Virus record (IMG/VR): IMGVR_UViG_3300028832_002797
Strand: one strand, 5' to 3'
Origin: a virus
Taxonomy: Duplodnaviria; Heunggongvirae; Uroviricota; Caudoviricetes
Length of the DNA stretch: 41,232 nucleotides
How positions within the stretch are numbered: the first letter of the stretch is position 1; each line of letters begins with the position of its first letter. Both the position numbers and the translations under genes were made by a program. The notes below the pieces were generated by a model. It saw only the letters and a list, made by a program, of their open reading frames with translations. It was not told the DNA's origin and did not search any database. Positions 1 to 41,232 of the stretch are shown here, piece after piece.

Positions 1-18
1 CAATTAGCGTACCCTGGA
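1..18 (-). tRNA. Possible 5' end of a further tRNA, truncated by the window edge
   Basis: Minus strand reads TCCAGGG-TA-CGCT-AATTG, resembling acceptor 5' strand, nt 8-9 and start of a D-arm, 10 nt after the previous tRNA-like gene; rest is outside the window. Confidence 0.4.
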
Positions 19-28
19 ATATGTTTAG

Positions 29-104
29 CTGTTTACAATGGAGTCGAACCAATACCTCTCACCCGCTGCAGCGGGAAGCGCTCTGCCAGTTGAGCTAGTA
101 AACA
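29..104 (-). tRNA. tRNA-like gene with non-canonical anticodon arm (identity undetermined, GCA/Cys-like)
   Basis: Acceptor TGTTTAC/GTAAACA, D-arm GCTC-AACTGGCA-GAGC, T-arm ATTGG-TTCGACT-CCATT; anticodon arm contains the palindrome CCCGCTGCAGCGGG and about 3 extra nt; no CCA. Confidence 0.7.
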
Positions 105-143
105 AAAATAAAAAATCCTGTAAGTTTCATATCTTACAGGATT
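105..143 (-). terminator. Intrinsic terminator (attenuator 1) abutting the tRNA 5' end
   Basis: 11-bp stem AATCCTGTAAG/CTTACAGGATT, 8-nt loop, then TTTTATTTT. Confidence 0.85.
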
Positions 144-179
144 CGTTTAAATTCACTCTTTTTATCGATGAAACAAAAA

Positions 180-242
180 CTAATCCTGTAGTACCTCAGG
201 GTTATTCGGATTGACGGTATTTGTGTTCATCGTGAAAGTCAT
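180..242 (-). CDS. Leader peptide 1, MTFTMNTNTVNPNNPEVLQD (Thr/Asn-rich)
   Basis: Translated by hand; purine-rich GAGAG upstream; ACT, ACG, ACA, ACC and five Asn codons; stop codon lies in a segment complementary to the terminator 5' arm. Confidence 0.75.
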   Translation of the reverse strand: MTFTMNTNTVNPNNPEVLQD

Positions 243-262
243 TTTGTTTTCTCTCTTTTAAT

Positions 263-297
263 ATTATATATAGAAATTTTTTTGGTGTTTTCGCTTT
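263..297 (-). promoter_or_regulatory. Class-2 promoter motif AAAGCGAAAA...CTATATATAAT
   Basis: GCG-N23-TATAAT, same spacing as at 8791-8825 and 25817-25851. Confidence 0.7.
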
Positions 298-314
298 TTG
301 CTTTAACGTTGTTA

Positions 315-343
315 AATATAGTAAAGTTTATTCCTTTTGTAAA
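315..343 (-). promoter_or_regulatory. Sigma70-like promoter TTTACA-N17-TATATT
   Basis: Matches the window-wide consensus TT[G/T]AC[A/G]-N17-TATATT. Confidence 0.8.
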
Positions 344-346
344 CCC

Positions 347-928
347 CTAAACGGAAAAATTTTTCATCTCGGCGTTTGATTCTTCTCTATAATATTTATC
401 AGCCAGCTTTTCCATCTTGTTATTCAAGATACCGAATACAAGACCGAGAATACCACCGATAAAATGTGCAGCATGACCGATATGATCGTTTGCGTTGATT
501 TGCTGCAATTCCGGAATAAGCTTCAAGAGGATAAGAACGATACAGGTGAAAGAAATTCCGGTATTTTCCTTACAGAAACAATGGAGCAAAATAAACATGA
601 AACAAATATCAGACATTCCGATTCCAGCCACGTTACGTAACGAACCTACAAAGCTCGTAGCCAAAGTGGTCAGGATAATCATCGTAACTGTTCTGATAAT
701 TCCAAAACGACGTTCGATTACCGGACCGAGCAATGCGATGATAAAGATATTCGACAGCCAGTGGGTAGAAATATCGGCATGAACCAGAGTTGTAGTAATC
801 CAGGTCCAGCTGAAATTTTGAGTCATCGTGCAGGCAGACTTCAGTCCCGGCGTAATCGTGATAACGAAGCTGCTGATGATGAGGATTGCGGTAATGATTT
901 CGTCTTTGAAGAAGTTAGCGATTTTCAT
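347..928 (-). CDS. Rhomboid-family intramembrane serine protease
   Basis: Hydrophobic; LVHAD..HWLSN, GPVIERRFG, GMSD (GxS catalytic Ser), HAAHFIGG (catalytic His). Confidence 0.75.
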   Translation of the reverse strand: MKIANFFKDEIITAILIISSFVITITPGLKSACTMTQNFSWTWITTTLVHADISTHWLSNIFIIALLGPVIERRFGIIRTVTMIILTTLATSFVGSLRNVAGIGMSDICFMFILLHCFCKENTGISFTCIVLILLKLIPELQQINANDHIGHAAHFIGGILGLVFGILNNKMEKLADKYYREESNAEMKNFSV

Positions 929-935
929 GACCTAT

Positions 936-964
936 AATATAGTAAAATAGGTCAATTCAGTCAG
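936..964 (-). promoter_or_regulatory. Degenerate sigma70-like promoter CTGACT-N17-TATATT
   Basis: Consensus -10 at 17-nt spacing from a weak -35. Confidence 0.5.
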
Positions 965-973
965 CCCTTTTTA

Positions 974-1723
974 TTACTTCCAGAAGCAATAGAGACACTT
1001 GTGCCCGCACCTTGACGGTTTGACACTCAGTATTTGTTTCTTGGCCAGACACATGCAATCACCGCGTTGTTTATTTTCCGGCTGTCCATATTCAGAAACA
1101 TCGACATTAAGAATAGCCAAGTCAGCATAACTCGCACATCCAATCTGAGTAACGAGATTTGTACTGAAGCCTTGTTCCACACAGGATTCAAAAACAAACG
1201 CATCCTTGAATTTAACTAGTTCATTTTCGACTTTCTTGAAATATTCTTTAGGAGCAGTAAAAGTATTCCAGGGAATATCAATAGTCATCGCATCCTGAAT
1301 ACGTTGCCTTACATGGTCATACATGTCAATCATGGAAATACGACAACGAATTCTCAAGTTGCGTTCTTTCAGATATGGCTCCCATAATCTGAAAACATTT
1401 ATCGTATTATTTAAAATGTCGTCATTAAATGGCATAATAGGATCTACACGAAGAACATAATGAGAAATCGGAAAACCTCGTTCAATCAGTTTCTTGAACT
1501 GTTCGAATTCCTTTTTTGGAGGCTGAACGTTAGGTTCGAGAATTTTGTTTCCCTGGCCGGTAACGGTATGATGGAAAATAACTCTATCTTTTACGATGAG
1601 CAATTTTTCAATCATTTCATCGGAAAGTTCCTTGGAGATAATGATATTTGCTTCAAGGAGTTTCACTTCCCAGTCAGGAACAAAACATGGGTCGAATGTT
1701 TCAGTAATTCCGATTTGCTTCAT
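974..1723 (-). CDS. DUF1848-like (radical SAM/spore photoproduct lyase-related) protein
   Basis: HHTVTG..LEPNV, LRVDPI, QRGDCMC and C-terminal CGHKCLYCFWK. Confidence 0.65.
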   Translation of the reverse strand: MKQIGITETFDPCFVPDWEVKLLEANIIISKELSDEMIEKLLIVKDRVIFHHTVTGQGNKILEPNVQPPKKEFEQFKKLIERGFPISHYVLRVDPIMPFNDDILNNTINVFRLWEPYLKERNLRIRCRISMIDMYDHVRQRIQDAMTIDIPWNTFTAPKEYFKKVENELVKFKDAFVFESCVEQGFSTNLVTQIGCASYADLAILNVDVSEYGQPENKQRGDCMCLAKKQILSVKPSRCGHKCLYCFWK

Positions 1724-1724
1724 A

Positions 1725-2315
1725 TTAGTCCTTATAAAGTTGGTATTTCTTACTCAACTTATGACTGATGTCATCGCTTAACGGTTTGAACCAGATACCT
1801 ACACGACAACGACCGACACCGTTCTCGTCAGTAAATTCCGGAGTAAGATCCGTCTTGCATACATCATCGATATAACCAAAATCCTGTCCTTCGACAAGGC
1901 CGAGTTCCTTTGCAACATCAACTACCTTCATAAGATGATTAAGATTCTTAGCTTCACAGATAGTCTTGGTAAAGATACCGTTCACGTAATCATTCCAAAT
2001 ATCTTTTGAAAGTTCGATACCGATAGAATATGTCTTTCTCGGATTTTCTTCCGGATATTTAAATGTTTTCTCACCACGTTCATGCGCTGCTTTGGCTGCT
2101 TTATAAACAGCTGGATGTCTATAACGTGTCCAATAATTTGGGTCGCCGTTAATTTCCGTTGGCAAGTTTACGAATTCGTTATCCTTGATTCGACCTTGCG
2201 CAACAAAACTCTTGAGCAAGTTCATCCAATATCCTTCAGCACAATGGCCGACCATAGCCGCGAGCTTGCCCGCATGAAGATTCAAATCTTTTCTAATGAT
2301 AAATAAACGTCTCAT
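1725..2315 (-). CDS. Peptidyl-tRNA hydrolase, Pth2 family, with internal insertion
   Basis: IIRKDLNLHAGKLAAMVGH, TKTICEA, IDDVCKTD, VGIWFKP; start moved to the ATG overlapping the upstream TGA. Confidence 0.75.
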   Translation of the reverse strand: MRRLFIIRKDLNLHAGKLAAMVGHCAEGYWMNLLKSFVAQGRIKDNEFVNLPTEINGDPNYWTRYRHPAVYKAAKAAHERGEKTFKYPEENPRKTYSIGIELSKDIWNDYVNGIFTKTICEAKNLNHLMKVVDVAKELGLVEGQDFGYIDDVCKTDLTPEFTDENGVGRCRVGIWFKPLSDDISHKLSKKYQLYKD

Positions 2316-2671
2316 AGCCAATCCTTTACAGAGTTTAGAAACTTAATAAGTTCAGAAATAGAATAATATCTATTCTTGATACTACCGATAATGTTATCTG
2401 TGTATAAATCGTCTTGTTCACTGATTTTCCATGAATATTCCAAAGGATGTTCTTTGTTGACATAAACCGTGATGTCATACCCATGACCGAAATCAATCTT
2501 AACCGCATTCATAAATTTCTGGTTAGATACATATAATGGAAATGCCTGTTTTAACCGGCCTCTAAGATTTCCAACATACGGTTTCAAAAACTCAGCTTCT
2601 GCTTGAAGCCGTTTTCCGTATTCTGCAAGTTCTTTATTTATTTGTCTACAGCTTTCGTCGTCTTTAAGCAT
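2312..2671 (-). CDS. Hypothetical protein
   Basis: 119-aa ORF tiling the minus-strand gene array. Confidence 0.6.
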   Translation of the reverse strand: MLKDDESCRQINKELAEYGKRLQAEAEFLKPYVGNLRGRLKQAFPLYVSNQKFMNAVKIDFGHGYDITVYVNKEHPLEYSWKISEQDDLYTDNIIGSIKNRYYSISELIKFLNSVKDWL

Positions 2672-2835
2672 TTGTTTGTCCTTTTAGGATCTTTTTTGTT
2701 AAAATAATCCCAAATGTCAATATTTGAAATTTTACGTTTAGAACAGGAATATGTAGGCATGTTCATCCACAGAAAACAACGTAACCTATTTAACTGATGA
2801 CGTAGCAATTCAATTTCTTTATCCTTCTCGTCCAT
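2638..2835 (-). CDS. Hypothetical protein
   Basis: 65-aa ORF in operon context. Confidence 0.5.
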   Translation of the reverse strand: MDEKDKEIELLRHQLNRLRCFLWMNMPTYSCSKRKISNIDIWDYFNKKDPKRTNKCLKTTKAVDK

Positions 2836-2838
2836 AGT

Positions 2839-3078
2839 TTATTTTTCCTCTACTTTTTCAATATCTTCTGGATAACACCAAAGCCATTTCTTAATTCTTG
2901 ATATATAATACTCACATTTTAAATCATGAAGATGTAGTTGTTTCTTATCACTAGTTAAAAAATACCACTGTATATCATTCATTTGTTTTTTAGGAGAACG
3001 AGCTAAAATCATTTTATATGATTCTGGCATTTCTTCTTCAAATGTTTTCCATTTAAATTTGTATATTTCTTCAACCAT
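2839..3078 (-). CDS. Hypothetical protein (weak DUF551-like pattern)
   Basis: WKTFEEEMPE...WLWCYPE. Confidence 0.55.
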   Translation of the reverse strand: MVEEIYKFKWKTFEEEMPESYKMILARSPKKQMNDIQWYFLTSDKKQLHLHDLKCEYYISRIKKWLWCYPEDIEKVEEK

Positions 3079-3593
3079 TAATCTACCTTTATATTAACGG
3101 TTTTCTCAACATATTCAACATTTGCCTTTTTATAAGCACGATACTTCTTCCAGTAATCCTTTGTATCTTCAAACAATGTATAGTACCAGCCACGTTTGTC
3201 CAATTCAATAAACAATGCATACATTTCTTTTTGGACCTTTTCACCAGCCCAACCCCAACCGCGACGGTTACGATATTTTTCTTCAATGGCATAGACTTTA
3301 TCCCATAGTTCCTTGTCTTTACCAGTCAAGTCTTTAATATAGTACTCTTCTTCATAGTCGGTATTGTGAAATTTGTAATTTACTACAGCACAGATATGAT
3401 GATCATCCATTTCTCGACCATTGTGCTTGTGAACATATCCAAACTGATACCAATAATTTTTCGGTAATGTCGCATCAAAATCCTTCTTAATCGGATTTTC
3501 ATCCATATAATGCTGTGCCGATTTGATAGAAGAATAACCCATGCCCGCTTTGTCTAAGCTAACACCTTTATACATTGGAAAAATACGTTTCAT
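3078..3593 (-). CDS. Hypothetical protein
   Basis: 171-aa ORF with 1-nt stop/start overlaps. Confidence 0.65.
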   Translation of the reverse strand: MKRIFPMYKGVSLDKAGMGYSSIKSAQHYMDENPIKKDFDATLPKNYWYQFGYVHKHNGREMDDHHICAVVNYKFHNTDYEEEYYIKDLTGKDKELWDKVYAIEEKYRNRRGWGWAGEKVQKEMYALFIELDKRGWYYTLFEDTKDYWKKYRAYKKANVEYVEKTVNIKVD

Positions 3594-4783
3594 TAGAAAG
3601 CCGCCTTAAAATTATAAACTGGTTTGATAATCTTTTCGATAGTGCAAGTAGGTTCGATATTCAACATGATTTCTTCCATAGGCTTATAGGCCATAGGGCT
3701 TTCATCGATAGTAGCAGAAGAAACACAAGAAGTGAAAATTCCCTTCATTGCTTCCTTATAGTCCTTCATGGAAATAGAGTTCTTAGCATCAGCACGAGTC
3801 ATTAGACGACCAGCACCGTGAGGAGCAGAATAGTTCCAATCCGGATTTCCCTTACCGACACAAATCAAAGAACCGTCACGCATGTTCATTGGAATGATTA
3901 CACGTTCGCCTTCCTGAGCAGAAATAGAACCTTTGCGGAGAATCATGTTCTTGAGGTCGATATAGTTATGGATAGTTTCGAACTTTTCTGTAACCTTGAA
4001 ACCCATTTCCTTGACGATTACATCAAGCATAGCGGCACGGTTCAAAGCGGCGAACTGTTGGACGATTTCCATATCGTGCAAATAGTTAGCCATGTGCTCG
4101 CCAGTGAGGTAGGAAAGATTCTTAGGAACAGAGAAGTGGTCATAATCCTTCATGAGTTCCTTAATTTCAGCGTCAGTCTTTCCCTGAGCCTTATACTTGG
4201 AGATTTCAGCACCACGAATAGCGGTCAGGTCAGCACAATCCTTGATAGCGAGATTCTGCCAGTATTCACAGGTAGCGACACCTAAATGGCGAGAACCAGA
4301 ATGGATAACGATATAAAAAGCACCATCGTCGTCCTTATCGACTTCGATGAAGTGATTACCACCGCCAAGCGAACCTAAACTCAGAAGTTCTTCACGTCTC
4401 ACGTCAGCAATGAGTTCTTCAAACTTTTCATCGAATTCATTTGCGAAACGGTGACGATTGTTTCTGTGTTCCTTACCAGATGGAATCTTTTCCTTGATAA
4501 CCTTATCAAGTTTACCGAATTCAATAAACTTGTCTTTAAGCTTTGCGACAAGCATCCCGCAACCAATATCAACGCCCACAAGGTTAGGTACAACCTTATC
4601 CTTGATAGTCATAGTGGTTCCGACAGTACAATCCTTGCCCGCATGCACGTCAGGCATGATAGCAACATTAACATCGCGAGCCCAACACTGGCACATCATA
4701 TTCAAAATCTGTGAATATGCCGCATTGTCGATGTTATCTGTAAAAACTTTCGCAGTATTATATTTTCCTTGAATCTCAAGCAT
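3593..4783 (-). CDS. rtcB: RtcB-family RNA 2',3'-cyclic phosphate/5'-OH ligase
   Basis: MPDVHAG, VGVDIGCGM, GSLGGGNHFIEV, IHSGSR, HNY, RKG, SAPHGAGR; start at MLEIQG with AAGGAA RBS. Confidence 0.95.
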   Translation of the reverse strand: MLEIQGKYNTAKVFTDNIDNAAYSQILNMMCQCWARDVNVAIMPDVHAGKDCTVGTTMTIKDKVVPNLVGVDIGCGMLVAKLKDKFIEFGKLDKVIKEKIPSGKEHRNNRHRFANEFDEKFEELIADVRREELLSLGSLGGGNHFIEVDKDDDGAFYIVIHSGSRHLGVATCEYWQNLAIKDCADLTAIRGAEISKYKAQGKTDAEIKELMKDYDHFSVPKNLSYLTGEHMANYLHDMEIVQQFAALNRAAMLDVIVKEMGFKVTEKFETIHNYIDLKNMILRKGSISAQEGERVIIPMNMRDGSLICVGKGNPDWNYSAPHGAGRLMTRADAKNSISMKDYKEAMKGIFTSCVSSATIDESPMAYKPMEEIMLNIEPTCTIEKIIKPVYNFKAAF

Positions 4784-4794
4784 AATTAAATTCC

Positions 4795-5112
4795 TTAATA
4801 ATACGGTACTAAAATTACTTCCGGGCAGAATGTCCAATATGCAACAGATTCCCATTCTTCATGGTCAGAATCCTTATCATAACAAGTATCTTCTACCCAA
4901 GTCCAATCAAAATGTCCATCGTCATAATAAGCCTTACCTACAGCTCTCATTCCATAGGTACCGTCGTTATAAAGCACCCACAACATCGTACCGAGCATTT
5001 CATTAGTAGGTGCATCAAGTCGACGACGCCAACGAGTCAACGGAGTATATATAATCTTATCTTCATCCGTCAAGTTGTCGAGAACTTTCCTGTTAAACTT
5101 ATCGTAAGACAT
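4795..5112 (-). CDS. Hypothetical protein
   Basis: 105-aa ORF in array. Confidence 0.6.
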   Translation of the reverse strand: MSYDKFNRKVLDNLTDEDKIIYTPLTRWRRRLDAPTNEMLGTMLWVLYNDGTYGMRAVGKAYYDDGHFDWTWVEDTCYDKDSDHEEWESVAYWTFCPEVILVPYY

Positions 5113-5386
5113 AATTCGTAATATTCCTTATAACCGTTCCGTCATTACATTTGAAGTTTGTCAAGTTTGACACACCGACAGTAACGACTTCATGCTTTCC
5201 GATACATACATGTCTGAATGTACCATTTGAAAAAATATCCAATTTTTCAACACCCAAATCAGACTCCATGAGTCCTTGGGGATGCATATCACATGCATCC
5301 AGTCCATAAAAACAAATGCACACGACAAATGCAGTAATAAGCATGCCGCCAGCAGTTTTACCAATCTTCTTCAAGATATTTTTCAT
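5099..5386 (-). CDS. Hypothetical membrane/exported protein
   Basis: Basic N-terminus followed by a hydrophobic segment. Confidence 0.55.
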   Translation of the reverse strand: MKNILKKIGKTAGGMLITAFVVCICFYGLDACDMHPQGLMESDLGVEKLDIFSNGTFRHVCIGKHEVVTVGVSNLTNFKCNDGTVIRNITNYVLR

Positions 5387-5394
5387 ATAAATGC

Positions 5395-5682
5395 CTAATG
5401 CTTTGTTGATTCTAAATTTTCTTTATTATCGGTGAATTTTCCCTTTGTACCGAATAATGTATTAAACGAACGAACATTTAACGAATCTACCATACCGCGT
5501 GTAGCAATATCCTTAAATGTTCCAAGTTGCCAAATCAAAAACAGTTGATCTTCGCTGAGCGGCGGCTGTCCTTTGCATTCGTTCAGACGCTTCAGTTTTC
5601 CAAGAAGAATCCTAAGTTTTACTAGTTCTTCTTTTGATAATTCAATCGTTACACGTTCTCCGACTAATTCCTTAAGAAACAT
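5395..5682 (-). CDS. Hypothetical protein
   Basis: 95-aa ORF in array. Confidence 0.55.
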   Translation of the reverse strand: MFLKELVGERVTIELSKEELVKLRILLGKLKRLNECKGQPPLSEDQLFLIWQLGTFKDIATRGMVDSLNVRSFNTLFGTKGKFTDNKENLESTKH

Positions 5683-6386
5683 TATATAGTCTCCTTAATC
5701 ATAGTAAAAATATGTTTGCACTTCTCGTTTTCTTCACGACGCTTAATAGCTACGTCAATTTTTTCCTTATTTTTATCAAGCCAGGTCATATACGGTTCAA
5801 TGAAACGAACAGTATCATACTGATAACCCTTGGTTTCTTCTTCCGTAGGACTCAACTTAAATGCACGCAATACATACTTCTTGTATTCATCCAGATACTT
5901 GCTTTCGCACTTCGGTCTAAGAAATCCAAAATATTCCGTAATTGCACTGGCCTGAATGGCGTTACCAAATACGTAGTTATTCTTTTCGCTAAGAATAGAA
6001 AGCGTCGGAGAGAACAAATAGTCTTTATTCTTTCTGTATGTTTCAACAGCAGCCTTGATAGTTTTTTCAGCACGCTCCGTAATATAATTGATACGGACTA
6101 TAGCATTCAGCAAGTCTTCTTCACGAAGCATATTACCATTATAGAACGTTACGCCGCTATTATTGAGGTCACCGATAATAAAACCTGCCTTAGTCGTATA
6201 TGTCGGAACTTCCTTATCATTTACGGACGTAAACGTAAGATCATTCAATTCTTCGAAAAGGTCAGTATTCTTGATACGGATGCATTCATTTTCCGCGTCA
6301 TAGAAGAAATGGTCCTTGCGTTCGATACGTTCATTGAGTTCGTCAACAGTATAGAGCTTGCGCTTGCCGAAAAGATTGAAAAACAT
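5682..6386 (-). CDS. Hypothetical protein
   Basis: Start moved to MFFNLF (AAGGAA RBS) because a promoter cassette occupies 6414-6450. Confidence 0.65.
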   Translation of the reverse strand: MFFNLFGKRKLYTVDELNERIERKDHFFYDAENECIRIKNTDLFEELNDLTFTSVNDKEVPTYTTKAGFIIGDLNNSGVTFYNGNMLREEDLLNAIVRINYITERAEKTIKAAVETYRKNKDYLFSPTLSILSEKNNYVFGNAIQASAITEYFGFLRPKCESKYLDEYKKYVLRAFKLSPTEEETKGYQYDTVRFIEPYMTWLDKNKEKIDVAIKRREENEKCKHIFTMIKETI

Positions 6387-6413
6387 ATTGTGTTCCTTAT
6401 TGGTTATGTGCAC

Positions 6414-6450
6414 AATATAGAAAAAAGGTTGACTTTTGTCAACCTCTTTT
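6414..6450 (-). promoter_or_regulatory. Terminator-promoter cassette
   Basis: Stem AGGTTGAC/GTCAACCT plus T-tract; TTGACA-N17-TATATT. Confidence 0.85.
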
Positions 6451-6687
6451 TTCAAACACGCTCATAATTTCCTTATGAACAATGGCACTTTCTTTGTTTA
6501 GCCATTCTTTTACTTCATTCAATACTGTCATTACTTCTTCAGAACGTTCGCCGAACTGTTCATCGAATTTTGGCTTATTGAAATTCAGGTAGGAAACAAT
6601 AACGTTCATGTACTGGCTGATGTTTTCAAGCTGGCTTGCAACACCCCAGGTGATTTTCTTCTTTTCCATACTTTCCTCAATCTTCAT
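6439..6687 (-). CDS. Hypothetical protein
   Basis: 82-aa ORF in array. Confidence 0.6.
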   Translation of the reverse strand: MKIEESMEKKKITWGVASQLENISQYMNVIVSYLNFNKPKFDEQFGERSEEVMTVLNEVKEWLNKESAIVHKEIMSVFEKRG

Positions 6688-7093
6688 TGATTAAATCATC
6701 ATATTTGTTGGCAAGAGTGTTAGAATCGCAAGCACGGTCATCTTCTTCTTGGAAAACGACGTGATATTTTGAAGCAACAGGGTCTACACCAAAATGTCTC
6801 TTAGTTATAGATAACAGGTTTTTGGCATATTGCATATTCGGAACGAGAATATCCTTTCCGTCATACATCATGCTTATAGGCTCAAAAGAAATATCGGTAA
6901 AATATGCTCTCTTTGCAAGTTCTTCAGCATTGTAATAAACGCTCTTCCAATCATGCTTGATTAAACCGAAGAATGACGGATCCTTCTTATACTGCACGAC
7001 ATAGTATGGCTTATTCTTTGGATGTAAATTCTTCCAGGCAAAATCGGAATCATACTTGGAAAGATAGTCTACTGCAATAATTCTGAATTTCAT
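6677..7093 (-). CDS. Hypothetical protein
   Basis: 138-aa ORF in array. Confidence 0.6.
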   Translation of the reverse strand: MKFRIIAVDYLSKYDSDFAWKNLHPKNKPYYVVQYKKDPSFFGLIKHDWKSVYYNAEELAKRAYFTDISFEPISMMYDGKDILVPNMQYAKNLLSITKRHFGVDPVASKYHVVFQEEDDRACDSNTLANKYDDLINED

Positions 7094-7512
7094 TACTTGT
7101 TTCCTTCGAAACGTTCTTTGAGTTTGAGAAAAGTATCGTAATCACGTTGTTCTTGAGCTTTGGCTTCGGCTTCGCGTTCAAGGCGACGTTTTTCTTCCTC
7201 TTCACGCTTCTTGATAGCCCAATATTCCTTATGCCAGAGCTGGAATTCCTTAGCGGCTTCTTCCTTATCACCGTCAAGATACTTGGCAATAATATGAGTG
7301 GGAACAGGAAAATTATAGTATTCACCTTCGCCCATAATCACTTCTTCTACATGAAGCTCGCAAGTCTCTTCACCGAAATTGAGACTTTCGAAATACCAAG
7401 TGCCTTGGCAGTCTTTAAAGAACGGGTCAACCATGTGATAGAGTTCGTCTTCGACACTATCGACAATGGTTTTAGCATTTTGGAATTCTCTAAGTTTTTC
7501 CAGACCTGTCAT
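7093..7512 (-). CDS. Hypothetical protein with C-terminal charged helix
   Basis: 139-aa ORF with AAGGAG RBS. Confidence 0.65.
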   Translation of the reverse strand: MTGLEKLREFQNAKTIVDSVEDELYHMVDPFFKDCQGTWYFESLNFGEETCELHVEEVIMGEGEYYNFPVPTHIIAKYLDGDKEEAAKEFQLWHKEYWAIKKREEEEKRRLEREAEAKAQEQRDYDTFLKLKERFEGNK

Positions 7513-7521
7513 AATGACTCC

Positions 7522-8022
7522 TTAGAACGGACTTTTCGCGTTCTCAATAGTATCTTGAATATCAGCTACAAGCGCATCGAAACCAGAATATTCTTTTTGA
7601 ATCTTCGGAAGTAACTGATTATATTTAATACCTTCGCCAAACATATCCTTAATCTTTAAATACCAGATAACCTTGAATTCATTCGGTGTCTTATTCGGCC
7701 AGACCTTAATCTTCAGGTCATCGCGAGTGGTTTCATCCTTTTCCATATGGTCACAAATTTCGACACGAGAATACTTTGCAAGCTCATCCTTGATAGCTTG
7801 AAATTCTTCGTCGGTAAAGTGAACATCTTCCTCTTCTGGAGTAAAAAGTTCAGTGCGATGCATGATAGTCCACGCATCCATATCCAAATCCGGCTTTTCC
7901 TTACGCAAATCGAGCAGACGCTGATATTCGCGCTTGTTAACACGCTCCGGATGTTCCTTTACAGCCTTTTGAATGCTTTCAAAAAGTTTGTCCCAATGTT
8001 CTTGACGATCATTTTGTGACAT
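7522..8022 (-). CDS. Hypothetical protein
   Basis: 166-aa ORF directly after a promoter cassette. Confidence 0.65.
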   Translation of the reverse strand: MSQNDRQEHWDKLFESIQKAVKEHPERVNKREYQRLLDLRKEKPDLDMDAWTIMHRTELFTPEEEDVHFTDEEFQAIKDELAKYSRVEICDHMEKDETTRDDLKIKVWPNKTPNEFKVIWYLKIKDMFGEGIKYNQLLPKIQKEYSGFDALVADIQDTIENAKSPF

Positions 8023-8054
8023 GATAGATTTTCCTTTTATTTAAGTTTTCCTTT

Positions 8055-8092
8055 AATATAATAAAAAATACCCGTTTTGTCAACGGGTAATT
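8055..8092 (-). promoter_or_regulatory. Terminator-promoter cassette ending the tRNA cluster
   Basis: Stem TACCCGTT/AACGGGTA plus T6; TTGACA-N17-TATATT; 34 bp identical to 29347-29380. Confidence 0.85.
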
Positions 8093-8096
8093 TTTA

Positions 8097-8168
8097 TAGG
8101 GGCACTGCCACTCGAAGGCAGTTCCATAGGTTAAAAGCCTATTGCTTCACCATCAAAGCTTTACCCCC
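8097..8168 (-). tRNA. tRNA-Lys(UUU), atypical T-stem (C53-G61)
   Basis: GGGGGTA/TGCCCCT; D GCTT/AAGC; ATAGG-CTTTTAA-CCTAT; CTGCC-TTCGAGT-GGCAG; no CCA. Confidence 0.85.
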
Positions 8169-8177
8169 CCATGGTAG

Positions 8178-8265
8178 TTGAGGCGGCTGGATTTGAACCA
8201 GCGATGTGTCGTTAACCGTACAGGATTCAAAGTCCCGCGCCTTCACCGGACTAGGCAACGCCTCA
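8178..8265 (-). tRNA. tRNA-Gln(UUG) with long variable region
   Basis: TGAGGCG/CGCCTCA; CGGGA-CTTTGAA-TCCTG; about 18-nt variable region; GCTGG-TTCAAAT-CCAGC. Confidence 0.85.
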
Positions 8266-8269
8266 ATAG

Positions 8270-8349
8270 TACACCAGGTGGGCTTCGAACCCACATTTGC
8301 AGTTCCAGTTACGGCTAACGGATTAGAAGTCCGACCCGACTACTGGTGT
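8270..8349 (-). tRNA. tRNA-Arg(UCU)-like, D-arm missing, 23-nt variable region
   Basis: ACACCAG/CTGGTGT; 8-nt connector; CGGA-CTTCTAA-TCCG; GTGGG-TTCGAAG-CCCAC. Confidence 0.7.
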
Positions 8350-8356
8350 ATTTCTA

Positions 8357-8442
8357 TCGATGCATATGGAGTCGAACCATCCCGGACCGCCCTGGTGTTT
8401 ACTACGGGCCGGCTTATAAGACCGGTCCAAGGGAATGCATCG
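8357..8442 (-). tRNA. tRNA-Ile(UAU)-like, D-arm missing, 27-nt variable region
   Basis: CGATGCA/TGCATCG; 10-nt connector; CCGGT-CTTATAA-GCCGG; ATGG-TTCGACT-CCAT. Confidence 0.7.
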
Positions 8443-8478
8443 GTTAGTTTGTTTAGAGTGAGTAGCTCTCTCACTTCG

Positions 8479-8553
8479 TGCTGATGGTGGGGCTCGAACC
8501 CACGACTCCCATATTAAAAGTATGGTACTCTGGCCAAACTGAGTTACATCAAC
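8479..8553 (-). tRNA. tRNA-Lys(UUU)
   Basis: GTTGATG/CATCAGC; ACTC/GAGT D-stem; CCATA-CTTTTAA-TATGG; GTGGG-TTCGAGC-CCCAC. Confidence 0.93.
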
Positions 8554-8557
8554 ATTA

Positions 8558-8633
8558 TTGGGGCAGAGAGATTTGAACTCCCGAATAACGGTTTCAGAGA
8601 CCGTTGCCTTAGACCGGACTTGGCGATACCCCA
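8558..8633 (-). tRNA. tRNA-Gln(CUG)
   Basis: TGGGGTA/TGCCCCA; ACGGT-CTCTGAA-ACCGT; GGGAG-TTCAAAT-CTCTC. Confidence 0.93.
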
Positions 8634-8639
8634 GTATAT

Positions 8640-8669
8640 AAAAAGAGTTCCTGTATCGCTACAGGAACT
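8640..8669 (-). terminator. Intrinsic terminator (attenuator 2) 6 nt upstream of the tRNA cluster
   Basis: 10-bp stem AGTTCCTGTA/TACAGGAACT, GCGA tetraloop, then CTTTTT. Confidence 0.85.
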
Positions 8670-8701
8670 TCAAAACCAACATAACAATAGGATCTTGTTC
8701 G

Positions 8702-8773
8702 TTAACCCATAGCAAAACACCAGCATCTCTGCTGTTTTCTTATTTGTTTTACTTGTTTAACGAACCTTAACAT
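8702..8773 (-). CDS. Leader peptide 2, MLRFVKQVKQIRKQQRCWCFAMG
   Basis: AAAGGA RBS; codons 6-16 are AAA CAA GTA AAA CAA ATA AGA AAA CAG CAG AGA, matching the downstream tRNA anticodons. Confidence 0.85.
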   Translation of the reverse strand: MLRFVKQVKQIRKQQRCWCFAMG

Positions 8774-8790
8774 TTCTGTTTTCCTTTGTT

Positions 8791-8825
8791 ATTATATATA
8801 GTTTTTATTTTTCTTTTTTCGCTTT
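8791..8825 (-). promoter_or_regulatory. Class-2 promoter motif AAAGCGAAAA...CTATATATAAT
   Basis: GCG-N23-TATAAT. Confidence 0.7.
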
Positions 8826-8827
8826 AT

Positions 8828-8856
8828 AATATAGCAAAAAGTTTTTCTTTTGTAAA
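8828..8856 (-). promoter_or_regulatory. Sigma70-like promoter TTTACA-N17-TATATT
   Basis: Consensus; TAGGGGTTTACAAAAG is shared with the promoter at 315-343. Confidence 0.8.
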
Positions 8857-8875
8857 CCCCTAAAAAGAAAATTTT

Positions 8876-9316
8876 TTAGCGGTTATCGTTATCGATGATA
8901 ATTTTGGATTCCGGGCAGAATACAAAATTAAACAACGCTTCAGGGTCAAGGAGGAATGCCGCAAGTGTTGCAGCACTGTGAACGCTCTGATGGTCGATAT
9001 AACCAGTAATCTCGTTGACATACTTCGGGATAACAAGTTCAACCTGTTTCGAAGCGAAATATTCAACGACACTATCCCGGTTATCGTTATACTGGTCAGC
9101 CCAGGCGCCGTTCATACTGATAGCCACAAGCCAGTAGTCAATAAGCTGGCCAGGTTCTTCCAATACGTCATAACCCCAGTCATAGTTTCCATCACCTGCA
9201 GCCTTTACCATACACGGGTCTACGTGCAGGTTCGCGTATGCGCTTGCACACGGGAAACAAATCAGATGTTCAGATGAACTGTTAGTTTCGAATACTCCAA
9301 CTCTAAGTGTTTTCAT
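8876..9316 (-). CDS. Conserved phage protein with FETNSSS motif
   Basis: RVGVFETNSSSEH and GYIDHQS; family I recall as often adjacent to phage radical SAM genes. Confidence 0.65.
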   Translation of the reverse strand: MKTLRVGVFETNSSSEHLICFPCASAYANLHVDPCMVKAAGDGNYDWGYDVLEEPGQLIDYWLVAISMNGAWADQYNDNRDSVVEYFASKQVELVIPKYVNEITGYIDHQSVHSAATLAAFLLDPEALFNFVFCPESKIIIDNDNR

Positions 9317-9331
9317 TTTGTACCTCTTTTG

Positions 9332-9694
9332 TTATTTTCCTTCAAGCTCTTCAAGAGCATCAATAGTGTTTACATTCTCAATTTTCATTTCCAAAGACAA
9401 CGGATGTTTTTCATGTGTCAGAAAGTACGTAAGTTTAAGATACGGTTTTCCGAAAAAACAAAGATATAAATCATCTGTTACCGCCTTATTATAAAATGAC
9501 CACGACTCAGAAAATTGGTCCTTTATATTTTTACGGCCAGATACCGTTATATATTTCTTTCGTTCCCAGTCTTCAAGACGCATTATACCAACACTTGTAG
9601 ATAATGACGGATAACAAAGAATATACTCATTATTCTTATGATAATAAGCAATATATACGTTCTTACTATACCGCCAACACAACAAATTTCTCAT
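9332..9694 (-). CDS. Hypothetical protein, paralog of 9691-10044
   Basis: Shares ILCYP.L, KY.T..G.K, F.E.WS, LYL...GK.Y, MKIEN; start moved to MRNLL (ATGA overlap). Confidence 0.6.
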   Translation of the reverse strand: MRNLLCWRYSKNVYIAYYHKNNEYILCYPSLSTSVGIMRLEDWERKKYITVSGRKNIKDQFSESWSFYNKAVTDDLYLCFFGKPYLKLTYFLTHEKHPLSLEMKIENVNTIDALEELEGK

Positions 9695-10044
9695 AAAACC
9701 GTGTCTATCTCCGTCAAAGTCTGATAGTTTTCGATTTTCATTGCTACACGTTCGCAAATATCCTTATTGACTTCATATTTAAAAAAGTCTTCGAAATGTG
9801 CATAGATCTTTCCTTCGATTGAAAGATATAAGGATTTACTAAAATTCGTATCTTCAAACACTGACCAATGTTCACAGAATGGTTTTTCATAAGTTTTTGC
9901 ACCGGTAATAGTATAATACTTGTCGCGTACTTTAGCTCTCATGAACTTGAACAATATATTCATTGATTTTAAATCCGGATAACAAAGAATTATCCGACAT
10001 CCTTTCGGCTCAAAAGCGAAAAATATATCCTTAGATACTAACAT
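9691..10044 (-). CDS. Hypothetical protein, paralog of 9332-9694
   Basis: Same shared motifs. Confidence 0.6.
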   Translation of the reverse strand: MLVSKDIFFAFEPKGCRIILCYPDLKSMNILFKFMRAKVRDKYYTITGAKTYEKPFCEHWSVFEDTNFSKSLYLSIEGKIYAHFEDFFKYEVNKDICERVAMKIENYQTLTEIDTVL

Positions 10045-11075
10045 TTTTTAATAGACAGTTTAAAGAGTTCTTTAATATTTTCGTCACCGTTGAAAGACCA
10101 ACGTAAATCCATAGGAGCTGTAGAACTACGCGCTATCTGCATATTCGGAACATCGATATACATGGTAGAACAGGTAATATTATACATATCGTCCATGGTA
10201 TCGTCGTCATGTCCCTGGAACAGCATATTCCACGTCACATCGTTAGTCCGTACGGCCTTTTGAGGATTGACTTGAAGAATACCTAGGTCATCAAAAGAAA
10301 TGGTCAGGGCCTTGTATGAGAGCAAATGGAGAGAGTCTCTGAGCCAGATTGTATTTCTAGCTATTTTTGCTTGATTTGCTATCAAATTGTCCTTACCACG
10401 GCGAAGATTCTTATATCCAAGGAACAGAACCTTTCTGTTCTTGATTGCATCAATATCGTTTTCGTTAAAGATACCAACAATGACATGAAGAACAGCATTA
10501 TTACCAAGAGTATCGATAAATTCCAAATCTTCTTTGTTTTTAGAATCAACAAGCGATACGCCGATACCATTAACCAGTTTTTCCGATACGAGCTTAACGA
10601 TAGTATCTTTAAACGGTTTCAAATGTTTCTGGTTAACAGTAATATTCGCAATGACTCCCTGTTTCTTCAAAAGCTCAAGGAACCACATCAGATCCGGATG
10701 TTCAAAGATATTTCCACCGCCGATAGCTACTTCCGTACCAGGCTGGAGAGTCTTAATCATGGGTTCAAGTTTCTTCAAGTCACCATGCTTTCCGTTAACA
10801 GTAGAACCTTCATGGCAATATTTACATCCAGCATTACACATATCTGTAATCTTGATGTCAAAGTTTTCCGGAAATTCATAAGTCATGTGATTCGCGTCGA
10901 CATCCACCCAACGATTAACCCTTGAACCGTTAGGACCGGTTTCATTAATATAATAACCGGTTTCTTTTAACTTAGTACCGTCATCATAGAGAAATGTTCT
11001 ATGATTTCCATTAACGTACTGGCCGACAATCTTCTTATTGTCGGTAAACATTTTAATAGCCTCATCCTGTTTCAT
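10038..11075 (-). CDS. Radical SAM domain protein
   Basis: DIKITDMCNAGCKYCHEGS (CxxxCxxC), EVAIGGGN. Confidence 0.85.
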   Translation of the reverse strand: MKQDEAIKMFTDNKKIVGQYVNGNHRTFLYDDGTKLKETGYYINETGPNGSRVNRWVDVDANHMTYEFPENFDIKITDMCNAGCKYCHEGSTVNGKHGDLKKLEPMIKTLQPGTEVAIGGGNIFEHPDLMWFLELLKKQGVIANITVNQKHLKPFKDTIVKLVSEKLVNGIGVSLVDSKNKEDLEFIDTLGNNAVLHVIVGIFNENDIDAIKNRKVLFLGYKNLRRGKDNLIANQAKIARNTIWLRDSLHLLSYKALTISFDDLGILQVNPQKAVRTNDVTWNMLFQGHDDDTMDDMYNITCSTMYIDVPNMQIARSSTAPMDLRWSFNGDENIKELFKLSIKKC

Positions 11076-11082
11076 AAAACTA

Positions 11083-11122
11083 AATATAGTAAAAATAAAA
11101 CGGGATGTAAACCCGTTTTATT
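11083..11122 (-). promoter_or_regulatory. Terminator-promoter cassette
   Basis: 11-bp stem AATAAAACGGG/CCCGTTTTATT; TTTACA-N17-TATATT. Confidence 0.85.
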
Positions 11123-11468
11123 AAACCAATCGACCACACTTGTCGAACAGTTCAGGATGACTATCCTTAATCCGTTCGTATTCGTTCATCAACATGACAT
11201 AACACCTTGAAGCGTCGTCGAGATAATGCATCTTCATATCCAATTCATCCTTGATACTCTTCATCGGAATAGCATCAAACGGAAGGAACACAAACGTCGA
11301 GCTGATATAGTCCGGATGTTGTGCCTTGATGGTTGAGAGCTTTTCGAACTGCTCATTGTAGTGTTCACGCAACGTATTCAAGCGACCGTTAGCGATTTCA
11401 AGATTGGCCTTCTTGCGAGCCAGGCTTTCATTTAACGTTTCCATATATTCCTCACAATGTGTTATCAA
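11121..11468 (-). CDS. Hypothetical coiled-coil protein
   Basis: 115-aa ORF in array. Confidence 0.6.
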   Translation of the reverse strand: MITHCEEYMETLNESLARKKANLEIANGRLNTLREHYNEQFEKLSTIKAQHPDYISSTFVFLPFDAIPMKSIKDELDMKMHYLDDASRCYVMLMNEYERIKDSHPELFDKCGRLV

Positions 11469-11844
11469 TTAACTGCTCCATGTATTTATTATAAAACTGG
11501 GCAGCATATTTGTCATAATTTAAAGTTTTTGCTTTTTCTCCGAGTTCTCTGACCTGTTTAATACTTCTGACTTTTATATTCAACAAATCTTCACCGAACT
11601 GTTTAAAAGCGCCGTTATTTTCATATCCCATCAAAACTCTGACGTCATATCCAAAAGTAATCTTGGTAAGACCGACAATAGCACAGAGACCAGTGTCGAA
11701 CTTACGTTCTTCGATTTCACATACGGTGTTAAACATTACATGTCTCAACGAATTATTATGGTTTTCGCACCACTCCAAAATCTGGCAAATAACGAAACAT
11801 ATTACGCCGACAATACACAGAATTGGTGAAATAATATCCCACAT
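11452..11844 (-). CDS. Hypothetical membrane protein (tandem family)
   Basis: N-terminal TM segment; C-terminus YNKYMEQLIDNTL. Confidence 0.6.
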   Translation of the reverse strand: MWDIISPILCIVGVICFVICQILEWCENHNNSLRHVMFNTVCEIEERKFDTGLCAIVGLTKITFGYDVRVLMGYENNGAFKQFGEDLLNIKVRSIKQVRELGEKAKTLNYDKYAAQFYNKYMEQLIDNTL

Positions 11845-11855
11845 ATCAATAACTC

Positions 11856-12335
11856 CTATAATTTATCGATTACTTTTTCCAGATACTTGTTGTAGCATAC
11901 AGCTTCATGCTTTTCAAGATCCCAGTTAAGAAGTTCATCCCTGACCTTTTCAGCCGTTTTTATTCTGAAAAGATTTCCGCTTTCGAAAACATCAACAGGA
12001 ATATCGTTATACAGGGTAGTTATCGTAAAATTCAACCAGGCAACATTATGTTTGAACTGAATGGCAAATCTCAGGTTATTATGCTTTTCTAATCTATAAT
12101 CAAGCGTAAAATGATTTATAAGCTTGGCAGATATAAGATTTATATTAGCATCATGCTTATTAATCCAACTTGCAACCGATAAGCCGGATAAAAGTATAAG
12201 CACTACAGCAGTAAACGCCAAACATAATTTTAGAATACTGTTGTCGATATTATCCCTTATAAGAACTACAATGCCAGTAGGTATAAATGTAAAGAATAAT
12301 ATATACGCAATTATACAATACTTATTGGAACTCAT
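11856..12335 (-). CDS. Hypothetical membrane protein (tandem family)
   Basis: Two TM segments; C-terminus YNKYLEKVIDKL. Confidence 0.6.
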   Translation of the reverse strand: MSSNKYCIIAYILFFTFIPTGIVVLIRDNIDNSILKLCLAFTAVVLILLSGLSVASWINKHDANINLISAKLINHFTLDYRLEKHNNLRFAIQFKHNVAWLNFTITTLYNDIPVDVFESGNLFRIKTAEKVRDELLNWDLEKHEAVCYNKYLEKVIDKL

Positions 12336-12739
12336 TCTAAATTTCCTAAAACTTCTTCGGCATACTTATCGTTAGCGAACTTACAGATTTCAAACGGGTT
12401 CAAGTTACTAAGTCTTTTAACAAGGCGACGAATCTGAAAACATGTTAAAATTCGGTGGTCACGAGAATCGTAATAGACATATTCCTTATAAGGTTGTTTC
12501 ATTACAATCTTAACCCGAATGGCTGTAGACGGTCTAAAAGCTTTGATGTCACAGCAATACTCAAGATATACGAAATAATTTTCGGGAAGATCCAGTTTCT
12601 TCAAAGCAGGTTCAATCTTTGTCTTTGCCTTATCCAGCTTATGACTCAACATGTCATTCCATAAGGAAAAACTCACGCAGAGTACATTAAAGCCTTGAAT
12701 ACATGCCAGAATTATTCTACCGGGAGTCCATTCAACCAT
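12332..12739 (-). CDS. Hypothetical membrane protein (tandem family)
   Basis: N-terminal hydrophobic segment; C-terminus NDKYAEEVLGNLE. Confidence 0.6.
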   Translation of the reverse strand: MVEWTPGRIILACIQGFNVLCVSFSLWNDMLSHKLDKAKTKIEPALKKLDLPENYFVYLEYCCDIKAFRPSTAIRVKIVMKQPYKEYVYYDSRDHRILTCFQIRRLVKRLSNLNPFEICKFANDKYAEEVLGNLE

Positions 12740-13020
12740 TACGGATTATCCTCCGCATATTCTTCAGCAGTATTATAATGTTTCCAGAATGTGATATGGT
12801 GTTTACCAGACCACGTACCCTTGCAGATTACGTTATCCTTTAGCTTGGCGAGCGCCTTGTCGATACTTTCCTTTTCTGGAAGTTCCGTGTGAGCAATATC
12901 CCAACGCGGAAATTCCTTCCATTTACGCCAGTCAAAGTTATCCCATGGATTTTCAGAAGTCTTTTCGACCTTTGGCGTTACGTCGGACGTATGTTTAAGT
13001 TCAGCTTCTACAATCTTCAT
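12739..13020 (-). CDS. Hypothetical protein
   Basis: 93-aa ORF after a promoter cassette. Confidence 0.55.
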   Translation of the reverse strand: MKIVEAELKHTSDVTPKVEKTSENPWDNFDWRKWKEFPRWDIAHTELPEKESIDKALAKLKDNVICKGTWSGKHHITFWKHYNTAEEYAEDNP

Positions 13021-13026
13021 ATACTA

Positions 13027-13066
13027 AATATAATAAAAACTAGGCACTTTGTCAATGCCTAGTTTT
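13027..13066 (-). promoter_or_regulatory. Terminator-promoter cassette
   Basis: 11-bp stem AAAACTAGGCA/TGCCTAGTTTT; TTGACA-N17-TATATT. Confidence 0.85.
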
Positions 13067-13088
13067 GTTTAGCTAATTATGTCAATAT

Positions 13089-13553
13089 TTACTTGGTACG
13101 AATCTGGAATTCGAACGGCTTATCTTCTTCCTTTTTCTCTACTGCTGGAATCGTAATGGTCAAGAGACCGTTTTCAATAACCGCGTCGAGCTTGTCAAGA
13201 TCTACCGTATTCGGAATCTTCCAGGCGCAATGCTTTGTAATCTTAATCTTAGTGACTTCAACCTGACGCTTTGCGGCCTTTTCTTCTTCGGCCTTCTTTT
13301 CGTCTTCTGTCTTTTCTTCCTCAACAAGGTCGAAAATCAAGTAGTTGACTCCATCCTTAGTCTGCTTTGTAAGCTTTACGTCTTTTTCGGACTTTCCAGG
13401 GATTGCCAACTTGATAATATTCGTTCCGTCTTCTTCGACAATCATATCTACCGGAAGAGTAATCTTCTTCATGGTTTCTTCGACCGGGTTGTAACCCTGC
13501 ATTGTCAAGAACGGGGTGAAAAGAGAATCAAATACGTTAAACAATTCGTTCAT
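13089..13553 (-). CDS. Small heat shock protein (Hsp20/alpha-crystallin)
   Basis: PVDM..E, KLAIPG..EKDVKLT, IPNTVD..KLDAVIENGLLTITIP; start moved to MNELF with AAAGGA RBS. Confidence 0.85.
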   Translation of the reverse strand: MNELFNVFDSLFTPFLTMQGYNPVEETMKKITLPVDMIVEEDGTNIIKLAIPGKSEKDVKLTKQTKDGVNYLIFDLVEEEKTEDEKKAEEEKAAKRQVEVTKIKITKHCAWKIPNTVDLDKLDAVIENGLLTITIPAVEKKEEDKPFEFQIRTK

Positions 13554-13677
13554 TTTATTTATCCTTTGGGACCTATTCAGTGTCCCTGTCGCTTCCATTG
13601 TTCTACTAACTTCCGAACTTTCGTGAAATTAGTTCCGACCGCTGAAGCATAACGGTCAAACTCTTCGTTATTCGCTT

Positions 13678-13685
13678 TATTTATA
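13678..13685 (-). promoter_or_regulatory. Possible T4-late-like promoter TATAAATA upstream of hsp20
   Basis: Exact 8-mer in the intergenic region; chance matches are expected in AT-rich DNA. Confidence 0.35.
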
Positions 13686-13688
13686 ATT

Positions 13689-14834
13689 TTATTTCGACGG
13701 TTCTTGCATAACCGCGCCGGTATGAACGTTGATGTCCCAATACTGCATGGCGTTACGGAACCATTCGACCTGTTCCAAGGAAATCGGTGCATAACGGTGA
13801 TAGTCGATACCGAGGTCGAAACCGTTTGTCTTAGCAAAGTTCCTACCGTGAATATGGCCGAACAAGGTTATGTACTTATCCTTTCCGAATTTCTTATCCG
13901 CTTCAACAACATAAGGGTTGATAGGTTCATGAACACAGAGATAGTTCTTCTTGTTTTCCGTGAACGTATAATAGTCGACGAATTCGACATTTTCCAAACC
14001 CTTGGCGAGCTTCTTGTACTTGTCGTATTCTCTACGTTCATAGTTTCCGCAGACCCAGATAAGCTTCTTGAAATTCAAGTTTCCGATAATATTCTTAATG
14101 TTATCGAGCTCACCGAAGTCTCCGCAATGAACAACAGTGTCCTGCATGGTTACGTTCTTGTTCCAGTTCGAAATCATTTCAAGATCCATCTCGTCGACAT
14201 TGACAAAAGGACGTCTGGAATAATTAAGAGTACGTTCCTGGCTAAAATGAGTATCGGAAGTGAAATACATCGTGCCCTTACGCTTGGTAGCGTCGACCGC
14301 ATTCTTTAAGGTCTTATAGAGCGTAGATTCGTATTTCTTTCCATTTTCCTTGAGACGGACAGCAAGATATTCGTTATGTTCTGCATTTTTCGGCCAGCCA
14401 AAGAAAGTATTTGGCTTCTTGAACCATTCGCCGAATTCGATATTAGTAGTACGGGCAGGATGTTCCTTACTTCTCGGAATCCAGAATACGATAGCTGTGG
14501 CGGTAGACATTGCTGTATGTTCCCACCAAGTCTGTTGTCCGAGAGCGTCAGTACCGACAATCTTCTGATAATTTTCATTAGTCGGAGTCAGAACAGTTCC
14601 GGTAAAACCAATCTTTTCGAGAAGGTCATAGGCTTCGAATCGCCAATCGTCAGAATAGTCCTTACGAGGACATGGACCGGCAAGAAAGATAGAATTCTTG
14701 CACTTTTCGATTTTGTTAAATTCACCCTTGCTATTACAAGGCTTGAGAATTTTGAAGCTGTAGTTATTTTTCTTTTCGTTAATCATAAAGCTTGGAACTT
14801 TGGTATTTAAATATTCGTGAATAGTTTCTTTCAT
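13689..14834 (-). CDS. Nucleoside 2-deoxyribosyltransferase-like domain fused to a calcineurin-like metallophosphoesterase
   Basis: N-part IFLAGP..DWR..WE..AM..A..IVFWIP..TTNIEFG; C-part FTSDTHF, HCGDFG, GNYE, FGHIHG, DLGID. Confidence 0.75.
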   Translation of the reverse strand: MKETIHEYLNTKVPSFMINEKKNNYSFKILKPCNSKGEFNKIEKCKNSIFLAGPCPRKDYSDDWRFEAYDLLEKIGFTGTVLTPTNENYQKIVGTDALGQQTWWEHTAMSTATAIVFWIPRSKEHPARTTNIEFGEWFKKPNTFFGWPKNAEHNEYLAVRLKENGKKYESTLYKTLKNAVDATKRKGTMYFTSDTHFSQERTLNYSRRPFVNVDEMDLEMISNWNKNVTMQDTVVHCGDFGELDNIKNIIGNLNFKKLIWVCGNYERREYDKYKKLAKGLENVEFVDYYTFTENKKNYLCVHEPINPYVVEADKKFGKDKYITLFGHIHGRNFAKTNGFDLGIDYHRYAPISLEQVEWFRNAMQYWDINVHTGAVMQEPSK

Positions 14835-14872
14835 ATTGTATTTATTTTATTTAGTTACTATCTTTTGGATAA

Positions 14873-15167
14873 TGTTGAACGGAGAGATCTAGCCTAGCAG
14901 GAACAACTAGACTAGACACTAACTACTTTTGGCATAAAGCGTCACGTGTCAATCTGGGGGACTTATAAACGCTCTTACGGGTCGGTCATCCTGTACTCCG
15001 GCTATATAGCGTTAGGCCATGGCGGCAAGTGCATAGTTTGCTAAGCTATGCTCGATAATCGAATCGTTTTTGGAATATACCACCGATTTTATGGTATACA
15101 ACGGCTCAGCCTCTACCGATAATGCCATTGGGTTGGATTTCGTTCCGAGGACTAAGGCTCAAATGTC
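14873..15167 (-). ncRNA. Putative structured RNA containing an ssrA-tag-like reading frame
   Basis: About 300 nt with no long ORF, GC-richer than flanks, several hairpins, starts just after a TATATT -10; frame 15012-15128 ends ANYALAAMA*. Confidence 0.5.
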
Positions 15168-15187
15168 AAACTAAATATAGTAAAAAA

Positions 15188-15216
15188 GAAAAAGCACCTA
15201 TTTTCATAGGTGCTTT
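15188..15216 (-). terminator. Intrinsic terminator
   Basis: 11-bp stem AAAGCACCTAT/ATAGGTGCTTT, GAAA loop, T-tract. Confidence 0.85.
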
Positions 15217-15238
15217 AAAATTTGGATTTTCTTTTTGA

Positions 15239-16312
15239 TTACGGAACGTAAAGAATAGTCGGATTATCCTTGTGCACGTCGCACATCTTCATCCAGTAGC
15301 TGTTCTTTAAGCAATGACCGTGCCAATAGAAATCGAGCATGTGTAAATCCCAGTCACTGAGCTTATCCATAACGAAAGAAGTCTTGTTCTTGTCGTTCTT
15401 GATAGTCTGATGAGGCGGAAGGAACGATTCGAATTCCTTGGCCTTGCTTAAGTAGACGTCGGTAAGTTCAAAAGTGGTATACTTGTTTTCCGGGTCGGTG
15501 AAAGTTCTCGGAAGCGGAAGAGTAATACCCTTTTCCTTACAGAAGTTGTTCCACTTTTCAGTCATAGCCTGAATGTTGAACGGCTTGGAGATGATATGCC
15601 TACCGTGTTTCGTAGGAATAATCGGAGTATGGTCCTTTTCGCACTGCATTGCATACTTATAGGCGTCTTCATGACTCATATAAGTAGAATTGATGAGAAC
15701 CTTGCACCGATTCTGAAGATTTCTTACGTACGGCTCGCATTCAAACATCATTCGTAACATATCATTCTGATACGGAAGATATTCCTCGTCGAGGTCAACA
15801 ATCCAGGTCTTGCTGTCACCAGCGTCGCAAACCTGACCTGCCGCAGAAGCGACAAGGTTATACGGAGAGCCGAAAGTACCACTCCTCAGCTGGTCGACAA
15901 TGTTCTTGAGCATTTCAATATCGACAGACTTATAAGAACGCTTGTTGAGACGGATATAAGCACGGACGTTGAAAAGCTTACACATGTCGATAATATCCGG
16001 CTTGGCCTTATCGAACGCTTCAAGAGACGGAATGAGATAGTCCTTGATAGAACGGCTGTGCATGTTACCGTGATAACGAGGATCAGAAACACCGTTCACG
16101 TGCGGGTCATCACTCTGACGACGTAAAAGCTGAACATAATAACAGTCATTAGCCGGTTCGCTATCGATGGAGTTGAAGAAAGCACGAACAGCCTTGTCAT
16201 TCTTAACTTCATCCGGTAAAGTGTTGAGAATGAGCTGGATAGCTTCAGAATACTTCTGCTTTAAAGTATCAAATGTAAGTAAGGATCGGATTTGTTCAAA
16301 ATTATCAACCAT
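15239..16312 (-). CDS. Conserved phage protein, possibly AEP/primase-polymerase-like
   Basis: WIVDLDE (hhhDhD), TKHGRH (sxH-like), DVH; assignment is tentative. Confidence 0.6.
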   Translation of the reverse strand: MVDNFEQIRSLLTFDTLKQKYSEAIQLILNTLPDEVKNDKAVRAFFNSIDSEPANDCYYVQLLRRQSDDPHVNGVSDPRYHGNMHSRSIKDYLIPSLEAFDKAKPDIIDMCKLFNVRAYIRLNKRSYKSVDIEMLKNIVDQLRSGTFGSPYNLVASAAGQVCDAGDSKTWIVDLDEEYLPYQNDMLRMMFECEPYVRNLQNRCKVLINSTYMSHEDAYKYAMQCEKDHTPIIPTKHGRHIISKPFNIQAMTEKWNNFCKEKGITLPLPRTFTDPENKYTTFELTDVYLSKAKEFESFLPPHQTIKNDKNKTSFVMDKLSDWDLHMLDFYWHGHCLKNSYWMKMCDVHKDNPTILYVP

Positions 16313-16754
16313 AGTAATAATTCTCCCTGTTTAATTCAGACTCAATCTGTTTATCGTAATAGGCCTTGTCAAGAATCTTGTTGAGGCGGTCGCGTTCCTT
16401 TTCTAGGCATTTGCTGATAACAAATAAATCCTGTTTGAATGCGTCAAAAATCTGTTTCAATATCTTTTCTTTTTCTGCTTCCGTCTTATAAGTCAAGTAG
16501 ATACGTTTATTCAATCGATATATCGAAACGCTTACGATAGGTTCATCGCCCGGCAAGACATCAATCGCGCCGAGGCAAACATCGCGAATAATATCATCAT
16601 AATAACAGTCAGGCATGAACGGTTCAATCGATACACCCTTATAGACAATATATTCGTCATAAAGAATGCTAAATTCCGGAAAATTCTTCTTGAGAAGAGT
16701 CTTAAACCTACTCTTAGAGATGATTTTTGTCTTTTTAGTAGTATCAATGTTCAT
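16305..16754 (-). CDS. Hypothetical protein
   Basis: Start moved to MNIDT, downstream of a promoter cassette. Confidence 0.6.
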   Translation of the reverse strand: MNIDTTKKTKIISKSRFKTLLKKNFPEFSILYDEYIVYKGVSIEPFMPDCYYDDIIRDVCLGAIDVLPGDEPIVSVSIYRLNKRIYLTYKTEAEKEKILKQIFDAFKQDLFVISKCLEKERDRLNKILDKAYYDKQIESELNRENYYYG

Positions 16755-16761
16755 GGTAGTT

Positions 16762-16800
16762 AATATAGTAAAAAATAACGGTCTTGTCAACCGTTATTTT
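16762..16800 (-). promoter_or_regulatory. Terminator-promoter cassette
   Basis: 11-bp stem AAAATAACGGT/ACCGTTATTTT; TTGACA-N17-TATATT. Confidence 0.85.
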
Positions 16801-17053
16801 CATGATTAATCATAAGCTTTGCATTGTTTGAAAGAATGTTATAGGCCATAGACTTAACAGCCATAGTAACGCGATATTCATCCTTAGCATCTACTTTCTT
16901 CGGGTCATAATCAGACCTAAGCTGTTTGCTATTGAATTCGAAGAATAAAATCTTATAGTTGGTATGGACTATATAGAAGTTGACGACCTGAGTATCGATA
17001 ACCCTTACGTCATGGGTCAATATAGTCGAAGTTTTCTTATAGAACCAGGACAT
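16787..17053 (-). CDS. Hypothetical protein
   Basis: 88-aa ORF in array. Confidence 0.55.
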   Translation of the reverse strand: MSWFYKKTSTILTHDVRVIDTQVVNFYIVHTNYKILFFEFNSKQLRSDYDPKKVDAKDEYRVTMAVKSMAYNILSNNAKLMINHENNG

Positions 17054-17736
17054 TATTCCCCCTTGAAGCTTTCGATAAACTTCTTCTTTTCTTCTTCAGG
17101 ATCAAGATATTCAATCTTGTCTACTTCCAGCCAGCCATCGGGTGTTTCCTTGTAAATAACTTCTTTAACACTATCCTGACCGTACTGCTTATATCCGAAC
17201 GGTTTTTCTTGGACGTTCTTCATGTTATCTACGTATTGTTCGATTGTTTCTTCTGGAAGCTCGCCGGCAGCATTTTTAAGGACATAATTTCGTACACAGT
17301 CTCTACAGAGATTCGTAATCCATCCGCCAGTAGTCCAAATGACACGCTTTCCATCTTCTGTCCGCGGTTCTTTACCGCATTCTGCACAAGTATATTTGGA
17401 AATATTTTCGGCGATATTTTCAAGGCGGTCATCGGTATGAACCGATGTATAAATCCTTAAAGTTCCAAACTTTTCTTTAATATCAGTAAAGTTAAACTGT
17501 TGCTTCTTTTCGTTATCCCAAGAATCATACAGCTTAAACAGTCTAAGCAGATAACGATTTTTCCAAAGATTTTCCCAACCACTACCATCCCAAACTTTAT
17601 AGTAGTTATTTTCGATGTTTTCCTCGTCGGTCAAATATTCATCGCTACCGTCCCCATAAAGCTTACGAATCTTCAGGAACGGGTATCTGTGTAAGAGATC
17701 CAACATATTTTCATCTGTGATGGGATATTTAGTCAT
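17053..17736 (-). CDS. Conserved phage protein with zinc-ribbon motif
   Basis: IKEKFGTLRIY, CAECGK..GWITNLCRDC; start moved to MTKYP. Confidence 0.65.
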   Translation of the reverse strand: MTKYPITDENMLDLLHRYPFLKIRKLYGDGSDEYLTDEENIENNYYKVWDGSGWENLWKNRYLLRLFKLYDSWDNEKKQQFNFTDIKEKFGTLRIYTSVHTDDRLENIAENISKYTCAECGKEPRTEDGKRVIWTTGGWITNLCRDCVRNYVLKNAAGELPEETIEQYVDNMKNVQEKPFGYKQYGQDSVKEVIYKETPDGWLEVDKIEYLDPEEEKKKFIESFKGE

Positions 17737-17743
17737 AATTTTA

Positions 17744-17779
17744 AAGATAATAAAAAATAGGGTTGTTGTCAACCCTAAA
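17744..17779 (-). promoter_or_regulatory. Terminator-promoter cassette
   Basis: Stem TAGGGTTG/CAACCCTA plus T6; TTGACA-N17-TATCTT. Confidence 0.8.
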
Positions 17780-17781
17780 TC

Positions 17782-18108
17782 TTATTCACTTGCAATTTCT
17801 GCAATTTTATCGTGTAATTCTTCGAACGTCTTAAAATCGGTTCTATCGATTACACGTTTACATCCGTCACCCAAATGGTCATGAATCATATAGAACATCG
17901 GCTTTTCCAAACCTATAACGAAACGGCGTTTAAGCAAAATCATTTCAATACGGTCATCATCGGTTTTTTCTTCCTCATAAGCATTATAACCGAAAGAATG
18001 CCTAAGTTCAAATGTTATACCAGCATTAAAAAGTTCATCAATCAAACCATGTACTTGGGTTTTAATCGGGTCTGTCCAGTTAACAATCTTTAAAGGCATA
18101 TTAGTCAC
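17782..18108 (-). CDS. Hypothetical protein
   Basis: 108-aa ORF in array. Confidence 0.55.
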   Translation of the reverse strand: MTNMPLKIVNWTDPIKTQVHGLIDELFNAGITFELRHSFGYNAYEEEKTDDDRIEMILLKRRFVIGLEKPMFYMIHDHLGDGCKRVIDRTDFKTFEELHDKIAEIASE

Positions 18109-18304
18109 CGAGAAGAGTCATTCCGCCATTGGCATTGACAAATGATACGACTTGACCGCCGCGATGGTCTGCAATCATTACATTGGCAATACCTTCAGCC
18201 GCGAGAAGTTCGATAATGACCTTGTTATACTTGCCAACCTGTTCCTGTTCCACAGCCATCTTGAGGAGGGTTGTAATCAGAGAATGTAGTTTCTTTTCTT
18301 CCAT
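18101..18304 (-). CDS. Hypothetical protein
   Basis: 67-aa ORF with AAGGAA RBS. Confidence 0.55.
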   Translation of the reverse strand: MEEKKLHSLITTLLKMAVEQEQVGKYNKVIIELLAAEGIANVMIADHRGGQVVSFVNANGGMTLLGD

Positions 18305-18330
18305 AATGTATTTCCTTTTTTAAATTTTAA

Positions 18331-18685
18331 TGGACCCGTTGGGAGTCGAACCCAAGTCTTGAATAACTTCAATATCCGTTCCTACAAGCTTTCCCTTCGA
18401 ATTTACTTATTTGTCATACCTATGCCCTGAAGGTCGGCGTCAGTATAAACTAGCCTGTGATTTTCGGAAATAATAGACAGACTTAACTATTTCCTAGCCC
18501 GTTTGCGACTGGACTCTACACTCAACGGGCGAACGGTATAGGTCCAGGGTTGCTATTGATTAAGCAGCCATTGCGTATGTATTAGCAATTATTTTTTTTC
18601 AGACTTTTTAACGTGTGTTTTCCCACGTCTGAGACCACGGCTTGCAACTAATATATTCATCACCCAATCGAAACCAGGCGAGCCC
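18331..18685 (-). ncRNA. ssrA: tmRNA, tag (A)ANTYAMAA
   Basis: Acceptor GGGCTCG/CGGGTCC-A with G3.U70; TGGTTTCGA D-loop; T-arm TTGGG-TTCGACT-CCCAA; tag frame 18560-18586 after ATAATT; no CCA encoded. Confidence 0.93.
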
Positions 18686-18692
18686 AGTATTT

Positions 18693-18700
18693 TATTTATA
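18693..18700 (-). promoter_or_regulatory. Possible T4-late-like promoter TATAAATA just upstream of tmRNA
   Basis: Overlaps the nadE stop codon, 7 nt before the tmRNA 5' end. Confidence 0.4.
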
Positions 18701-19442
18701 CTCCGAAATGTTCCAAGAAGAAGTCTGGACGCTTAGGATCAAAATGTGCAAATTTTAACATTTCAAGTTTAAACTTACCAGCATTAAACATTTTCATAAT
18801 TTTATCATAATGTTCACCGCGAATTCCTTTTCTAATAAGTTCATTAATTTCATGATAACTAAAACCAAATTTTTCTTCATCCGAAAGTGGTTGAAGTCCA
18901 TCAACTGGAACTTTATGGGTAAGTTCATAAGGTAATCCAAGGTCATCACCGATTTCAATAACTTCTTCAGTAGTCAACATATCAAGTGGTGCGAAACTGC
19001 CTGCATGGTCACCAAATAGCGTCATCCATGAAATTACATTTTCACTGCGATTTCCGGTATTAGCCATCAACCATCCATGTGTTTGGGCTGTTACCATAAT
19101 CTGATTCATTCTAATACGTGCTGGAGCATTTGTTTTTGCATCATAAGACTTGTCAGCACCAGGAACAAGGGCAAGAGATTCCTTTACAAGGGTTTCAATA
19201 TCCTGAACATCATAATCGATACCAAGATGGTCAACTAGCTTATAGGAATCAGAAATATCCTTCTGAATACCACACGGAAGTAAAACACCGTGAACATGTT
19301 CCTTACCAAGTGCAGCAACACAAATAGCCGCAACTACACTAGAATCTTTACCACCAGAAATTCCCAATACAGCATCAGTTTTACCAACGCTATCAAAGAA
19401 ATCCTTGGTCCACTTAACCACATTTTCTGTCAATTCTTTCAT
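18696..19442 (-). CDS. nadE: NH3-dependent NAD+ synthetase
   Basis: VLGISGGKDSSVVA, NAPARIRM, TGNRSE, FGDHAG, PVDGL..DEEKFGFSY; no glutaminase domain. Confidence 0.93.
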   Translation of the reverse strand: MKELTENVVKWTKDFFDSVGKTDAVLGISGGKDSSVVAAICVAALGKEHVHGVLLPCGIQKDISDSYKLVDHLGIDYDVQDIETLVKESLALVPGADKSYDAKTNAPARIRMNQIMVTAQTHGWLMANTGNRSENVISWMTLFGDHAGSFAPLDMLTTEEVIEIGDDLGLPYELTHKVPVDGLQPLSDEEKFGFSYHEINELIRKGIRGEHYDKIMKMFNAGKFKLEMLKFAHFDPKRPDFFLEHFGV

Positions 19443-19517
19443 AAATTTTCCTTATAGAATTAATTTTGTCTTTTACGTTGTTAAAGATAGAAAATTAACC
19501 TATAGTGAAATGTAAAA

Positions 19518-19670
19518 TTATTTTTTACGTTCGGTCTTCGGCTGTTCGAACCAGCGAATATTCCAAAGCTGCTTTCGAATATCCGCTAGCGTATTTCTTT
19601 CTTTAACGATTACACCTCCTACCAGTGTAACTCCCAAAACAGCCAGAAGTGCTTTTACTAATTTATTCAT
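19518..19670 (-). CDS. Small membrane protein (50 aa)
   Basis: Hand-translated MNKLVKALLAVLGVTLVGGVIVKERN...; follows the promoter at 19700-19728. Confidence 0.55.
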   Translation of the reverse strand: MNKLVKALLAVLGVTLVGGVIVKERNTLADIRKQLWNIRWFEQPKTERKK

Positions 19671-19699
19671 TTTTATACCCTTTAATTAATTCTGGCTAC

Positions 19700-19728
19700 A
19701 ATATAGTAAATTTTTCTATTTTTGTAAA
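19700..19728 (-). promoter_or_regulatory. Sigma70-like promoter TTTACA-N17-TATATT
   Basis: Consensus match. Confidence 0.8.
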
Positions 19729-20285
19729 CTATTTGTTTTCAAAAAGTTTGTAAATTTATCAGCCAGAAGTCCGGCGTCACTTCTTTGGCTGAGTTTTTCC
19801 AGAAGCGTCATTTCTTTTGGTTCCTTTTTGACGTCTTCTTCTTCATCATTGTCCGTGAGCATAAACGGATAACGGTTACTATATGCAGCGGTGGCTTCTT
19901 CACGTGCTCGACGAACATGTTCACGTTCAATATCAGTAATCAAACTGATACTGTCTCTAATATCCTCGATTTTACGTTTTGTATCGTTGAGTCGTTCGTC
20001 TATACTCTTGAGACGCGAGGGTAAAGGTCTCATAGGTTCTGCACCAAGAGACGCGACGAACTCACCAATATCATTCATGTATGCATTATAACCAGTCATA
20101 ATACCTTCTATCACCTCATTGTCTTCTTCATTGTCGGATTTTAGAGTTTCTAAATAATCCATAAATTTAGAATTGCAATTGGAATTTTTTAAATCCCCAT
20201 ACAACATTGCGTCGCCCGGGTCCTCAAAATTCTCTACATTCCAACTGTTTTGTTTAAATACTTCCATCGCTTCACGTACATTCAT
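19716..20285 (-). CDS. Hypothetical protein
   Basis: 189-aa ORF with coiled-coil-like middle. Confidence 0.6.
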   Translation of the reverse strand: MNVREAMEVFKQNSWNVENFEDPGDAMLYGDLKNSNCNSKFMDYLETLKSDNEEDNEVIEGIMTGYNAYMNDIGEFVASLGAEPMRPLPSRLKSIDERLNDTKRKIEDIRDSISLITDIEREHVRRAREEATAAYSNRYPFMLTDNDEEEDVKKEPKEMTLLEKLSQRSDAGLLADKFTNFLKTNSLQK

Positions 20286-20288
20286 TGT

Positions 20289-20825
20289 TTAATCTCCCGG
20301 AAGAGTGTCAAGTATGTTTTCAATAGTGAAATCATTTTTGATAATTTCAGGAGTCTTTCCCGACTTTATCTTTCTGACAGTATCGAAATACTTAGTTATA
20401 AGTGACTGTTTAAAGAAATTAGTGTAGCTCTCATAGATTTTACCTCCAAAAAGAGCAACTTCGTCATTACGGATTTTTGAATAAACGCTAATCTTAAAAG
20501 TAGATGCCGTAAATGCAAGATTTAACGTATAATCTCTGTTTTCAAAAATACGGTAAAGACCACGCTCGACGAGCTCAATACAATTAATACTGTACGAGGT
20601 AAAGATTTTCACGAATTCATCAACGCTTTGCTTAAACGCACGTTGAAGTTCTTCTTGCTCCTTCTTCCAATTCTCAATCCACTCTTCATAGGCATTTTTG
20701 GTCTTGACATAGGTATCATGAACGTTAATTGTATTAAGAATGGAATGTTTACTGAGATCGCCCCATACACCGTTAAACTTCTTGGAAAAGCGTTGTTCAA
20801 CTCGTGTCAGCTTGTTGTTAATCAT
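20289..20825 (-). CDS. Hypothetical protein
   Basis: 178-aa ORF after a cassette. Confidence 0.6.
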   Translation of the reverse strand: MINNKLTRVEQRFSKKFNGVWGDLSKHSILNTINVHDTYVKTKNAYEEWIENWKKEQEELQRAFKQSVDEFVKIFTSYSINCIELVERGLYRIFENRDYTLNLAFTASTFKISVYSKIRNDEVALFGGKIYESYTNFFKQSLITKYFDTVRKIKSGKTPEIIKNDFTIENILDTLPGD

Positions 20826-20831
20826 GATGCA

Positions 20832-20868
20832 AATATAAGAAATAAGTTGACTTTCGTCAACCTATTTT
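20832..20868 (-). promoter_or_regulatory. Terminator-promoter cassette
   Basis: Stem AATAGGTTGAC/GTCAACTTATT, GAAA loop; TTGACG-N17-TATATT. Confidence 0.85.
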
Positions 20869-21081
20869 TTAAATCTCCAAAATTAAATCTTCTGGAAGTT
20901 CACCATTTTCAATATCAACAATTCGTTGAGCAGTGGTTTCAGGATCTATACCAGCATTATAAAGGATGTCGATTTCTTTTTCATAGGTTTGGGCATAAAC
21001 GTCATAGTCAATCGATGTACAATAATCAAACCCTGCACAGAGTAAACCTTTGACCTTTTCAAAATATACGTCTCTATCCAT
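20869..21081 (-). CDS. Hypothetical acidic protein
   Basis: 70-aa ORF in array. Confidence 0.55.
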   Translation of the reverse strand: MDRDVYFEKVKGLLCAGFDYCTSIDYDVYAQTYEKEIDILYNAGIDPETTAQRIVDIENGELPEDLILEI

Positions 21082-21088
21082 ATCGTAC

Positions 21089-21415
21089 CTATAATGTTTT
21101 GTTAATCATTTCTTCCATTCTATAGTTATCCATGATTCTATAGGCATGTTCCAGATTTCTTGCACGCATGAAAAGTTCAAAAAACTTATGACGGTCAGGT
21201 ACGATAAGTCTGTTGTTAATAAGTTGATGTTTATCCTTCCACCACCCTTGTGCACATGCTACCATTTGGGTTTCATCCAAAGAAGTTAACCTATAATAAT
21301 CTTTCATGGAATCAGAATAGGTTAATAGCATATCATCTTTTCTATATTTGATATAAATATAATGGAATTCCTTTTCCCATCCATGGGCTTTAAGCTTCTT
21401 ACCTAATCTACTCAT
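21089..21415 (-). CDS. Hypothetical protein
   Basis: 108-aa ORF in array. Confidence 0.55.
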   Translation of the reverse strand: MSRLGKKLKAHGWEKEFHYIYIKYRKDDMLLTYSDSMKDYYRLTSLDETQMVACAQGWWKDKHQLINNRLIVPDRHKFFELFMRARNLEHAYRIMDNYRMEEMINKTL

Positions 21416-22544
21416 TTAATTCCGCCTTATCAAATGTGTGATAATCCTTAAACAGTTTCTTGAATTCGTTCTCGCGGTCCATTTCATCACAGTGAGTAAT
21501 CTCAAGGACATACTTTCCAGAACTCGGACAATTAGCAAAGTCCTTATCGATTCGCTTCTGAAGATTCTTAATGTCCAAATGACCGTACTTGAAGTCACCC
21601 TGGAACTTGTTACGATGGTTCATCAAGTCATCCTGAATATCTCCAGAAATAGTCTTGCGAGCCACTTCATCGAATCGACCAGCACCATGACGGGTCAGAT
21701 ACGGACGGGTCACATAATGAACAGTCAAATCGTTAACAAACTGTAAATCCTGTTTCGAAACCGACTTGACACCTGTGAAAGACGGAGTAGTATGAACATC
21801 CAACGGATTGTCGTTGAGCAACAGTCCTTGACCATTTTCGAAAATATATTCGTCATAACCGGCCGGAATATCGGTAACGAATCTGACATGGTTCAGCATG
21901 AACTTGCAATCTTCAATGAAATGCTTCATTAAACCATCGCTTTCCCAGATTTCCCTTTCCAGCTTACTCATTTCGTACTTGGCCATAATGCCTGTATTCG
22001 GAATGGAATCGAAATACTTAGTATTGAAATAGCTACGTACATATTTCAGGTAGGTTTCCTGGTTAGTCTGGAAATTCCTGGCGAACCTGTCGAATTCCAT
22101 GATAACGCTATTGGTATATCTGGAAACAGTTTCCCAGATACCCATACCGCAAGAGCCATGTTCCTGATGATACTTCTGACGATTCTCTTCAATAACTTGG
22201 TTTGCGATAATGTCAAACGGAGTCGTCCAACGGCAATCCTTATGCATGTATATTTCGCCCATAGACAGCTTCTGGGACAGTTTTTTATATTCCTGTACGA
22301 ACTGCATGGGATTGACAATAAAGTCCTTAGAGAAGTACGTATCAGCCCCAAAACACGTTCCAGAACCGAAGTGCTTGAAAGTATATGCCGTACCGTCCTT
22401 AACGACCGTATGACCACGCTGAGGACCGCCGTTAGTAAGGATATTCAGAACTTTTCCTTCTGCATTCTTGGTATAATAAGCAACGACGGTTCCTTTCGCC
22501 TCATCGCCCCAATTTGCGCCAATAACAATTCTTCCCTTAGCCAT
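21408..22544 (-). CDS. purA: Adenylosuccinate synthetase-like protein (phage short form)
   Basis: GANWGDEAKG, NGGPQRGHTV, GSCGMG, FENGQGLLL, TTPS.TG, YLTRHGAG. Confidence 0.85.
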   Translation of the reverse strand: MAKGRIVIGANWGDEAKGTVVAYYTKNAEGKVLNILTNGGPQRGHTVVKDGTAYTFKHFGSGTCFGADTYFSKDFIVNPMQFVQEYKKLSQKLSMGEIYMHKDCRWTTPFDIIANQVIEENRQKYHQEHGSCGMGIWETVSRYTNSVIMEFDRFARNFQTNQETYLKYVRSYFNTKYFDSIPNTGIMAKYEMSKLEREIWESDGLMKHFIEDCKFMLNHVRFVTDIPAGYDEYIFENGQGLLLNDNPLDVHTTPSFTGVKSVSKQDLQFVNDLTVHYVTRPYLTRHGAGRFDEVARKTISGDIQDDLMNHRNKFQGDFKYGHLDIKNLQKRIDKDFANCPSSGKYVLEITHCDEMDRENEFKKLFKDYHTFDKAELNE

Positions 22545-22923
22545 CTAATCCTTCCGTGGTTAAAATTAAATCGAGATGTTTTAAAGCAATCTTTACCTGG
22601 TCAACAGTTATTTCGTCATCCAAAAATTTGTTTTTTGGAATGAATGTTTGCCCGTTAATTACGAGGCAATGCGGCCTATCATAAAAAATCGGACAGCTAT
22701 AAGTTCTAAAAGTCATTTTCTTGAGGTTCAGATAACCGATAGTCCATTCACCGTTATCTACATGACTATAAACAACGTTTTCAAAACGTTGAACTTTACG
22801 TCTTTTTCTAATAGCTACGATGATACCCGCTTTGGCCCTGTTTATAAACAACTCGGGATTTTCTTTAAATTCTTTAAGTGCAGTCATGTGTTCCGGATTA
22901 TCCTCAGGAGCAAGATGTTTCAT
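22537..22923 (-). CDS. Hypothetical protein
   Basis: 128-aa ORF after a cassette. Confidence 0.55.
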   Translation of the reverse strand: MKHLAPEDNPEHMTALKEFKENPELFINRAKAGIIVAIRKRRKVQRFENVVYSHVDNGEWTIGYLNLKKMTFRTYSCPIFYDRPHCLVINGQTFIPKNKFLDDEITVDQVKIALKHLDLILTTEGLDG

Positions 22924-22929
22924 GGCTAT

Positions 22930-22965
22930 AATATAAAAAATGGATTGACTTTCGTCAACCCATTT
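22930..22965 (-). promoter_or_regulatory. Terminator-promoter cassette
   Basis: Stem AATGGGTTGAC/GTCAATCCATT, GAAA loop; TTGACG-N17-TATATT. Confidence 0.85.
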
Positions 22966-22968
22966 AAT

Positions 22969-23625
22969 TTACCACCTGTCATTGTAGCCAGTCTTATCAA
23001 CATATCTCGATAGAATATCTTGAAGTCTGTCAGAGACCGTTTTCTTTTTTTCATACGGGTCAAACGTTGTATCACCGTCATATTCATAGAAACTATCTGT
23101 CTCTAACTCAGGTTCTTTATCAGGTTCTTCTTCGTTTTCTGTACCCCATGAAATACAACCGTCTTTTGTCCATAAAGGTTCTTCCGGTTTAACTTCAGGC
23201 TGTTTGTCTTCCTTTGGAGCTTCAACCTCCCAACTAATGACATTTACATCATTCGTCGTATCTTCAGAACCAAATAGACTTTCAAACATATCGGGGTCCA
23301 TTACATGAAGTTTATTATGCTTTGCTTTTACTAACCACGTTCCCTTTTTCCATTCTACCCAGGTATCGTTATAAATTTTAACTTCTGGAAAAACTTTCAA
23401 TTCATAACGAGACCAACGGCCATTAGGAACTTCGACTTGTTTTTTATTAATTCTGTAATAACCGCTAAACGTAGCATTTATTTCAGGATCCATAAAATTA
23501 AAATCGTCGCCATAAAAAATGGCCTTCACGTTAGAAGACCATATTTTTAAGGTTTTGCCACAAATCTTATGGTTAGTATCAGAATTGCCCAAATTGGAAT
23601 CTAAGATACCAGCCCATGGATTCAT
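22969..23625 (-). CDS. Hypothetical protein with acidic C-terminal region
   Basis: 218-aa ORF in array. Confidence 0.6.
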   Translation of the reverse strand: MNPWAGILDSNLGNSDTNHKICGKTLKIWSSNVKAIFYGDDFNFMDPEINATFSGYYRINKKQVEVPNGRWSRYELKVFPEVKIYNDTWVEWKKGTWLVKAKHNKLHVMDPDMFESLFGSEDTTNDVNVISWEVEAPKEDKQPEVKPEEPLWTKDGCISWGTENEEEPDKEPELETDSFYEYDGDTTFDPYEKKKTVSDRLQDILSRYVDKTGYNDRW

Positions 23626-23632
23626 GTATTAC

Positions 23633-24523
23633 CTACCAGCGAATGGAGCCATCTTCGGTAGTCTTAACATCTTCGTTAAGAACCGGAGTACCACCGTTAC
23701 GACCGTCAATCGATTCGGCAATGCAAGCTTCGATTACGTTCGGCAAGGCTTCAATAGTAGCAACCTTGGAACGAGGACCGAGCAACTGACCGAAGGAATT
23801 TTCGATACGTCCCTTGTAGCTGCTGTAGCTTGTTGCATAATCATCCACGGAAATGTGGAAAATATCGAACTTCTTGCTTGCTTCCGCATAAAGCTTCTTA
23901 GTATCGACATCACCCTGAACCTTAGCTTCTTCGCCGAGGAAACGTTCAACCTTATGACGAGGAAGTGTCGGATTCAACGGTTCATCACCCATAGTGATGA
24001 TAATACCCTTTCGACCCTGCTTTTCAAAGCAATCAAGCTTTGTCTGCTTAAGACCGAAGAGCCATGCCGCAGAATACGATTCGTAAGCATTACCGCCACC
24101 GCCGTGTTCCATATAAATCTTATCGATTGCCTTGGCAATACGAACGTCAGATTCAAACTGGGAAACCTGGAGAGGTGCGTCATCGCATTCGAGGTCACCA
24201 ATACCCATAATCATGAATTCGATGTCGTCCTTCTTATGTTCCTTCAAGAGGTTAATCATAATCGGGCCGAGTGCTTCTGCCGTACGCTGGCATGCAGAAC
24301 CCATAGAACCGGTCACGTCAAGAGCAAGAATAACCGGCAAAGTATTCGGATGTTCCTTGCTATTGGCACATTCACGGATAACGTTCTTCGGAGACATGGA
24401 TTCATCCATGCGAGTTTCCTTAAACACCTGACCGTGAGTAACATAACCGCTGCTGTCTACCGACTTTCCGACGCTACAGGAATAGCTACGGAAAGAGCTC
24501 ATATCAAAACTTCCGCCACCCAT
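23633..24523 (-). CDS. von Willebrand factor A domain protein
   Basis: VILALDVTGSMG (DxTGS MIDAS variant), GGGGNAYESY, ITMGDEP. Confidence 0.8.
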   Translation of the reverse strand: MGGGSFDMSSFRSYSCSVGKSVDSSGYVTHGQVFKETRMDESMSPKNVIRECANSKEHPNTLPVILALDVTGSMGSACQRTAEALGPIMINLLKEHKKDDIEFMIMGIGDLECDDAPLQVSQFESDVRIAKAIDKIYMEHGGGGNAYESYSAAWLFGLKQTKLDCFEKQGRKGIIITMGDEPLNPTLPRHKVERFLGEEAKVQGDVDTKKLYAEASKKFDIFHISVDDYATSYSSYKGRIENSFGQLLGPRSKVATIEALPNVIEACIAESIDGRNGGTPVLNEDVKTTEDGSIRW

Positions 24524-24537
24524 TGTGGACCTCCTTA

Positions 24538-25257
24538 TTACTTAGTTGCCTTCTTGGTTGCCTTCTTCTTAGCCTTCGGCTTGAATTCTTCTTCTTCATC
24601 TTCACCGAGTTCATCACCTTCTTCGGTTTCTTCGGTGTCGTTACCGGCCCAAGTTGCATCGGTATCGAAGTCGAGGTTGAACATGTTGGTGAAGTCAAAG
24701 CCGCCAGCTGCACCACCATTTCCGAAGAGCTGCTGCATCATGAGCATCTGACCCATACCGCCGAACATGTCGCCGTTGCCGTTATTGCCACCCATCATGC
24801 TCTTCATCATCATGAGCTGGATGAGCTTGCCCATGAGACCCTTACCCTTAAGACCGGCATTACCGAAGAGCGAAACAATCTTGCCGTACCAGAAAGCGCT
24901 GCCGAGGAACACGTGACGTTCCGGAACGATTTCACGGATTTCGCTAGTTTCATAGTCGATGCACTTGAAGGACTTGTCTTCTTCGTTTACACGAAGGACG
25001 CACTTCGGCTTACCCTGAACGAGGATAACGTCACCCGGATTGACCTTAGCGGTCGGAAGGACGAAGAAGAGGTCAGAAGCTTCCATGCAGAAGTTCGTGA
25101 CGTTAGTCAGGCGCTTCTTCGCCATATTGTAAGTCTTGTAACCATTGCTGGTCTTGATGGCAATGCCGCCGCTCATCGAGAGAGCGCAAAGACCCTTGTC
25201 GATCTTGCCGAACATGCCCTTGAATGTGTTACCCATGTTAAAGTCGAAATTGAACAT
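24538..25257 (-). CDS. Conserved phage protein with Met/Gly-rich and acidic/basic tail
   Basis: 239 aa, strongly biased codons, AAGGAA RBS; lies next to the vWA gene. Confidence 0.7.
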   Translation of the reverse strand: MFNFDFNMGNTFKGMFGKIDKGLCALSMSGGIAIKTSNGYKTYNMAKKRLTNVTNFCMEASDLFFVLPTAKVNPGDVILVQGKPKCVLRVNEEDKSFKCIDYETSEIREIVPERHVFLGSAFWYGKIVSLFGNAGLKGKGLMGKLIQLMMMKSMMGGNNGNGDMFGGMGQMLMMQQLFGNGGAAGGFDFTNMFNLDFDTDATWAGNDTEETEEGDELGEDEEEEFKPKAKKKATKKATK

Positions 25258-25303
25258 ATTATGTTTCCTTTTTTGTTTTATTGTTTATTGTTTTTGTTAA
25301 ATT

Positions 25304-25630
25304 TTACCACTTGATAACGTCAACCTTATCGGGTGCGTCCTCAGGTTCATAAAGTGTCTGGAAAGTTTCATCAGGCATGGCATAAAATTGACCATTGACG
25401 CCTTTAACGATCCAATCGCCTTCTGTTGCCGTATGCCGGCCAGTTGTTGTTGTGATAGTTACTCGGACAGTGTATTTTCCAATATCATATCCGATATTAT
25501 ATTCAGTATCGATGTAACCTTCTCCCCAGCTTAAAATCAACGGGAGATTTTCAACAGTGATTTGTACTGCTTCCACCAAAATAGGTTTCTTGCGATACTT
25601 AGGAACTTTTGTAATATTTGTTGTTTCCAT
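25304..25630 (-). CDS. Small conserved phage protein (YRKKP..VEAVQ / GDWIVKG family)
   Basis: KYRKKPILVEAVQ, TATEGDWIVKGVNGQFYAM..ETFQTLYE. Confidence 0.7.
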   Translation of the reverse strand: METTNITKVPKYRKKPILVEAVQITVENLPLILSWGEGYIDTEYNIGYDIGKYTVRVTITTTTGRHTATEGDWIVKGVNGQFYAMPDETFQTLYEPEDAPDKVDVIKW

Positions 25631-25650
25631 GTTGTTTTCTCTTGTGGTTA

Positions 25651-25687
25651 AATATAGTAAAAAAGCCGCTCTTTGTAAGCGGCTTTT
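25651..25687 (-). promoter_or_regulatory. Terminator-promoter cassette that also serves as the attenuator 3 terminator
   Basis: 10-bp stem AAAAGCCGCT/AGCGGCTTTT plus T-tract; CTTACA-N17-TATATT. Confidence 0.85.
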
Positions 25688-25726
25688 ATTTAAAATTGTT
25701 TGTAAATTTTAATTAACGGTATTTAA

Positions 25727-25801
25727 TTAAAATACGACAAAACAAGCCGCGATATGTGACTTGCTTGATGATGAAATAATGTCGTACTTTCTAATAATCA
25801 T
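25727..25801 (-). CDS. Leader peptide 3, MIIRKYDIISSSSKSHIAACFVVF (Ser/Ile-rich)
   Basis: Hand-translated; AGGT RBS-like; TCA TCA TCA AGC AAG TCA; contains GCGGCTT, complementary to the terminator 5' arm. Confidence 0.7.
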   Translation of the reverse strand: MIIRKYDIISSSSKSHIAACFVVF

Positions 25802-25816
25802 TTCTGTTACCTATGC

Positions 25817-25851
25817 ATTATATATAGAAATTATTTTTTAGTTTTCGCTTT
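25817..25851 (-). promoter_or_regulatory. Class-2 promoter motif AAAGCGAAAA...CTATATATAAT
   Basis: GCG-N23-TATAAT, overlapping the end of the upstream ORF. Confidence 0.7.
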
Positions 25852-26553
25852 TCGGAAGGAAGTTTTTCTGTCAAAACCATAAGCCTCCAAACGGGTGATG
25901 TCGTCACCCACCGGGACAATAGCTTCGTCAGGTCGAGCATGCGAATCAAACCAATGTTCCAATTCCCATAATGCCATGTATGGATCCTTAGCCATCTGGA
26001 AACGATAGTCTTTCAGGCAAGGCCAAGAAACAATATGAATTCTCGACTGCTTGTGGTCAGGAAGTCCATAATACTTAGAAACGTCGTAGAAATGAGAAAT
26101 GTATAATACAGGACCGAACTTTTCGAATATTTCATAATTCCAAAATTTTAAATCATCTGGATTTTTATAATTTATATTACGGTCATTTTTATCATACCAG
26201 GTCAAATACGACGATAACGACATTTTACGATTGTTTTCAACGATTTCATCAAATGTATAATACTTGATTGTTTTCGGATCATAGATAGCGGTTTTTTCGT
26301 ATTTATCGCCAGTAAAGAAATACCATTTACCGCAAAAGCCAATCATATTAAGAAACATGTGGGTGTAAATTTTCGTATGGTCATCACGCTCATGAATATA
26401 GGCGAGCTTGCCATCGAAATTTCCCAAAGATTCCATTTCACTAGGAAGCATGACATGTTCTTTCGTATCACGATGAATCGTAACGTCAGATTCGGCGAAT
26501 GAACCTAACGCACAATCATAATAGTCCTGAAACTTAGAAAATAATCTGAGCAT
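25831..26553 (-). CDS. Conserved hypothetical phage protein
   Basis: SKFQDYYD N-terminus, GDDITRLEAYGFDRKTSFRK C-terminus. Confidence 0.65.
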   Translation of the reverse strand: MLRLFSKFQDYYDCALGSFAESDVTIHRDTKEHVMLPSEMESLGNFDGKLAYIHERDDHTKIYTHMFLNMIGFCGKWYFFTGDKYEKTAIYDPKTIKYYTFDEIVENNRKMSLSSYLTWYDKNDRNINYKNPDDLKFWNYEIFEKFGPVLYISHFYDVSKYYGLPDHKQSRIHIVSWPCLKDYRFQMAKDPYMALWELEHWFDSHARPDEAIVPVGDDITRLEAYGFDRKTSFRKAKTKK

Positions 26554-26561
26554 AATAGTCC

Positions 26562-27470
26562 TTAAATATCTATGATAAAATCAGAAAGTTTGGCCGGCAA
26601 AGAATAACGATGAAGTTTTTCTCCAGTATAGTCAACGAAATCGCAATATCCCATATAGTCCCCTGGATAACCGATCGGATTACATAGAATATGAATAACA
26701 TTTCCTTTAGAATTGACATATTCTGCTTGACGCTTACCATGAACATGACCGCAAATCCAATAGGTATCGTTATCGAGTTCGTTAAGGAACTCTTCACCGT
26801 TAAAATAGAAAACATAGTTCCAAGGGTCATTCCTGAAATCGTGCGGAATTCCGAGTTCATACGGTACAAAATGTGTAACGATTACTTTCGGTTTTTGTTT
26901 AACGAGATTCATCATCATCTCATTATAATGATTCCAAATTTTTCCAGGTTCCTGCTGGAAATAACGCCAATGCTTTCCGTCAAACCAGTTACGTTTCCAG
27001 TTAGTAAACGGGTCAAGTCCATACATTGGCGGTTCACACCGAAAATCACACATGCCCATGCATCCGCCGATTCCGTTAACGATATTACCGTCAAGTAAGT
27101 GAACGTTATCGAACTTAGCACAAACTTCTTTCATTGCTTCCAGTTTCTTCTCACTGGAAACAAATTGAAGATTGGATTTCGATGGAGTAGAACCACGAAC
27201 GGCAAGGTCATGGTTTCCGGCAACAAGATAGATTTCCTTATACTTTGGAGCGAGCCAAGGTATGATACGCGAGAAAGTCAAAAAATCGTTCGAATAATCG
27301 CCAGCCAGAATCAACCGGTCGACGAACGGAATACTATATACCTTCCAGATATGCTCGAGAGTATCAGTTACAACGTCTGCCTCGGGATCGTCAGCTTTTA
27401 AACGAGCTGGCTTTACGGCATACGCAAAATGAATATCTACATGTATATCAGAAATGATAAGTGTTTTCAT
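26562..27470 (-). CDS. Calcineurin-like metallophosphoesterase
   Basis: ISDIH, AGDY, GNHD, THFVP, CGHVH, NPIGYP. Confidence 0.85.
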   Translation of the reverse strand: MKTLIISDIHVDIHFAYAVKPARLKADDPEADVVTDTLEHIWKVYSIPFVDRLILAGDYSNDFLTFSRIIPWLAPKYKEIYLVAGNHDLAVRGSTPSKSNLQFVSSEKKLEAMKEVCAKFDNVHLLDGNIVNGIGGCMGMCDFRCEPPMYGLDPFTNWKRNWFDGKHWRYFQQEPGKIWNHYNEMMMNLVKQKPKVIVTHFVPYELGIPHDFRNDPWNYVFYFNGEEFLNELDNDTYWICGHVHGKRQAEYVNSKGNVIHILCNPIGYPGDYMGYCDFVDYTGEKLHRYSLPAKLSDFIIDI

Positions 27471-27472
27471 AA

Positions 27473-27781
27473 TTAACTTTCTTTACATTCGCGGATAGCT
27501 TCGATAAACTTCCGCATATCATTCGAAATGATATTTTCTTCTTTGATTTTAGGTTCATTGAACCAGTTATCGCCTTTATAGTTAGCATAGATTATGACAG
27601 ACTTTAAATCTGCTCGGTCAAGTACCATAAGATAAGGCATTCCGCCATTCTTATGATAGAACAGCAATCCATGATGTCCATCCTTGGTTACGTGATAAGA
27701 GCATTCGTATTTTTCTATATATTTACGAAATGCTTTCAAACGCGTAGGCATGGTATTTATGGTTAATTCTGTACTTAACAT
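27473..27781 (-). CDS. Hypothetical protein
   Basis: 102-aa ORF in array. Confidence 0.55.
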   Translation of the reverse strand: MLSTELTINTMPTRLKAFRKYIEKYECSYHVTKDGHHGLLFYHKNGGMPYLMVLDRADLKSVIIYANYKGDNWFNEPKIKEENIISNDMRKFIEAIRECKES

Positions 27782-27789
27782 ATTTTCTC

Positions 27790-28329
27790 CTAGGGTAAAT
27801 CTTTCGGGTTGACCAGAATAATCTTGAGTCTGCCGCCATGAAGTTCAGTAACTTCCTTTTCTTCTACGAGGTCATCGACAAGCCAGACTTCAAGAGGATC
27901 CTGAACTGTTGCCTTATGTTCTCCAGCATTTAGATGAGTTTCAGTAATAGTTCTGGAAAACAGGTCGACAAAGCAACTTAGTTTCGAAATACCGAATTCA
28001 GCCATCATTCCAGGTTCGATTGCTCGGTCGAAATCTTCTTCAGCCAACCAACCAGCAGCGATAGCGGAACGAACAGAAAACGATTTCGGGAAGACACGGC
28101 AACTACATCCAATATTTAAAGGATCCTTACCGAGCTTGACCAACATCGAATTGACGATATTGATGTCGACTTCTTCCTTAGTCTTCCAACCCCATGTGAA
28201 GAAACTTAAAGTCTGAATGGGCTTTTCTTCAATGAAACGTTTAATCTTGGCACAATTTTCATCAAGAAAATTACAGTTAACAAGATCGTCGATAATCGTA
28301 TTCTCTATGTCGAGGTAAATAAAACGCAT
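27790..28329 (-). CDS. HAD-like protein
   Basis: IYLDIENT (motif I-like) and WLVDD (motif IV-like). Confidence 0.55.
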   Translation of the reverse strand: MRFIYLDIENTIIDDLVNCNFLDENCAKIKRFIEEKPIQTLSFFTWGWKTKEEVDINIVNSMLVKLGKDPLNIGCSCRVFPKSFSVRSAIAAGWLAEEDFDRAIEPGMMAEFGISKLSCFVDLFSRTITETHLNAGEHKATVQDPLEVWLVDDLVEEKEVTELHGGRLKIILVNPKDLP

Positions 28330-28335
28330 ATTGCA

Positions 28336-28364
28336 AATATAGCAATATGCATCAATTTCGTAAA
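28336..28364 (-). promoter_or_regulatory. Sigma70-like promoter TTTACG-N17-TATATT
   Basis: Consensus match. Confidence 0.75.
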
Positions 28365-28366
28365 CC

Positions 28367-28657
28367 CTACAATCTTTCGATAATTTTCTTCATCTCTAAA
28401 TTGTGATAATATTCCAAAGTTTCTTTTAATGGAGGTGTATCTTTATCTTTAGCCCAATATTGATCCTGTAAAACAGACAAGCCTTTCTGTATTGCCATGT
28501 GTATTCTGACATACTCATTTAAATTTCTCTTATCGAATTCTGTCTCGTACACCGACAAAAAATAATCGGCAAATACAGTAATAAAATCAAGAACCTCGTC
28601 CTTGTAATTACAATAGCTGCCTCTACGTTTTAAACTGTATTTATCTTCGAGAATCAT
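28367..28657 (-). CDS. Hypothetical protein
   Basis: 96-aa ORF in array. Confidence 0.55.
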   Translation of the reverse strand: MILEDKYSLKRRGSYCNYKDEVLDFITVFADYFLSVYETEFDKRNLNEYVRIHMAIQKGLSVLQDQYWAKDKDTPPLKETLEYYHNLEMKKIIERL

Positions 28658-28842
28658 TAGTCAGTAAAGATAGCACAAAGTGCAAAGTAAACTAACAAGC
28701 AAATAAGAATAATCGGTGCGAACATATAGCATAGCAAACAAATCAGGATAATCTTAGAGATTCTCCTAGAAGTCTTATCACCAGTAGTGATGAAGTAGAT
28801 ACAGAGGATAGTGCCGATGATAGCCCACAAAGAAATAATCAT
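28657..28842 (-). CDS. Small membrane protein
   Basis: Two hydrophobic segments, AAGGAG RBS. Confidence 0.6.
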   Translation of the reverse strand: MIISLWAIIGTILCIYFITTGDKTSRRISKIILICLLCYMFAPIILICLLVYFALCAIFTD

Positions 28843-28851
28843 ATATTCTCC

Positions 28852-29340
28852 TTAAAGTTTTTCTCGAGCAGAACGCTTGAGCATGTTAGATACGTAGACA
28901 TTCGGATAAAGACAAGGATTGTTCGGATTCGTTTCCCAGTCAATATCAGGATATTGCTCCTTTATATATTTGATAAATGCCTGGCTACGTGATTTTCCGG
29001 CATTACAATGGATATAAAAGTCCTTATCCTTATTGGATTCGATAAAATCAACCGCACGGTCAGCCTGTTCCTTTGTAATATTAGTGGCATTAAAACCGTC
29101 ACAAACACGAACTTCTTCGTTGATGTCATCAAAATCCAGATTTAAAACATTGGTCTTGTCCTTAAAACGATGAATATCGTTAAGACCGTCATAACGTTCA
29201 TGTACGAAATTATGCTTTACCGGTTCCGTACAGCAAATAGAAATGACTGCTGCATTTTCTGGCAACGTACTGTCATCCCACTTACATTCGTCCATGTAGA
29301 GGTTGAAATTTTTACGACTGAAACAATAAAGTTTTTGCAT
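28852..29340 (-). CDS. Protein-tyrosine/dual-specificity phosphatase-fold protein
   Basis: IHCNAGKSRS (CX5R), LNLDFDD. Confidence 0.8.
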   Translation of the reverse strand: MQKLYCFSRKNFNLYMDECKWDDSTLPENAAVISICCTEPVKHNFVHERYDGLNDIHRFKDKTNVLNLDFDDINEEVRVCDGFNATNITKEQADRAVDFIESNKDKDFYIHCNAGKSRSQAFIKYIKEQYPDIDWETNPNNPCLYPNVYVSNMLKRSAREKL

Positions 29341-29346
29341 GGTTAA

Positions 29347-29382
29347 AATATAATAAAAAATACCCGTTTTGTCAACGGGTCA
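29347..29382 (-). promoter_or_regulatory. Terminator-promoter cassette
   Basis: Stem ACCCGTT/AACGGGT plus T6; TTGACA-N17-TATATT; 34 bp identical to 8055-8088. Confidence 0.85.
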
Positions 29383-29385
29383 TTT

Positions 29386-29529
29386 TTATCTTACGAACAT
29401 TATTATTCCCAACATTATAATTATTCCGATTCCAAGAAACAAGATAGTTAAATCATAGTTCAATGTTGTCTTTTTAACATAAATTGGGTCTAACTTTGGA
29501 ACTTTGTCAATTTCCGCCTTCTTCTTCAT
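29386..29529 (-). CDS. Small membrane protein (47 aa)
   Basis: Hand-translated MKKKAEIDKVPKLDPIYVKKTTLNYDLTILFLGIGIIIMLGIIMFVR; GGAGGG RBS. Confidence 0.5.
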   Translation of the reverse strand: MKKKAEIDKVPKLDPIYVKKTTLNYDLTILFLGIGIIIMLGIIMFVR

Positions 29530-30076
29530 TATTCCCTCCTATATTATTTATTTCGGGAATTGTTAGGTTATTCTTTTCCTTTTCCTTATAATAAGCATCC
29601 ATTAGAATACGTATATCATTGAAGAGCATGTTCTTAGAAAACTTCTCATCAAAGGCTTCGCAATATTCTTTCAATCGAGATATACTTTCATCAAGTCGAT
29701 TTTCTTCCGTGGACTCAACCGCTTCGACAGGTTCCGTTTCAACTTCCTTATATTTTGTAAAGAACTTATCAAACTTATCGAAGTTAAAACGTATCGGCCT
29801 ATTGTCTTCGAAATCGAAATATTCCGACATAATAAAATCCTTAAGACCATATTTCTTTTTAAGATGTTCATACGGCCTAAGATTACAATACGTATATGTA
29901 TCGGTCACTCTGAACGTTATAATTCCAATAATTCGTTCCTTATAAGAAACATACCAGATTTCATCGTTTAGAATTACGTTCTTGACTATATCAAAACCGT
30001 TTCGTAATAAGTTCAGTCGAAACAAATACGACGTGTCATTGAGATAGTTGAACTTATTTATATCTTCGGGTTTCAT
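29507..30076 (-). CDS. Hypothetical protein
   Basis: 189-aa ORF in array. Confidence 0.55.
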   Translation of the reverse strand: MKPEDINKFNYLNDTSYLFRLNLLRNGFDIVKNVILNDEIWYVSYKERIIGIITFRVTDTYTYCNLRPYEHLKKKYGLKDFIMSEYFDFEDNRPIRFNFDKFDKFFTKYKEVETEPVEAVESTEENRLDESISRLKEYCEAFDEKFSKNMLFNDIRILMDAYYKEKEKNNLTIPEINNIGGNNEEEGGN

Positions 30077-30082
30077 AATATG

Positions 30083-30262
30083 TTATTTATTTAGGAATTC
30101 ATCGAAGCTGGAAATAACTTCGTTGAGTGAACGTTGCGGTCTTTCAGACGAACATTCGTCCGGAAAAATTGTGACAATTCTGTTTACTCCCATCAAACCA
30201 AACGTAACAACGAAGCAGATAAGAGGAATAGTCAGCAAAACAAGTAAGATTGTTATTAACAT
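30083..30262 (-). CDS. Small membrane protein (59 aa)
   Basis: Hand-translated MLITILLVLLTIPLICFVV...VISSFDEFLNK. Confidence 0.55.
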   Translation of the reverse strand: MLITILLVLLTIPLICFVVTFGLMGVNRIVTIFPDECSSERPQRSLNEVISSFDEFLNK

Positions 30263-31098
30263 ACTTCAAATACCTTCTTGAAAGTGTCATAGTTGGTCGT
30301 ATCTTCGCTGGAGCAATATACAGCAAATACGATGTTCTTGAAAGAATTCATGAAATGTTCAGAAATAACCTTCTTATAGGCATTAGCCACGACTTCTGGC
30401 GGATTCCTGAACGCACCACAGCCAAAAGCACCGAGAACGACTGTTTCATTTCCATGGAAAGCAGCACAAGAAAGAATCTTGTATGCACGCTCTTCATGAA
30501 GCTTCTGGAGTTCTGCATTAGAAATCTTAACACCTTCGCCGTTTTCATGGTTATAGGCATTGGCAGGAGTTTCACGGAGGTTAGGTGCGGCACAGGTAAT
30601 AACATTCACCTTCTTGGTCTGATAAAGATTGGTATAATTATCAGACTTCAGAATAACGACATCGGGAGTATAGATAATGTCGTCATTGTGCAATGGCGTT
30701 CCATTTGTCTTATGGGGCGTGTAGAACAGTTCTTTTGCCCAATCAGTATTCAGACACTGGTAAAGCGTAGAACAGCGGCAGAGGCACTCTTCTTGAGCAC
30801 TGGAGCCCTTTGTAACGCCGCCACCAGGATTAGTAGCCGAAGCAAAGTTCAAAACGGCGACAGTTCCGTTATACTTACGTGCTGTATTGAAAGATCCTTC
30901 TTTACAAACCGTAATTTTTGCAGGAGTATCAAAAGTTTGTTTCCGACCGTATTTAAAATATTCAGTGGAAGTCTTATCAGCGTAAAATACCTGGTTCTTA
31001 AATGAATGTTCGACAGCTTCTTGAAGCTTACGGTCCTTTGAAATCTGTGCGAGGGTATCGTTAAAAATCTTAATGTTTTCGGATTTCTTAGAGTACAT
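30256..31098 (-). CDS. Bacterial-type poly(ADP-ribose) glycohydrolase (TIGR02452/DUF2263 macrodomain)
   Basis: VLNFASATNPGGG..GSSAQEECLCRCSTLY, IYTPDV, VITCAAPN, VLGAFGCGAFRNPP. Confidence 0.9.
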   Translation of the reverse strand: MYSKKSENIKIFNDTLAQISKDRKLQEAVEHSFKNQVFYADKTSTEYFKYGRKQTFDTPAKITVCKEGSFNTARKYNGTVAVLNFASATNPGGGVTKGSSAQEECLCRCSTLYQCLNTDWAKELFYTPHKTNGTPLHNDDIIYTPDVVILKSDNYTNLYQTKKVNVITCAAPNLRETPANAYNHENGEGVKISNAELQKLHEERAYKILSCAAFHGNETVVLGAFGCGAFRNPPEVVANAYKKVISEHFMNSFKNIVFAVYCSSEDTTNYDTFKKVFEVC

Positions 31099-31124
31099 GT
31101 TTTATCCTATTAGAAGTTTTCCCT

Positions 31125-31161
31125 AATATAGAAAAAGGATTGACGTTTGTCAACCCCTTTT
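31125..31161 (-). promoter_or_regulatory. Terminator-promoter cassette
   Basis: Stem GGGGTTGAC/GTCAATCCT plus T-tract; TTGACA-N17-TATATT. Confidence 0.85.
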
Positions 31162-31162
31162 A

Positions 31163-31230
31163 TTGCAGCCACCTGAATTGAACAGGCCCTCATAGTCATG
31201 GACTATGTATGCACCGTACAACAGACTGCG
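31163..31230 (-). tRNA. Isolated atypical tRNA(CAU), initiator-like C1:A72 mismatch
   Basis: CGCAGTC/GGCTGCA; mini D-arm TGTA-CGG-TGCA; CATAG-TCCATGA-CTATG; GCCTG-TTCAATT-CAGGT. Confidence 0.65.
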
Positions 31231-31300
31231 GGCCCCACTTTGTATTTCAGCCGCTCAAGACACATTTAAGTCTATGTTGCGGCGTGGGTTTTTGCTATGA

Positions 31301-31942
31301 TTAGCGATTCTTGTATTCGCGGACAGCATCTTCGAATTCGAGGTCGATGACGCTGGACTTAAAGTCTTCCTTACGCGGGTTCACGATTTCAGCAACTTCC
31401 TGCTTTGCTTCCATACGGAACTGAGTAGTCTGGACTTCCTTTTCGATTTCAGCAATCATTTCATTGCAATCGAGGCCGAAGTCACCGAGAGCGGTGTTGG
31501 AGCACATCTTGCAAGTATCGATCTGAACCTGGAGAGTCGTCAACTTGGCTTCCATAAGAGCCTTATTGGTATCGATGTTCTTGAGAGTGTCACGAACCTT
31601 GATGCACTGCTTTTCAGTGTTCTGCCAAGCATTTTCGATGGTGTCACGAGCAGACTTGAGGCCCTTCCAAGTGATGAACTTGATCTTGGCTTCATCGGTC
31701 TTGTCACCGTCAACAAGACGTTCCCATTCACGGCGAGCCGTAGCGGTCTGAACGTCAAGTTCGTCAAAGCGCTTCTTCAAGGTCTTAGCATTCACCAACA
31801 TGTCTTCTGCAGACTTGATGTAGTTTGCAGCGTTCTTGTTGTATTGACGACGGATTTCTTCAATCTTATCCTTGGTAGAGATAAGGGATTCGATGCCAGA
31901 CTGTGCCTTGTGAGCGAAGATTTTGAAGATATTGAACTTCAT
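31301..31942 (-). CDS. PspA/IM30-like coiled-coil protein
   Basis: About 213 aa, all-helical heptad pattern, MKFNIFK N-terminus, A..L..GD..EAK pattern; start moved to MKFN. Confidence 0.5.
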   Translation of the reverse strand: MKFNIFKIFAHKAQSGIESLISTKDKIEEIRRQYNKNAANYIKSAEDMLVNAKTLKKRFDELDVQTATARREWERLVDGDKTDEAKIKFITWKGLKSARDTIENAWQNTEKQCIKVRDTLKNIDTNKALMEAKLTTLQVQIDTCKMCSNTALGDFGLDCNEMIAEIEKEVQTTQFRMEAKQEVAEIVNPRKEDFKSSVIDLEFEDAVREYKNR

Positions 31943-31991
31943 GGTTTTTTCCTTTTGTTTGGTGTTACTGTTGTTTATTTTAACGTTGTTA

Positions 31992-32020
31992 AATATAGTA
32001 AAGTTTGTTTGGTTTGTCAA
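31992..32020 (-). promoter_or_regulatory. Sigma70-like promoter TTGACA-N17-TATATT
   Basis: Consensus; AACTTTACTATATTTAACAACGTTA is shared with the promoter at 315-343. Confidence 0.8.
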
Positions 32021-32026
32021 CCCTTT

Positions 32027-32266
32027 TTAATGAGCATTTTCAGTGAGCTGAAGACTGACGCCATCTGTCGGCATATCAGGAACCTTAACAGTAAGGTCCT
32101 TATAATTTACCGATACCGGATTAGGCATATAAACGTTGACGGATTCAAGAGATTTAACCGACTTAACTTCTTTGCTCTTGCTGTATGCTTGACCACCGAA
32201 ATAAACGGCAGCAGAAATACCAAGCAAGGCAACTGTTGAAACCGTAATCTTAATATATGTATTCAT
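32027..32266 (-). CDS. Hypothetical membrane-anchored protein
   Basis: N-terminal hydrophobic helix. Confidence 0.55.
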   Translation of the reverse strand: MNTYIKITVSTVALLGISAAVYFGGQAYSKSKEVKSVKSLESVNVYMPNPVSVNYKDLTVKVPDMPTDGVSLQLTENAH

Positions 32267-32301
32267 TTAGTTTCCTTATTAATTATTCAATTAACGATGT
32301 A

Positions 32302-32330
32302 AATATAGCAATATTTTCACCGGTTGTCAA
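32302..32330 (-). promoter_or_regulatory. Sigma70-like promoter TTGACA-N17-TATATT
   Basis: Consensus match. Confidence 0.8.
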
Positions 32331-32336
32331 TGGTTT

Positions 32337-32621
32337 TTATCTAAACACCTGAGGAACTACCGAATAATTTGTAATGGTGTTGTTGTTACCATTAATTATC
32401 GTAGTCGTGCTTGCAGGAACCAAGTTACGGTTTTTATATTCTTCGATACTTATAGCCATTGCTTTCAGACGCTGTTCTTTGACAAGTGCACGATTATCTT
32501 CGTTTGCGATGTCATTAGCAATAAGAATAGTGCCTACGGAAAAAGCAGCGATTGCAAGGCCGATAAAAAGGGTTGCAATTTGCTTAGAGTCATAGTGGTC
32601 TCTGGAAGATGTAGTACGCAT
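32337..32621 (-). CDS. Hypothetical membrane protein
   Basis: One TM segment. Confidence 0.55.
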   Translation of the reverse strand: MRTTSSRDHYDSKQIATLFIGLAIAAFSVGTILIANDIANEDNRALVKEQRLKAMAISIEEYKNRNLVPASTTTIINGNNNTITNYSVVPQVFR

Positions 32622-32625
32622 GTGA

Positions 32626-33135
32626 TTACTTCCTTAAAAATGTATCGATTTTATTTAATGCACCACCAAGATGCGAGTTAATATAACGTTCATTATCTAT
32701 ATCCTGATTTTCTTTCTTGGTTTTGTATCTTGACCTGATTGAAAACAGATATGCTAAGCTTTCATATAACGGCAAGAAGAAATACCAGTAAGTAGGAGAA
32801 TTACTTGATGTAACTCCAGAAATGAATGCCAATAATATAATATATGCACCCAAAAGTATGAATCGATAACAATACTGTGTAAGTACAGGAGTTACCTTAG
32901 TATATTCGATTGTCTTTTCGGAGTAATAAGAAGCATATACATCCTTTAATTCCGACTTTGAAAGTCCTGCCTTAATACGCATGCTCTGGAACATATCGTA
33001 CTTGCAATCGCAAAGTTCGTTGTCTTCTGCAGCAGTTTCGGTTTTATGAACAACTTTGTCCTGAGTCGGAATACCGGTTATGGCAAAGATAATACATAAT
33101 GCCAAAGCGATTTCAATTAAAATTTTCTTTACCAT
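32626..33135 (-). CDS. Hypothetical membrane protein
   Basis: Three hydrophobic segments. Confidence 0.55.
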   Translation of the reverse strand: MVKKILIEIALALCIIFAITGIPTQDKVVHKTETAAEDNELCDCKYDMFQSMRIKAGLSKSELKDVYASYYSEKTIEYTKVTPVLTQYCYRFILLGAYIILLAFISGVTSSNSPTYWYFFLPLYESLAYLFSIRSRYKTKKENQDIDNERYINSHLGGALNKIDTFLRK

Positions 33136-33692
33136 TCTTTGTCTTCCTCTCTGTGCGGTGTAAGAAACTGATTGTATTTGTTAAGCATATTCGTTTCCGG
33201 AGACTGCTTTCTCTTTTCTTTTCGTTCAGCTAACCATGCCTTAAAATTTGAAATATTCAAGATAGCTCTTTCAATAATGTCCTGAATGGAAGTAAAGAAT
33301 AAAACGCCTAATGTCAAAACTGTAATTACGAGTCCGACAGGAGATAAGAAAACATATCCCATCATGTAGAACGGATAGAACTTTCGTTGTTCATCAAAAT
33401 CACCATGACATCCCCATCCATGAGGATGACTGCATGTACATTTTAATGCACAAATAACAATCACAATAAGAAAACCAATATAGTAAAGAGTATATTGATA
33501 TACCCAAGGATTATCGTTGAGAGTATCTGCTCCACGAAGATCACCAACAAGCCCGATAATAGCTAATGTAATAAATACGACATTACCGACAGACGCTAAA
33601 ATGGTATTGACTAAAAACCATGTACTTGGCGTATCTTCGGCCCAAGTCTCATGCATTAAGTCATCATATAATTTTTCAAAGAATTCTCGCAT
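33129..33692 (-). CDS. Hypothetical membrane protein
   Basis: Three hydrophobic segments. Confidence 0.6.
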   Translation of the reverse strand: MREFFEKLYDDLMHETWAEDTPSTWFLVNTILASVGNVVFITLAIIGLVGDLRGADTLNDNPWVYQYTLYYIGFLIVIVICALKCTCSHPHGWGCHGDFDEQRKFYPFYMMGYVFLSPVGLVITVLTLGVLFFTSIQDIIERAILNISNFKAWLAERKEKRKQSPETNMLNKYNQFLTPHREEDKEW

Positions 33693-34006
33693 CAGTCTTC
33701 TTCCTCTTTTATAATGCTAATTTCTAATACTGTGAACTTATAGTCCTTAAAAAGTTTCTTGGTGAATCGTCGTATATCTCTAAGTTTCTTGCTTATATGA
33801 GTTTCAAACCATGACGGTTCAGGTTCGGGCGGCTTCGGTTTCGGTGGCTCAGGAGGTTTCAGTAACTTATTGAAATCACCGAGTACTTCTGGAAGTTTAT
33901 TATCAACAATCGCTTGTGCTAACAGATCCTTTTCGCCATGCTTTGCAACTATACGAACGATTACCAGCGTAAGAATCAAAAAGCCAATACTAATACAATA
34001 AAACAT
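33692..34006 (-). CDS. Hypothetical membrane protein with Pro-rich linker
   Basis: TM segment then KPPEPPKPKPPEPEP. Confidence 0.55.
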   Translation of the reverse strand: MFYCISIGFLILTLVIVRIVAKHGEKDLLAQAIVDNKLPEVLGDFNKLLKPPEPPKPKPPEPEPSWFETHISKKLRDIRRFTKKLFKDYKFTVLEISIIKEEED

Positions 34007-34007
34007 A

Positions 34008-34229
34008 TCAAACCTTTTTATTTCGTTCTTTAATCTGCTTTTGCAAGTTATTGACGACGATATTTAAATTTTCCTCAGTAATAGGTTTTCGAAGTTTCTT
34101 GAGAATTTCGCGAGCGACACGCAAAAGCTGCTTTTTGTCTGCGGTGTCTGCCTTAGATATTAACTGACTCCAAACTTTGTTCAAGTCCTTAATACCTTCA
34201 GTGTTATATCTATTAGGAAACTTCTCCAT
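34008..34229 (-). CDS. Hypothetical basic protein
   Basis: 73-aa ORF after a promoter. Confidence 0.55.
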   Translation of the reverse strand: MEKFPNRYNTEGIKDLNKVWSQLISKADTADKKQLLRVAREILKKLRKPITEENLNIVVNNLQKQIKERNKKV

Positions 34230-34238
34230 TACGTCGTA

Positions 34239-34267
34239 AATATAGTAAACATTTGCTTAATCGTCAA
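34239..34267 (-). promoter_or_regulatory. Sigma70-like promoter TTGACG-N17-TATATT
   Basis: Consensus match. Confidence 0.75.
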
Positions 34268-34271
34268 TATG

Positions 34272-34850
34272 TTATTTGCTCTTATTACCGTAATAGTCCT
34301 GTAACATATCCCAGTTTGCACCATAATCGAGAAGTTTTGCATTATTCCCCGTAAAACCCCAGGCTGTTATGCGGCAAATCTCAGTATTTGGGATATTAAA
34401 CTTATTCATGATAGCAGTTGTGTCTCTAATAAGCTTCTTTGTCTTCTCAGGAAGTTCAAGACGCTTGATATATTCTTTAGAACCGCCTACATGATAACCA
34501 AAATCGGCGAAATGAATCTTGTAAATGTCGGCAAACTTGTCGAATGTGAACTCACTGACATATTCTGAAATAATTGCATGGCCGTTATGGATATTCATAA
34601 ACGGTTCGGCAAGCGGATTCTTATTGCTTAAAGATAAAAACCAATCCCATTCGTTATTATTTTGAATAATACCTACGTCGAGATGTGCAATCTTGACAAC
34701 TTCATTGTCAGAAATTCGGAATACGGTCCTGGAAGAACCCTTGCCTATTTCTTCATAACCTTGACGCCAGAGTTCAGAACGAAGATCCTTATACTTCTTG
34801 ATGTCGTTATAGTTGTCAATCAAATCACTTATTTTTTTCTTATTTTTCAT
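34272..34850 (-). CDS. Protein kinase-like fold protein
   Basis: IGKGSSRTVF (Gly loop), VVKIA, NE, AWG, LLDYG (DFG-like). Confidence 0.6.
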   Translation of the reverse strand: MKNKKKISDLIDNYNDIKKYKDLRSELWRQGYEEIGKGSSRTVFRISDNEVVKIAHLDVGIIQNNNEWDWFLSLSNKNPLAEPFMNIHNGHAIISEYVSEFTFDKFADIYKIHFADFGYHVGGSKEYIKRLELPEKTKKLIRDTTAIMNKFNIPNTEICRITAWGFTGNNAKLLDYGANWDMLQDYYGNKSK

Positions 34851-34857
34851 TGTGTAT

Positions 34858-34897
34858 AATATAGAAAAAAGGCCCGTTCTTGTAAACGGGTCTTTTT
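34858..34897 (-). promoter_or_regulatory. Terminator-promoter cassette
   Basis: Stem AAAAAGACCCGTT/AACGGGCCTTTTT; TTTACA-N17-TATATT. Confidence 0.85.
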
Positions 34898-34915
34898 AAC
34901 TATATAGGAATCAAA

Positions 34916-36145
34916 TTAGTTATCGTGTTCAACACGCCACTTGATTGCACCCTTCAGATTCTGATGATATTCTTCATCCTTACCCATGAACTTACCATCG
35001 TCGTCAGATACCTTACAGACCGGAATGCCATTGACTTCGGTCAGCTTGATGACCTGGTTCATAGCCTTAAACCAGCCAGTATCGTTGAGCAACCAAGTAC
35101 CGATACCGAACGCAACCTTACAACGGAGGCTGAAACGCTGGAAGATGACTTCCGCCTTAGCGAAATCCAAGGAATCGGAGAACAAGAGAGTCTTGTCTGC
35201 ATACGAAACGCCAATCTTCATGTAATGGGCGAGCATCTTTTCACCCCATTCAATCGGATCTGCGGAGTCATGACGAACACCGCTGAAGAGGCGTGCATAG
35301 GTTTCAGTAAAGTCCTTCAAGAAGCAATCGGTTGTAATACAATCAGTCAGGTAAATACCGTTCTTGGTACCGTATTCCTTAATCCAATGCTTCATCATGT
35401 AAAGATTGGAATAAGCCGGGTTGTGCTGTGGCAAGCCCTGGCCAACGAGTTCGATAGCTTCATGAGCCATAGTTCCAATCGGCTTGGTACCGAAGAGGAA
35501 GCTAAAATAGACGTTAGAAGTACCGACAAACTTAGTGCCCTTGAACTGGAACTTGCTGAGGTACTGCAATGCCCATTCCTGGAATTCCTTGCAGAAACGA
35601 CGACGGGTACCGAATTCGGAGAATGCGCCAATCTTGATTTCTCCCTTGATAAGCTTGTCAACCTTTTCCATAAAGCGCTTCTTTGCATCTTCAATAATCT
35701 GTGCCTGTTCTTCCGGAGTATAGCTCATTCGGAACCAGACTTCAGACACGATAGACATGACCGGAACTTCATGGTAAGAAACGTCAACATTATAACCGCG
35801 GAAATGAATTTCCGGTTGCTGGAGCTGTTCATCGAACACACAAGTAATTTCGTCACGGTCGATGGTATAACGCTGAAGGAAACGAACATAGTCATCCTTC
35901 ATGAAATCAATTCGCTTGAATCCCTGAAGTTCCCACGAAGTGTAACGGAGCTTGGAATACAAATCAATCTGATAATTGATTTCATCAATCATTTCGCGAG
36001 TGAACTTTCGGTTCGGGTCGCGGTTCTTATAGGTCCATTCCACCTTCATGTCGTGGAACTGATGGACGAACATCTGACCCATAGTGTACTTATAGAAGTC
36101 ATTGTCCGTCAAATGTGTAATGATTTGAGGCAAGTGATTTGTCAT
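34916..36145 (-). CDS. pncB: Nicotinate phosphoribosyltransferase
   Basis: TDNDFYKYTM, EFGTRRR, GTSNV, GTMAHE, GVRHDSADP, FSDSL, FGIGT, KVSDDDGK. Confidence 0.93.
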   Translation of the reverse strand: MTNHLPQIITHLTDNDFYKYTMGQMFVHQFHDMKVEWTYKNRDPNRKFTREMIDEINYQIDLYSKLRYTSWELQGFKRIDFMKDDYVRFLQRYTIDRDEITCVFDEQLQQPEIHFRGYNVDVSYHEVPVMSIVSEVWFRMSYTPEEQAQIIEDAKKRFMEKVDKLIKGEIKIGAFSEFGTRRRFCKEFQEWALQYLSKFQFKGTKFVGTSNVYFSFLFGTKPIGTMAHEAIELVGQGLPQHNPAYSNLYMMKHWIKEYGTKNGIYLTDCITTDCFLKDFTETYARLFSGVRHDSADPIEWGEKMLAHYMKIGVSYADKTLLFSDSLDFAKAEVIFQRFSLRCKVAFGIGTWLLNDTGWFKAMNQVIKLTEVNGIPVCKVSDDDGKFMGKDEEYHQNLKGAIKWRVEHDN

Positions 36146-36166
36146 TTTCAGTTTCCTTTTTAGTAG

Positions 36167-36514
36167 TTAGTCGTTAAAATACGGTTGAAGAGCAACGATA
36201 TACCCGTCAAGAGGCTTATCACATTCGTTTTCCGCTTCCAGACAACGCTTGTAAAAGTCCTCCTTATAGTATTTGGACTTTTCCTTGAAGCAGAGTTCAT
36301 AAAGTTCATTTACGAGCTTGTAACGGTGCATCTTGGCGTCATTTCGAGAATGACCGATAAGATAGTTCAAGCTACGCTTGAGCTTCTTCGGCTTTTCAGC
36401 CAGACATTCATGGAGATAACGTGCACACTGTTGATATTGCTGGCATGCAAGATAGCGACCGATGTTTTCATTGATGGTATGATCCGGTCCAAAGAGTTGT
36501 TGGAATACGCCCAT
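36167..36514 (-). CDS. Hypothetical protein between pncA and pncB
   Basis: 115-aa ORF with stop/start overlap. Confidence 0.6.
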   Translation of the reverse strand: MGVFQQLFGPDHTINENIGRYLACQQYQQCARYLHECLAEKPKKLKRSLNYLIGHSRNDAKMHRYKLVNELYELCFKEKSKYYKEDFYKRCLEAENECDKPLDGYIVALQPYFND

Positions 36515-37113
36515 TATGCAGCCTCACGGAGAACGGTGATTTGACAGCTTTCCATAACCTTGAGAGCCGCTTCATGAAGTTCCGGTGTAACACCAGCACA
36601 GCAGTTTTCGACAACTGTAATCTTCATGTTCGGGAAGAGTGCCCGGAGCATAAGAGCATTGGAAACGACACAAATATCTGTACAAAAACCGAAGAGTTCA
36701 ATTTCTTCAAATTCGAAGTCCTTGAGATAATCCTTCCAGCCAGTCCAGCCAAAGGTATACTTGTCGATAGCGAAGAACTTCTTCTGTCCGTTTTTATCCT
36801 TTTCACGAAGAACTTCGAGAAGTTCAGGATGAATTTCCCAACCCGGAGTAAGCTTGATACAATGAGCCGGAAGACCTGCAAACTTATGTTCGTAGGAATC
36901 TTCATAAGCGATTCCTTCTGCAGGAGGCCAGTTGCTTTCAACCTGGACCTTATTGAAATGTGTATCATGTGTAGCGATAGTTACGCCATCATGCTGGCGA
37001 ATACGCTGTTTAAGATTAGGAAGCTTCTTTTGAGCTTCAGTATTAGGCAGAGCACCGTCAATAAAGTCGGTCTGCCCGTCAATCAAAATTTGAAGAATCT
37101 TTGTTTTAATCAT
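36514..37113 (-). CDS. pncA: Nicotinamidase (isochorismatase/cysteine hydrolase family)
   Basis: IDGQTDF, HDTH, AHC, IDKYTFG, GFCTDICV (Asp/Lys/Cys triad and metal ligands); linked to pncB. Confidence 0.88.
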   Translation of the reverse strand: MIKTKILQILIDGQTDFIDGALPNTEAQKKLPNLKQRIRQHDGVTIATHDTHFNKVQVESNWPPAEGIAYEDSYEHKFAGLPAHCIKLTPGWEIHPELLEVLREKDKNGQKKFFAIDKYTFGWTGWKDYLKDFEFEEIELFGFCTDICVVSNALMLRALFPNMKITVVENCCAGVTPELHEAALKVMESCQITVLREAA

Positions 37114-37126
37114 AGTTTATTCCTTT

Positions 37127-37312
37127 TTAATTTTCAATGTCCCAGTAAAATAAAGTAAATTTAGAAATCTTCGTATGGGTTGATTCCATTTCGTTTGAAC
37201 TTTCAGTTACTGACAATACGTCTTCACGAGAAATTTTATTTTCCTCGATGAATAAACCTATATTTTCAGGATTAGTGAAAGTTTCAAACTTTAATTTCTT
37301 TTTCTTTTTCAT
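37127..37312 (-). CDS. Hypothetical protein
   Basis: 61-aa ORF in array. Confidence 0.5.
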   Translation of the reverse strand: MKKKKKLKFETFTNPENIGLFIEENKISREDVLSVTESSNEMESTHTKISKFTLFYWDIEN

Positions 37313-37315
37313 AAT

Positions 37316-37669
37316 TTACTTCTTATCAACTAAAATTTCTTTTACCTTGGCGATAAAGTCAGCTTCAGAAATTTCTTCCCATGTAGTCGTATCTACGAAA
37401 ATCCACGGTTCGTCGTACTGGCGAGCCATGACCCACTGACCATTCTTATTCTTTTCAGGAATTTCTCTGGGAGTAATTGCGACATACGATTTACGGTGAT
37501 GATATTCGGGCATAAGTCCCTGATGTAAATCAACAATAGCCGGATGTGTTCTGTCTGCCGGAACGACATGACTTTTCATGACAGACTTAAGCTGTGCCTT
37601 TTCAGGGAGGTCAAGATGTTTACGTAAATATGCTTCCGCTTCAATGAAATCATTAAAAATCGTTTTCAT
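37316..37669 (-). CDS. Hypothetical protein
   Basis: Start moved to MKTIF, downstream of the promoter at 37677-37705. Confidence 0.6.
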   Translation of the reverse strand: MKTIFNDFIEAEAYLRKHLDLPEKAQLKSVMKSHVVPADRTHPAIVDLHQGLMPEYHHRKSYVAITPREIPEKNKNGQWVMARQYDEPWIFVDTTTWEEISEADFIAKVKEILVDKK

Positions 37670-37676
37670 GCAGTAA

Positions 37677-37705
37677 AATATAGTAAAGAGTTTTTCTTTT
37701 GTAAA
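37677..37705 (-). promoter_or_regulatory. Sigma70-like promoter TTTACA-N17-TATATT
   Basis: Consensus match. Confidence 0.8.
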
Positions 37706-37737
37706 TACGTTTAGTGGAAAAAAGTTATAAATACTAT

Positions 37738-38094
37738 ATGAAATACGATTTTGCACACCCGAAATTTAAAAATGGCATGGTTACTTTTGCAGAAAAGAAA
37801 CCCGATTTGGTCTTTGAATTCCGTATGGCTGCCGCAAGACGCAAATATAACCTGCGTCAGGATATGTATCTTTACAATCCAAACGGCGAAAAGATGGCAA
37901 AGGTAGAAAACTTTGGTCACATGCTCCTAGTCACTATGCTCGGAGATTTCGATATGGGTTCTCACCGCATCCGTTCTAAGGCAGATATTGAAAGTTTCTT
38001 TAATATGTACGAAAGTACAGAACCTGAGTCAGACTATATGTCTCTGAATGAAGCCAAGCGAATTCTGAAAAATAACGGATTTATCCTTGATTAA
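37738..38094 (+). CDS. Hypothetical protein; only credible plus-strand gene in the window
   Basis: Fills a gap with no minus-strand ORF; TATAAATA at 37726-37733; ends at a bidirectional terminator. Confidence 0.7.
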   Translation: MKYDFAHPKFKNGMVTFAEKKPDLVFEFRMAAARRKYNLRQDMYLYNPNGEKMAKVENFGHMLLVTMLGDFDMGSHRIRSKADIESFFNMYESTEPESDYMSLNEAKRILKNNGFILD

Positions 38095-38096
38095 AA

Positions 38097-38123
38097 AGAA
38101 AACCGGCATTTAGCCGGTTTTTT
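38097..38123. terminator. Bidirectional intrinsic terminator
   Basis: AAAACCGGC/GCCGGTTTT between convergent genes. Confidence 0.85.
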
Positions 38124-38499
38124 AATCTAAATAATCAAGTGCTTTTTCGTTTTCATAACTATTAAATTTTGCACAAAATTTTTCGTAAGTAATTGTCGGA
38201 TCTTTTAACTGTTCATACATAAATTTAACATTTTGTCCGTTAGAACCATACCAGATGATAACTAAATCGTCATCATTGTTATAATTAATTACATCGGTAT
38301 AACTTTCTGTAACCCTAACTACAATATTGTTAATCTTATATCTATTCCAGGTACCATACGTCTCAAGTCCCATTTCAGCGAGATGATTTGAAATTGCGAA
38401 TTGGTTCGGATATTGCTTACGTATATTTTCAGGTATATCTAACACTACTTTTTGACCTTTACTGTTTTCCCGTCGACTGATATATCCAAGAGTTTCCAT
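38122..38499 (-). CDS. Hypothetical protein
   Basis: 125-aa ORF; start uncertain. Confidence 0.5.
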   Translation of the reverse strand: METLGYISRRENSKGQKVVLDIPENIRKQYPNQFAISNHLAEMGLETYGTWNRYKINNIVVRVTESYTDVINYNNDDDLVIIWYGSNGQNVKFMYEQLKDPTITYEKFCAKFNSYENEKALDYLD

Positions 38500-38678
38500 T
38501 TATCATAGAAATAAACTCTTACAAACTTTCGACCGGTATAATCCTGTTTGTATTCCCACTTCTTCGCATCGTTAATGATTTGCTCATAGCAGAAATTCGG
38601 ATTACAGATTTCAAGTACCAGTGGCTTAGAGAAACAAAGACCAAATAAAATCAAAATACAAAAAATAATCTTCTTCAT
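38445..38678 (-). CDS. Hypothetical exported protein
   Basis: MKKIIFCILILFGLCFS signal-like N-terminus. Confidence 0.55.
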   Translation of the reverse strand: MKKIIFCILILFGLCFSKPLVLEICNPNFCYEQIINDAKKWEYKQDYTGRKFVRVYFYDKWKLLDISVDGKTVKVKK

Positions 38679-38690
38679 ATTTTATTTATT

Positions 38691-39023
38691 TTATTTGAGG
38701 ATGTATTCTTTGCCGTTAATCATCATTATTTGCGGTTTTTCTTCTTTCTTTGGAATAACATCTCCGCTCGATGTATATTCAGTACGAACGGTATCGACAA
38801 TAGTGGAATAACCGCTATATTTTTCCGGATTTTTAACGTCATCTATACTGCTATTACCTGTAATAAATGCAAAACATGGGCCGACCACATTTTGCGCATG
38901 TGTATCGACAACTTGCACATGAAGTAAAAACGGAAAAATCCCAACCAATAAAGCGACTAAGACCATGCCGAAAGTAAATGATTCTGTACCAGAAGTTATC
39001 TTAATATACGGTCTAGTTTGCAT
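38691..39023 (-). CDS. Hypothetical membrane protein
   Basis: One TM segment. Confidence 0.55.
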   Translation of the reverse strand: MQTRPYIKITSGTESFTFGMVLVALLVGIFPFLLHVQVVDTHAQNVVGPCFAFITGNSSIDDVKNPEKYSGYSTIVDTVRTEYTSSGDVIPKKEEKPQIMMINGKEYILK

Positions 39024-39025
39024 AA

Positions 39026-39409
39026 TTAATGTTTCTCCTTAGTCAAAAGGTCATTAAACTTCGATAATGTCGAACTTGTTTTATCTTTAGTTATCGTATT
39101 TTTTGAAAAACGTACATAAATATTGGTCAAGAAAATCCAACTATTCAAAAATACAGGAAACTGAAATACACAAATTGAAAAGATAAAATATGGTACGGTA
39201 ATAACAATAGCGTTAAGAATGGACCAACCCAAATAGCATGTCCAAGAATGACGATGTGCAAAATAATAATATTCAGTTTTAATAATCGTGTCATTATTCA
39301 CGAACATGGTAATACATGTAGCAATGACACATAAACCAACACAGCAAAGGAGTTCACGCCATAATGCTGCCATATCATCTTCAGTTGATTTAAGCTGTAT
39401 AAATTCCAT
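39026..39409 (-). CDS. Hypothetical membrane protein
   Basis: Several hydrophobic segments, AAGGAG RBS. Confidence 0.6.
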   Translation of the reverse strand: MEFIQLKSTEDDMAALWRELLCCVGLCVIATCITMFVNNDTIIKTEYYYFAHRHSWTCYLGWSILNAIVITVPYFIFSICVFQFPVFLNSWIFLTNIYVRFSKNTITKDKTSSTLSKFNDLLTKEKH

Positions 39410-39433
39410 TATATCTCCTTAATTCACAACCGT

Positions 39434-39468
39434 AATATAGAAAAAGGTTGACTCATCGTCAACCCTTA
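39434..39468 (-). promoter_or_regulatory. Terminator-promoter cassette
   Basis: Stem AGGGTTGAC/GTCAACCTT plus T-tract; TTGACG-N17-TATATT. Confidence 0.85.
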
Positions 39469-39470
39469 TT

Positions 39471-40805
39471 TTAAACCAGGTCAATGAACTTCTTATAGCA
39501 TTTATACGCACTTTCAATATCGTCTACATGTGCAAGTTCCATAGGCGAGTGCATATTCAGAACCGGAACACCTGCATCGATAACGTTCATGTTAAAGTTA
39601 CAGTAAATACTTGCGATTGTTCCGCCACCTCCCTGGTCAACCTTACCCATTTCGTCGAATTGGAAAAGTTCACCGTCAAAGTGCTTTCGAAGTTTGGCAA
39701 TATATTCAGGAGTAGCGTCATTGGAACCAGCCTTACCGCGAGCTCCGTTATATTTGCTGAGCATCATGCCGTAACCAAGCTTTGCCGAAGTATGCTTGGA
39801 ATAAGCGTCAGCATAAAGCGGGTCATAAGCGGCGGTAACGTCAGAAGAAAGCATGTTGGAATTCGACAAGATATTCTTGAACATTTCGTAAGCACCTTCA
39901 TCGGTATATACGGAATGAGTCATAATCTTGTATAAGCAGGTTTCAAACCAATCAGAATGAGCACCAGTATTGCTGCAGGATCCAATTTCTTCCTTGTCAA
40001 CGAGGACAACACATGCAGTATTCTTCGGAATTCCATTGTAATCGAGGAGAGCTCGAAGAGAAGTATAGGCGCAAACACGGTCATCCTGACCATAACCGGC
40101 AACAAGGGATTTATCGAGACCACAATATGAAGCCTTTGCAGCAGGAACAAATTCGAGTTCAGCGGAATAGAAATCGTCTTCTTCAATATTGTATTTGTCT
40201 TTTAGGATATTCAAAACCAATGTCTTAGCAAGATCCTTTATGTCCTTACGTAAAAAACTATCCTTTTTACTGACGACGCCCGCAATAACATCTAGGTTTT
40301 CACCCTTTACAAACTCATCAGCCTTCTGAGTAGACATACGTTCAGAATCCAAATGCGGGAGAAGGTCAGTAATACAGAAAACCTGGTCGTTTTTGTCTTC
40401 ACCGATTTTAATCGTAATAGGAGTTCCATCTTTCTTGACAACGACACCATGTAAGGCGAGCGGAGTCGTAACCCATTGATACTTCTTGATACCGCCGTAA
40501 TAATGAGTATCAAAATATGCGATGTCGTCATTTTCAGTAAGTGCAGATTGCTTAACGTCAATACGTGGAGAGTCAATATGTGCACCAAGAATATTATATT
40601 CCGGATTTTCTCCAATAATAAAAGCGGCAAAATTTTTCTTTCGGTTGATAAAATAAACCTTATCGCCGGAATGATATGTCGAATTTTGATTAAAAGGCTG
40701 AAATCCTTTTTGAATAGCTAGCTTTTCAGCTTCAGCCACACATTCACGTTCTGTCTTACAATTACTCAAAAACTTGATATAGTCATCAGTTATTAGCATC
40801 ATCAA
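39471..40805 (-). CDS. M18-family aminopeptidase
   Basis: CKTERE, GAHIDSPR, YYGGIKKYQW, GQDDRVC, DKEEIGS, SSDVTA, GGGGTI, NMHSPME. Confidence 0.92.
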   Translation of the reverse strand: MMMLITDDYIKFLSNCKTERECVAEAEKLAIQKGFQPFNQNSTYHSGDKVYFINRKKNFAAFIIGENPEYNILGAHIDSPRIDVKQSALTENDDIAYFDTHYYGGIKKYQWVTTPLALHGVVVKKDGTPITIKIGEDKNDQVFCITDLLPHLDSERMSTQKADEFVKGENLDVIAGVVSKKDSFLRKDIKDLAKTLVLNILKDKYNIEEDDFYSAELEFVPAAKASYCGLDKSLVAGYGQDDRVCAYTSLRALLDYNGIPKNTACVVLVDKEEIGSCSNTGAHSDWFETCLYKIMTHSVYTDEGAYEMFKNILSNSNMLSSDVTAAYDPLYADAYSKHTSAKLGYGMMLSKYNGARGKAGSNDATPEYIAKLRKHFDGELFQFDEMGKVDQGGGGTIASIYCNFNMNVIDAGVPVLNMHSPMELAHVDDIESAYKCYKKFIDLV

Positions 40806-40935
40806 TTTCCTTCATAATAAAATTTCCATTTGCGTCTAGCTTATAATGAAAAACACGCCTCTCAGCGTCCCACACTTCGAGGTATGTTATACCGTTGTCA
40901 CGGTATTTGTCTACTTTTTCGGTTTTCTTAGCCAT
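40786..40935 (-). CDS. Small hypothetical protein (49 aa)
   Basis: Hand-translated MAKKTEKVDKYRDNGITYLEVWDAERRVFHYKLDANGNFIMKEIDDANN; coupled to the upstream stop. Confidence 0.5.
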   Translation of the reverse strand: MAKKTEKVDKYRDNGITYLEVWDAERRVFHYKLDANGNFIMKEIDDANN

Positions 40936-41232
40936 TATGCGTCAATCTCCTGAATAATAACCTTTAACGGCTTTCCAGCAGCTTGGATTCTTTCGATATT
41001 GCACTTGACACCATAGCTTGTACCGTTCCAGAAAGCAATGGCACCGTCACAGGCTTCGCACATGGCCTTATCCTTGACCTGGTAGAATTCCTCACCGTAC
41101 TTTCCCTGAGATTGCTCCCATAGAGAAACGACGTTTGGGAACTCACAGCGCCTCGGTTTTTCCGTGGACGTATAAACTGTCACCCGGTCAAAACCGTGAG
41201 CTTTAAGGTACTTCTGTGCGAGAATATCGACG
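40935..41232 (-). CDS. SLOG-superfamily-like protein (5' partial)
   Basis: KDKAMCEACDGAIAFWNGTSYG..NI; frame stays open to the window edge. Confidence 0.6.
   Translation of the reverse strand, partial: VDILAQKYLKAHGFDRVTVYTSTEKPRRCEFPNVVSLWEQSQGKYGEEFYQVKDKAMCEACDGAIAFWNGTSYGVKCNIERIQAAGKPLKVIIQEIDA

Follow-up and report, generated by a model that had tools for sequence, protein, structure and literature searches.

A codon-matched leader before a phage tRNA operon has the sequence-level anatomy of a ribosome-mediated transcription attenuator

Leader-peptide attenuators sense a single amino acid, as in trpL, hisL and pheL, or several at once, as in thrL (Thr/Ile codons) and the ilvGMEDA leader (Ile/Leu/Val). 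The pheM leader of pheST brings leader-peptide attenuation to an aminoacyl-tRNA synthetase operon. T-box leaders, which carry conserved Stem I and T-box motifs, bind uncharged tRNA directly and do so without translation. The genes of tRNAs themselves are textbook promoter-controlled genes, governed by growth rate and the stringent response. Our full-text literature searches found leader-peptide attenuation for protein-coding operons only and did not find leader-peptide attenuation of tRNA genes; a Phe-rich leader suspected for E. coli pheV was rejected as a precedent, because K-12 pheV has ~105 nt with promoters and no leader ORF. The attenuation mechanism at pheL has been described (PMC3082878).

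The stretch of DNA analyzed here (hereafter the window; 41,232 nt, GC ~0.38) appears to be part of a very large phage genome. Nearly all of its long ORFs lie on the minus strand, and it also carries several tRNA genes, one tmRNA and one cow-rumen-2 RNA. At one edge of the window, a leader rich in Thr, Asn and Pro codons precedes a tRNA operon. Like the thrL and ilvGMEDA attenuators, this leader has a short and putatively translated ORF rich in regulatory codons, alternative helices 1:2, 2:3 and 3:4, an intrinsic terminator whose U tract immediately precedes the regulated genes and a stop codon sited for blocking the antiterminator, and several amino acids would be sensed by one leader. As in pheM/pheST, attenuation would be aimed at the translation apparatus and not at biosynthesis, but the pheST target is protein-coding and a single amino acid is sensed there, whereas the targets here are tRNAs themselves. 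With T-box leaders it would share the sensing of tRNA status and a terminator/antiterminator switch. In contrast to the enterobacterial attenuators, the window element would regulate tRNA genes, so that its output would feed back on the decoding capacity that is sensed; in addition, it is phage-borne, it belongs to a paralogous family with one leader per tRNA block, and the synonymous codons of the phage leaders follow the anticodons present. Classical members control biosynthesis enzymes or synthetases, while the targets here are a tRNA-like gene and Asn, Pro and Thr tRNAs. At the level of sequence, the leader, its codons, its helices and its geometry all agree with an attenuator, and the class of regulated gene differs. 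We consider it likely, with a probability of about 0.8, that the window element is a classical ribosome-mediated (leader-peptide) transcription attenuator gating a phage tRNA operon.

Leader anatomy, alternative helices and ribosome position

The features of the locus, in the order of transcription, are as follows.

347-928, minus strand: rhomboid-like membrane protein gene, directly upstream of the Thr/Asn/Pro leader
315..347, minus strand: promoter-like element P1, GGGGTTTACAAAAG followed by TTTACA-17-TATATT (343-315), sigma-70-like, from a consensus scan
263..296, minus strand: conserved module AAGCGAAAA-N14-CTATATATAAT, a second promoter or an A-rich 5' UTR
ATG 242-240 to TAG 182-180, minus strand: leader ORF of 20 codons plus TAG, MTFTMNTNTVNPNNPEVLQD
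220..232, minus strand: segment 1 (CGATGAACACAAA), inside codons 4-8, pairing with 177-166 in the minimum-free-energy fold
166..190, minus strand: segment 2, with the stop codon inside it; segment 1 pairs with its 3' part, segment 3 with its 5' part (190-177)
133..148, minus strand: segment 3, AAAC plus the terminator 5' arm
105..144, minus strand: intrinsic terminator and U tract (stem 144-133/124-113, loop 132-125, U tract 115-105)
29..104, minus strand: tRNA-like gene, first in the operon, with acceptor, D and T arms; a UGCA-tetraloop stem replaces the anticodon loop
1..18, minus strand: start of tRNA-Asn(GTT), its first 18 bases, cut by the window edge (from the overlap with contig L290 and an ARAGORN call)

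A short ORF with a start codon (ATG 242-240) lies behind promoter-like elements (343-263). P1 matches a sigma-70-like consensus at 10 of 12 positions, and the Shine-Dalgarno-like sequence of the ORF is weak (AGAGAG). The P1 14-mer occurs exactly at two sites in the window, here and before a Lys/Gln/Arg leader (8847-8860), and the P1 module recurs at many sites in related genomes. The AAGCGAAAA-N14-CTATATATAAT module with its fixed 14-nt spacing is found in the window only at three leader elements (263-296, 8791-8824 and 25817-25850). The ORF itself was already recognized in the initial annotation, and it is indeed a minus-strand frame of 20 codons using all four Thr codons and five Asn codons, although its coordinates are one base higher than the earlier numbering implied. 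Its codons include ACT, ACG, ACA and ACC for Thr, five for Asn, CCG and CCT for Pro, GTC and GTA for Val, and an internal Met. The regulatory Thr/Asn/Pro(/Val/Met) codons occupy positions 2-15, and the last five codons (EVLQD) are non-cognate and overlap segment 2.

The terminator hairpin (144-113) has 12 pairs, including one G-U, and an 8-nt loop, and was positive in a terminator scan; an 11-bp stem had been proposed for it. The other pairings proposed from the letters alone were borne out: segment 2 at 190-177 pairs with 148-135 at 13 of 14 positions, and segment 1 can sequester segment 2 through pairing of 232-220 with 177-166 plus further inner pairs. In silico, helices 1:2, 2:3 and 3:4 are mutually exclusive, with 3:4 being the terminator followed by its U tract, and their predicted energies as isolated helices are similar (-16.4, -17.7 and -15.4 kcal/mol, respectively). 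The minimum-free-energy fold consists of the 1:2 hairpin and the terminator, with z = -4.0 against shuffles. Only 2 of 1000 dinucleotide shuffles had a best duplex between segment 3 and the upstream region as good as the real one, and only 4 of 1000 matched the 1:2 duplex. The U tract (115-105) does run straight into the tRNA-like gene at 104, as had been noticed, and since this leaves no room for a promoter between the two, the tRNAs would be expressible only by read-through. A sub-threshold Rfam match to the trpB motif (E 0.26; score 24.7 bits, gathering threshold 59) was rejected as an identity for the element, because it reflects a generic hairpin-plus-terminator shape.

The position of the ribosome was modeled by masking a 28-nt footprint and folding the transcript as far as the beginning of segment 4. 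The 2:3 antiterminator forms for every A-site position from codon 1 to codon 14; for codons 16-20, zero segment-3 bases pair upstream, and at the stop codon six can. From these boundaries, every cognate codon (2-15) lies in the responsive zone. In this footprint-mask model segment 2 is free during a stall at the regulatory codons and is covered once the ribosome sits at the stop codon, so that masked folding reproduces the logic put forward in the initial annotation, in which a ribosome at the stop would block the antiterminator and stalling would free it. The terminator is always the equilibrium structure of the full-length RNA. Before segment 4 is made, 2:3 beats 1:2 at equilibrium even without a ribosome, implying that tight termination in the unstalled state would depend on folding order and kinetics. 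For several paralogs, in which segment 3 can pair with the spacer as well, the equilibrium footprint model does not discriminate. Public RNA runs contributed short assembled contigs only, in small shares; one 186-nt metatranscriptome contig spans 200-385 and carries no start, end or strand information.

The tRNA operon behind the leader

For comparison DNA we used IMG/VR relatives and one metagenome scan. The relatives compared are three complete or nearly complete IMG/VR phage contigs, G001 (411,059 bp, CheckV 98%), G002 (424,163 bp, with terminal repeats) and G006 (415,750 bp, with terminal repeats), which have ~85% protein identity in the flanking gene. A megablast of window positions 1-6000 against GenBank phages returned a short RtcB match and nothing else. 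The exact promoter-module pattern retrieved the orthologs of a third leader (described below) plus one chance match and no more, and scans with an AT-rich pattern and with a segment-2 16-mer gave mostly chance matches, which were filtered by the presence of downstream tRNAs. Scanning metagenome contigs with a 30-mer from the tRNA-like gene returned four contigs.

Contig L290 is identical to window positions 124..1 at 124 of 124 bases, and beyond the overlap it shows the tRNA-like gene, two tRNA-Asn(GTT) genes, an inserted endonuclease-like ORF and two tRNA-Pro(TGG) genes. Because the overlap is identical and ARAGORN calls tRNA-Asn(GTT) there, window positions 1-18 are the start of a tRNA-Asn gene. 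Contig L293 has an identical leader, with 3 mismatches over ~1050 upstream bases, and continues with Asn, Asn, Pro-TGG, Pro-CGG and Thr-AGT, then a plain promoter, and then Asn, Pro-TGG, Thr-TGT and Met. The earlier prediction of Thr and Asn tRNAs left of the window, possibly joined by Pro, was borne out by Asn and Pro on L290 and by Asn, Pro and Thr on L293. Asn, Pro and Thr tRNAs (plus Met and Val) likewise stand behind the orthologous leaders of G001, G002, G006 and two further contigs.

ARAGORN calls the leading gene of the operon (29-104) as tRNA-??? with a 2-base anticodon. It scores 38.7 bits against the Rfam tRNA model (gathering threshold 29), with 17 nt in place of the model's 13, and its anticodon arm has an extended stem and a loop of 4 nt. 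Its acceptor and central stems covary with those of G001 and G002, and the replacement stem has 5-8 bp across the window, G001 and G002, capped by a tetraloop that is complementary to itself (UGCA in the window and in G001, GGCC in G002). The gene is missing at three other orthologous loci, where tRNA-Asn directly follows the terminator. It is possible that it serves as a decoy or a processing handle. More tRNA-like genes of this kind are present in G001 (ARAGORN anticodons 'ga' and 'ca').

Two observations concern the make-up of the blocks. Endonuclease-like ORFs sit between tRNA genes (L290 ~300-1100; G001 135500-136270 and 155310-156080), each with its own TATATATAAT-containing upstream sequence, and are present or absent by phage; from their sequence context, they look like mobile homing-endonuclease genes reshuffling tRNA blocks. 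In G002 (415050-415154) and in contigs L085 and L220, the Thr/Asn/Pro leader comes directly after other tRNA or tRNA-like sequences, without a TATATATAAT module or an obvious promoter of its own, and the two Asn/Pro/Thr sub-blocks follow each other in the opposite order from that in the window and G001. In these three, the leader appears to be an internal attenuator within a longer tRNA transcript.

Codon match and co-evolution across the leader family

Under strict wobble, 9-12 of the 19 post-start codons of the window leader are cognate to the downstream tRNAs; genes of the window have a share of 0.13-0.18 (binomial P 2e-5 to 3e-4), and at most 11 of 9893 19-codon stretches of real genes reach the leader's share. 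At the amino-acid level, 14 of the 19 codons match. CCT and GTC are read only with extended wobble or with tRNAs known from relatives alone.

A common arrangement introduces nearly all tRNA blocks of G001: first TATATATAAT, located 170-280 nt upstream of most blocks, then a short ORF with hairpins, and finally a terminator whose end lies a few bases ahead of the first tRNA. The G001 leaders and their blocks are as follows.

Lys/Gln/Arg leader: block of Gln-CTG, Lys-TTT, Arg-TCT and Gln-TTG
Thr/Asn/Pro leader: ortholog of the window leader
Glu/Ala/Phe leader: block of Glu, Ala and Phe tRNAs
Asp/Lys/Gly/His leader: block of Asp, Lys-CTT, Gly and His tRNAs
Leu/Ser/Trp leader: block of Trp, Leu and Ser tRNAs
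Tyr/Cys/Ser leader: block of Tyr, Cys, Met and Ser tRNAs

Almost every tRNA block in G001, G002 and G006 has its own leader of the same design (n=7 in G002), and all leaders examined have an intrinsic terminator followed by a U tract. When all leaders were compared with all blocks (6 leaders in G001 and 7 in G002), the leader's own block accounted for 0.38-0.72 of its codons and other blocks mostly for 0-0.2, the exception being the paralogous pair of Thr/Asn/Pro blocks in G002, with cross-matches of 0.47-0.50. Pairing each leader with its actual block gives the unique best of 720 permutations in G001 and of 5040 in G002. Codons tied to the function of the downstream genes are therefore enriched both in the window leader and, by the permutations, in the family. 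This comparison of loci beyond the window leader itself provides the strongest evidence for the attenuator model.

The match extends to synonymous codons. Lys is encoded by AAA in 3 of 3 cases before tRNA-Lys(UUU) and by AAG in 5 of 5 cases before tRNA-Lys(CUU), compared with an AAA usage of 0.40 in genes, and CAG in leaders is limited to blocks having tRNA-Gln(CUG). The Lys/Gln/Arg leader of G002 is without CAG and its block without Gln-CTG, while its three ATA codons face a tRNA-Ile(TAT). The second Thr/Asn/Pro leader of G002, MQLVVTTNVTPVNNPKVTFD, stands before Asn-GTT, Pro-TGG, Thr-TGT, Met, Val-TAC and Leu and uses ACA three times, CCA twice and GTA four times. In G006, the Leu/Ser/Trp leader has gained Gln and Cys codons and stands before a block with Gln-CTG and Cys-GCA, Cys codons are missing from the Tyr/Ser leader and the Cys tRNA from its block, and the Glu/Ala/Phe leader has gained Val codons and is followed by two Val tRNAs. 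As read from these comparisons, codons in the leaders are gained and lost together with tRNA genes.

Conservation was examined in six orthologous variants of the window leader. All four segments are invariant, and variation falls in the terminator loop, the spacer and the middle codons. All six keep the reading frame despite a 3-nt indel, and substitutions preserve composition: the N-terminal two thirds vary and stay composed of Thr, Asn and Pro, and EVLQD is found in every ortholog. At the base of helix 1:2, two pairs covary among the orthologs (CG to UA and GC to UA). Helices 2:3 and 3:4 are invariant among these close orthologs and show no covariation, so their support comes from conservation and from the comparison of paralogs. 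In the paralogs, the stop-codon region pairs best with the terminator arm of its own leader (-9.8 kcal/mol on average, compared with -6.2), a result equaled by only 1 of 20000 random assignments.

Further leaders were observed as well. A second tRNA leader in the window (8633-8876, minus strand) has the same promoter modules, encodes MLRFVKQVKQIRKQQRCWCFAMG and ends in a terminator; behind it follow Gln-CTG, Lys-TTT, an uncalled tRNA-like stretch, Arg-TCT, Gln-TTG and Lys-TTT, and its AAA, CAA, CAG and AGA codons exactly match the anticodons of the tRNAs behind. A third leader (25650-25850, minus strand; ortholog L005 10928-11130) has the AAGCGAAAA-N14-CTATATATAAT module and a Ser/Ile-rich ORF of 24 codons, and the 5' arm of its terminator is complementary to GCGGCTT within the ORF. 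Protein-coding genes lie downstream of it, and a Pfam search of the four genes behind it gave no match. The Tyr/Cys/Ser leader of G001 (212299-212395, L033) has an in-frame TAA after codon 8; the frame past the TAA contains Cys, Ser and Tyr codons matching the tRNAs behind, and the G002 ortholog is uninterrupted. This TAA could be a recent mutation, a sequencing error or a site of read-through.

Proposed mechanism, alternative explanations and meaning

For the mechanism, we infer three things: translation of the leader, the direction of the switch and its physiological signal. Transcription would start at the promoter-like elements (343-263), and a ribosome would translate the 20-codon leader. 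Slow decoding of Thr, Asn or Pro codons (possibly also of Val or Met) at positions 2-15 would leave the ribosome stalled over segment 1, and segment 2 (190-177) would pair with segment 3 (148-135) once this is made, blocking the terminator and letting the polymerase read into the tRNA-like gene and the Asn, Pro and Thr tRNA genes. If decoding is fast, the ribosome would reach the last codons or the TAG in segment 2 and block the antiterminator, the hairpin 144-113 would form, and transcription would end in the U tract 115-105. In the absence of translation, helix 1:2 would form first and termination would again be favored. The outcome would be negative feedback, with the tRNA block made when its own decoding capacity is short; the phage probably makes these tRNAs only when the leader's codons are read slowly.

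Other explanations for the leader can be considered. It could be a constitutive, leaky terminator that sets a fixed low tRNA level or ends the transcript of the rhomboid-like gene, with an ORF and helices that sense nothing. AT-rich intergenic DNA often has short ATG frames and hairpins, and the preference of the truncated RNA for 2:3 at equilibrium would cause leakiness. However, such a terminator leaves unexplained why 13 leaders in two genomes match their own blocks as the unique best permutation, why the match reaches synonymous codons, why codons change alongside tRNA gene content, and why the frame is kept and the segments are invariant. Promoter-like elements also intervene between the rhomboid-like gene and the terminator, arguing against a terminator of that gene, and we regard a leaky terminator as quite improbable. 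The ORF could also encode a small functional peptide, with the terminator merely ending its gene, and the C-terminal EVLQD kept in 6 of 6 orthologs would fit this. This conserved tail is, however, RNA segment 2, the N-terminal two thirds vary in sequence while their Thr/Asn/Pro composition is kept, and the paralogous leaders are alike in architecture only, without similarity of their peptides, so we give a functional peptide very little credence.

The codon match implies that decoding matters and says nothing about what follows from it. A translated leader could therefore sense decoding speed and act by another route or in the opposite direction, for example through Rho-dependent termination, through an RNase that cuts behind the stalled ribosome or through a processing signal that depends on translation and sets the tRNAs free; the outcome of 1:2 versus 2:3 would depend on kinetics, and the leaders of G002, L085 and L220, which lie inside a longer tRNA transcript with no obvious promoter of their own, would suit such a route. 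The stop codon, though, lies inside the segment complementary to the terminator 5' arm, and it does so also in paralogs with different terminators, as expected for a terminator/antiterminator switch; together with the intrinsic terminator and U tract of every leader examined, this makes another route or direction unlikely in our judgement. If, on the other hand, the codons were untranslated specifiers, the leader could be an RNA-only, T-box-like switch binding uncharged tRNA. The signal would be tRNA-related here too, and terminator/antiterminator alternatives are common to T-box leaders. Nevertheless, many cognate codons stand in one frame behind an ATG, and this frame survives indels of three; T-box leaders are far longer, and Stem I and the T-box sequence are missing here. 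No T-box or other cis-regulatory family in Rfam exceeded its threshold, and for the T-box covariance model in particular there was no match at the gathering threshold in the window or at E up to 1 in positions 1-400. A T-box-like switch is therefore highly improbable, and the ribosome-mediated attenuator is the reading that we prefer.

Several genes with roles in translation rescue are found in the same window, and together they group around its tRNA operons.

1725-2321, minus strand: PTH2-type peptidyl-tRNA hydrolase gene
3593-4855, minus strand: RtcB RNA ligase gene
18328-18685, minus strand: tmRNA, tag ANTYAMAA

A gene for a DUF1848 protein is among those adjoining the Thr/Asn/Pro leader. 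Phage tRNAs have been proposed to replace host tRNAs targeted by tRNA-directed defences (PMC10264068). We speculate that such defences would give a leader sensor a clear use. As a tentative and on balance doubtful extension of the attenuator model, the leaders might together act as a counter-defence sensor, in the form of a phage-wide circuit that matches tRNA supply to sensed demand, with each block turned on when host tRNAs are depleted or cleaved in infection, for example by anticodon nucleases, and with RtcB, PTH2 and the tmRNA belonging to the same translation-rescue programme.

Since each leader spells out the tRNAs that follow, leader composition predicts tRNA content and could be used as an annotation rule, which worked here across the window edge. 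The leader may also offer synthetic biology a compact, programmable codon-specific sensor. For the phages themselves, if the attenuator model is true, the leaders would constitute a direct homeostat of decoding capacity, reading exactly the codons served by the tRNAs behind them, and would provide a testable answer to a long-standing question, namely what the expression of tRNAs serves in large phages and when it takes place.

Follow-up and report, generated by a model that had tools for sequence, protein, structure and literature searches.

A probable leader-peptide transcription attenuator in front of a phage tRNA array

Overview

A ribosome-mediated (leader-peptide) transcription attenuator probably gates an array of six tRNA genes in the phage DNA analyzed here, a stretch of 41,232 nucleotides referred to as the window. 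All features given with coordinates below lie on its minus strand. The evidence comprises the anatomy of the leader, the match between the codons of its open reading frame (ORF) and the downstream tRNAs, and the recurrence of this arrangement in front of other arrays, together with alternative RNA helices that are conserved and that switch in silico. A preliminary description of the region had already read the leader as an attenuator, and this reading is supported by the conservation of the ORF, by the array-matched leaders found elsewhere and by the lack of a predicted separate promoter for the array.

Leader and tRNA array

The leader has an early, sigma70-like promoter (8856-8828; TTTACA-17-TATATT with TG) predicted by a promoter scan, which is of the same hairpin-plus-promoter cassette type found in about 20 copies within the window. 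That the host relies on promoters of the sigma70 type and on intrinsic terminators is an assumption; the source phage is described as a giant phage of the gut or rumen. Close downstream of the promoter lies a short ORF with a start codon and a Shine-Dalgarno sequence, AAAGGA (8787-8782), 8 nt upstream of the ATG. This leader ORF (8773-8702) has 23 codons plus a stop and encodes the peptide MLRFVKQVKQIRKQQRCWCFAMG, with codons 6-16 as the regulatory codons. Region 1 (AGTAAAACA, 8753-8745) lies within these codons and is predicted by folding to pair with region 2 if it is not covered by a ribosome. Region 2 (TGTTTTGCTATGGG, 8719-8706) occupies the final ORF codons and has either region 1 or region 3 as its partner. 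Region 3 consists of the 5′ arm (8669-8660) and GNRA loop (8659-8656) of a terminator, within which 8665-8656 can pair with region 2 to give an antiterminator, and region 4 consists of the terminator 3′ arm (8655-8646) and a T tract (8645-8640). The complete intrinsic terminator, a 10-bp stem with a GCGA loop and a CTTTTT tail that ends at 8640, separates the leader ORF from the tRNA genes. The first tRNA gene, Gln(CUG), begins at 8633, which leaves no space for a promoter of its own, and the promoter scan predicts no sigma70-like promoter between the leader ORF and this gene. The preliminary description had claimed as much, and the promoter, Shine-Dalgarno sequence, ORF and GNRA terminator that it reported on the minus strand were all located in place.

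The regulated array (8633-8097) was examined with ARAGORN and Rfam. Four of the six tRNAs named in the preliminary description are called by ARAGORN, namely tRNA-Gln-CUG (8633-8558), a first tRNA-Lys-UUU (8553-8478), tRNA-Gln-UUG (8265-8177) and a second tRNA-Lys-UUU (8168-8097), and tRNA-Arg-UCU (8349-8270) is found by Rfam at only 33.8 bits. The remaining Ile-UAU-like gene (8442-8358) is missed by both of these standard tools; its anticodon loop reads CUUAUAA, its extra region is long and a normal D arm is lacking, and the tRNA-Sec model gives it 26.9 bits, which is under the model cut-off. This gene is probably real, if atypical, because relatives keep it with compensatory changes in the acceptor stem. 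A terminator hairpin (8089-8055), which contains the -35 element of the next gene's promoter, ends the tRNA transcription unit. Metatranscriptome contigs placed on the window, which come from small shares of the RNA runs and were used as contigs only, cover 8266-8480 and parts of neighboring genes, outside the leader and terminator. An RtcB RNA ligase gene is located 4 kb away.

A further element common to all leaders is the TATATATAATA motif (8800-8790), which occurs twice in the window, both times within a leader. A 411-kb relative has nine occurrences, all on a single strand: six in leaders, two before ORFs inserted into arrays (one of them read as an HNH-type endonuclease) and one before a non-coding stretch. 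The motif is also present in the array-1 leader of the Lak-B7 megaphage. The occurrences before inserted ORFs and a non-coding stretch weaken its interpretation as a leader-specific RNA element and make a promoter more likely; the motif is probably a second, -10-like promoter, with a 5′ UTR element as the alternative.

Codon match

Codons 6-16 of the leader ORF are AAA CAA GTA AAA CAA ATA AGA AAA CAG CAG AGA, just as the preliminary description had quoted them, and this run is cognate to the downstream tRNAs at 10 of its 11 positions. Across the ORF, 11 of 22 codons are read by the array, compared with a background of 13.6% in 56 long ORFs (binomial p = 5e-5, or 2e-7 once the unused codon AAG is left out). 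Of the 273 short ORFs in the six frames, only the leader ORF attains a best-of-11 codon score of 10. The match between leader and array exceeds chance. Specificity at the level of single codons is partly ambiguous, because Lys-UUU and Gln-UUG also read G-ending codons. The leader codons AAA, CAA, ATA and AGA are the rarer synonyms in the phage's own genes.

Alternative RNA structures

Folding predicts a trp-like switch with mutually exclusive 1:2, 2:3 and 3:4 pairings, with region 1 falling among the regulatory codons and region 2 at the stop. The main antiterminator pairs TTGCTATGGG (8715-8706) with CCTGTAGCGA (8665-8656, in the terminator 5′ arm and loop), and the anti-antiterminator, located in the regulatory codons, pairs AGTAAAACA with TGTTTTGCT. 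The predicted stability of the antiterminator (-16.3 kcal/mol) exceeds that of the terminator (-13.7 kcal/mol), as it also does in two relatives whose spacers are unrelated.

The main antiterminator is predicted only with a ribosome on codons 4-12. In the truncated-transcript test, the RNA was ended before the terminator 3′ arm and the position of the ribosome was varied. The terminator 5′ arm pairs upstream with P = 0.07 in the ribosome-free RNA. This value rises to 0.81-0.83 when codons 4-12 occupy the A site and is 0.07-0.15 with the ribosome anywhere from codon 14 to the stop. The pairing contrast between ribosome positions (0.69) is matched by none of 150 dinucleotide shuffles. Folding with a ribosome footprint, as proposed in the preliminary description, yields a switch in the truncated RNA but not in the full-length leader at equilibrium, where the terminator persists in nearly all ribosome states. 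It follows that the switch would need co-transcriptional order, as it does in trp. Since the action of attenuators is kinetic, the truncated-transcript test was preferred to equilibrium folding of the complete leader, which was dropped. When only the 10-nt 5′ arm was given to RNAduplex, the KQIR antiterminator was underestimated, because the antiterminator pairing runs into the terminator loop.

The nested helices listed in the preliminary description are present in the ribosome-free minimum-energy fold. The antiterminator proposed there, GAAC-AAGATC/GGTTTT-GAA-GTTC, turns out to be an inner, non-conserved extension of the TTGCTATGGG:CCTGTAGCGA helix; its sequence differs in relatives, and it was ruled out as the main antiterminator.

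Conservation

The leader ORF is kept in the relatives L002/L042, L008 and L047-L050, with changes that are synonymous or fall within the K/Q/I/R codon set, and region 2 is invariant across all of them. The ORFs of the window and L008 differ by 9 synonymous and 3 non-synonymous changes, and two of the three replacements remain in or join the regulated set (GTA to ATA, AGA to ATA). In L008, a T-to-C change in the terminator 5′ arm has a compensatory counterpart in the 3′ arm and makes for a better antiterminator, and the enclosing helix GTTCGTTAA:TTAACGAAC has become ATTTGTC:GACAAAT. The alternative pairings are conserved in three leader variants with compensatory changes, a covariation signal that rests on few events because only three variants of this leader were found. 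Viral-contig pattern scans for more diverged copies matched only the three known contigs, megablast and blastn searches of GenBank phages with the region gave no match at the DNA level, and no loci were found with the downstream 166-aa neighbor as the query. A single metagenome pattern scan returned four close relatives.

Matched leaders at other arrays

The decisive evidence for the observation comes from matched leaders at other tRNA arrays. The comparison envisaged in the preliminary description has the outcome it looked for: homologous leaders retain the ORF, and the codons of the leaders change with the tRNA set from array to array. The window itself contains a second, paralogous attenuator (343-105) with the same layout, consisting of a promoter (343-315), a TATATATAATA motif (272-262), an ORF (242-180; MTFTMNTNTVNPNNPEVLQD), a region 2 (191-181; CTACAGGATTA) and a terminator (144-114) with its T tract (113-105). 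This ORF, in which 11 of 19 codons are for N, T or P (p = 2e-5), is upstream of an Asn/Pro/Thr array whose first element (104-28) is tRNA-like but abnormal in its anticodon arm. This array exceeds the edge of the window; the relative L042 contains it in full. An additional N/T/P leader, in L007, has substitutions that exchange N, T and P.

In the 411-kb relative there are five array-matched leaders, each matching its own array at 0.46-0.67 and other arrays at 0-0.21, and only 1 of 120 permutations of the leader-array matrix reaches the observed diagonal. The published Prevotella Lak-B7 megaphage has two such leaders: one, with the core GMHPVCGMVHMFPCGGGRPM, is upstream of a His/Pro/Arg/Arg/Gly/Gly/Cys/Met array, and the other has 29 of its 36 codons read by its own array and 3 of 36 by the other array. 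Non-homologous leaders are written in the amino acids of their own arrays. The match also follows isoacceptors: lysine is AAA in the leader studied here, which precedes Lys-UUU, and AAG (5/5) ahead of Lys-CUU, and serine is AGY ahead of Ser-GCU and TCN ahead of Ser-GGA/UGA/CGA.

The leaders share a scaffold made up of the motif, the Shine-Dalgarno sequence, the ORF end and a TCCTGT...ACAGGA terminator. In the paralogous leaders, the terminator 5′ arm has its best partner within the last 3-5 ORF codons. Some of them do not have the full three-state logic, because their antiterminator is predicted to form even when ribosome-free (P = 0.75-0.87). The attenuator would be bypassed in some relatives' arrays, where there are promoters within the array or an endonuclease gene has been inserted together with a motif of its own. 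Two fragmentary relatives were searched for the Tyr/Cys/Met/Ser leader, which has an in-frame TAA, but no copy was found.

Proposed mechanism

We infer that termination and read-through respond to translation of the leader, and we also infer the condition that slows decoding. RNA polymerase would initiate at the early promoter, possibly also at the TATATATAATA motif, and a ribosome would load onto the 23-codon ORF. Slow decoding of AAA, CAA/CAG, ATA and AGA would hold the ribosome at about codons 4-12, where it covers region 1. Region 2, through TTGCTATGGG, could then bind the emerging terminator 5′ arm and loop, so that no terminator forms and the six tRNA genes are transcribed. With fast decoding, the ribosome would reach the stop codon and cover region 2, the terminator would form and transcription would stop at 8645-8640. 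Without translation, regions 1 and 2 would pair and the terminator would form as well. The outcome would be negative feedback on the supply of exactly the isoacceptors that the array encodes.

A more specific proposal is that the bank of isoacceptor-specific attenuators serves as a tRNA-damage sensor and counter-defense that works with the neighboring RtcB RNA-repair ligase, which we regard as possible but doubtful. Host anticodon nucleases or phage-induced host shut-off would deplete particular tRNAs, ribosomes would stall on the corresponding leader, and transcription would extend only into the block of replacement tRNAs. The link to the anticodon nucleases PrrC, AriB and RloC is speculation, for which the nearby RtcB gene is the sole contextual hint.

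Alternative explanations

The window is rich in single-gene promoter/terminator cassettes, and the leader could be one of them: a stand-alone gene, for a micropeptide or a small RNA, that has a promoter and a terminator to itself, in which translation has no regulatory role and the tRNAs are transcribed by constitutive leaky read-through or phage antitermination. The conserved peptide, with its excess of synonymous changes, and a terminator that always wins at equilibrium are in keeping with this explanation. It is nevertheless unlikely, as it leaves unexplained the array-specific peptides that match down to isoacceptor codons, the confinement of replacements to the regulated set, and the complementarity between the ORF 3′ end and the terminator 5′ arm in non-homologous leaders.

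It is quite improbable that the ORF is a translated sensor with an output other than termination, such as a hairpin for the processing or stability of the tRNA precursor or a change in Rho or RNase access. The T run behind every leader hairpin, typical of intrinsic terminators, and an alternative pairing that hits exactly the terminator 5′ arm both argue for termination, even though the hairpin ends 12 nt upstream of the mature 5′ end of the first tRNA and tRNA precursors require 5′ processing.

The same anatomy could instead report amino-acid starvation through tRNA charging, rather than tRNA abundance or damage, and tie tRNA synthesis to host nutrition. A stalled ribosome cannot distinguish a missing tRNA from an uncharged one, and classical multivalent attenuators sense amino acids, but extra tRNA gives no relief from starvation and the leaders match their arrays at the isoacceptor level (AAA versus AAG, AGY versus TCN), which makes this explanation very improbable. 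Finally, a chance ORF can be dismissed: short ORFs are common and the leader is A-rich, but the codon-match and shuffle statistics and the repeats at other arrays contradict it.

Significance and comparison with known systems

Genes for tRNAs are generally viewed as controlled at their promoters, by growth rate and the stringent response, and not by the decoding speed of their own codons. The claim in the preliminary description that no attenuator of this kind is described for phage tRNA genes agrees with literature searching, which found no published account of trp-operon-style attenuation of tRNA genes. If the attenuator reading is true, a shortage of isoacceptors reported by the ribosome is answered with those same tRNAs, which would be a new regulatory logic for tRNA supply. 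This would account for the amino-acid-specific tRNA blocks in huge phages and for the ability of phages to withstand codon mismatch, host shut-off or tRNA-cleaving defenses. The idea is readily testable because the element is about 200 nt long and self-contained, and its occurrence in published Lak megaphage genomes opens it to checking by anyone. The leaders could also find use as compact sensors that report decoding speed and can be programmed for the codons of choice.

The tRNA cluster of phage T4 shares transcription of the array from an upstream promoter and nearby homing-endonuclease genes, with segB located in the T4 tRNA region; to our knowledge, a leader ORF or attenuator has not been described there. 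T-box riboswitches share the choice between terminator and antiterminator according to tRNA status, ahead of translation-related genes. They bind uncharged tRNA directly and need no ORF, whereas the phage leader has a Shine-Dalgarno sequence and a conserved ORF and gives no match to the T-box model in Rfam. In the pheST attenuator of Escherichia coli, with its pheM leader, a component of the translation apparatus is controlled through decoding speed by leader-peptide attenuation, as proposed here, but pheST encodes the synthetase of a single amino acid, whereas the targets here would be the tRNAs themselves, for several.

The E. coli trpL, hisL, thrL and ilvGMEDA leaders, of which the multivalent ones come closest, share with the phage leader a short ORF near the promoter in which regulatory codons form a run, exclusive 1:2, 2:3 and 3:4 regions with the stop codon adjoining region 2, and an intrinsic terminator ahead of the regulated genes. 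Positions 8050-8900 have no match at E <= 1 to the amino-acid leader families of Rfam (Trp, His, Leu, Thr); the phage attenuator would work as these families do without belonging to them by sequence. The classical leaders regulate enzymes, whereas the phage attenuator would regulate tRNAs, has isoacceptor-specific codons from four amino acids, and is phage-encoded in several paralogous copies, each of which serves a different array.

Leader and tRNA array

In the model set out here, the leader upstream of the six-tRNA array (8633-8097, minus strand) quite probably acts as a ribosome-mediated attenuator that gates the array. The minus-strand leader begins with a sigma70-like promoter predicted by promoter scan (TTTACA-17-TG-TATATT, 8856-8828), followed by the motif TATATATAATA (8800-8790), the SD sequence AAAGGA (8787-8782) and an ORF of 23 codons (8773-8702). 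A terminator with a 10-bp stem and a GCGA loop (8669-8646), then CTTTTT, lies ahead of tRNA-Gln(CUG), the first gene of the array, which starts at 8633. The ORF, the terminator and the first tRNA were located where the preliminary description had placed them, and the promoter and SD sequence that it listed are present. Its claim that the tRNAs have no room for a separate promoter also holds: the minus-strand scan found no promoter between the leader ORF and the first tRNA, and a -10 element in the 12-nt gap before this tRNA would put the transcription start inside it. The array is closed by a terminator hairpin (8089-8069, minus strand) that also holds the -35 element of the next gene's promoter. 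This hairpin belongs to one of about 20 hairpin-plus-promoter cassettes across the window (for example 13066-13027, 6450-6414, 8089-8055, 22965-22930 and 39467-39434, minus strand), in which the -35 element TTGACA lies in the loop of a terminator-like hairpin, behind which come a T run and TATATT. The cassettes are similar to the promoter-early stem-loops of T4-type phages.

Five of the six tRNAs listed initially were recovered with standard tools: ARAGORN calls Gln-CUG, Lys-UUU, Gln-UUG and Lys-UUU, and Rfam adds Arg-UCU (33.8 bits). The sixth, Ile-UAU (8358-8442), is called by neither, and its score against the tRNA-Sec model (26.9 bits) is under that model's cut-off. Its acceptor stem is 7 bp long and its anticodon loop is CUUAUAA; a T arm and a long extra region are present, and an ordinary D arm is absent. 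Because relatives retain it with compensatory acceptor changes, it is treated here, from sequence comparison, as a real but atypical tRNA. Three tRNAs in the window are atypical (regions 8270-8442 and 8177-8265, minus strand). In Arg-UCU and the Ile-UAU-like gene the D arm is reduced and there is an extra region of about 20 nt; Gln-UUG (8177-8265, minus strand) is 89 nt long with a 14-nt insertion in its variable region. An odd Arg-ACG gene of similar kind occurs in a relative, a 411-kb IMG/VR contig (L043:10175-10255). Within the RNA runs found, metatranscriptome contigs from one study span 8266-8480 only.

Codon match and conservation

The tRNAs of the array read AAA/AAG, CAA/CAG, ATA and AGA/AGG, codons that fill 11 of 22 leader positions, compared with 13.6% in 56 long window ORFs (binomial 5e-5); with AAG, which the leader lacks, excluded, the background falls to 7.8% (p = 2e-7). 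The match of ten codons in a stretch of 11, which the preliminary description had noted, is reached by the leader ORF alone when the 273 ATG-started ORFs with 15-45 codons in all six frames are compared. The leader favours the phage's rarer synonyms AAA, CAA, ATA and AGA.

Three sequence variants of this leader were found in the window and related contigs: the window type (also at L050), the 411-kb-contig type (L002/L042, L047-L049) and that of L008/L009. Between the first two, the stretch from the promoter to the ORF end (through ATGGGT) is almost invariant; the neighbouring protein (71% identity) and the Lys tRNA genes are less well conserved. The ORF is kept in all three variants, with differences that are mostly synonymous or within the regulated set. 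From the window to L008 there are 9 synonymous and 3 non-synonymous differences, and two of the three replacements keep a codon within the regulated set or bring one into it (GTA to ATA, AGA to ATA). Downstream of the variants, the arrays differ in order and content, always within Gln, Lys, Arg and Ile; in L008, where the leader has AAG and AGG codons, Lys-CUU and Arg-CCU tRNAs are also present. At L008:4690-5480 the attenuator terminator and the array are separated by an inserted 242-aa ORF that has a TATATATAATA motif of its own, and a remnant of the tRNA-Gln 5' end (CTGAGGTATC) is left.

Leaders of other tRNA arrays

That other arrays have other, matched leaders is, at the level of sequence, the decisive evidence for reading the element as a codon-matched attenuator. 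The 411-kb relative has 53 tRNA genes (Rfam, above cut-off) grouped in amino-acid blocks, and a unit of motif, SD, ORF and terminator precedes five further blocks: Phe/Glu/Ala, Asp/Arg/Lys-CUU/Gly/His, Trp/Leu/Ser-GCU, Asn/Pro/Thr and Tyr/Cys/Met/Ser-TCN. As expected if leader codons follow the tRNA set, in five leader/array pairs a leader's own array reads a fraction of 0.46-0.67 of its codons and any other array 0-0.21, and the cross-match sum is reached by the true assignment alone (1 of 120 permutations). The match extends to isoacceptors: Lys is encoded by AAA ahead of Lys-UUU and by AAG (5/5) ahead of Lys-CUU, and Ser by AGY (5/5) ahead of Ser-GCU and by TCN (5/5) ahead of Ser-GGA/UGA/CGA. 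The Tyr/Cys/Met/Ser leader (L045:1772-1990) reads MTHQLYTY, an in-frame TAA and 22 further codons, many of them for Cys, Ser (TCN), Tyr and Met; the TAA could be a mutation, a division into two ORFs or a site of stop-codon read-through.

A second leader is located in the window on the minus strand, with a promoter (343-315), the motif TATATATAATA (272-262), the ORF MTFTMNTNTVNPNNPEVLQD (242-180) and a terminator (144-114). Asn, Thr or Pro occupies 11 of its 19 codons (p = 2e-5), and in the relative the counterpart of its array carries tRNAs for Asn, Pro and Thr. In the corresponding peptide of the related locus L007, MTFMKNTNNTNPTNPGVLLD, replacements in the run merely exchange N, T and P. The first gene behind this terminator is tRNA-like (28-104, minus strand; also L042:11281-11361). 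The anticodon arm of this gene forms a long closed stem whose 4-nt loop lies around CTGCAG (ATGCAT in the relative); ARAGORN assigns no anticodon, and the gene could be a processing handle or decoy. In the distant published lineage of Lak-B7 (MK250026.1), a leader core GMHPVCGMVHMFPCGGGRPM and a terminator precede His, Pro, Arg, Arg, Gly, Gly, Cys and Met tRNAs, and 29 of 36 codons of a second leader are read by its own large array, compared with 3 of 36 by the other array.

Predicted RNA switch

The modelled pairings follow the layout of the trp attenuator. When the ribosome-free RNA is folded to its minimum energy, region 1, AGTAAAACA (8753-8745, within the regulatory codons), is bound to region 2, TGTTTTGCT (8719-8711), the helix GTTCGTTAA:TTAACGAAC encloses this pairing, and the terminator is free-standing. 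For the stalled state, a 29-nt ribosome footprint was placed over the regulatory codons and the RNA was cut just ahead of the terminator 3' arm. Region 2, TTGCTATGGG (8715-8706), then pairs with CCTGTAGCGA (8665-8656), which comprises the terminator 5' arm and GNRA loop, and this helix is lengthened by AAC:GTT and CAAGATC:GGTTTTG to -16.3 kcal/mol, versus -13.7 for the terminator. By ribosome position, the predicted probability of upstream pairing of this arm is 0.07 with no ribosome, 0.81-0.83 with the A site at codons 4-12 and 0.07-0.15 with the A site from codon 14 to the stop, a contrast reached by 0 of 150 dinucleotide shuffles. The predicted switch remains when the transcript begins just past the TATATATAATA motif.

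The other two variants form the same antiterminator with unrelated spacers (-17.4 versus -12.1 and -21.5 versus -17.1 kcal/mol for antiterminator versus terminator). In L008, a T-to-C change in the terminator 5' arm has a compensating change in the 3' arm and makes an antiterminator G-U pair a G-C pair; the enclosing helix is ATTTGTC:GACAAAT. In non-homologous leaders, the terminator 5' arm pairs best within the final 3-5 ORF codons (-11 to -12.8 kcal/mol; shuffle p = 0.004-0.05), and the stall-versus-stop contrast is significant in two (3/150 and 5/150 shuffles). In some paralogous leaders the antiterminator is predicted to form even without a ribosome. At equilibrium the terminator prevails in all ribosome states, and the attenuator model therefore needs co-transcriptional timing.

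The TATATATAATA motif is probably a promoter. The 411-kb genome has nine copies, all of them on the coding strand: six in leaders, two before ORFs inserted in arrays, including a 256-aa HNH-like ORF (L042:11509), and one before a non-coding stretch. Internal promoters are also predicted in some arrays of relatives. Behind the motif at G001 139899 (L042:15900-16400) lie several hundred ORF-free, GC-rich, structured-looking bases just upstream of tRNA-Met, which may be an unannotated non-coding RNA.

Source phage

All window genes are on the minus strand, and GC content is about 38% over 41 kb. The nearest GenBank records are Prevotella Lak megaphages (about 35% amino-acid identity across a radical-SAM protein), and close relatives are IMG/VR contigs of up to 411 kb along with gut and rumen assemblies; the source is therefore an uncultured giant phage. 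It encodes a tmRNA (18328-18685, minus strand; Rfam 134 bits; ARAGORN tag peptide ANTYAMAA) and an RNA that matches the orphan Rfam family cow-rumen-2 RNA over its full length (14954-15057, minus strand; 91 bits), here located within a giant phage. In L054-L056, relatives of the neighbour gene, the gene caller took TAG for a Gln codon (with_TAG=Q) and fused the 145-aa neighbour to the ORF that follows; a recoded stop codon may be in use in some relatives.

An RtcB-type RNA ligase gene (3593-4855, minus strand; PHROG 1075, E = 2e-134) lies 4 kb from the array, in keeping with repair or replacement of damaged tRNAs by the phage. A role of the attenuators in counter-defence against anticodon nucleases is a speculative proposal, and this ligase gene is the one piece of context in its favour.

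Comparison with known attenuators

Rfam leader families and T-box models gave no match to the leader, and in full-text literature searches no account emerged of leader peptides controlling tRNA genes, whether phage or bacterial. The leader shows all the defining features of leader-peptide attenuators that in silico tests can address, and would work like the multivalent attenuators of enterobacterial amino-acid operons. Unlike those, the phage leaders would have tRNAs as the regulated product and are tuned at the isoacceptor level over a bank of paralogous units.

Follow-up and report, generated by a model that had tools for sequence, protein, structure and literature searches.

An 80-nt tRNA-like gene on the minus strand of a phage genome (8349 to 8270) very probably encodes a functional tRNA-Arg(UCU) with a non-cloverleaf core, in which the anticodon arm is nested in the 'D stem'. 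The gene is located in a 41,232-nt stretch of viral DNA (IMG/VR record IMGVR_UViG_3300028832_002797, Caudoviricetes) that was analysed at its full length and is called the window below. The window is phage-like with nearly all genes on one strand, and its source is considered a rumen-type phage. An initial annotation had interpreted the gene as a D-armless, rearranged tRNA-Arg(UCU) with a D-loop-like sequence relocated 3' of the anticodon arm. As a whole, this interpretation is partly supported. Judged by covariation among relatives in viral contigs, the gene is not D-armless: The anticodon arm is enclosed by a D-type helix, with the D-loop sequence shifted to the 3' side of the arm. For the mature RNA, we infer charging by ArgRS, decoding and an L-shape. 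No paper describing this layout was found in the literature within reach, from which most subscription journals are excluded, nor in PMC7609411 or PMC5389517. The architecture is apparently undescribed, and the window gene apparently a further member of the family that shares it.

The gene at 8270-8349 and its parts

The coordinates of the gene and of the operon that contains it are compiled in Table 1. Strand and borders, the perfect acceptor and T arms, the CUUCUAA loop, the 8-nt connector and the 23-nt variable region had all been given exactly in the initial annotation, as the window sequence confirms. The T stem comprises five pairs and carries the loop UUCGAAG. The anticodon stem consists of four Watson-Crick pairs and one U.U, and U33 and A37 are present in the loop with the anticodon UCU. 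CCA is not encoded after the discriminator. The acceptor and anticodon stems are separated by 8 nt (UAGUCGGG), the anticodon and T stems by 23 nt. The D stem-loop that a cloverleaf has between the acceptor and anticodon stems is absent. Two long-range helices, H1 and H2, are proposed instead. In the window gene, H1 is composed of the pairs U.G, A-U, G-C and U-A, and H2 of C-G, G-C and G-C.

Table 1. Features of the tRNA-like gene and of its operon in the window
Feature	Window coordinates	Strand	RNA nt	Remarks
Operon	8069..8856	-		Promoter-like site, leader ORF, hairpin, six tRNA genes, terminator-like hairpin
Promoter-like site	8856-8828	-
Leader ORF	8773-8702	-		23 codons
Hairpin	8669-8646	-
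Six tRNA genes	8633-8097	-		The gene described here is the fourth
Terminator-like hairpin	8089-8069	-
Acceptor stem, 5' strand	8343..8349	-	1-7	Pairs 7/7 with 8271-8277
Helix H1, 5' strand	8339..8342	-	8-11	UAGU; partner nt 47-50 (ACUG)
Helix H2, 5' strand	8336..8338	-	12-14	CGG; partner nt 36-38 (CCG)
Anticodon arm	8318..8334	-	16-32	Sequence and RF00005 alignment
Anticodon loop	8323-8329	-		CUUCUAA
Anticodon	8325-8327	-		UCU
Helix H2, 3' strand	8312..8314	-	36-38	Family covariation
D-loop-like bulge	8304..8311	-	39-46	UAACUGGA; resembles D loops of ordinary phage tRNA-Arg(UCU)
Helix H1, 3' strand	8300..8303	-	47-50	Family covariation
Linker	8295..8299	-	51-55	CAAAU, 5 nt; size of a class-I variable loop
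T arm	8278..8294	-	56-72	Rfam match and family pairing
Acceptor stem, 3' strand, and discriminator A	8270..8277	-	73-80

ARAGORN did not call the gene in the window. A covariance-model scan had been proposed with the expectation that it would rate the gene as pseudo. The generic Rfam tRNA model RF00005 does accept it with 33.8 bits (gathering threshold 29), though only with the D arm deleted: In the alignment, 15 model positions are reduced to 5 nt, and 20 nt are inserted in the variable region. The proposed fold of the window sequence alone lies 4.9 kcal/mol above the predicted minimum free energy. Fold energies above the predicted minimum are common in true tRNAs, too.

Secondary structure of the rewired family

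Relatives were collected in two scans of viral contigs. The pattern of the first combined the UCU loop, the motif GUAANUGG and the T loop; it yielded 72 stretches representing 63 distinct sequences of 77-81 nt. Their acceptor stems are perfect in almost all cases and paired at 6-7 of 7 positions in all. The pattern of the second consisted of the bulge, the 3' strand of H1, the linker and the T loop and left the anticodon free. It returned at least 119 stretches with at least 93 distinct sequences. The structure-preserving homologs with compensatory changes that had been named as a check on the initial annotation thus exist: More than 150 distinct relatives with covarying helices were found in viral contigs.

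The 80-nt members align without gaps, so an origin of the covariation from alignment artefacts is unlikely. Covariation was measured on 38 relatives and rechecked on 85 independent sequences among the matches listed, which yielded the same pairing picture. In the set of 38, 93.8% of cells are paired in the proposed structure compared with 63% after shuffling, and sliding the partners by one to three columns reduces pairing to about 40%. In the 38-member alignment, covariation is seen at nearly all pairs of the acceptor, anticodon and T stems, among them all five pairs of the anticodon stem. In the acceptor stem, 7/7 pairs covary in the family, and 95-100% of cells are paired.

Besides these three stems, two long-range helices were found that both enclose the anticodon arm, H1 (nt 8-11/47-50) and H2 (nt 12-14/36-38). 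H1 is paired in 98% of cells (38 relatives) and displays compensatory changes at 10-48 and 11-47. In the 38 relatives, pair 10-48 is GC in 19, AU in 16, CG in 2 and UA in 1, and pair 11-47 is CG in 23, AU in 6 and UA in 6. The corresponding counts for the 85 sequences among the matches listed are GC 44, AU 37, UA 2 and CG 2 for pair 10-48, and CG 58, UA 11, AU 8 and UG 4 for pair 11-47. H2 covaries at 13-37 and 14-36. Pair 13-37 (GC 29, AU 6, CG 2, UA 1 in the 38 relatives) is 100% paired in the family, where all four Watson-Crick types and one G.U are found. Pair 14-36 is weaker: It is paired in 60% and is often A.C or A.A. U8.G50, A9-U49 and C12-G38 are invariant in the family, and their pairing is consistent only; because they do not vary, U8.G50 and A9-U49 might represent tertiary contacts and not helix pairs. 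The 3' strand of H2 is separated from that of H1 by a conserved 8-nt bulge, UAAYUGGA. H1 is followed by the conserved 5-nt linker NAAAU, whose conservation is partly forced by the second search pattern, and then by the T arm. Taken together, covariation shows the secondary structure of the family. The term D-armless holds insofar as no D hairpin precedes the anticodon arm. It fails for the connector, which is one strand of a covarying long-range helix.

Three further pairings were tried and rejected. A D-type hairpin within the variable region, as which the initial annotation had read this segment, is paired in 53% of cells and lacks covariation, so that this part of the earlier reading was abandoned. 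A hairpin GUAAC-UGGA-GUUGC is paired in 63%, rests on invariant bases without covariation and is broken in the window. Pair 15-35 is of a standard type in 10/38 sequences (G.U in 7/38) and reaches 29% in the 85-sequence set compared with 40% after shuffling; hence, it does not exceed shuffles.

The family was defined by the covariance models R1 and R2. A test model built from 32 members, with the window and its near relatives left out, scores the window gene with 89.2 bits (E ~8e-18). The same family model assigns 15-27 bits, typically about 20, to the ordinary tRNAs of the same loci. In addition to this score, the window gene has H1, H2, the bulge UAACUGGA followed by CAAAU, and an arginine anticodon in a 7-nt loop. 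ARAGORN calls overlap only 59/173 members. Annotation tools mostly miss the rewired tRNA-Arg family.

Arginine identity

All 93 distinct sequences among the matches listed in the second scan, in which the anticodon was left free, have arginine anticodons only. The 85 sequences in the 80-nt frame comprise 65 with UCU, 15 with ACG, 4 with UCG and 1 with CCU, and the 8 outside this frame carry UCU, ACG or UCG (all among the matches listed). On single contigs (L016, L080), rewired UCU, CCU, UCG and ACG genes are found side by side. Since these anticodons span two codon boxes and have the amino acid alone in common, the architecture is tied to arginine. One divergent member at L062:4246-4322 (40.8 bits) has the anticodon CAU, which would correspond to Met or Ile2; it is the sole non-arginine case seen. 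Apart from it, the family is restricted to arginine anticodons (among the matches listed).

The bacterial arginine identity set consists of A20 in the D loop, C35, U/G36 and A/G73, with A20 as the main determinant for E. coli ArgRS (PMC9976931). In the family, C35 is present in every member, and the discriminator is A or G in 69/85 (among the matches listed). CCA is encoded directly after the discriminator in 45/85 members (among the matches listed). With a pattern in which the base after UGG was free, this base was A in 68/71 sequences. The ordinary tRNA-Arg(UCU) at L001:9478-9551 has the D loop AACUGGAUA, which is similar to the bulge UAACUGGA. The D-loop-like sequence that had been noticed 3' of the anticodon arm is therefore real: The bulge agrees with D loops seen in ordinary phage tRNA-Arg(UCU) genes. 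The final A of the bulge is likely the equivalent of A20.

Exchange with ordinary tRNA-Arg(UCU) and distribution

Via the adjacent gene for a 146-aa protein, three contigs (L075-L077) were found, the only collinear relatives of the window detected, with 70-87% nucleotide identity over 12 kb. Leader, hairpin, Gln(CUG) gene, UAU element and long-armed UUG tRNA all recur in the L075 operon. Where the window has the rewired gene, L075 contains, between the same two tRNA neighbours, an ordinary 75-nt cloverleaf tRNA-Arg(UCU) (L075:6977-7051). The flanks of L075 and the window are conserved up to the borders of the Arg gene, and none of L075-L077 has the rewired gene there; the ordinary tRNA-Arg(UCU) takes its place. 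Near-identical rewired copies (~94%) are present in L001, L002, L004, L082 and L086, contigs otherwise unrelated to the window. The swap in the same slot and the near-identical copies elsewhere indicate that the gene behaves as an exchangeable cassette standing in for a tRNA-Arg(UCU). By its position, the rewired gene is interchangeable with an ordinary tRNA-Arg(UCU). Together with the covariation and the arginine-restricted anticodons, this substitution supports the earlier reading of a rearranged tRNA-Arg(UCU). At least 10 contigs contain both the rewired and the ordinary tRNA-Arg(UCU) within about 15 kb. This co-occurrence suggests that the rewired form may do more than plain decoding.

In a set of 185,579 prokaryotes with one genome per species, the strict pattern of the first scan was found on only 11 contigs, all metagenome-assembled and from many phyla. 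These contigs are taken to be phage or prophage DNA rather than evidence that the family resides in cellular genomes. Compared with the 72 viral stretches, the 11 prokaryote contigs indicate a phage-associated family. The nearest copies of the window gene are located on contigs of goat-gut metagenome-assembled genomes.

A BLAST search of the window tRNA cluster against cultured phages returned nothing useful. Unannotated members are nevertheless present in Pseudomonas phage PA11 and its relatives as well as in Caulobacter phage phiCbK and 23 related records. The phiCbK member (L170:2501-2580, NC_019405.1 ~52333-52412) has the anticodon ACG, scores 70 bits and fills the tRNA-sized gap between the annotated tRNA-Gln and tRNA-Gly. 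According to its genome paper, phiCbK alone lacks an Arg tRNA among the phages of its group (PMC3556154). In Vibrio phage D260, a member with ACG (L171:1495-1574, 78 bits) occupies a tRNA-sized unannotated gap of the tRNA array. A more divergent, unannotated member with UCU was found in Felix O1 (L290:25951-26029, 44 bits).

Some contigs of the data set contain other unusual tRNA genes. The 548-kb contig L003 has a UCU tRNA-like sequence with an 8-bp anticodon stem and no D arm (L003:93-155). At L005:884-972, a class II UCU tRNA with a normal D arm and a long variable hairpin is located. A suppressor-type tRNA (UUA) was found on a 248-kb phage contig (L002:1103-1175), and the related L001 has a tRNA-Lys(UUU) at that place.

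Operon and genome setting

The rewired gene is separated from the neighbouring tRNA genes by spacers of 4 and 8 nt, which indicates that it has no promoter of its own. The leader ORF contains AGA at codons 12 and 16 and one AGG. The initial annotation had counted two AGA codons in the leader, which is correct, and had used them to argue that the rearrangement matters functionally. They are uninformative on the architecture, since the same leader precedes an operon with an ordinary tRNA-Arg. Among the window genes, AGA accounts for 21% of the arginine codons (94 codons) and AGG for 8%. ARAGORN and an Rfam scan detected no second tRNA-Arg in the window. By sequence, codon use and the absence of another tRNA-Arg fit a supply role.

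AAA, CAA/CAG, AUA and AGA, which are read by the operon's own tRNAs, are abundant in the leader ORF. The hairpin that precedes the array within the region 8646-8856 has 10 bp, is followed by a T run and is located directly before the first tRNA. The leader arrangement and the first 15 residues of the ORF are kept in L075, where the Arg slot contains the ordinary tRNA. The leader region could be a leader-peptide attenuator.

Directly adjoining the rewired gene, a second odd tRNA-like gene was noticed on the minus strand (8358-8442). Its loop is CUUAUAA, and AUA would be the codon read by the resulting anticodon, UAU. The gene combines an acceptor stem of 8 bp with a T stem of 4 bp, lacks a D hairpin and has a stretch of about 27 nt following its anticodon arm. 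Rfam tRNA-Sec matches it with 26.9 bits, below threshold. The gene is kept in L075 (6885-6972), where the changes in acceptor and T stem are fully compensatory. Among 77 UAU tRNAs with long variable regions in viral contigs, this form is confined to the window and close relatives; a normal D arm is common among the remaining ones, together with a second hairpin that has GAU in its loop (often CAGAUUA). The rewired-family model does not match the gene at 8358-8442, which points to a different architecture.

On the other side, an 89-nt tRNA with the anticodon UUG (Gln) and a long variable arm, i.e. class II shape, is encoded on the minus strand (8177-8265). This type is kept beside the rewired tRNA-Arg in L001, L002 and L004 and is also present in L075. 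A class II shape is not expected for a glutamine tRNA. At 28-104 (minus strand), a gene with normal acceptor, D and T arms has a tetraloop hairpin in the place of the anticodon loop and is termed 'tRNA-???' by ARAGORN. The same type is found at L001:5397-5471 on an unrelated phage contig.

The window also encodes an RtcB-type RNA ligase (3593-4855). RtcB-type ligases are a class of enzymes that reseal cleaved tRNAs. Other features are a cow-rumen-2 RNA (14954-15057, 91 bits), a phage-borne tmRNA with the tag ANTYAMAA (18328-18685), a radical-SAM protein and a PurZ-like adenylosuccinate synthetase homologue (21408-22544), which hints at 2-aminoadenine DNA.

Proposed workings of the rewired tRNA

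RNase P, 3' trimming, the CCA-adding enzyme and EF-Tu read mainly the acceptor/T minihelix, and this minihelix is normal in the rewired gene. The six-tRNA operon would be transcribed as a unit, from which host RNase P and 3' trimming would release the tRNA encoded by the fourth gene. In the fold shown by covariation, nt 8-14 lead from the acceptor stem straight into a helix whose partner strand follows after the anticodon arm. The bulge UAACUGGA protrudes from the 3' strand of this helix, followed by the 5-nt linker and an ordinary T arm. H1, H2 and the anticodon stem could stack to about 12 pairs with a small internal loop, approximately the length of a normal D-plus-anticodon stack including its core layers. 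The bulge would then exit the arm near the height at which a D loop usually begins, so that its GG could reach the T loop and form the elbow. The A after GG would be presented to ArgRS like A20, together with C35 and U36. The tRNA is predicted to read AGA and, by wobble, AGG.

Alternative explanations

Four alternatives were weighed against a functional rewired tRNA-Arg(UCU). A decayed tRNA pseudogene that has lost its D arm and gained an insertion would account for the low score of the generic tRNA model (33.8 bits) and the silence of ARAGORN, and the initial annotation had named it as the reading that would follow from a lack of structure-preserving homologs. It is exceedingly improbable, given more than 150 distinct relatives with the same lengths, covariation in every helix including the two new ones, and acceptor stems with 6-7/7 pairs in all relatives. 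A tRNA charged with a non-arginine amino acid, which would recode AGA in phage genes, is very unlikely: An altered core could change synthetase recognition, and one member has a CAU anticodon, but apart from this divergent member all anticodons, of four kinds, are those of arginine, the A20-like base and C35 are kept, and an ordinary tRNA-Arg(UCU) is the positional substitute. Slightly more credit is due to a non-decoding decoy or regulatory tRNA-like RNA, for example one that titrates a nuclease, a synthetase or a sensor of uncharged tRNA. The non-canonical architecture, the co-occurrence with ordinary isoacceptors and the other odd tRNA-like genes at 8358-8442 and 28-104 are in line with this idea. 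A decoy would, however, need neither strict arginine anticodons over two codon boxes (among the matches listed) nor a canonical 7-nt loop with U33 and A37 nor the CCA encoded in half of the members (among the matches listed), and a true tRNA-Arg replaces the gene in the same slot. A pure decoy is unlikely, because the anticodons are those of arginine only (among the matches listed) and the nearest relative has an ordinary tRNA-Arg(UCU) at this position.

The fourth alternative would add to the functional rewired tRNA-Arg(UCU) and does not exclude it. The RNA could be a nuclease-proof spare, a decoding tRNA-Arg whose rewired core would have been selected for its escape from a tRNA-targeting nuclease specific for an ordinary D arm or core. 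The nuclease might be part of a host defence system or serve the phage itself in host shut-off. The presence of both forms within about 15 kb on at least 10 contigs suggests that the rewired one is not simply redundant, copies with ~94% identity occur in unrelated phages as expected for a useful mobile cassette, and the window encodes the RtcB-type RNA ligase (3593-4855). Co-occurrence, cassette-like spread and an RNA-repair ligase make nuclease escape a reasonable idea. On the other hand, the anticodon loop CUUCUAA is ordinary, and a nuclease that recognises the loop only would still cut it; moreover, the ordinary form suffices for the nearest relative, which has it at that position. Such a spare is possible but rather doubtful. 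Equally tentative is a broader proposal, according to which the rewired genes form an arginine-specific non-cloverleaf tRNA class that was born in phages, spread as cassettes and was kept because its core is invisible to a tRNA-targeting nuclease or another host factor and still accepted by ArgRS, EF-Tu and the ribosome. If true, this class would represent a natural, structurally orthogonal tRNA scaffold.

Comparison with known systems and significance

D-armless tRNAs of animal mitochondria such as mt-tRNA-Ser(AGY) and Ascaris mt-tRNA-Ser(UCU) have an unpaired, flexible connector and have lost the elbow elements between GG and the T loop (PMC7609411). They share with the rewired tRNA a short 5' connector, the lack of a D hairpin and an anticodon that reads AGN. 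In the rewired tRNA, by contrast, covariation shows the connector to be paired, and three elements are conserved: GG, the A20-like base and the T loop GGUUCGA. In addition, its identity is Arg instead of Ser, and it is found in phages of bacteria.

tRNA-Sec and allo-tRNAs are characterized by 8/4 and 9/3 (or 9/4) acceptor branches; their D hairpin is normal, and their long variable arm forms a true hairpin (PMC5389517). Like the rewired family, they were mined from metagenomes, occur in part in phages and have extra sequence after the anticodon arm. The rewired tRNA differs from them by its 7/5 split and by the absence of both a D hairpin and a variable hairpin, as the two local hairpin models (53% and 63% paired) showed no covariation. 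It is also distinct from the tRNA-like domain of tmRNA, as it is an 80-nt RNA with an anticodon arm, and the true tmRNA of the window is encoded at 18328-18685.

The closest comparison is that with ordinary tRNA-Arg(UCU) of phages (L075:6977-7051, L001:9478-9551). Common to both are a 7-bp acceptor stem, a 5-bp T stem with GGUUCGA, a 5-bp anticodon stem with the loop CUUCUAA, the D-loop motif AAYUGGA with an A20-type base and a 5-nt stretch before the T stem. Both are located in phage tRNA operons and even in the same slot. In the cloverleaf, the D hairpin closes before the anticodon arm, whereas in the rewired tRNA the D-type loop and the 3' strand follow after it. Consequently, the junction of the rewired tRNA comprises three helices compared with four in the cloverleaf, and it has neither the 8-9 connector nor nucleotide 26.

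Recognition of this family would account for 'missing' Arg tRNAs in phage genomes such as that of phiCbK (PMC3556154), and codon-usage analyses and tRNA counts of phages would be corrected accordingly. Should the rewired core give protection against tRNA-cleaving defences, it would represent a new type of counter-defence. Furthermore, the reading of A20 by ArgRS could be tested on a natural example, and the family might offer a new scaffold for engineered tRNAs. Outside organelles, the cloverleaf is, to our knowledge, regarded as almost universal. A conserved and widespread family in which the same parts are reordered would demonstrate that more than one topology can yield the L-shape.

What the first reader, a model, noticed from the sequence alone, without database searches (positions are those of the whole stretch)
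8357..8442. D-armless tRNA-Ile(UAU) with a 27-nt variable region and an alternative fold
Seen: acceptor CGATGCA/TGCATCG, 10-nt connector, CCGGT-CU-UAU-AA-GCCGG arm, 27-nt variable region. An alternative helix TCCC-TT-GGACCG/CGGTCC-GGGA would disrupt the anticodon stem. Established: bacteria normally read AUA with lysidine-modified tRNA-Ile2 (CAU, made by TilS), so a UAU anticodon bypasses TilS. Inference: same non-canonical design as the neighbouring Arg gene. Two adjacent examples suggest a deliberate architecture rather than independent decay.
Basis: partly seen in the sequence, partly recalled or inferred. Interest (0 to 1): 0.75.

Follow-up and report, generated by a model that had tools for sequence, protein, structure and literature searches.

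The report
Phage AUA tRNA with rewired core
This 86-base gene of a giant rumen phage looks like a working transfer RNA for the isoleucine codon AUA, but instead of the universal cloverleaf it has an 8+4 acceptor branch and no D hairpin, the D stem being rebuilt as a pseudoknot with the variable-arm loop; that shape is conserved in rumen and other phage contigs, missed by tRNA finders, and I found it in no paper.

Summary
The element is real and lies on the minus strand (8357-8442), inside a six-gene phage tRNA operon.

- **Acceptor and T branch:** the acceptor stem is 8 bp and the T stem 4 bp (8/4). Six of 8 acceptor pairs and 1 of 4 T pairs change on both sides, and every cell is paired.
- **Connector:** it is not loose. 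Six of its bases (CCUUGG) pair with CCAGGG in the middle of the "variable region", whose ends (CCCG/CGGG) form a stem. This makes a pseudoknot that restores a 6-bp D-stem.
- **Support for the fold:** the rumen family has an invariant core. Support comes from 10 further distinct viral genes (IMG/VR contigs) with the same segment plan. The helix is paired in 36/36 cells in the six lineages tested, 4 of 6 pairs show compensatory changes, and 1 of 720 permutations matches.
- **Function:** decoding of AUA as Ile is inferred from a canonical CU-UAU-AA loop, invariant A73, CCA encoded in nine of ten relatives, a codon-matched leader ORF containing AUA, and Ile-like AUA usage. Charging is untested.

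The closest known relatives are 8/4 allo-tRNAs (UAU). The scan has noted similar "rewired D-arm" phage tRNAs on other DNA.

The parts
8357..8442 (-). Whole gene, 86 nt including discriminator A at 8357. RNA position p corresponds to window coordinate 8443 - p. No CCA is encoded.
   Evidence: Sequence; tRNA-Sec model 26.9 bits; homologs in L014/L120/L121 and L172-L178
8435..8442 (-). Acceptor stem, 5' strand (CGAUGCAU, RNA 1-8)
   Evidence: 8 bp; 6 of 8 pairs compensatory; 100% paired
8358..8365 (-). Acceptor stem, 3' strand (AUGCAUCG, RNA 78-85). It is followed by the invariant A73-equivalent at 8357.
   Evidence: A invariant in all 13 family sequences
8427..8432 (-). 5' strand of the rebuilt D stem (CCUUGG, RNA 11-16). 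It is preceded by linker UC (8433-8434) and followed by A17 (8426).
   Evidence: Pairs 6/6 with RNA 48-53. The same helix is 36/36 paired in six lineages, with 4 of 6 pairs compensatory and 1/720 permutations matching. It is 6/6 in all 11 distinct UAU members.
8390..8395 (-). 3' strand of the rebuilt D stem (CCAGGG, RNA 48-53), lying inside the variable-arm loop
   Evidence: Defined independently of complementarity as the 6 nt 5' of the invariant YGGU motif
8409..8425 (-). Anticodon arm CCGGU-CUUAUAA-GCCGG (RNA 18-34). The anticodon UAU is at 8416-8418.
   Evidence: Sequence; U.G to U-A change in L014; loop invariant in all UAU family members
8405..8408 (-). Variable-arm stem, 5' strand (CCCG, RNA 35-38)
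   Evidence: Pairs with RNA 59-62. The equivalent stem is present in all relatives: own 22 bp against a permuted mean of 9.5, reached by 2/720 permutations.
8381..8384 (-). Variable-arm stem, 3' strand (CGGG, RNA 59-62). It abuts the T stem.
8385..8389 (-). CGGU motif plus C58 (RNA 54-58), directly 3' of the rebuilt D stem. GGU is invariant across the family. I infer it is a candidate stand-in for D-loop G18-G19.
   Evidence: Invariant columns G55 G56 U57; the role is inference
8396..8404 (-). Loop segment UAGUAAACA (RNA 39-47). The AAAC(A) motif before the D-stem 3' strand recurs in most relatives.
8366..8380 (-). T arm AUGG-UUCGACU-CCAU (RNA 63-77), with a 4-bp stem
   Evidence: A-U to U-A compensatory change; canonical T loop
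8457..8475 (-). Conserved hairpin AGUGAG-AGAGCUA-CUCACU in the 36-nt spacer upstream of the gene. It travels with the gene in every rumen locus whose 5' flank is held. Its role is unknown (processing signal?).
8702..8773 (-). Leader ORF of the operon. Codons 6-16 are AAA CAA GUA AAA CAA AUA AGA AAA CAG CAG AGA, matching the anticodons of the downstream genes, including UAU.
   Evidence: It is found with AUA kept in all six loci whose upstream sequence is held; the other three are cut off just upstream of the gene.

Best explanation
The gene encodes a phage elongator tRNA that reads the isoleucine codon AUA with an unmodified-by-TilS UAU anticodon. It is built on a non-cloverleaf plan.

**Structure (shown by covariation)**
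- A 12-bp acceptor/T branch split 8/4.
- A normal anticodon arm and a normal T loop.
- A variable arm whose 20-nt loop donates the 3' strand of a 6-bp D-stem. The 5' strand of that stem is the 9-nt connector.
- The helices of an L-shaped, tRNA-Sec-like body are therefore all present, but they are joined in a different order, as a pseudoknot.

**Function (inferred)**
- The RNA is transcribed with the Gln/Lys/Arg tRNAs of a leader-controlled operon.
- It is trimmed and receives CCA from a nucleotidyltransferase; a relative phage encodes one.
- It is charged with isoleucine by the host IleRS through A35, U36, A37, A38 and A73.
- It supplies AUA decoding for phage genes without needing lysidine formation.
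For: **Real, selected gene**
- 5 distinct rumen sequences share a 55-nt core that varies at only two positions.
- They carry three different, fully compensated acceptor stems.

**The 8/4 branch**
- All 85 cells pair; 7 pairs have changes on both sides; slid controls pair 29-41%.

**The rebuilt D stem**
- It is paired in 36/36 cells in six lineages. Pairs 3-6 all show compensatory changes. Only 1 of 720 permutations matches, and slid registers give 11-21 of 36.
- The variable-arm stem scores 22 against a permuted mean of 9.5.
- 11 distinct UAU members all show 8/4, A73 and 6/6 D-stem pairs; nine of the ten relatives outside the rumen family encode CCA.

**tRNA hallmarks**
- A CU-UAU-AA loop, a UUCGACU T loop and position inside a tRNA operon.

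**Link to the AUA codon**
- The leader ORF is rich in exactly the codons read by the operon's anticodons, including AUA.
- It is found, with AUA kept, in all six loci whose upstream sequence is held, although the other tRNA genes are shuffled.

**AUA is Ile-like in these phages**
- 79 aligned AUA codons pair with Ile 36, Leu 13, Val 12 and Ser 0 in orthologs of a 66%-identical relative.
- Controls: UUA pairs 61% with Leu and UCU 73% with Ser.
- AUA makes up 93 of 797 Ile codons.

**Dependence on host and phage enzymes**
- The relative has no TilS and no class-Ia synthetase domain.
- It does have a CCA-adding-family enzyme.

**Weak expression hint**
- Contigs from two bovine-gut RNA libraries of one study span the gene: 8266-8480 and 8288-8438.
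Against: - There is no direct evidence of processing, CCA addition, charging or ribosomal use. The RNA-library evidence is contigs only, with no strand or ends, from one study, and DNA carry-over is possible.
- Within the rumen family the core never varies. The pseudoknot is therefore inferred for this gene from architectural relatives, not from its own lineage.
- ViennaRNA, which cannot score pseudoknots, prefers a different helix that shortens the anticodon stem to 3 bp.
- The 411-kb relative also has a canonical-body tRNA-Ile(UAU) with a 41-nt insert. The 8/4 gene is therefore not the only possible phage AUA decoder there.
- Six 8/4 allo-tRNA(UAU) species tested by Mukai et al. as amber suppressors were inactive in E. 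coli (PMC5389517). That assay removes the anticodon an IleRS would need.
- U34 would need to avoid reading AUG, and how it does so is unknown.
Confidence: 0.6

Rival explanations
1. A tRNA-shaped RNA that is not used for decoding. It could be a decoy or regulator, for example bait for a host anticodon nuclease or tRNA-modifying enzyme, or a counterpart of the allo-tRNA(UAU) species that Mukai et al. linked to toxin-antitoxin loci and found inactive in translation.
For: - The sequence invariance of the core, set against free change of the acceptor stem, is unusual for a plain tRNA.
- The relative phage has a second, canonical-body tRNA(UAU).
- The window is rich in tRNA-repair and rescue genes: RtcB, Pth2 and tmRNA.
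- The literature precedent is that allo-tRNA(UAU) species were inactive or toxic in E. coli (PMC5389517).
Against: - The gene keeps every feature needed for translation: a 12-bp acceptor/T branch, A73, a 7-nt loop with U33 and A37, and CCA encoded in relatives.
- It sits in an operon of ordinary decoders behind a leader ORF that contains its codon.
- No toxin-antitoxin genes lie next to it.
Confidence: 0.22
2. A working tRNA that is charged with an amino acid other than Ile. Candidates are Ser (as for allo-tRNAs, through the long variable arm) or Leu (as for nematode class II nev-tRNA(UAU), through A73). It would recode or mistranslate AUA.
For: - The 8/4 branch and long variable arm are the marks of SerRS-charged allo-tRNAs (PMC5389517).
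- Class II tRNAs with UAU are charged with Leu in nematodes (PMC3333845).
- A73 is the major LeuRS determinant in E. coli (my knowledge).
Against: - AUA codons of the phage align with Ile/Leu/Val and never with Ser (0 of 79). Their spectrum resembles AUU/AUC more than UUA.
- The discriminator is A, not the G/U of Ser-type allo-tRNAs.
- The variable-arm loop is tied up in the D stem, so it is not a free arm.
- The body is almost always paired with UAU; 2 of 13 related genes carry Arg anticodons. That fits anticodon-reading synthetases (IleRS, ArgRS) better than SerRS or LeuRS.
Confidence: 0.08
3. One reading: a truly D-armless tRNA with a single-stranded 10-nt connector and an unstructured 27-nt variable region. 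It could switch into the helix UCCC-UU-GGACCG/CGGUCC-GGGA, which unwinds the anticodon stem.
For: - The alternative helix is the ViennaRNA optimum (-32.0 against about -26.4 kcal/mol for cloverleaf-like folds).
- Its central pairs have probability about 0.67.
Against: - The equivalent pairing is absent in relatives: 2-3 of 6 pairs in four of five lineages.
- The connector/variable-loop helix is 6/6 everywhere and covaries.
- ViennaRNA cannot evaluate the pseudoknotted fold.
Confidence: 0.06
4. A decayed tRNA pseudogene that has lost its D arm.
For: tRNA finders reject it, and the Rfam score is below threshold.
Against: - The core is invariant.
- The acceptor, T and rebuilt D stems carry compensated changes.
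- The gene is present in at least 8 rumen loci, and ten further distinct viral sequences share the same plan.
Confidence: 0.02

Closest known systems
8/4 allo-tRNAs, especially the allo-tRNA(UAU) group (Mukai et al. 2017, NAR, PMC5389517)
   Same: - A 12-bp acceptor/T branch split 8/4 and a long variable arm.
- UAU is the commonest anticodon of that group.
- That paper reports 8/4 tRNAs from phages and from bovine rumen bacteria, and notes that allo-tRNA(UAU) species have irregular cloverleafs.
   Different: - Allo-tRNAs are described with a tRNA-Sec-like D hairpin (long stem, tetraloop) and mostly G73 or U73. Here there is no D hairpin, the 6-bp D stem is made with the variable-arm loop, and the discriminator is always A.
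- The context differs: a phage tRNA operon instead of toxin-antitoxin or transposon loci of soil Acidobacteria.
- The supplementary structures of that paper were not available to me, so overlap with some of their 'five-stem-junction' UAU species cannot be excluded.
Bacterial tRNA-Sec (Rfam RF01852)
   Same: An extended acceptor stem, a 6-bp D stem and a long variable arm. It is the only Rfam model that matches (26.9-30.6 bits).
   Different: - The score is far below the gathering score of 47.
- The anticodon is UAU, not UCA.
- The branch is 8/4, not 8/5.
- The D stem is formed in trans to the variable loop.
- I saw no Sec machinery among the window proteins I scanned.
tRNA-Ile(UAU) that reads AUA without lysidine (Mycoplasma mobile; Bacillus subtilis tilS suppressors) - from my knowledge, not checked in a paper here
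   Same: A UAU anticodon used for AUA, so TilS is dispensable. The A35, U36, A37, A38 and A73 determinants are present.
   Different: Those tRNAs are ordinary 7/5 cloverleafs.
D-armless mitochondrial tRNAs (mammalian mt-tRNA-Ser(AGY), nematode mt-tRNA-Ser(UCU); review PMC7609411)
   Same: There is no D hairpin between the acceptor and anticodon stems.
   Different: - Mitochondrial forms are shrunken and flexible, with degenerate T loops and no replacement helix.
- This RNA is longer than a normal tRNA, keeps a canonical T loop and rebuilds the D stem.
Nematode nev-tRNA(UAU) (Hamashima et al. 2012, PMC3333845)
   Same: A class II-like body combined with the Ile anticodon UAU.
   Different: It is a eukaryotic 7/5 cloverleaf with a normal D arm and is charged with Leu. 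It has no pseudoknot.

Membership tests
Canonical tRNA (Rfam RF00005 cloverleaf) | Score at or above the gathering score (29 bits) with a 7/5 acceptor/T branch and a D hairpin | tested here: not met
   It is not reported by the gathering search. In the permissive search only tRNA-Sec is listed for this place. ARAGORN is silent. There is no D hairpin, and the branch is 8/4.
Canonical tRNA (functional definition) | 7-nt anticodon loop with U33 and purine 37; T loop UUCRANY; 12-bp acceptor/T stack; single discriminator | tested here: met
   The loop is CUUAUAA and the T loop UUCGACU. The stack is 8+4 = 12 bp with covariation, and A73 is invariant.
Canonical tRNA (functional definition) | Processed, CCA-tailed, aminoacylated and used by ribosomes | not testable with these tools
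   Only RNA-library contigs cover the gene. CCA is encoded in nine of the ten relatives outside the rumen family. A CCA-adding-family gene is present in a relative phage.
8/4 allo-tRNA (Mukai 2017) | 12-bp acceptor branch composed of an 8-bp acceptor stem and a 4-bp T stem | tested here: met
   It is the only one of about 114 distinct long-variable-arm viral tRNA(UAU) sequences in the first sample that fits 8/4 only.
8/4 allo-tRNA (Mukai 2017) | tRNA-Sec-like D stem-loop (long stem with tetraloop) | tested here: not met
   Only 9 nt lie between the acceptor and anticodon stems. The mini-hairpin UCC/GGA has probability 0.001. A 6-bp stem exists, but it is formed with the variable-arm loop.
8/4 allo-tRNA (Mukai 2017) | Long variable arm | tested here: met
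   The arm is 28 nt, with a 4-bp stem (35-38/59-62) and a 20-nt loop. The loop is not free.
8/4 allo-tRNA (Mukai 2017) | Discriminator G73 or U73 (Ser identity) | tested here: not met
   A is invariant in all 13 sequences. The rule is quoted from PMC5389517.
tRNA-Sec (RF01852) | Gathering score of 47 bits; anticodon UCA | tested here: not met
   It scores 26.9 bits (window) and 30.6 bits (L014). The anticodon is UAU.
tRNA-Ile (AUA decoder) | Anticodon reading AUA, plus A37, A38 and A73 (E. coli IleRS identity set, from my knowledge of Nureki et al. 1994) | tested here: met
   U34, A35, U36, A37, A38 and A73 are present and invariant. AUA is used as an Ile-like codon.
tRNA-Ile (AUA decoder) | Charged by IleRS with isoleucine | not testable with these tools
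   This needs biochemistry. The relative phage has no IleRS, so the host enzyme would be used.
D-armless mitochondrial-type tRNA | D arm replaced by an unpaired connector, with a reduced body | tested here: not met
   The connector pairs 6/6 with the variable loop and covaries. The RNA is 86 nt with a canonical T arm.

The most novel reading that the evidence does not exclude
Phages of rumen and other environments use, in ordinary translation, a family of tRNAs whose core is topologically rewired. The branch is 8/4, there is no D hairpin, and the D stem is formed as a pseudoknot with the variable-arm loop. This would be the first functional non-cloverleaf tRNA outside organelles. Possible reasons for selection are that the altered body escapes host tRNA-targeting nucleases, or that it frees AUA (and AGA/CGN) decoding from host modification enzymes such as TilS.
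Probability: 0.5. Interest if true: 0.88.

Novelty: new variant of a known kind. Interest (0 to 1): 0.77.

Why it matters
**For the view of tRNA structure.** The cloverleaf is treated as universal outside mitochondria. A conserved, covariation-supported tRNA body with the same helices wired in a different order would show that the L-shape can be reached by another topology.

**For annotation.** It would also show that current gene finders systematically miss part of the phage decoding repertoire. ARAGORN missed all 13 copies examined, and Rfam's tRNA model did not report this one.

**For biology.** It bears on three questions:
- how phages read AUA without lysidine;
- how IleRS recognises a U34 tRNA with a foreign body;
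- whether unusual tRNA bodies are a counter-measure to tRNA-cleaving defence systems.

**For applications.** 8/4 allo-tRNAs are already used as orthogonal chassis for genetic-code expansion. A pseudoknotted 8/4 body is a new candidate scaffold.

Tried and rejected
**Searches that found nothing or little**
- Exact 22-nt anticodon-arm pattern in IMG/VR: no hit.
- Flanking protein 7522-8022 as a probe: no relatives.
- blastn of 7000-10000 against GenBank phages: no match.
- No whole genome is held for the window.
More divergent rumen relatives known from the protein search (P0004-P0013) could therefore not be fetched.
- The family pattern in GTDB genomes: 0 hits.
- Literature searches for D-armless or 8-bp-acceptor phage tRNAs found nothing pertinent.
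- The supplements of PMC5389517 are not held.

**Folds considered and rejected**
- Mini D hairpin UCC-CUU-GGA, which is the tRNA-Sec model's alignment: probability 0.001.
- Helix X (connector with RNA 57-62), my own first idea from thermodynamics and from analogy with the Arg-type and L031-class genes. I rejected it after relatives showed a different, covarying partner.

**Methods that did not work**
- MAFFT alignments A4 and A5 put the 3' strand of the rebuilt D stem out of register. The count of structure pairs could not be used for it, so a motif-anchored count in Python was used instead.
- AUA at conserved positions of single enzymes: too few codons to test.
- PDB search with RtcB at E <= 1e-20: nothing returned.

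**Reads and other calls**
- Read laying: parts of the operon without RNA-library cover say nothing. Contigs give no strand or ends.
- The ARAGORN 'tRNA-Met' at 31163-31230 has no Rfam support.

Full report
**1. What is there**

The window is a piece of a giant phage genome. All long ORFs lie on the minus strand. It carries RtcB, a PurZ-like protein, radical-SAM and phosphoesterase genes, Pth2, a tmRNA and the cow-rumen-2 RNA. No whole genome is held for it.

The finding lies in a minus-strand tRNA operon (8097-8633). ARAGORN and Rfam see five genes there: Gln-CUG, Lys-UUU, an odd Arg-UCU, a long Gln-UUG and Lys-UUU. The 86 nt at 8357-8442 are called by neither ARAGORN nor Rfam's tRNA model. 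Only the tRNA-Sec model matches, at 26.9 bits against a gathering score of 47, and it aligns the sequence as an 8-bp acceptor plus a 4-bp T stem.

Read on the minus strand the RNA is:

CGAUGCAU-UC-CCUUGG-A-CCGGU-CUUAUAA-GCCGG-CCCG-UAGUAAACA-CCAGGG-CGGUC-CGGG-AUGG-UUCGACU-CCAU-AUGCAUCG-A

**2. Homologs and the acceptor branch**

- DNA-pattern scans found the same gene in three IMG/VR contigs, which are identical to one another. One of them is a 411-kb, 98%-complete genome, G001.
- Seven metagenome contigs also carry it.
- Together these give five distinct sequences with three unrelated acceptor-stem sequences: CGAUGCAU, UGGCAUAC and AGACGUAU. All form 8 bp.
- The count of structure pairs gives 100% paired cells. 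Six of 8 acceptor pairs and 1 of 4 T pairs change on both sides. The 8th pair has four different pair types. Slid controls pair 29-41%.
- The 55-nt core between the stems varies at only two positions. One is G30/A30, which turns U.G into U-A. The other is U42/C42.

**3. The core fold**

ViennaRNA prefers a helix between the connector and the 3' end of the 'variable region'. Its MFE is -32.0 kcal/mol and it leaves a 3-bp anticodon stem. Cloverleaf-like folds and a version compatible with the full anticodon stem all lie near -26.4. Because the rumen family's core does not vary, its own lineage cannot decide between folds.

Two other D-hairpin-less phage tRNA types gave a lead. A 7/5 tRNA(UAU) class (L031, L043, L051, L102) has a 3-bp helix between the connector and a segment 3' of the anticodon arm, and 3 of 3 pairs are compensatory. 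The window's Arg gene and its ACG paralog in G001 share a similar helix with one compensatory change.

After reading earlier scan notes that mention 8/4 UAU genes in marine phages, I scanned again and filtered by architecture. This gave 10 further distinct UAU sequences with exactly the window's segment plan: 8 | 2 | 6 | 1 | 5-7-5 | variable | 4-7-4 | 8 | A.

I defined the partner strand independently of complementarity, as the 6 nt just 5' of an invariant YGGU motif. Results:
- The connector hexamer is paired in 36 of 36 cells in six lineages.
- The pairs are CCUUGG/CCAGGG, CCCGGC/GCCGGG, CCAACC/GGUUGG, CCUUCC/GGGAGG, CCAUUC/GAGUGG and CCUGCG/CGCAGG.
- Pairs 3-6 all show double changes.
- Only the identity permutation of 720 reaches this score. 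Slid registers give 11-21 of 36.
- All 11 distinct UAU members are 6/6.
- The two ends of the variable region also pair. Their own score is 22 bp against a permuted mean of 9.5, reached by 2 of 720 permutations.
- The two helices cross, so the core is a pseudoknot.
- The thermodynamically favoured rival helix is not conserved: 2-3 of 6 pairs in four of five relatives.

The window's sequence fits the family register without gaps:
- C11-G53, C12-G52, U13.G51, U14-A50, G15-C49, G16-C48;
- C35-G62, C36-G61, C37-G60, G38-C59.

**4. Reading of the architecture (inference)**

The helices of a tRNA-Sec-like body are all present: an 8/4 acceptor-T stack, a 6-bp D stem, a 5-bp anticodon stem and a variable stem. 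The D stem's 3' strand comes from the variable-arm loop.

The strand polarity puts the acceptor-proximal end of the D stem, and the invariant GG of YGGU that follows it, where the D loop's G18-G19 would meet the T loop. I could not run 3D modelling, so this remains a proposal.

**5. Function**

*Evidence that it is used as an AUA decoder*
- The anticodon loop, T loop and A73 are canonical and invariant, and nine of the ten relatives outside the rumen family encode CCA.
- The window family and its operon neighbours lack CCA, but the 411-kb relative encodes a CCA-adding-family enzyme.
- The operon is preceded by a 23-codon ORF whose codons 6-16 are AAA CAA GUA AAA CAA AUA AGA AAA CAG CAG AGA. 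Every anticodon of the operon, including UAU, is represented.
- By my own rough estimate from the codon frequencies, such a run is expected about 0.001 times by chance in the window.
- The ORF, with its AUA codon, is found in all six loci whose upstream sequence is held, although the other tRNA genes are reshuffled or replaced. The 8/4 gene is the only AUA-matching gene in each operon.
- AUA is used (93 of 797 Ile codons) and behaves as an Ile-like codon. In 52 ortholog pairs with G001, 79 AUA codons align with Ile 36, Leu 13, Val 12, Met 3 and Ser 0. UUA and UCU controls align mainly with Leu and Ser.
- G001 has no TilS and no class-Ia synthetase domain. Charging must be by the host, and a UAU anticodon removes the need for lysidine.

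*Caveats*
- G001 also carries a canonical-body tRNA-Ile(UAU) with a 41-nt insert.
- The expression evidence is only two short RNA-library contigs from one study.
- Mukai et al. found allo-tRNA(UAU) derivatives inactive in E. coli.

**6. Comparison with what is known**

8/4 and 9/3 tRNAs were described by Mukai et al. (PMC5389517). UAU is the commonest anticodon among their allo-tRNAs, and 8/4 tRNA-Ser and tRNA-His occur in phages and rumen bacteria.

This gene shares the 8/4 branch, the long variable arm and the anticodon. It lacks the defining Sec-like D hairpin and the G/U discriminator. It is not a mitochondrial-type armless tRNA, because the connector is paired. I found no paper describing a D stem rebuilt with the variable loop.

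Earlier notes of this scan report 'rewired D-arm' Ile and Arg tRNAs in many other phage sequences. One such report was later partly overturned. I treated them as leads and tested the pairing on sequences I fetched myself.

Two genes with Arg anticodons (L291 UCU, L283 ACG) show the same 8/4 plan by my hand parse: 5 of 6 and 5 of 5 D-stem pairs, with a CGGA motif instead of YGGU. They were not analysed further.

**7. Verdict**

- The gene is real and under strong selection (about 0.95).
- The 8/4 branch is established, and the pseudoknotted D stem is well supported for the family (about 0.85 for this gene).
- Function as an Ile-inserting AUA decoder is the best explanation (0.6), but it rests on inference.

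Noticed in passing
viral loci L003, L005, L028, L050 and about 70 others: Many viral tRNA(UAU) genes are ordinary 7/5 cloverleafs with a long variable arm. In 67 of 77 distinct sequences that arm carries YNGAUNR, for example CAGAUUA or CUGAUAA. This looks like a copy of the tRNA-Ile(GAU) anticodon loop and is a possible second IleRS handle for a U34 tRNA.
   Followed up: partly
window 8270-8349 (-); L169:25-104 (G001:156174-156253): The neighbouring tRNA-Arg(UCU) also lacks a D hairpin but is 7/5. It has a paralog with anticodon ACG in the 411-kb relative that shares the motif CCGUAACUGGARCUG. A connector helix 8-11/47-50 shows one compensatory change. Other lineages carry an ordinary Arg(UCU) at this place.
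   Followed up: partly
L031:4144-4220, L043:513-589(-), L051:6727-6803(-), L102:8349-8424; also L190, L222, L235, L238, L255, L262, L267, L272: These form a separate 7/5 class of D-hairpin-less viral tRNA(UAU) with a 7-nt connector. In the four aligned sequences (L031, L043, L051, L102) three connector bases pair with three bases after an RGAAA motif, with 3 of 3 pairs compensatory. A small hairpin with a YNGG loop follows.
   Followed up: partly
L166:84-196, L167:86-200 and 331-442 (G001:140983-141095, 148935-149049, 149180-149291): Three tRNAs of the 411-kb relative carry inserts of 40-52 nt in the anticodon arm that share a UUCCUAU motif near their 3' ends. One is a canonical-body tRNA-Ile(UAU), called by ARAGORN as i(31,41). 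They are too short for group I introns. The phage type encodes RtcB (window 3593-4855), so protein-dependent tRNA splicing is possible.
   Followed up: partly
window 8702-8773 (-) and terminator-like hairpin 8640-8669: The leader ORF MLRFVKQVKQIRKQQRCWCFAMG uses the codons read by the operon's tRNAs. It is conserved in relatives and is a candidate attenuator. Other reports of the scan cover it.
   Followed up: partly
window 8457-8475 (-): The hairpin AGUGAG-AGAGCUA-CUCACU and the spacer UAAACAAACUA precede the 8/4 gene in every rumen locus whose 5' flank is held, whatever the upstream tRNA. Their role is unknown.
   Followed up: no
window 8177-8265 (-): tRNA-Gln(UUG) has a 17-nt variable region, which is class II-like. 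It is nearly identical in the 411-kb relative.
   Followed up: no
window 28-104 (-); L168:81-151: These tRNA-like genes have normal acceptor, D and T arms, but a 4-nt loop (CCCGC-UGCA-GCGGG) replaces the anticodon loop. ARAGORN calls them 'tRNA-???'.
   Followed up: no
G001 (411-kb relative): The relative has 56 tRNA-model hits. They include long-variable-arm Asn(GUU), Pro(CGG) and Cys(GCA, possibly 8/4) genes and A34 anticodons (Pro AGG, Thr AGU). ARAGORN found no tRNA-Ile(GAU). L014:4152-4243 is a Lys(UUU) gene with a 15-nt insert in the D loop.
   Followed up: no
L291 and L283: Two viral genes have the same 8/4 pseudoknotted plan but Arg anticodons (UCU, ACG). They have a CGGA motif in place of YGGU and non-A discriminators.
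   Followed up: no
window 1725-2321 (-), 3593-4855 (-), 18328-18685 (-): Pth2-like peptidyl-tRNA hydrolase, RtcB ligase and a tmRNA (tag ANTYAMAA) cluster with the tRNA operons. Together they form a translation-rescue and tRNA-repair neighbourhood.
   Followed up: no

Follow-up and report, generated by a model that had tools for sequence, protein, structure and literature searches.

Genes for a probable four-enzyme route from nicotinamide to NAD+ are dispersed in a large T4-related phage

Several phage systems that restore NAD+ during infection have been described. They include NARP1 (Adps plus Namat), NARP3 (PnuC plus NadR, reported in 2026; PMC13464706), and NARP2, which was shown to counter NADase defences and, like the NadV/NatV pathway of Vibrio phage KVP40, pairs a Nampt with a bifunctional Nmnat-Nudix protein; activity of the KVP40 pathway in vitro is cited in PMC11662467. 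The latter paper (Microbiome 2024) also described phage Preiss-Handler clusters of the form pncB-nadD-nadE, such as that of the "NAD-jumbo phage" Kuafu_71, and mentioned phage pncA. Nicotinamide-to-NAD salvage sets in large phages have been known since then, and the original prediction that the genes studied here represent a new, third strategy of NAD reconstitution is not supported, as NARP3 is already taken and phage Preiss-Handler clusters were already published. A cellular counterpart is found in rumen and gut Lachnospiraceae (Butyrivibrio hungatei DSM 14810, locus L097), where the four matching enzyme families are co-oriented in a chromosomal cluster (pncA-adenylyltransferase-pncB-nadE) that holds the closest cellular PncB (46-51% identity).

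Like the NAD-jumbo phages, the phage studied here exceeds 200 kb, probably comes from the gut or rumen, and combines pncB, nadE and a probable adenylyltransferase gene with NAD-consuming enzymes, such as NAD-dependent ligase. In contrast to the single Kuafu_71 cluster, its genes are scattered, the adenylyltransferase of its close relatives is fused to a Nudix domain, and the set includes a nicotinamidase, which suggests that the route starts from nicotinamide instead of nicotinate. A nicotinamide start and an adenylyltransferase-Nudix fusion are shared with NARP2 and KVP40, but these use two amidated steps via NMN, whereas four deamidated steps via nicotinate are predicted here; moreover, the sole NAPRTase-family gene in each of five complete relatives is of the PncB type, and the adenylyltransferase half is NadD-like, not NadM-like. 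Unlike NARP1, the set does not directly reuse ADP-ribose, and unlike NARP3, it involves no import of nicotinamide riboside, with no PnuC transporter found in any of the five relatives. The Lachnospiraceae copies differ in being cellular housekeeping genes and in having a NadR/NadM-like adenylyltransferase instead of NadD-Nudix.

The window, that is, the whole stretch of 41,232 nucleotides that was analysed, contains three intact genes of the set, all on the minus strand:

36514-37113, minus strand: pncA, nicotinamidase of the isochorismatase-like hydrolase family (predicted: nicotinamide to nicotinate + NH3)
34916-36145, minus strand: pncB, nicotinate phosphoribosyltransferase (predicted: nicotinate + PRPP to NaMN, ATP-coupled)
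18696-19442, minus strand: nadE, NH3-dependent, single-domain NAD+ synthetase (predicted: NaAD + ATP + NH3 to NAD+)

The positions and catalytic motifs first proposed for these genes were confirmed by open reading frames, profiles and residues, and so were the three identities; the catalytic residues are kept across more than 60 phage homologues. PncB (409 aa) exceeds the cut-offs of two NCBIfam profiles (NF003704, 398 bits against 379; TIGR01514, 330 bits against 269.55), has both Pfam NAPRTase domains, and aligns over its full length with P. aeruginosa PncB2 (PDB 1yir, E 7e-71), keeping the GTMAHE motif (H228); 150 of its residues are at least 97% conserved among 69 homologues. NadE (248 aa) scores 147.6 bits with TIGR00552 (cut-off 63.65), matches phrog_11189 "NAD synthetase" (E 1e-36), and consists of one domain with a PP-loop (SGGKDS, residues 29-34) and no glutaminase part; its top solved relatives are NH3-dependent NAD synthetases, with the archaeal PDB 2e18 the best (E 1.4e-27). 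The PncA-like protein (199 aa) is assigned by profile at family level only (Pfam Isochorismatase PF00857, 67 bits), while comparisons with 23 to 64 phage homologues show no variation at D12, K118 and C148 or at the metal ligands D50, H52 and H84, and the best 13 PDB fold matches of its AlphaFold (AF2) model (pLDDT 94.3) are all solved nicotinamidases.

The genes are dispersed and do not form one operon, and their surroundings include several small open reading frames and possible expression signals:

37677-37705, minus strand: promoter-like TTTACA-N17-TATATT upstream of the pncA transcription unit (motif; putative function)
37316-37669, minus strand: orf117, first gene past this promoter-like site (117 aa; called on a public contig with identical PncB)
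37127-37312, minus strand: orf61, small protein directly upstream of pncA (from the open reading frame list; called on public contigs)
36167-36514, minus strand: orf115, conserved all-helical protein between pncA and pncB, its start overlapping the pncA stop (translationally coupled)
34873-34890, minus strand: terminator-like hairpin 26 nt past the pncB stop; it shares positions with the promoter-like site that follows, at 34858-34886 (consensus match only)
19700-19728, minus strand: promoter-like site of the TTTACA-N17-TATATT class upstream of the nadE unit (motif)
19518-19670, minus strand: 50-codon open reading frame between this site and nadE (from the open reading frame list)

Exactly one open reading frame separates pncA from pncB, as had been noted. 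This 115-aa protein has homologues at the same position in six close relatives (40-80% identity) and an AF2 model with pLDDT 83.9, and it gave no PDB fold match, no Pfam or PHROG match and nothing useful in Atlas; PHROG searches with orf61 and orf117 were likewise without a match. Six copies of the exact promoter-like motif were counted in the window, always on the minus strand, with none expected from 100 shuffles, and the pncA and nadE units may be co-expressed from this one promoter class. Terminator-like sites around the end of pncB were no commoner than in shuffled sequence.

The missing adenylyltransferase had been expected either elsewhere in the genome or from the host; scans of the window and the gene content of relatives support the former. 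No CTP_transf_like match was obtained among about 50 open reading frames of the window (Pfam), and six-frame tblastn with three phage adenylyltransferases as queries reached only E 0.21 at best. Two complete relatives of 411 and 424 kb (G001 and G002; PncB 91% and 87% identical) encode a NadD-Nudix protein of 372-381 aa, 15-27 kb upstream of pncB, in which the C terminus resembles the Nudix half of NadM-Nudix and the N terminus is NadD-like, with a TIGR00482 score (72 bits) that falls short of the equivalog cut-off (112.45). This phage probably carries the same gene, and because it is present in the closest relatives, the path from nicotinamide through nicotinate, NaMN and NaAD to NAD+ would be fully phage encoded. 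The original prediction had further called for a genome search for PRPP synthetase, and when five relatives were searched, an adenylyltransferase was found, but PRPP synthetase was not (0/5), so that PRPP must be supplied by the host.

All four genes are carried by each of the five complete giant phages (332-467 kb). In a census of 59 related viral loci, each covering 19 kb or more, pncA was present in 59, nadE in 56, and the adenylyltransferase in 53; the full set, found in 53 of the 59, has a median span of 3.55 kb, and this compact form also occurs in contigs of roughly 100-196 kb, under the jumbo size limit. The adenylyltransferase takes four forms, namely NadD alone, NadD-Nudix, a NadR/NadM-type protein alone, and a 413-aa fusion of a NadR/NadM-type part with NadE, and pncA, pncB and nadE persist alongside this change of type. 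It is NadD-type in the clade of this phage and in phages of about 150 kb (TIGR00482, 72 to 102 bits) and NadR/NadM-like in two more distant giants (G004 and G005), in the second of which it is fused to NadE.

Judging from gene content and phylogeny, the source is a roughly 400-kb T4-related phage, and its host is probably a rumen or gut member of the Bacillota. PncB is 71-91% identical to proteins of 411-424-kb viral contigs (CheckV 98-100% complete, one with terminal repeats) compared with 46-51% for the nearest cellular proteins. The T4 capsid protein Gp23 is encoded by G001 and G002 (E 5e-70; cellular controls, 0/14), and on a public contig with identical PncB, a T4 UvsX gene and a BRCT gene lie just past the window, which is itself 92% coding on one strand and contains tRNA genes. 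In the PncB tree, the window clade contains viral sequences only and sits on a very long stem (2.93; support, 100/100), separate from the Lachnospiraceae sequences within which other phage groups are nested; in this tree, pncB entered phages at least twice.

The accessory region around the genes also contains RtcB, a tRNA cluster, a fusion of nucleoside-deoxyribosyltransferase-like and phosphoesterase parts, and a glycohydrolase gene between pncB and nadE:

30256-31098, minus strand: microbial-type PARG (ADP-ribose glycohydrolase; Pfam PF10021, E 2e-35)

PARG is kept at the equivalent position in three related loci (L001, L002 and L015; 90% identity). It shares the NAD/ADP-ribose theme, and its membership in the pathway is conjectural.

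It is likely that pncA, pncB and nadE are the in-window part of a four-enzyme phage route from nicotinamide to NAD+ via nicotinate; the single deamidating route first envisaged is supported by the gene identities and by the NadD step in relatives. We infer the enzyme activities, the order of substrates and the benefit to the phage as follows. PncA would deamidate nicotinamide to nicotinate, PncB would convert nicotinate and host-made PRPP to NaMN, the NadD-type adenylyltransferase with its attached Nudix domain would form NaAD, and NH3-dependent NadE would amidate this to NAD+, while the Nudix half probably cleaves ADP-ribose.

As to what the module is for, we give a somewhat less than even chance to an ordinary auxiliary metabolic set with no specific link to immunity, providing NAD+ for the NAD-consuming enzymes of the phage, among them NAD-dependent DNA ligase and whatever ADP-ribosylation cycle it may have, and for the large redox demand that comes with replication of a 400-kb genome. 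The ligase adenylation domain occurs in all five giant relatives, which gives an ordinary reason for needing NAD+, and the BRCT and PARG genes are in line with such consumption; G001 additionally encodes CoaD and dephospho-CoA kinase, suggesting that cofactor synthesis is generally a theme of these phages. However, NAD-dependent ligase releases NMN, not nicotinamide, and therefore leaves unexplained the pncA gene that is conserved at 59/59 loci.

A dedicated counter-defence role resembling the NARP systems, in which NAD+ is rebuilt from nicotinamide freed by SIR2, TIR and other NADase effectors while the Nudix domain clears ADP-ribose, is plausible and is likewise given less than an even chance. 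This reading is about purpose and is compatible with the four-enzyme route. Nicotinamide, the substrate of PncA, is the exact NADase product, the adenylyltransferase carries a fused Nudix domain resembling that of NadM-Nudix, and the repeated entry of pncB into phages suggests repeated selection. The surrounding accessory region is of the type described as early host-manipulation and NAD-ADP-ribose conflict regions (PMC9503650), NARP1 to NARP3 establish that NAD+ rebuilding can overcome NADase defences, and PMC11662467 suggests that phage Preiss-Handler clusters counter NAD+ depletion. In the literature searched, there was no experimental test of an anti-defence role for any phage Preiss-Handler set. 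Speaking against this role, the route costs ATP at several steps (NadD, NadE and ATP-coupled PncB) and needs host PRPP, and the Lachnospiraceae, the nearest cellular relatives, already own an equivalent cluster, so that the phage may add only dosage.

A different order of steps, as in Francisella, where PncB forms NaMN, a short NadE amidates it to NMN, and the adenylyltransferase converts NMN to NAD+, appears unlikely. NadE is of the short type (about 250 aa), and its third-best solved relative is the Francisella enzyme (PDB 3fiu), which amidates NaMN rather than NaAD; NadR/NadM-like adenylyltransferases such as those of G004 and G005, the latter fused to NadE, are normally NMN specific. Against this order, NadD usually prefers NaMN, and it is the NadD type that occurs in the clade of this phage and in the phages of about 150 kb, while the top solved relative of NadE, 2e18, is an ordinary archaeal NAD synthetase.

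Even less probable is that the pncA-like gene encodes another amidohydrolase of the isochorismatase family, leaving only nicotinate salvage (PncB and NadE) in the window. Its score with the NCBIfam nicotinamidase equivalog (35 bits) is far under the cut-off (174), there is a weaker match to biuret hydrolase, and the fold family has many activities; further down the fold-search hits come carbamoylsarcosine amidase, triuret hydrolase and biuret hydrolase. Nevertheless, the invariant D50-x-H52 ... H84 metal motif is of a type typical of nicotinamidases, the best structural matches given above are joined by nearly all PDB sequence matches in being nicotinamidases, and the gene adjoins pncB in phages as well as in Lachnospiraceae chromosomes. 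The reading of the contig as cellular DNA or a misbinned piece of chromosome with bacterial housekeeping copies, as the near homologues and matching gene cluster of Lachnospiraceae might suggest, can be dismissed almost entirely given the closer viral PncB proteins, Gp23, UvsX and the viral-only PncB clade.

Whatever the drain on NAD+, the four-enzyme module would most likely sustain the NAD+ pool of the infected cell.

The genes pncA, pncB and nadE lie in the window at the coordinates originally predicted for them, and pncA and pncB are co-oriented with a single open reading frame (ORF) of 115 codons, orf115, between them, the start of which overlaps the pncA stop:

36514-37113, minus strand: pncA, 199 aa, putative nicotinamidase, isochorismatase-like cysteine hydrolase
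34916-36145, minus strand: pncB, 409 aa, nicotinate phosphoribosyltransferase by curated profiles
18696-19442, minus strand: nadE, 248 aa, predicted NH3-dependent NAD+ synthetase

All substantial ORFs of the window are on the minus strand (ORF listing), and the coding fraction is 92%. The catalytic motifs claimed for the three products were present in each of them. PncB passes NF003704 (398.2 bits, cut-off 379) and TIGR01514 (329.9 bits, cut-off 269.55), contains both NAPRTase domains (PF17767 and PF04095), and aligns over its full length with P. aeruginosa PncB2 (PDB 1yir; E 7e-71), to which its GTMAHE motif, including H228, is identical; the motif is at least 97% conserved among 69 homologues, and H228 in GT-x-AHE is presumably the phosphohistidine site. 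NadE passes TIGR00552 (147.6 bits, cut-off 63.65) and has its PP-loop, SGGKDS, at residues 29-34, with S29, G30, G31, D33 and S34 conserved. It is a single-domain protein with no glutaminase (CN-hydrolase) domain, matches the synthetase part only of glutamine-dependent models, and falls below the cut-offs of full-length equivalog models (NF010587, 145 bits versus 255). Among solved structures it is closest to NH3-dependent NAD synthetases; its solved relatives include the ordinary NAD synthetase 2e18 as well as the Francisella enzyme 3fiu.

PncA is a predicted nicotinamidase, weaker by profile than PncB and NadE and backed by residues, PDB matches and fold. It matches PF00857 (Isochorismatase) with 67 bits (cut-off 27), and nearly all of its PDB sequence matches are nicotinamidases, as are all 13 best fold matches of its AlphaFold (AF2) model (pLDDT 94.3; Foldseek probability 1.00 to solved nicotinamidases, with a TM score of 0.69-0.76 when model-normalised and up to 0.83 when target-normalised). 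D12, K118 and C148 align with the Asp-Lys-Cys residues of P. horikoshii PncA (1im5), which we take to be its catalytic triad, and are invariant in 62-64 phage homologues, while the metal site (D50, H52 and H84) is invariant in 64/64. The D-x-H alignment was re-read by eye; phmmer had offset it by one gap. An Asp-x-His together with a distal His separates nicotinamidases from other members of the isochorismatase family, and by alignment PncA has these residues. Its score against the NCBIfam nicotinamidase equivalog NF008623 (35.1 bits, cut-off 174) is low because it is too divergent from the enterobacterial type for that model; a homology search with PncA returned almost solely unnamed metagenome proteins.

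A cellular origin of the stretch was considered, and on sequence criteria the source came out as a phage. Proteins on viral contigs of IMG/VR share 71-91% identity with PncB; among these contigs are one of 411 kb (98% complete) and one of 424 kb with terminal repeats (100% complete). Both of these large contigs encode a Gp23 capsid protein of the T4 type (E 5e-70), a family for which the cellular control genomes gave no match. Public contigs with an identical PncB and the gene order of the window carry a T4 UvsX recombinase gene just past the window end; these are fragments of 107 and 162 kb, and the closest relatives of the window phage are the phages of 411 and 424 kb (G001 and G002). Nucleotide similarity to deposited phages was found neither for the pncA-pncB region nor for the nadE region, nor for the compact operon of L016, one of the pncB loci compared.

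The original prediction held that the window lacks an adenylyltransferase, and this is borne out by a Pfam search of its approximately 50 ORFs, which gave none, and by a six-frame tblastn search with no hit better than E 0.21. Of the two sources that it allowed for this step, another part of the genome or the host, the first holds for the complete relatives, on which, in place of the window phage's own genome, the search was made. Both G001 and G002 have a gene for a putative adenylyltransferase of 372-381 aa, located 27 kb (G001) and 15 kb (G002) upstream of pncB. The N-terminal half of this protein resembles NadD (TIGR00482, 72 bits against a cut-off of 112), and its C-terminal half resembles the Nudix portion of NadM-Nudix enzymes. 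For the window phage, synteny with G001 predicts a NadD-Nudix gene approximately 20 kb beyond the window end. Elsewhere the step appears as a stand-alone NadD (102 bits), as a 168-aa NadR/NadM-like enzyme in the more distant giant phage G004, and, in G005, as a NadR/NadM type joined to NadE in a single protein of 413 aa; a protein of this last kind and length is encoded at L073:15670-16911 of a 467-kb phage. Judged by their profiles, the adenylyltransferase has thus been swapped between three or four nonequivalent forms, and the other steps stay. Exchange of one step and fusion of two are to be expected if the pathway as a whole is under selection.

Each of the five complete giant phages (332-467 kb) carries all four genes. 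In a set of 59 viral loci for which 19 kb or more of sequence surrounds pncB, pncA was found in 59/59, nadE in 56/59, the adenylyltransferase in 53/59 and the full set in 53/59, with a median start-to-start span of 3.55 kb, although many of these loci are closely related to one another and are therefore not independent samples. The order in phage contigs of approximately 100-196 kb is pncA, DUF5662, pncB, nadD, nadE; nadE directly follows pncB in G002, and in the lineage of the window approximately 15.5 kb of other accessory genes lie between them. The DUF5662 gene between pncA and pncB in phages of approximately 150 kb (L016:9439-10005; 47/59 related loci) shows by eye an H...HD...H...D pattern like that of HD phosphohydrolases and had neither a PDB sequence match nor a named Atlas cluster, and in G004 an HDIG-domain gene (L072:15183-15596) lies between the adenylyltransferase gene and nadE. 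The DUF5662/HDIG gene looks like a recurrent candidate fifth member of the module. The product of orf115 shows no similarity to DUF5662, whose gene occupies this slot in other phages; Pfam and PHROG gave it no match, and Atlas gave matches at chance level only. Its AF2 model is confident and helical, with no PDB fold match.

Taken together, the genes are genuine and strongly conserved, and reading them as a pathway is justified; they very probably make up a four-enzyme route from nicotinamide to NAD+. PncA would convert nicotinamide to nicotinate, PncB would join nicotinate and host PRPP to give NaMN, the NadD half of the fusion would convert NaMN to NaAD, and NadE would use ammonia to convert NaAD to NAD+, while the Nudix half would probably split ADP-ribose. 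A Francisella-like order, in which NaMN is converted to NMN and then adenylated, is possible given that the short NadE relatives include 3fiu, but it is less likely because the adenylyltransferase of this clade is NadD-type.

The closest cellular PncB proteins, at 46-51% identity, come from rumen and gut Lachnospiraceae (Butyrivibrio and Roseburia), other Clostridia and Erysipelotrichaceae. A Butyrivibrio chromosome has pncA, an adenylyltransferase gene, pncB and nadE side by side, and pncA lies just upstream of pncB in 28/42 cellular loci. The idea that the phage supplies PncA to a host without it was dropped because these closest relatives carry pncA beside pncB. In the PncB tree, the window clade consists of nine viral rows (support 100/100) on a stem of 2.93, so long that its placement needs care. 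The phages of approximately 150 kb and the G004/G005 group nest among Lachnospiraceae sequences, and well-supported branches force at least two changes between phage and cell; by this tree, pncB entered phages more than once. At L081:122-1875, G002 also encodes a TarF/TarL-like teichoic-acid polymerase and a glycerol-3-phosphate cytidylyltransferase-like protein (161 bits, cut-off 165); genes of this teichoic-acid type are suggestive of a Gram-positive host.

The window contains six perfect matches to the motif TTTACA-N17-TATATT, where chance predicts none:

315-343, 8828-8856, 11083-11111, 19700-19728, 34858-34886 and 37677-37705, all minus strand: copies of TTTACA-N17-TATATT

One copy precedes orf117, orf61, pncA, orf115 and pncB, another precedes a 50-codon ORF and nadE, and a third lies 3' of pncB, overlapping a terminator-like hairpin. 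Sigma-70-like promoters and terminators as a class are no more frequent than in shuffled sequence. The motif probably represents one promoter class of the phage, and its sharing by the pncA and nadE units suggests that they are co-regulated. Further genes of the region are as follows:

34272-34850, minus strand: orf192, 192-aa protein just downstream of pncB, with its own promoter-like site
3593-4855, minus strand: RtcB RNA ligase
1725-2321, minus strand: protein with a short Pth2-like match
8097-8633, minus strand: tRNA cluster (Lys, Gln)
10038-11075: radical SAM enzyme
13089-13598: Hsp20
347-928: rhomboid
39471-40805: M18 aminopeptidase

The orf192 product matches only phrog_4301 (PHROG, unknown function); no PDB sequence matches it, and Atlas gives a weak pointer to T7-type protein kinases. 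By eye, its glycine-rich loop, VVK and DYG motif resemble a minimal protein kinase. No vWA/phosphatase/kinase cassette was detected in the surroundings of pncA. A putative tmRNA (18331-18685, minus strand; ARAGORN call, tag peptide ANTYAMAA) starts 10 nt after the nadE stop. The adenylosuccinate-synthetase-like gene at 21408-22544 (minus strand; phrog_1211, "2-aminooxy adenylosuccinate synthetase," E 3e-44) possibly encodes a PurZ-like enzyme for modified-base DNA. At 13689-14834 (minus strand), a nucleoside 2-deoxyribosyltransferase-like domain (PF15891) is fused to a calcineurin-like phosphoesterase; for domains of this wider class, a role in handling signals derived from ADP-ribose in phages has been proposed (PMC9503650). 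In G001, a CoaD gene (pantetheine-phosphate adenylyltransferase, 110 bits, cut-off 103) adjoins a dephospho-CoA-kinase-like gene (L082:1483-2925). Coenzyme A synthesis ends with the two steps that CoaD and dephospho-CoA kinase catalyze.

As to why phages keep this pathway, it is quite conceivable that the module raises the ordinary NAD+ supply, a reading that fits both the NAD-dependent ligase found in 5/5 relatives and the CoA-synthesis genes of G001. NAD-dependent DNA ligase, however, frees NMN rather than nicotinamide and therefore leaves the invariable presence of pncA unexplained. Bacteria commonly abort phage infection by depleting NAD+, and we tentatively consider that the module is kept to counter such immunity, which would fit its nicotinamide input, the Nudix fusion and the adjacent RtcB, tRNA and PARG genes. 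Counter-defence and supply are mutually compatible. A fuller proposal, which we regard as rather unlikely in its entirety, is that the four-enzyme route of PncA, PncB, NadD-Nudix and NadE is a fourth NAD+ counter-defence, captured several times from gut and rumen Bacillota hosts, that recycles nicotinamide and removes ADP-ribose and so rescues phages from SIR2- or TIR-type NADase immunity, with orf115 here and DUF5662/HDIG in relatives as new accessory parts.

Experiments have established three phage pathways for rebuilding NAD+. The original prediction described NARP1 (Adps and Namat) and NARP2 (Nampt and Nmnat) correctly; the third, NARP3 (PnuC and NadR), was published in 2026 (PMC13464706). 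The five complete relatives match none of the component genes Adps, Nampt and PnuC: Pribosyltran_N, which also served as the PRPP synthetase check, is found in 0/5, the PnuC transporter in 0/5, and the only NAPRTase-family gene of each is of the PncB type. A 2022 survey of viral NAD systems covered the NadV/NadM/NadR route only, and we found no experimental test of a phage deamidating (Preiss-Handler) set in the literature. Preiss-Handler clusters have nevertheless been published, and of the "NAD-jumbo phage" set (PMC11662467), pncB and nadE are in the window and nadD is seen in relatives. Phages of that group have genomes above 200 kb; the closest relatives here measure 411 and 424 kb, and the contigs with the identical PncB are fragments of 107 and 162 kb. 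The gene identities stand, but the claim of a new, third NAD-reconstitution strategy fails, and no new principle comes from this window. Of local interest are the scattered layout, the NadD-Nudix fusion (taken from relatives) and the swapped adenylyltransferases.

By gene content, the deamidating route is common among large phages of the gut and rumen. The pathway survives scattering over 43 kb, with the NadD-Nudix position predicted from G001 synteny, and this survival, the swapped adenylyltransferase and the repeated entry of pncB argue for selection on the pathway as a whole. Should the route serve as counter-defence, phages would have in it a fourth answer to NAD+ depletion, probably a very common one, and it would be a candidate payload for engineered phages.

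Follow-up and report, generated by a model that had tools for sequence, protein, structure and literature searches.

A probable leader-peptide attenuator with serine codons ahead of a conserved protein operon in huge phages

On the minus strand of the analysed window, by which we mean the whole 41,232-nt stretch of phage DNA, positions 25851–25651 accommodate a promoter, a Shine-Dalgarno (SD)-like site, an open reading frame (ORF) of 24 codons, a long hairpin composed of regions 1 and 2 (1:2), a 7-bp antiterminator pairing (2:3) and an intrinsic terminator (3:4) that carries an early-type promoter. Taken together, these elements, their conservation and covariation and the switch reproduced in silico make it likely that the unit is a ribosome-mediated leader-peptide transcription attenuator reading the speed of serine-codon decoding. 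An earlier note on this DNA had proposed attenuation dependent on serine and isoleucine. All sequence features that it described were found, far above the chance level, and the attenuator with its serine part is supported by conserved helices, the Ser-Ser-Ser motif, the use of rare TCA and the fold switch, while isoleucine has to be dropped, since only Ile2 is conserved.

Organization of the leader unit

The DNA originates from a giant rumen/gut phage, and the leader unit stands before a conserved protein operon. The elements of the unit and the genes behind it are as follows.

25842..25851 (−): upstream box AAAGCGAAAA of promoter P2, overlapping the last codons of a 240-aa gene
25817..25827 (−): extended −10 element CTATATATAAT of P2, from the motif count in the window
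25809..25812 (−): SD-like AGGT, 8 nt 5′ of the leader start; invariant columns 1–4 of alignment A3
25727..25801 (−): leader ORF, 24 codons plus stop (ORF list, translation)
25763..25774 (−): serine run TCA TCA TCA AGC, codons 10–13, unpaired in the 1:2 fold
25758..25790 (−): region 1 (minimum-free-energy fold, RNAalifold consensus, pair counts)
25729..25750 (−): region 2 (folds and pair counts; hairpin plus U-run flagged by a simple terminator scan)
25699..25706 (−): conserved spacer box TTTACAAA, its ACAAA and the region 2 TTTGT being paired when the antiterminator folds
25678..25687 (−): region 3, 5′ arm of the terminator (sequence and covariation)
25659..25670 (−): region 4, 3′ arm of the terminator with a run of six T (sequence, pair counts, energy)
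25651..25679 (−): early-type promoter P1 overlapping the terminator; −35 element CTTACA in the hairpin loop, 17-nt spacer, −10 element TATATT
25304..25630 (−): first gene, 108-aa “YRKKP” protein (matches to phrog_419 and phrog_1810, both of unknown function)
24538..25257 (−): second gene, 239-aa protein of a large giant-phage family (533 relatives, no Pfam match)
23633..24523 (−): third gene, 296-aa vWA-domain protein (phrog_2971, E = 1e-53)
22938..23625 (−): fourth gene, 218 aa (23625–22969), followed by a hairpin-plus-P1 module (22965–22938) (ORF list, terminator/promoter scan)

Promoter P2, termed “class-2” in the earlier note, occupies positions 25851–25817 (−) and has the form AAAGCGAAAA-N14-CTATATATAAT; exactly three perfect copies of this motif are present in the window against 0.01 expected. 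The ORF at 25801–25727 contains the Ser and Ile codons ascribed to it, and one more TCA follows the serine run at codon 15 (25759–25757, −). Region 1 comprises the 5′ arms of an outer (25790–25780) and an inner stem (25766–25758) separated by a 13-nt bulge. Region 2 includes the antiterminator segment GCGGCTT (25750–25744), the inner 3′ arm (25748–25740) and the outer 3′ arm (25739–25729), and its end at the stop codon together with the U-run is a possible pause site. The minimum-free-energy fold of the leader (−38.4 kcal/mol, z = −5.9) was not equalled by any of 200 shuffles. Both pairings previously suggested as an alternative for the antiterminator segment, CAAGC/GCTTG and TACGACA/TGTCGTA, belong to this fold, and the energy of the 1:2 hairpin is −19 kcal/mol.

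The terminator expected behind the ORF is built of AAAAGCCGCT (25687–25678), a 7-nt loop, AGCGGCTTTT (25670–25661) and a run of 6 T; its 10-bp stem contains 5 G-C pairs, and the hairpin energy is approximately −14 kcal/mol. A simple terminator scan missed this main hairpin and flagged just a weaker one with a U-run at 25750–25734, where the 1:2 structure has its 3′ end. As predicted, GCGGCTT (25750–25744) is exactly complementary to AAGCCGC (25685–25679), and when the leader was shuffled by dinucleotides, a complement of this length appeared in only 3 of 400 cases. Downstream genes had been suspected to be partly independent of read-through owing to a sigma70-like promoter within the terminator, and this caveat proved justified: P1 (CTTACA-N17-TATATT, 25679–25651, −) belongs to the type T[T/G]ACA-N17-TATATT, represented by 15 same-strand copies against 0.11 expected, and the hairpin-plus-P1 module is a general trait of this genome. 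The copy of this module at 22965–22938 probably ends the transcription unit. The spacer box TTTACAAA was also considered as a second −35 element and rejected, since there is no −10 element at the proper distance and its variation in L061 fits RNA pairing: in this lineage the box is TTTGCGAAA, where each of the two A-to-G substitutions retains pairing with U.

Conservation, covariation and the predicted switch

The unit is present in seven diverged huge-phage lineages (W/L052/L057, L002, L061-66, L005, L004, L069 and L073). In nearly every comparison its nucleotide identity exceeds that of flanking coding DNA (91% versus 71–80%, 78% versus 60%, 92% versus 63% and 100% versus 86–88%). Conservation of the small ORF among related phages, which the earlier note had named as a check, was confirmed: the SD, the AUG and an open frame of 21–25 codons are retained in all lineages despite both in-frame and frame-shifting indels, and the −10 element of the TATATA[T/G/A]A type lies at the same distance from the leader start codon in seven of seven. 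Conservation, with covariation, extends to the three helices and to the place of the Ser run. As for the peptide, Met-Ile and Ser-Ser-Ser are conserved and the rest is not; the GCGG segment is translated in differing frames between lineages, and several compensatory changes in the leader are non-synonymous. Judging from these alignments, the constraint falls on the RNA rather than on the peptide. Upstream neighbours of the leader vary by lineage (the 240-aa gene, PARG and others), while the 239-aa/vWA pair is always found downstream, and the possibility that the leader is a part of the upstream gene was rejected for this inconstancy of upstream neighbours.

No match was obtained by blastn with 3.1 kb against 50,697 phage records; a pattern scan of metagenomes returned just near-identical copies of the known lineages plus two chance matches, and the first pattern scan of viral contigs gave mostly chance matches within coding DNA. 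More distant relatives possessing the 239-aa/vWA/PurA-like block (L044–L047, L070–L072) have no serine leader.

Pairing was assessed by comparison with slid partners. The share of paired cells in the 1:2 hairpin is 93.8%, against 39–48% after sliding, and this hairpin contains five compensatory pairs changed on both sides, a number not matched by any of 500 shuffles; RNAalifold recovers this hairpin independently. For the 2:3 antiterminator helix the values are 96.9% and 42–52%. In ten sequences, two leader positions change in step with the terminator 5′ arm (C-G/U-A and U-A/U-G/C-G); these are the only informative ones, and the lineages are not independent. The terminator stem also covaries at two positions, with a C.A mismatch in L057. 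The 17-nt spacing of P1 is constant in W, L002, L061, L005 and L004 though the loop length varies; P1 is degenerate in L069, and none overlaps the terminator in L073.

Switching was modelled in the seven lineages by folding transcripts cut before region 4 with the ribosome footprint masked. Under these constraints in silico, placing the A site on the Ser run makes the antiterminator the best fold in all lineages. Stalls remain antiterminator-competent up to one or two codons beyond the last Ser. In L061 and L005 the competent stretch is practically confined to the Ser run; in W, L002, L004, L069 and L073 stalls over most of approximately codons 3–13 are predicted to antiterminate. Among shuffled leaders, 3, 7 and 0 of 400 trials gave such a clean switch. 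Mixed folds result when the ribosome has reached the stop codon and region 2 is immediately behind it; W and L004 are predicted to form the antiterminator in that state. For L073, the cut transcript favours the antiterminator even in the absence of a ribosome.

Based on this architecture we infer that the ORF is translated and that both termination and read-through take place in vivo. Transcripts initiated at P2 would carry the 24-codon ORF. If it is untranslated or translated at normal speed, region 2 would be held in the 1:2 hairpin or hidden under the ribosome, so that the 3:4 terminator would form and the transcript would end near 25660. A ribosome waiting at the Ser run (codons 10–13, mostly rare TCA) would hold region 1, allowing GCGGCTT to pair with the emerging AAGCCGC of the terminator 5′ arm, assisted by the TTTGT/ACAAA helix, so that polymerase may proceed into the genes for the 108-aa, 239-aa, vWA and 218-aa proteins. 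P1 would be a second input to these genes. Since it bypasses the attenuator, the latter would add expression in serine-decoding stress rather than act as the sole switch.

The sensed codon, sister units and competing explanations

Several observations support serine as the sensed codon. All nine bases of the Ser run in alignment A3 are invariant (9/9), and L069 keeps Ser-Ser-Ser as TCA TCA AGT, having switched from TCA to AGT between codon boxes. Among the 59 ORFs of the window TCA is the rarest Ser codon (44/533, 8.3%), and an in-frame run of three TCA is absent from all of them, while four of the five Ser codons in and near the run of the leader are TCA. Theoretical and experimental work describes attenuation leaders as using biased, starvation-sensitive codons, CUA of the leu leader being an example (PMC1183508). 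Because the range of competent stalls is broad (about codons 3–13) in W, L002, L004 and L069, serine specificity would rest on codon rarity and not on geometry alone. Isoleucine was rejected as a second sensed residue not only for the conservation of Ile2 alone but also because ATT is the commonest Ile codon.

A unit of promoter, SD, short ORF and hairpin also occurs at window positions 297–104 and 8825–8633, and 4–5 more such sister units were found in each of two relatives. In the 98%-complete relative of 411 kb there are five good copies of the P2 motif, each followed by a short ORF. Sister leaders have AAAGG[A/T] at the SD position. All of them precede tRNA clusters, and the tRNA identities match the codons enriched in the leader: a Lys/Gln/Arg leader stands before Gln-Lys-Arg-Gln tRNAs, and a Leu/AGY-Ser/Trp leader before tRNAs for Trp, Leu (×5) and Ser(GCU). 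As their tRNAs lack a separate promoter, these units must be read through. The P2 motif, SD spacing, ORF length of 20–28 codons and the logic of a hairpin plus T-run are shared with the serine leader. Unlike them, the serine leader precedes protein genes, and no tRNA gene was found downstream of it in the window unit or in the loci of five lineages. It also has a full 1:2 anti-antiterminator, whereas several tRNA leaders just set the antiterminator over the stop codon, and P1 is located after the leader in the serine unit, not before it.

Since the downstream genes own a conserved promoter in the terminator, read-through may contribute little. One can imagine a stand-alone small RNA always ending at the hairpin, with the operon driven by P1 alone and the pairings serving RNA stability or a function in trans. 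The exact 17-nt spacing of P1 in most lineages and the generic character of the hairpin-plus-P1 module agree with this, as does the ability of released attenuator RNAs to act in trans in bacteria (PMC6614838). Such an RNA is nevertheless unlikely: it leaves unexplained why the leader segment tracks the terminator 5′ arm and why the SD, the start codon, the ORF and the Ser run survived frame-shifting indels. Moreover, the leader is kept in L073 and L069, where P1 is absent from the terminator or degenerate, and the sister units cannot dispense with read-through. The width of the stall range in five lineages (W, L002, L004, L069 and L073), the tmRNA encoded by the phage and the tRNAs under sister attenuators are compatible with a general sensor of elongation or coupling, for which any slowing on codons 3–13 opens the antiterminator and the Ser run is one slow patch; global tRNA damage, the stringent response or ribosome-targeting defence could then be the triggers. 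We regard this as quite unlikely, since the Ser run represents the only conserved codons in the competent range, others varying freely, since in L061 and L005 it alone is competent, and since the rare TCA is used in four of five cases.

The long hairpin exposes the Ser codons in a conserved, unpaired bulge reminiscent of a specifier loop, and the bulge nucleotides are invariant in six of the seven lineages. It might be supposed that a protein, uncharged tRNA-Ser (as in a T-box) or a small ligand binds the bulged UCAUCAUCA and that translation is not needed. This is very unlikely given that no T-box or riboswitch model matched, even at E up to 10, that the change of the third UCA to AGU in L069 preserves Ser and fits codon meaning rather than an RNA motif, that the SD, AUG and open frame persist everywhere, and that sister leaders list several different codons, unreadable by one bound factor. 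A functional 24-residue micropeptide with incidental RNA features could account for an ORF with a good start context in all lineages and for the hydrophobic C-terminus in several of them, but it is hardly credible: beyond Met-Ile and Ser-Ser-Ser the peptide is not conserved, L061 reads its C-terminal half in another frame with the nucleotides unchanged, and compensatory RNA changes override the amino-acid sequence. Attenuation by a ribosome slowed on serine codons remains the preferred reading.

Known systems, controlled genes and possible significance

Leader-peptide attenuation is known from textbooks as a bacterial device linked to amino-acid biosynthesis. With the enterobacterial trpL, hisL, leuL, pheL, thrL and ilv leaders the serine leader shares a short ORF close to the promoter that contains consecutive codons for a single amino acid, the 1:2 hairpin followed by a U-rich stretch, the 2:3 antiterminator and the 3:4 intrinsic terminator. 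It differs in being phage-encoded, in the proposed sensing of serine, in the promoter carried by the terminator and in controlling genes that do not make the sensed amino acid and have no known serine link. The Rfam search with gathering thresholds gave no match at the leader; the best sub-threshold scores belonged to Phe_leader (RF01859, 28.1 bits), Thr_leader (RF00506, 20.8 bits) and Trp_leader (RF00513, 18.6 bits), all well below the respective thresholds of 55, 55 and 41 bits. To our knowledge, no serine leader-peptide attenuator has been described, and our literature search found none. Ser-specific T-box riboswitches of Firmicutes sense charging of tRNA-Ser and choose between terminator and antiterminator; an ORF is not required for them, and their Stem I and T-box motifs are conserved. 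The serine leader shares with them this choice and the proposed sensing of tRNA-Ser charging, but a search with the T-box covariance model at E up to 10 gave no match. Like the enterobacterial leaders, of which the leu leader with its CUA is an example (PMC1183508), the serine leader has a biased, rare regulatory codon. In Bacillus subtilis sinR (PMC3862929), UCN serine codons sense serine depletion via slow decoding; there they lower translation of their own gene, whereas the serine leader is proposed to steer termination before downstream genes.

The four downstream proteins matched no family in Pfam, NCBIfam and PADLOC, and no serine-related family (synthesis, import or charging of the sensed amino acid) was among their matches. 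The AlphaFold2 model of the 108-aa protein (pLDDT 79) had no match in PDB at E ≤ 0.001; in AFDB it resembles a widespread phage domain, with all neighbours uncharacterised. The 239-aa gene (GC content 50%) is a constant partner of the vWA gene, and Atlas features indicate a VWA domain in the 296-aa protein with a score of 0.98. The controlled block (YRKKP, 239-aa, vWA) is located directly 3′ of pncA in four lineages and adjoins NAPRTase, PARG or NUDIX genes in others; a nicotinamidase-like isochorismatase is encoded by the first gene in other lineages. Phages are known to counter NAD-depleting immunity by NAD salvage (bioRxiv 10.1101/2024.02.11.579819), and this genomic context hints that the downstream proteins could be counter-defence factors. 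NARP3 (PMC13464706) is an unrelated two-gene system.

Only tentatively, and with low confidence, can one suggest that the serine leader is a stress sensor coupling failed serine decoding to an NAD-salvage-linked counter-defence operon (pncA, YRKKP, 239-aa, vWA and a PurA-like enzyme). Decoding might fail because of a tRNA-Ser-directed nuclease or upon NAD+ depletion, the latter because the first step of serine synthesis requires NAD+. If so, phage attenuators would provide an internal alarm for host immunity, beyond a steady tRNA supply.

The leader described here would mean that a virus employs leader-peptide attenuation, reading serine codons and controlling protein genes unrelated to serine synthesis. 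It would also offer a concrete handle, serine-decoding stress, on when the conserved uncharacterised set repeatedly found beside NAD-salvage genes (the YRKKP protein, the 239-aa family, the vWA protein and the PurA-like enzyme) is needed. Together with its sister units the serine leader suggests that huge phages carry a small regulon, which would gauge host translation codon by codon and tune phage expression.

Layout of the leader and its two promoters

All genes of the window lie on the minus strand. The parts of the unit and its surroundings are as follows, P2 being the special promoter before the leader and P1 the early-type promoter overlapping the terminator:

26553-25831, minus strand: 240-aa gene, upstream of the unit
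25851-25842, minus strand: P2 upstream box AAAGCGAAAA, 14 nt before CTATATATAAT
25827-25817, minus strand: P2 element CTATATATAAT
Between P2 and the ORF, minus strand: AGGT site
25801-25727, minus strand: 24-codon ORF
Between the ORF and the terminator hairpin, minus strand: AT-rich spacer with a small palindromic hairpin and the box TTTACAAA
25687-25661, minus strand: terminator hairpin with arms AAAAGCCGCT and AGCGGCTTTT, then six T
25656-25651, minus strand: TATATT of P1, 17 nt from CTTACA of the hairpin loop
25630-25304, minus strand: 108-aa gene, first after the leader
Block after the leader, minus strand: genes of the 108-aa YRKKP protein, a 239-aa protein, a vWA protein and a 218-aa protein
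22965-22938, minus strand: next hairpin-plus-P1 module, probably the end of the transcription unit

Read off the minus strand and checked by motif counts, these parts agree in every detail with the description in the earlier note. The perfect P2 motif is found exactly three times in the window against 0.01 expected, and T[T/G]ACA-N17-TATATT in 15 same-strand copies against 0.11. One of the latter is P1, composed of CTTACA in the hairpin loop and TATATT at 17 nt, so that the caveat of a promoter inside the terminator was well founded. The 17-nt spacing is kept in five lineages despite the varying length of the hairpin loop, and the operon therefore has two inputs, the attenuator route and P1. 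In the relative L069 P1 is degenerate, while L073 has a terminator without P1 and a similar promoter about 100 nt further on. P2 has no sigma-70-like −35 element, and in a 98%-complete relative its good copies stand only before leaders. The two promoters may plausibly differ in timing or in the factors on which they depend; with P1 off, the attenuator would decide expression.

Some further features of these promoters were registered. All 15 exact copies of the P1-type motif are co-oriented with the genes (for instance at 29347-29389, 31125-31161, 22930-22966 and 6414-6450, minus strand); the −35 box T[T/G]ACA is part of a variable G+C-rich hairpin or enclosed by it, and the T-run that comes next doubles as the 17-nt spacer before TATATT. 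Since the stems vary and the hairpin is kept, a combined RNA terminator and early promoter is suggested. In L061-L066 the P2 upstream box is absent before the leader and the extended −10 is kept. A match to the P2 motif with three mismatches in L040, a 411-kb relative (357163-357197, opposite strand), has a 55-codon ORF at +3 and no tRNA, and is probably not a real member of this promoter class.

Conservation and pairing of the leader RNA

Relatives were recovered with neighbouring proteins as anchors and with two DNA patterns. The unit is present in seven lineages (the window with L052 and L057; L002 with near-copies; L061/64/65/66; L005; L004; L069; L073), which bears out the conservation of the small ORF in related phages that the earlier note had proposed to check. 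Its upstream neighbour varies by lineage (the 240-aa gene, a PARG-family gene or others), and a 239-aa family gene and a vWA gene lie downstream in every case. L061-L066 carry a PARG-family (PF10021) gene in place of the 240-aa gene. Almost all comparisons show higher nucleotide conservation in the leader than in adjoining coding DNA: 91% identity against 71-80% between the window and L002, 78% against 60% between the window and L061, and 92% against 63% between L005 and L004. Within the L061 group the leader is 100% identical and the downstream gene just 86-88%.

Regions 1 and 2 denote the arms of a long hairpin, 3 and 4 the 5′ and 3′ arms of the terminator, and 2:3 the antiterminator. Folding of the leaders of the window (−38.4 kcal/mol, z = −5.9) and L005 (−36.7 kcal/mol, z = −5.8) gave the same long hairpin and terminator, the former comprising outer and inner stems of 11 and 9 bp and a bulge of 13 nt that holds the Ser codons. 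In the eight-sequence leader alignment (A3) 93.8% of the 1:2 hairpin cells are paired versus 39-48% with partners slid, both-side changes occur in five pairs, and the observed covariation was reached by no shuffle; unguided RNAalifold predicts the same hairpin. Several compensatory changes alter the encoded residue, and in L061 two single-base insertions shift the conserved GCGGCTTG...TGTCGTA stretch to another reading frame with its nucleotides unchanged, the ORF nevertheless closing within four bases of the usual stop. All that the peptides of the different lineages have in common is an initial Met-Ile and the three serines of codons 9/10 to 11/12. A functional micropeptide is therefore disfavoured, to the point of being hardly credible; these alignments show the leader to be constrained as RNA, not as peptide, and the ORF would matter only through being translated. 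The U-rich stretch at the end of the 1:2 hairpin, flagged by a simple terminator scan, could be the pause site required by a classical attenuator.

Two positions of the terminator stem covary (G-C/G-U/A-U and A-U/G-C). GCGG and three further bases of the leader are complementary to the terminator 5′ arm in 10/10 distinct sequences, and the leader tracks this arm: one pair is C-G in the window group and L061 and U-A in four other lineages, the next is U-A, U-G or C-G. With the helper helix TTTGT/ACAAA, which explains the conservation of the TTTACAAA box, the 2:3 helix is 96.9% paired in A3 against 42-52% when slid; the L061 version of the box is TTTGCGAAA, in which each of the two altered bases retains its pairing with U. 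A perfect 7-nt complement arose in 3/400 dinucleotide shuffles of the window leader. Resting on two informative positions in related lineages, the covariation of the antiterminator helix is real but thin. The nearest lineage to the window, L057/L058/L060, has a C.A mismatch in the terminator 3′ arm (AGCGAC instead of AGCGGC), seen in three independent samples with antiterminator pairing intact, and this may be a naturally leakier variant.

Predicted response to stalling at serine codons

Each leader was folded as a transcript ending just before region 4, and pairing was forbidden within the ribosome footprint, which extends from 12 nt upstream to 15 nt downstream of the first P-site base. In 6/7 lineages the ribosome-free fold contains the 1:2 hairpin, and the terminator 5′ arm stays free; placing the A site on the Ser run converts the fold to the antiterminator in all seven. 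Stall positions competent for switching always end at the last Ser, plus one or two codons, and in L061 and L005, where the inner stem persists through earlier stalls, little more than the Ser run itself is competent. A switch as clean as this occurred in 3, 7 and 0 of 400 trials with shuffled leaders. The model has its weak points: predictions are mixed for a ribosome at the stop codon, and L073 prefers the antiterminator even when free of a ribosome.

The nine bases TCATCATCA do not vary among six lineages, yet none of the predicted states pairs them. L069 has TCA TCA AGT instead, so that serine is kept although the sequence differs, which favours codon meaning over an RNA motif. TCA is the rarest Ser codon in the 59 long ORFs of the window (44/533, 8.3%), none of which contains three consecutive TCA, and it occurs once in the 861 codons of the four downstream genes. 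For attenuation leaders, reliance on a biased codon that is sensitive to starvation has been documented (PMC1183508), and the UCN serine codons of B. subtilis sinR are known to sense serine starvation (PMC3862929). Of the Ser/Ile sensing proposed earlier, the serine part is thus supported; the isoleucine part was dropped, because Ile is conserved at codon 2 only and ATT is the commonest Ile codon.

Taken together, the covarying pairings, the invariant Ser run and the folds switching in seven lineages support the attenuator reading for serine, and the unit is probably a serine-codon-sensing, ribosome-mediated attenuator. Its main rivals are a stand-alone terminated RNA, which is unlikely, and a general elongation sensor, which we consider quite unlikely even with four lineages in which stalling at any point from codon 3 to codon 13 would suffice, another weak point of the model. 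A riboregulator independent of translation is improbable, as the altered run of L069 speaks against it.

The putative serine-sensing attenuator shows in silico six structural features of the classical leader-peptide attenuator and may be regarded as its functional equivalent; genes under classical attenuators, however, supply the sensed amino acid, and those controlled here do not. It falls into none of the Rfam leader families (best match Phe_leader, 28 bits versus a threshold of 55), and the same search rejected a T-box. In the literature we found no phage-borne leader-peptide attenuator and none sensing serine, an absence that is not proof. Two other RNAs were detected in the window: a full-length match to Rfam cow-rumen-2 RNA (14954-15057, minus strand, 91 bits versus a threshold of 66), which places an orphan metagenomic RNA family inside a huge phage, and a tmRNA (18328-18685, minus strand, 134 bits, tag peptide ANTYAMAA), which in the relative L043 is encoded some 5 kb downstream of the vWA block.

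Sister units and the controlled genes

After each of the other two P2 copies of the window come an SD-like site, an ORF of 20-23 codons, a hairpin with a T-run and then tRNA genes. The 411-kb, 98%-complete relative has five good copies and a second relative four; all except the homologue of the present unit have downstream a tRNA cluster matching the enriched codons of the leader, as in the examples listed:

297-263 and 8825-8791, minus strand: other two P2 copies of the window
Lys/Gln/Arg leader: upstream of Gln-Lys-Arg-Gln tRNAs
Thr/Asn/Pro leader: upstream of Asn-Pro-Thr tRNAs
Leader with Leu, Trp and AGY-only Ser codons: upstream of Trp, Leu x5 and Ser(GCU) tRNAs
Ala/Glu leader: upstream of Ala x4, Glu x2 and Val tRNAs

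No tRNA lies downstream of the serine unit in the window or in the loci of five lineages. It is the odd member of this family, gating protein genes, not tRNAs, and was found only in one clade of huge phages.

None of the four downstream proteins matched Pfam, NCBIfam or PADLOC families, and all fall in PHROGs families of unknown function. For the 108-aa protein a small beta-rich domain is confidently predicted (pLDDT 79); structure comparison of this model gave no solved relative, its structural neighbours all being uncharacterised phage proteins. The 239-aa protein belongs to a family of >500 huge-phage proteins, and the vWA assignment is backed by Atlas features. These two genes (23633-25257, minus strand) have 47-50% G+C versus 37-40% in their neighbours, a difference that could stem from codon bias due to high expression or from a separate origin. 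A divergent PurA-like gene (21408-22544, minus strand; 64 bits for adenylosuccinate synthase and 29 bits for PurZ, both far below cutoffs) is their constant neighbour in many huge phages (L044, L046, L069-L073), and the group, often beside NAPRTase, isochorismatase/pncA, PARG or NUDIX genes, appears to form a conserved, uncharacterised module connected with NAD or ADP-ribose metabolism.

In L004, L005, L069 and L073 a nicotinamidase-like isochorismatase gene stands directly after the leader or after a tiny ORF and is followed by the same downstream block, which in many huge phages is flanked by NAPRTase, PARG or NUDIX genes and the PurA-like gene. Phages are known to answer NAD-depleting immunity with NAD salvage (bioRxiv 10.1101/2024.02.11.579819). 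The idea that the controlled genes serve counter-defence thus draws its support from genomic context only.
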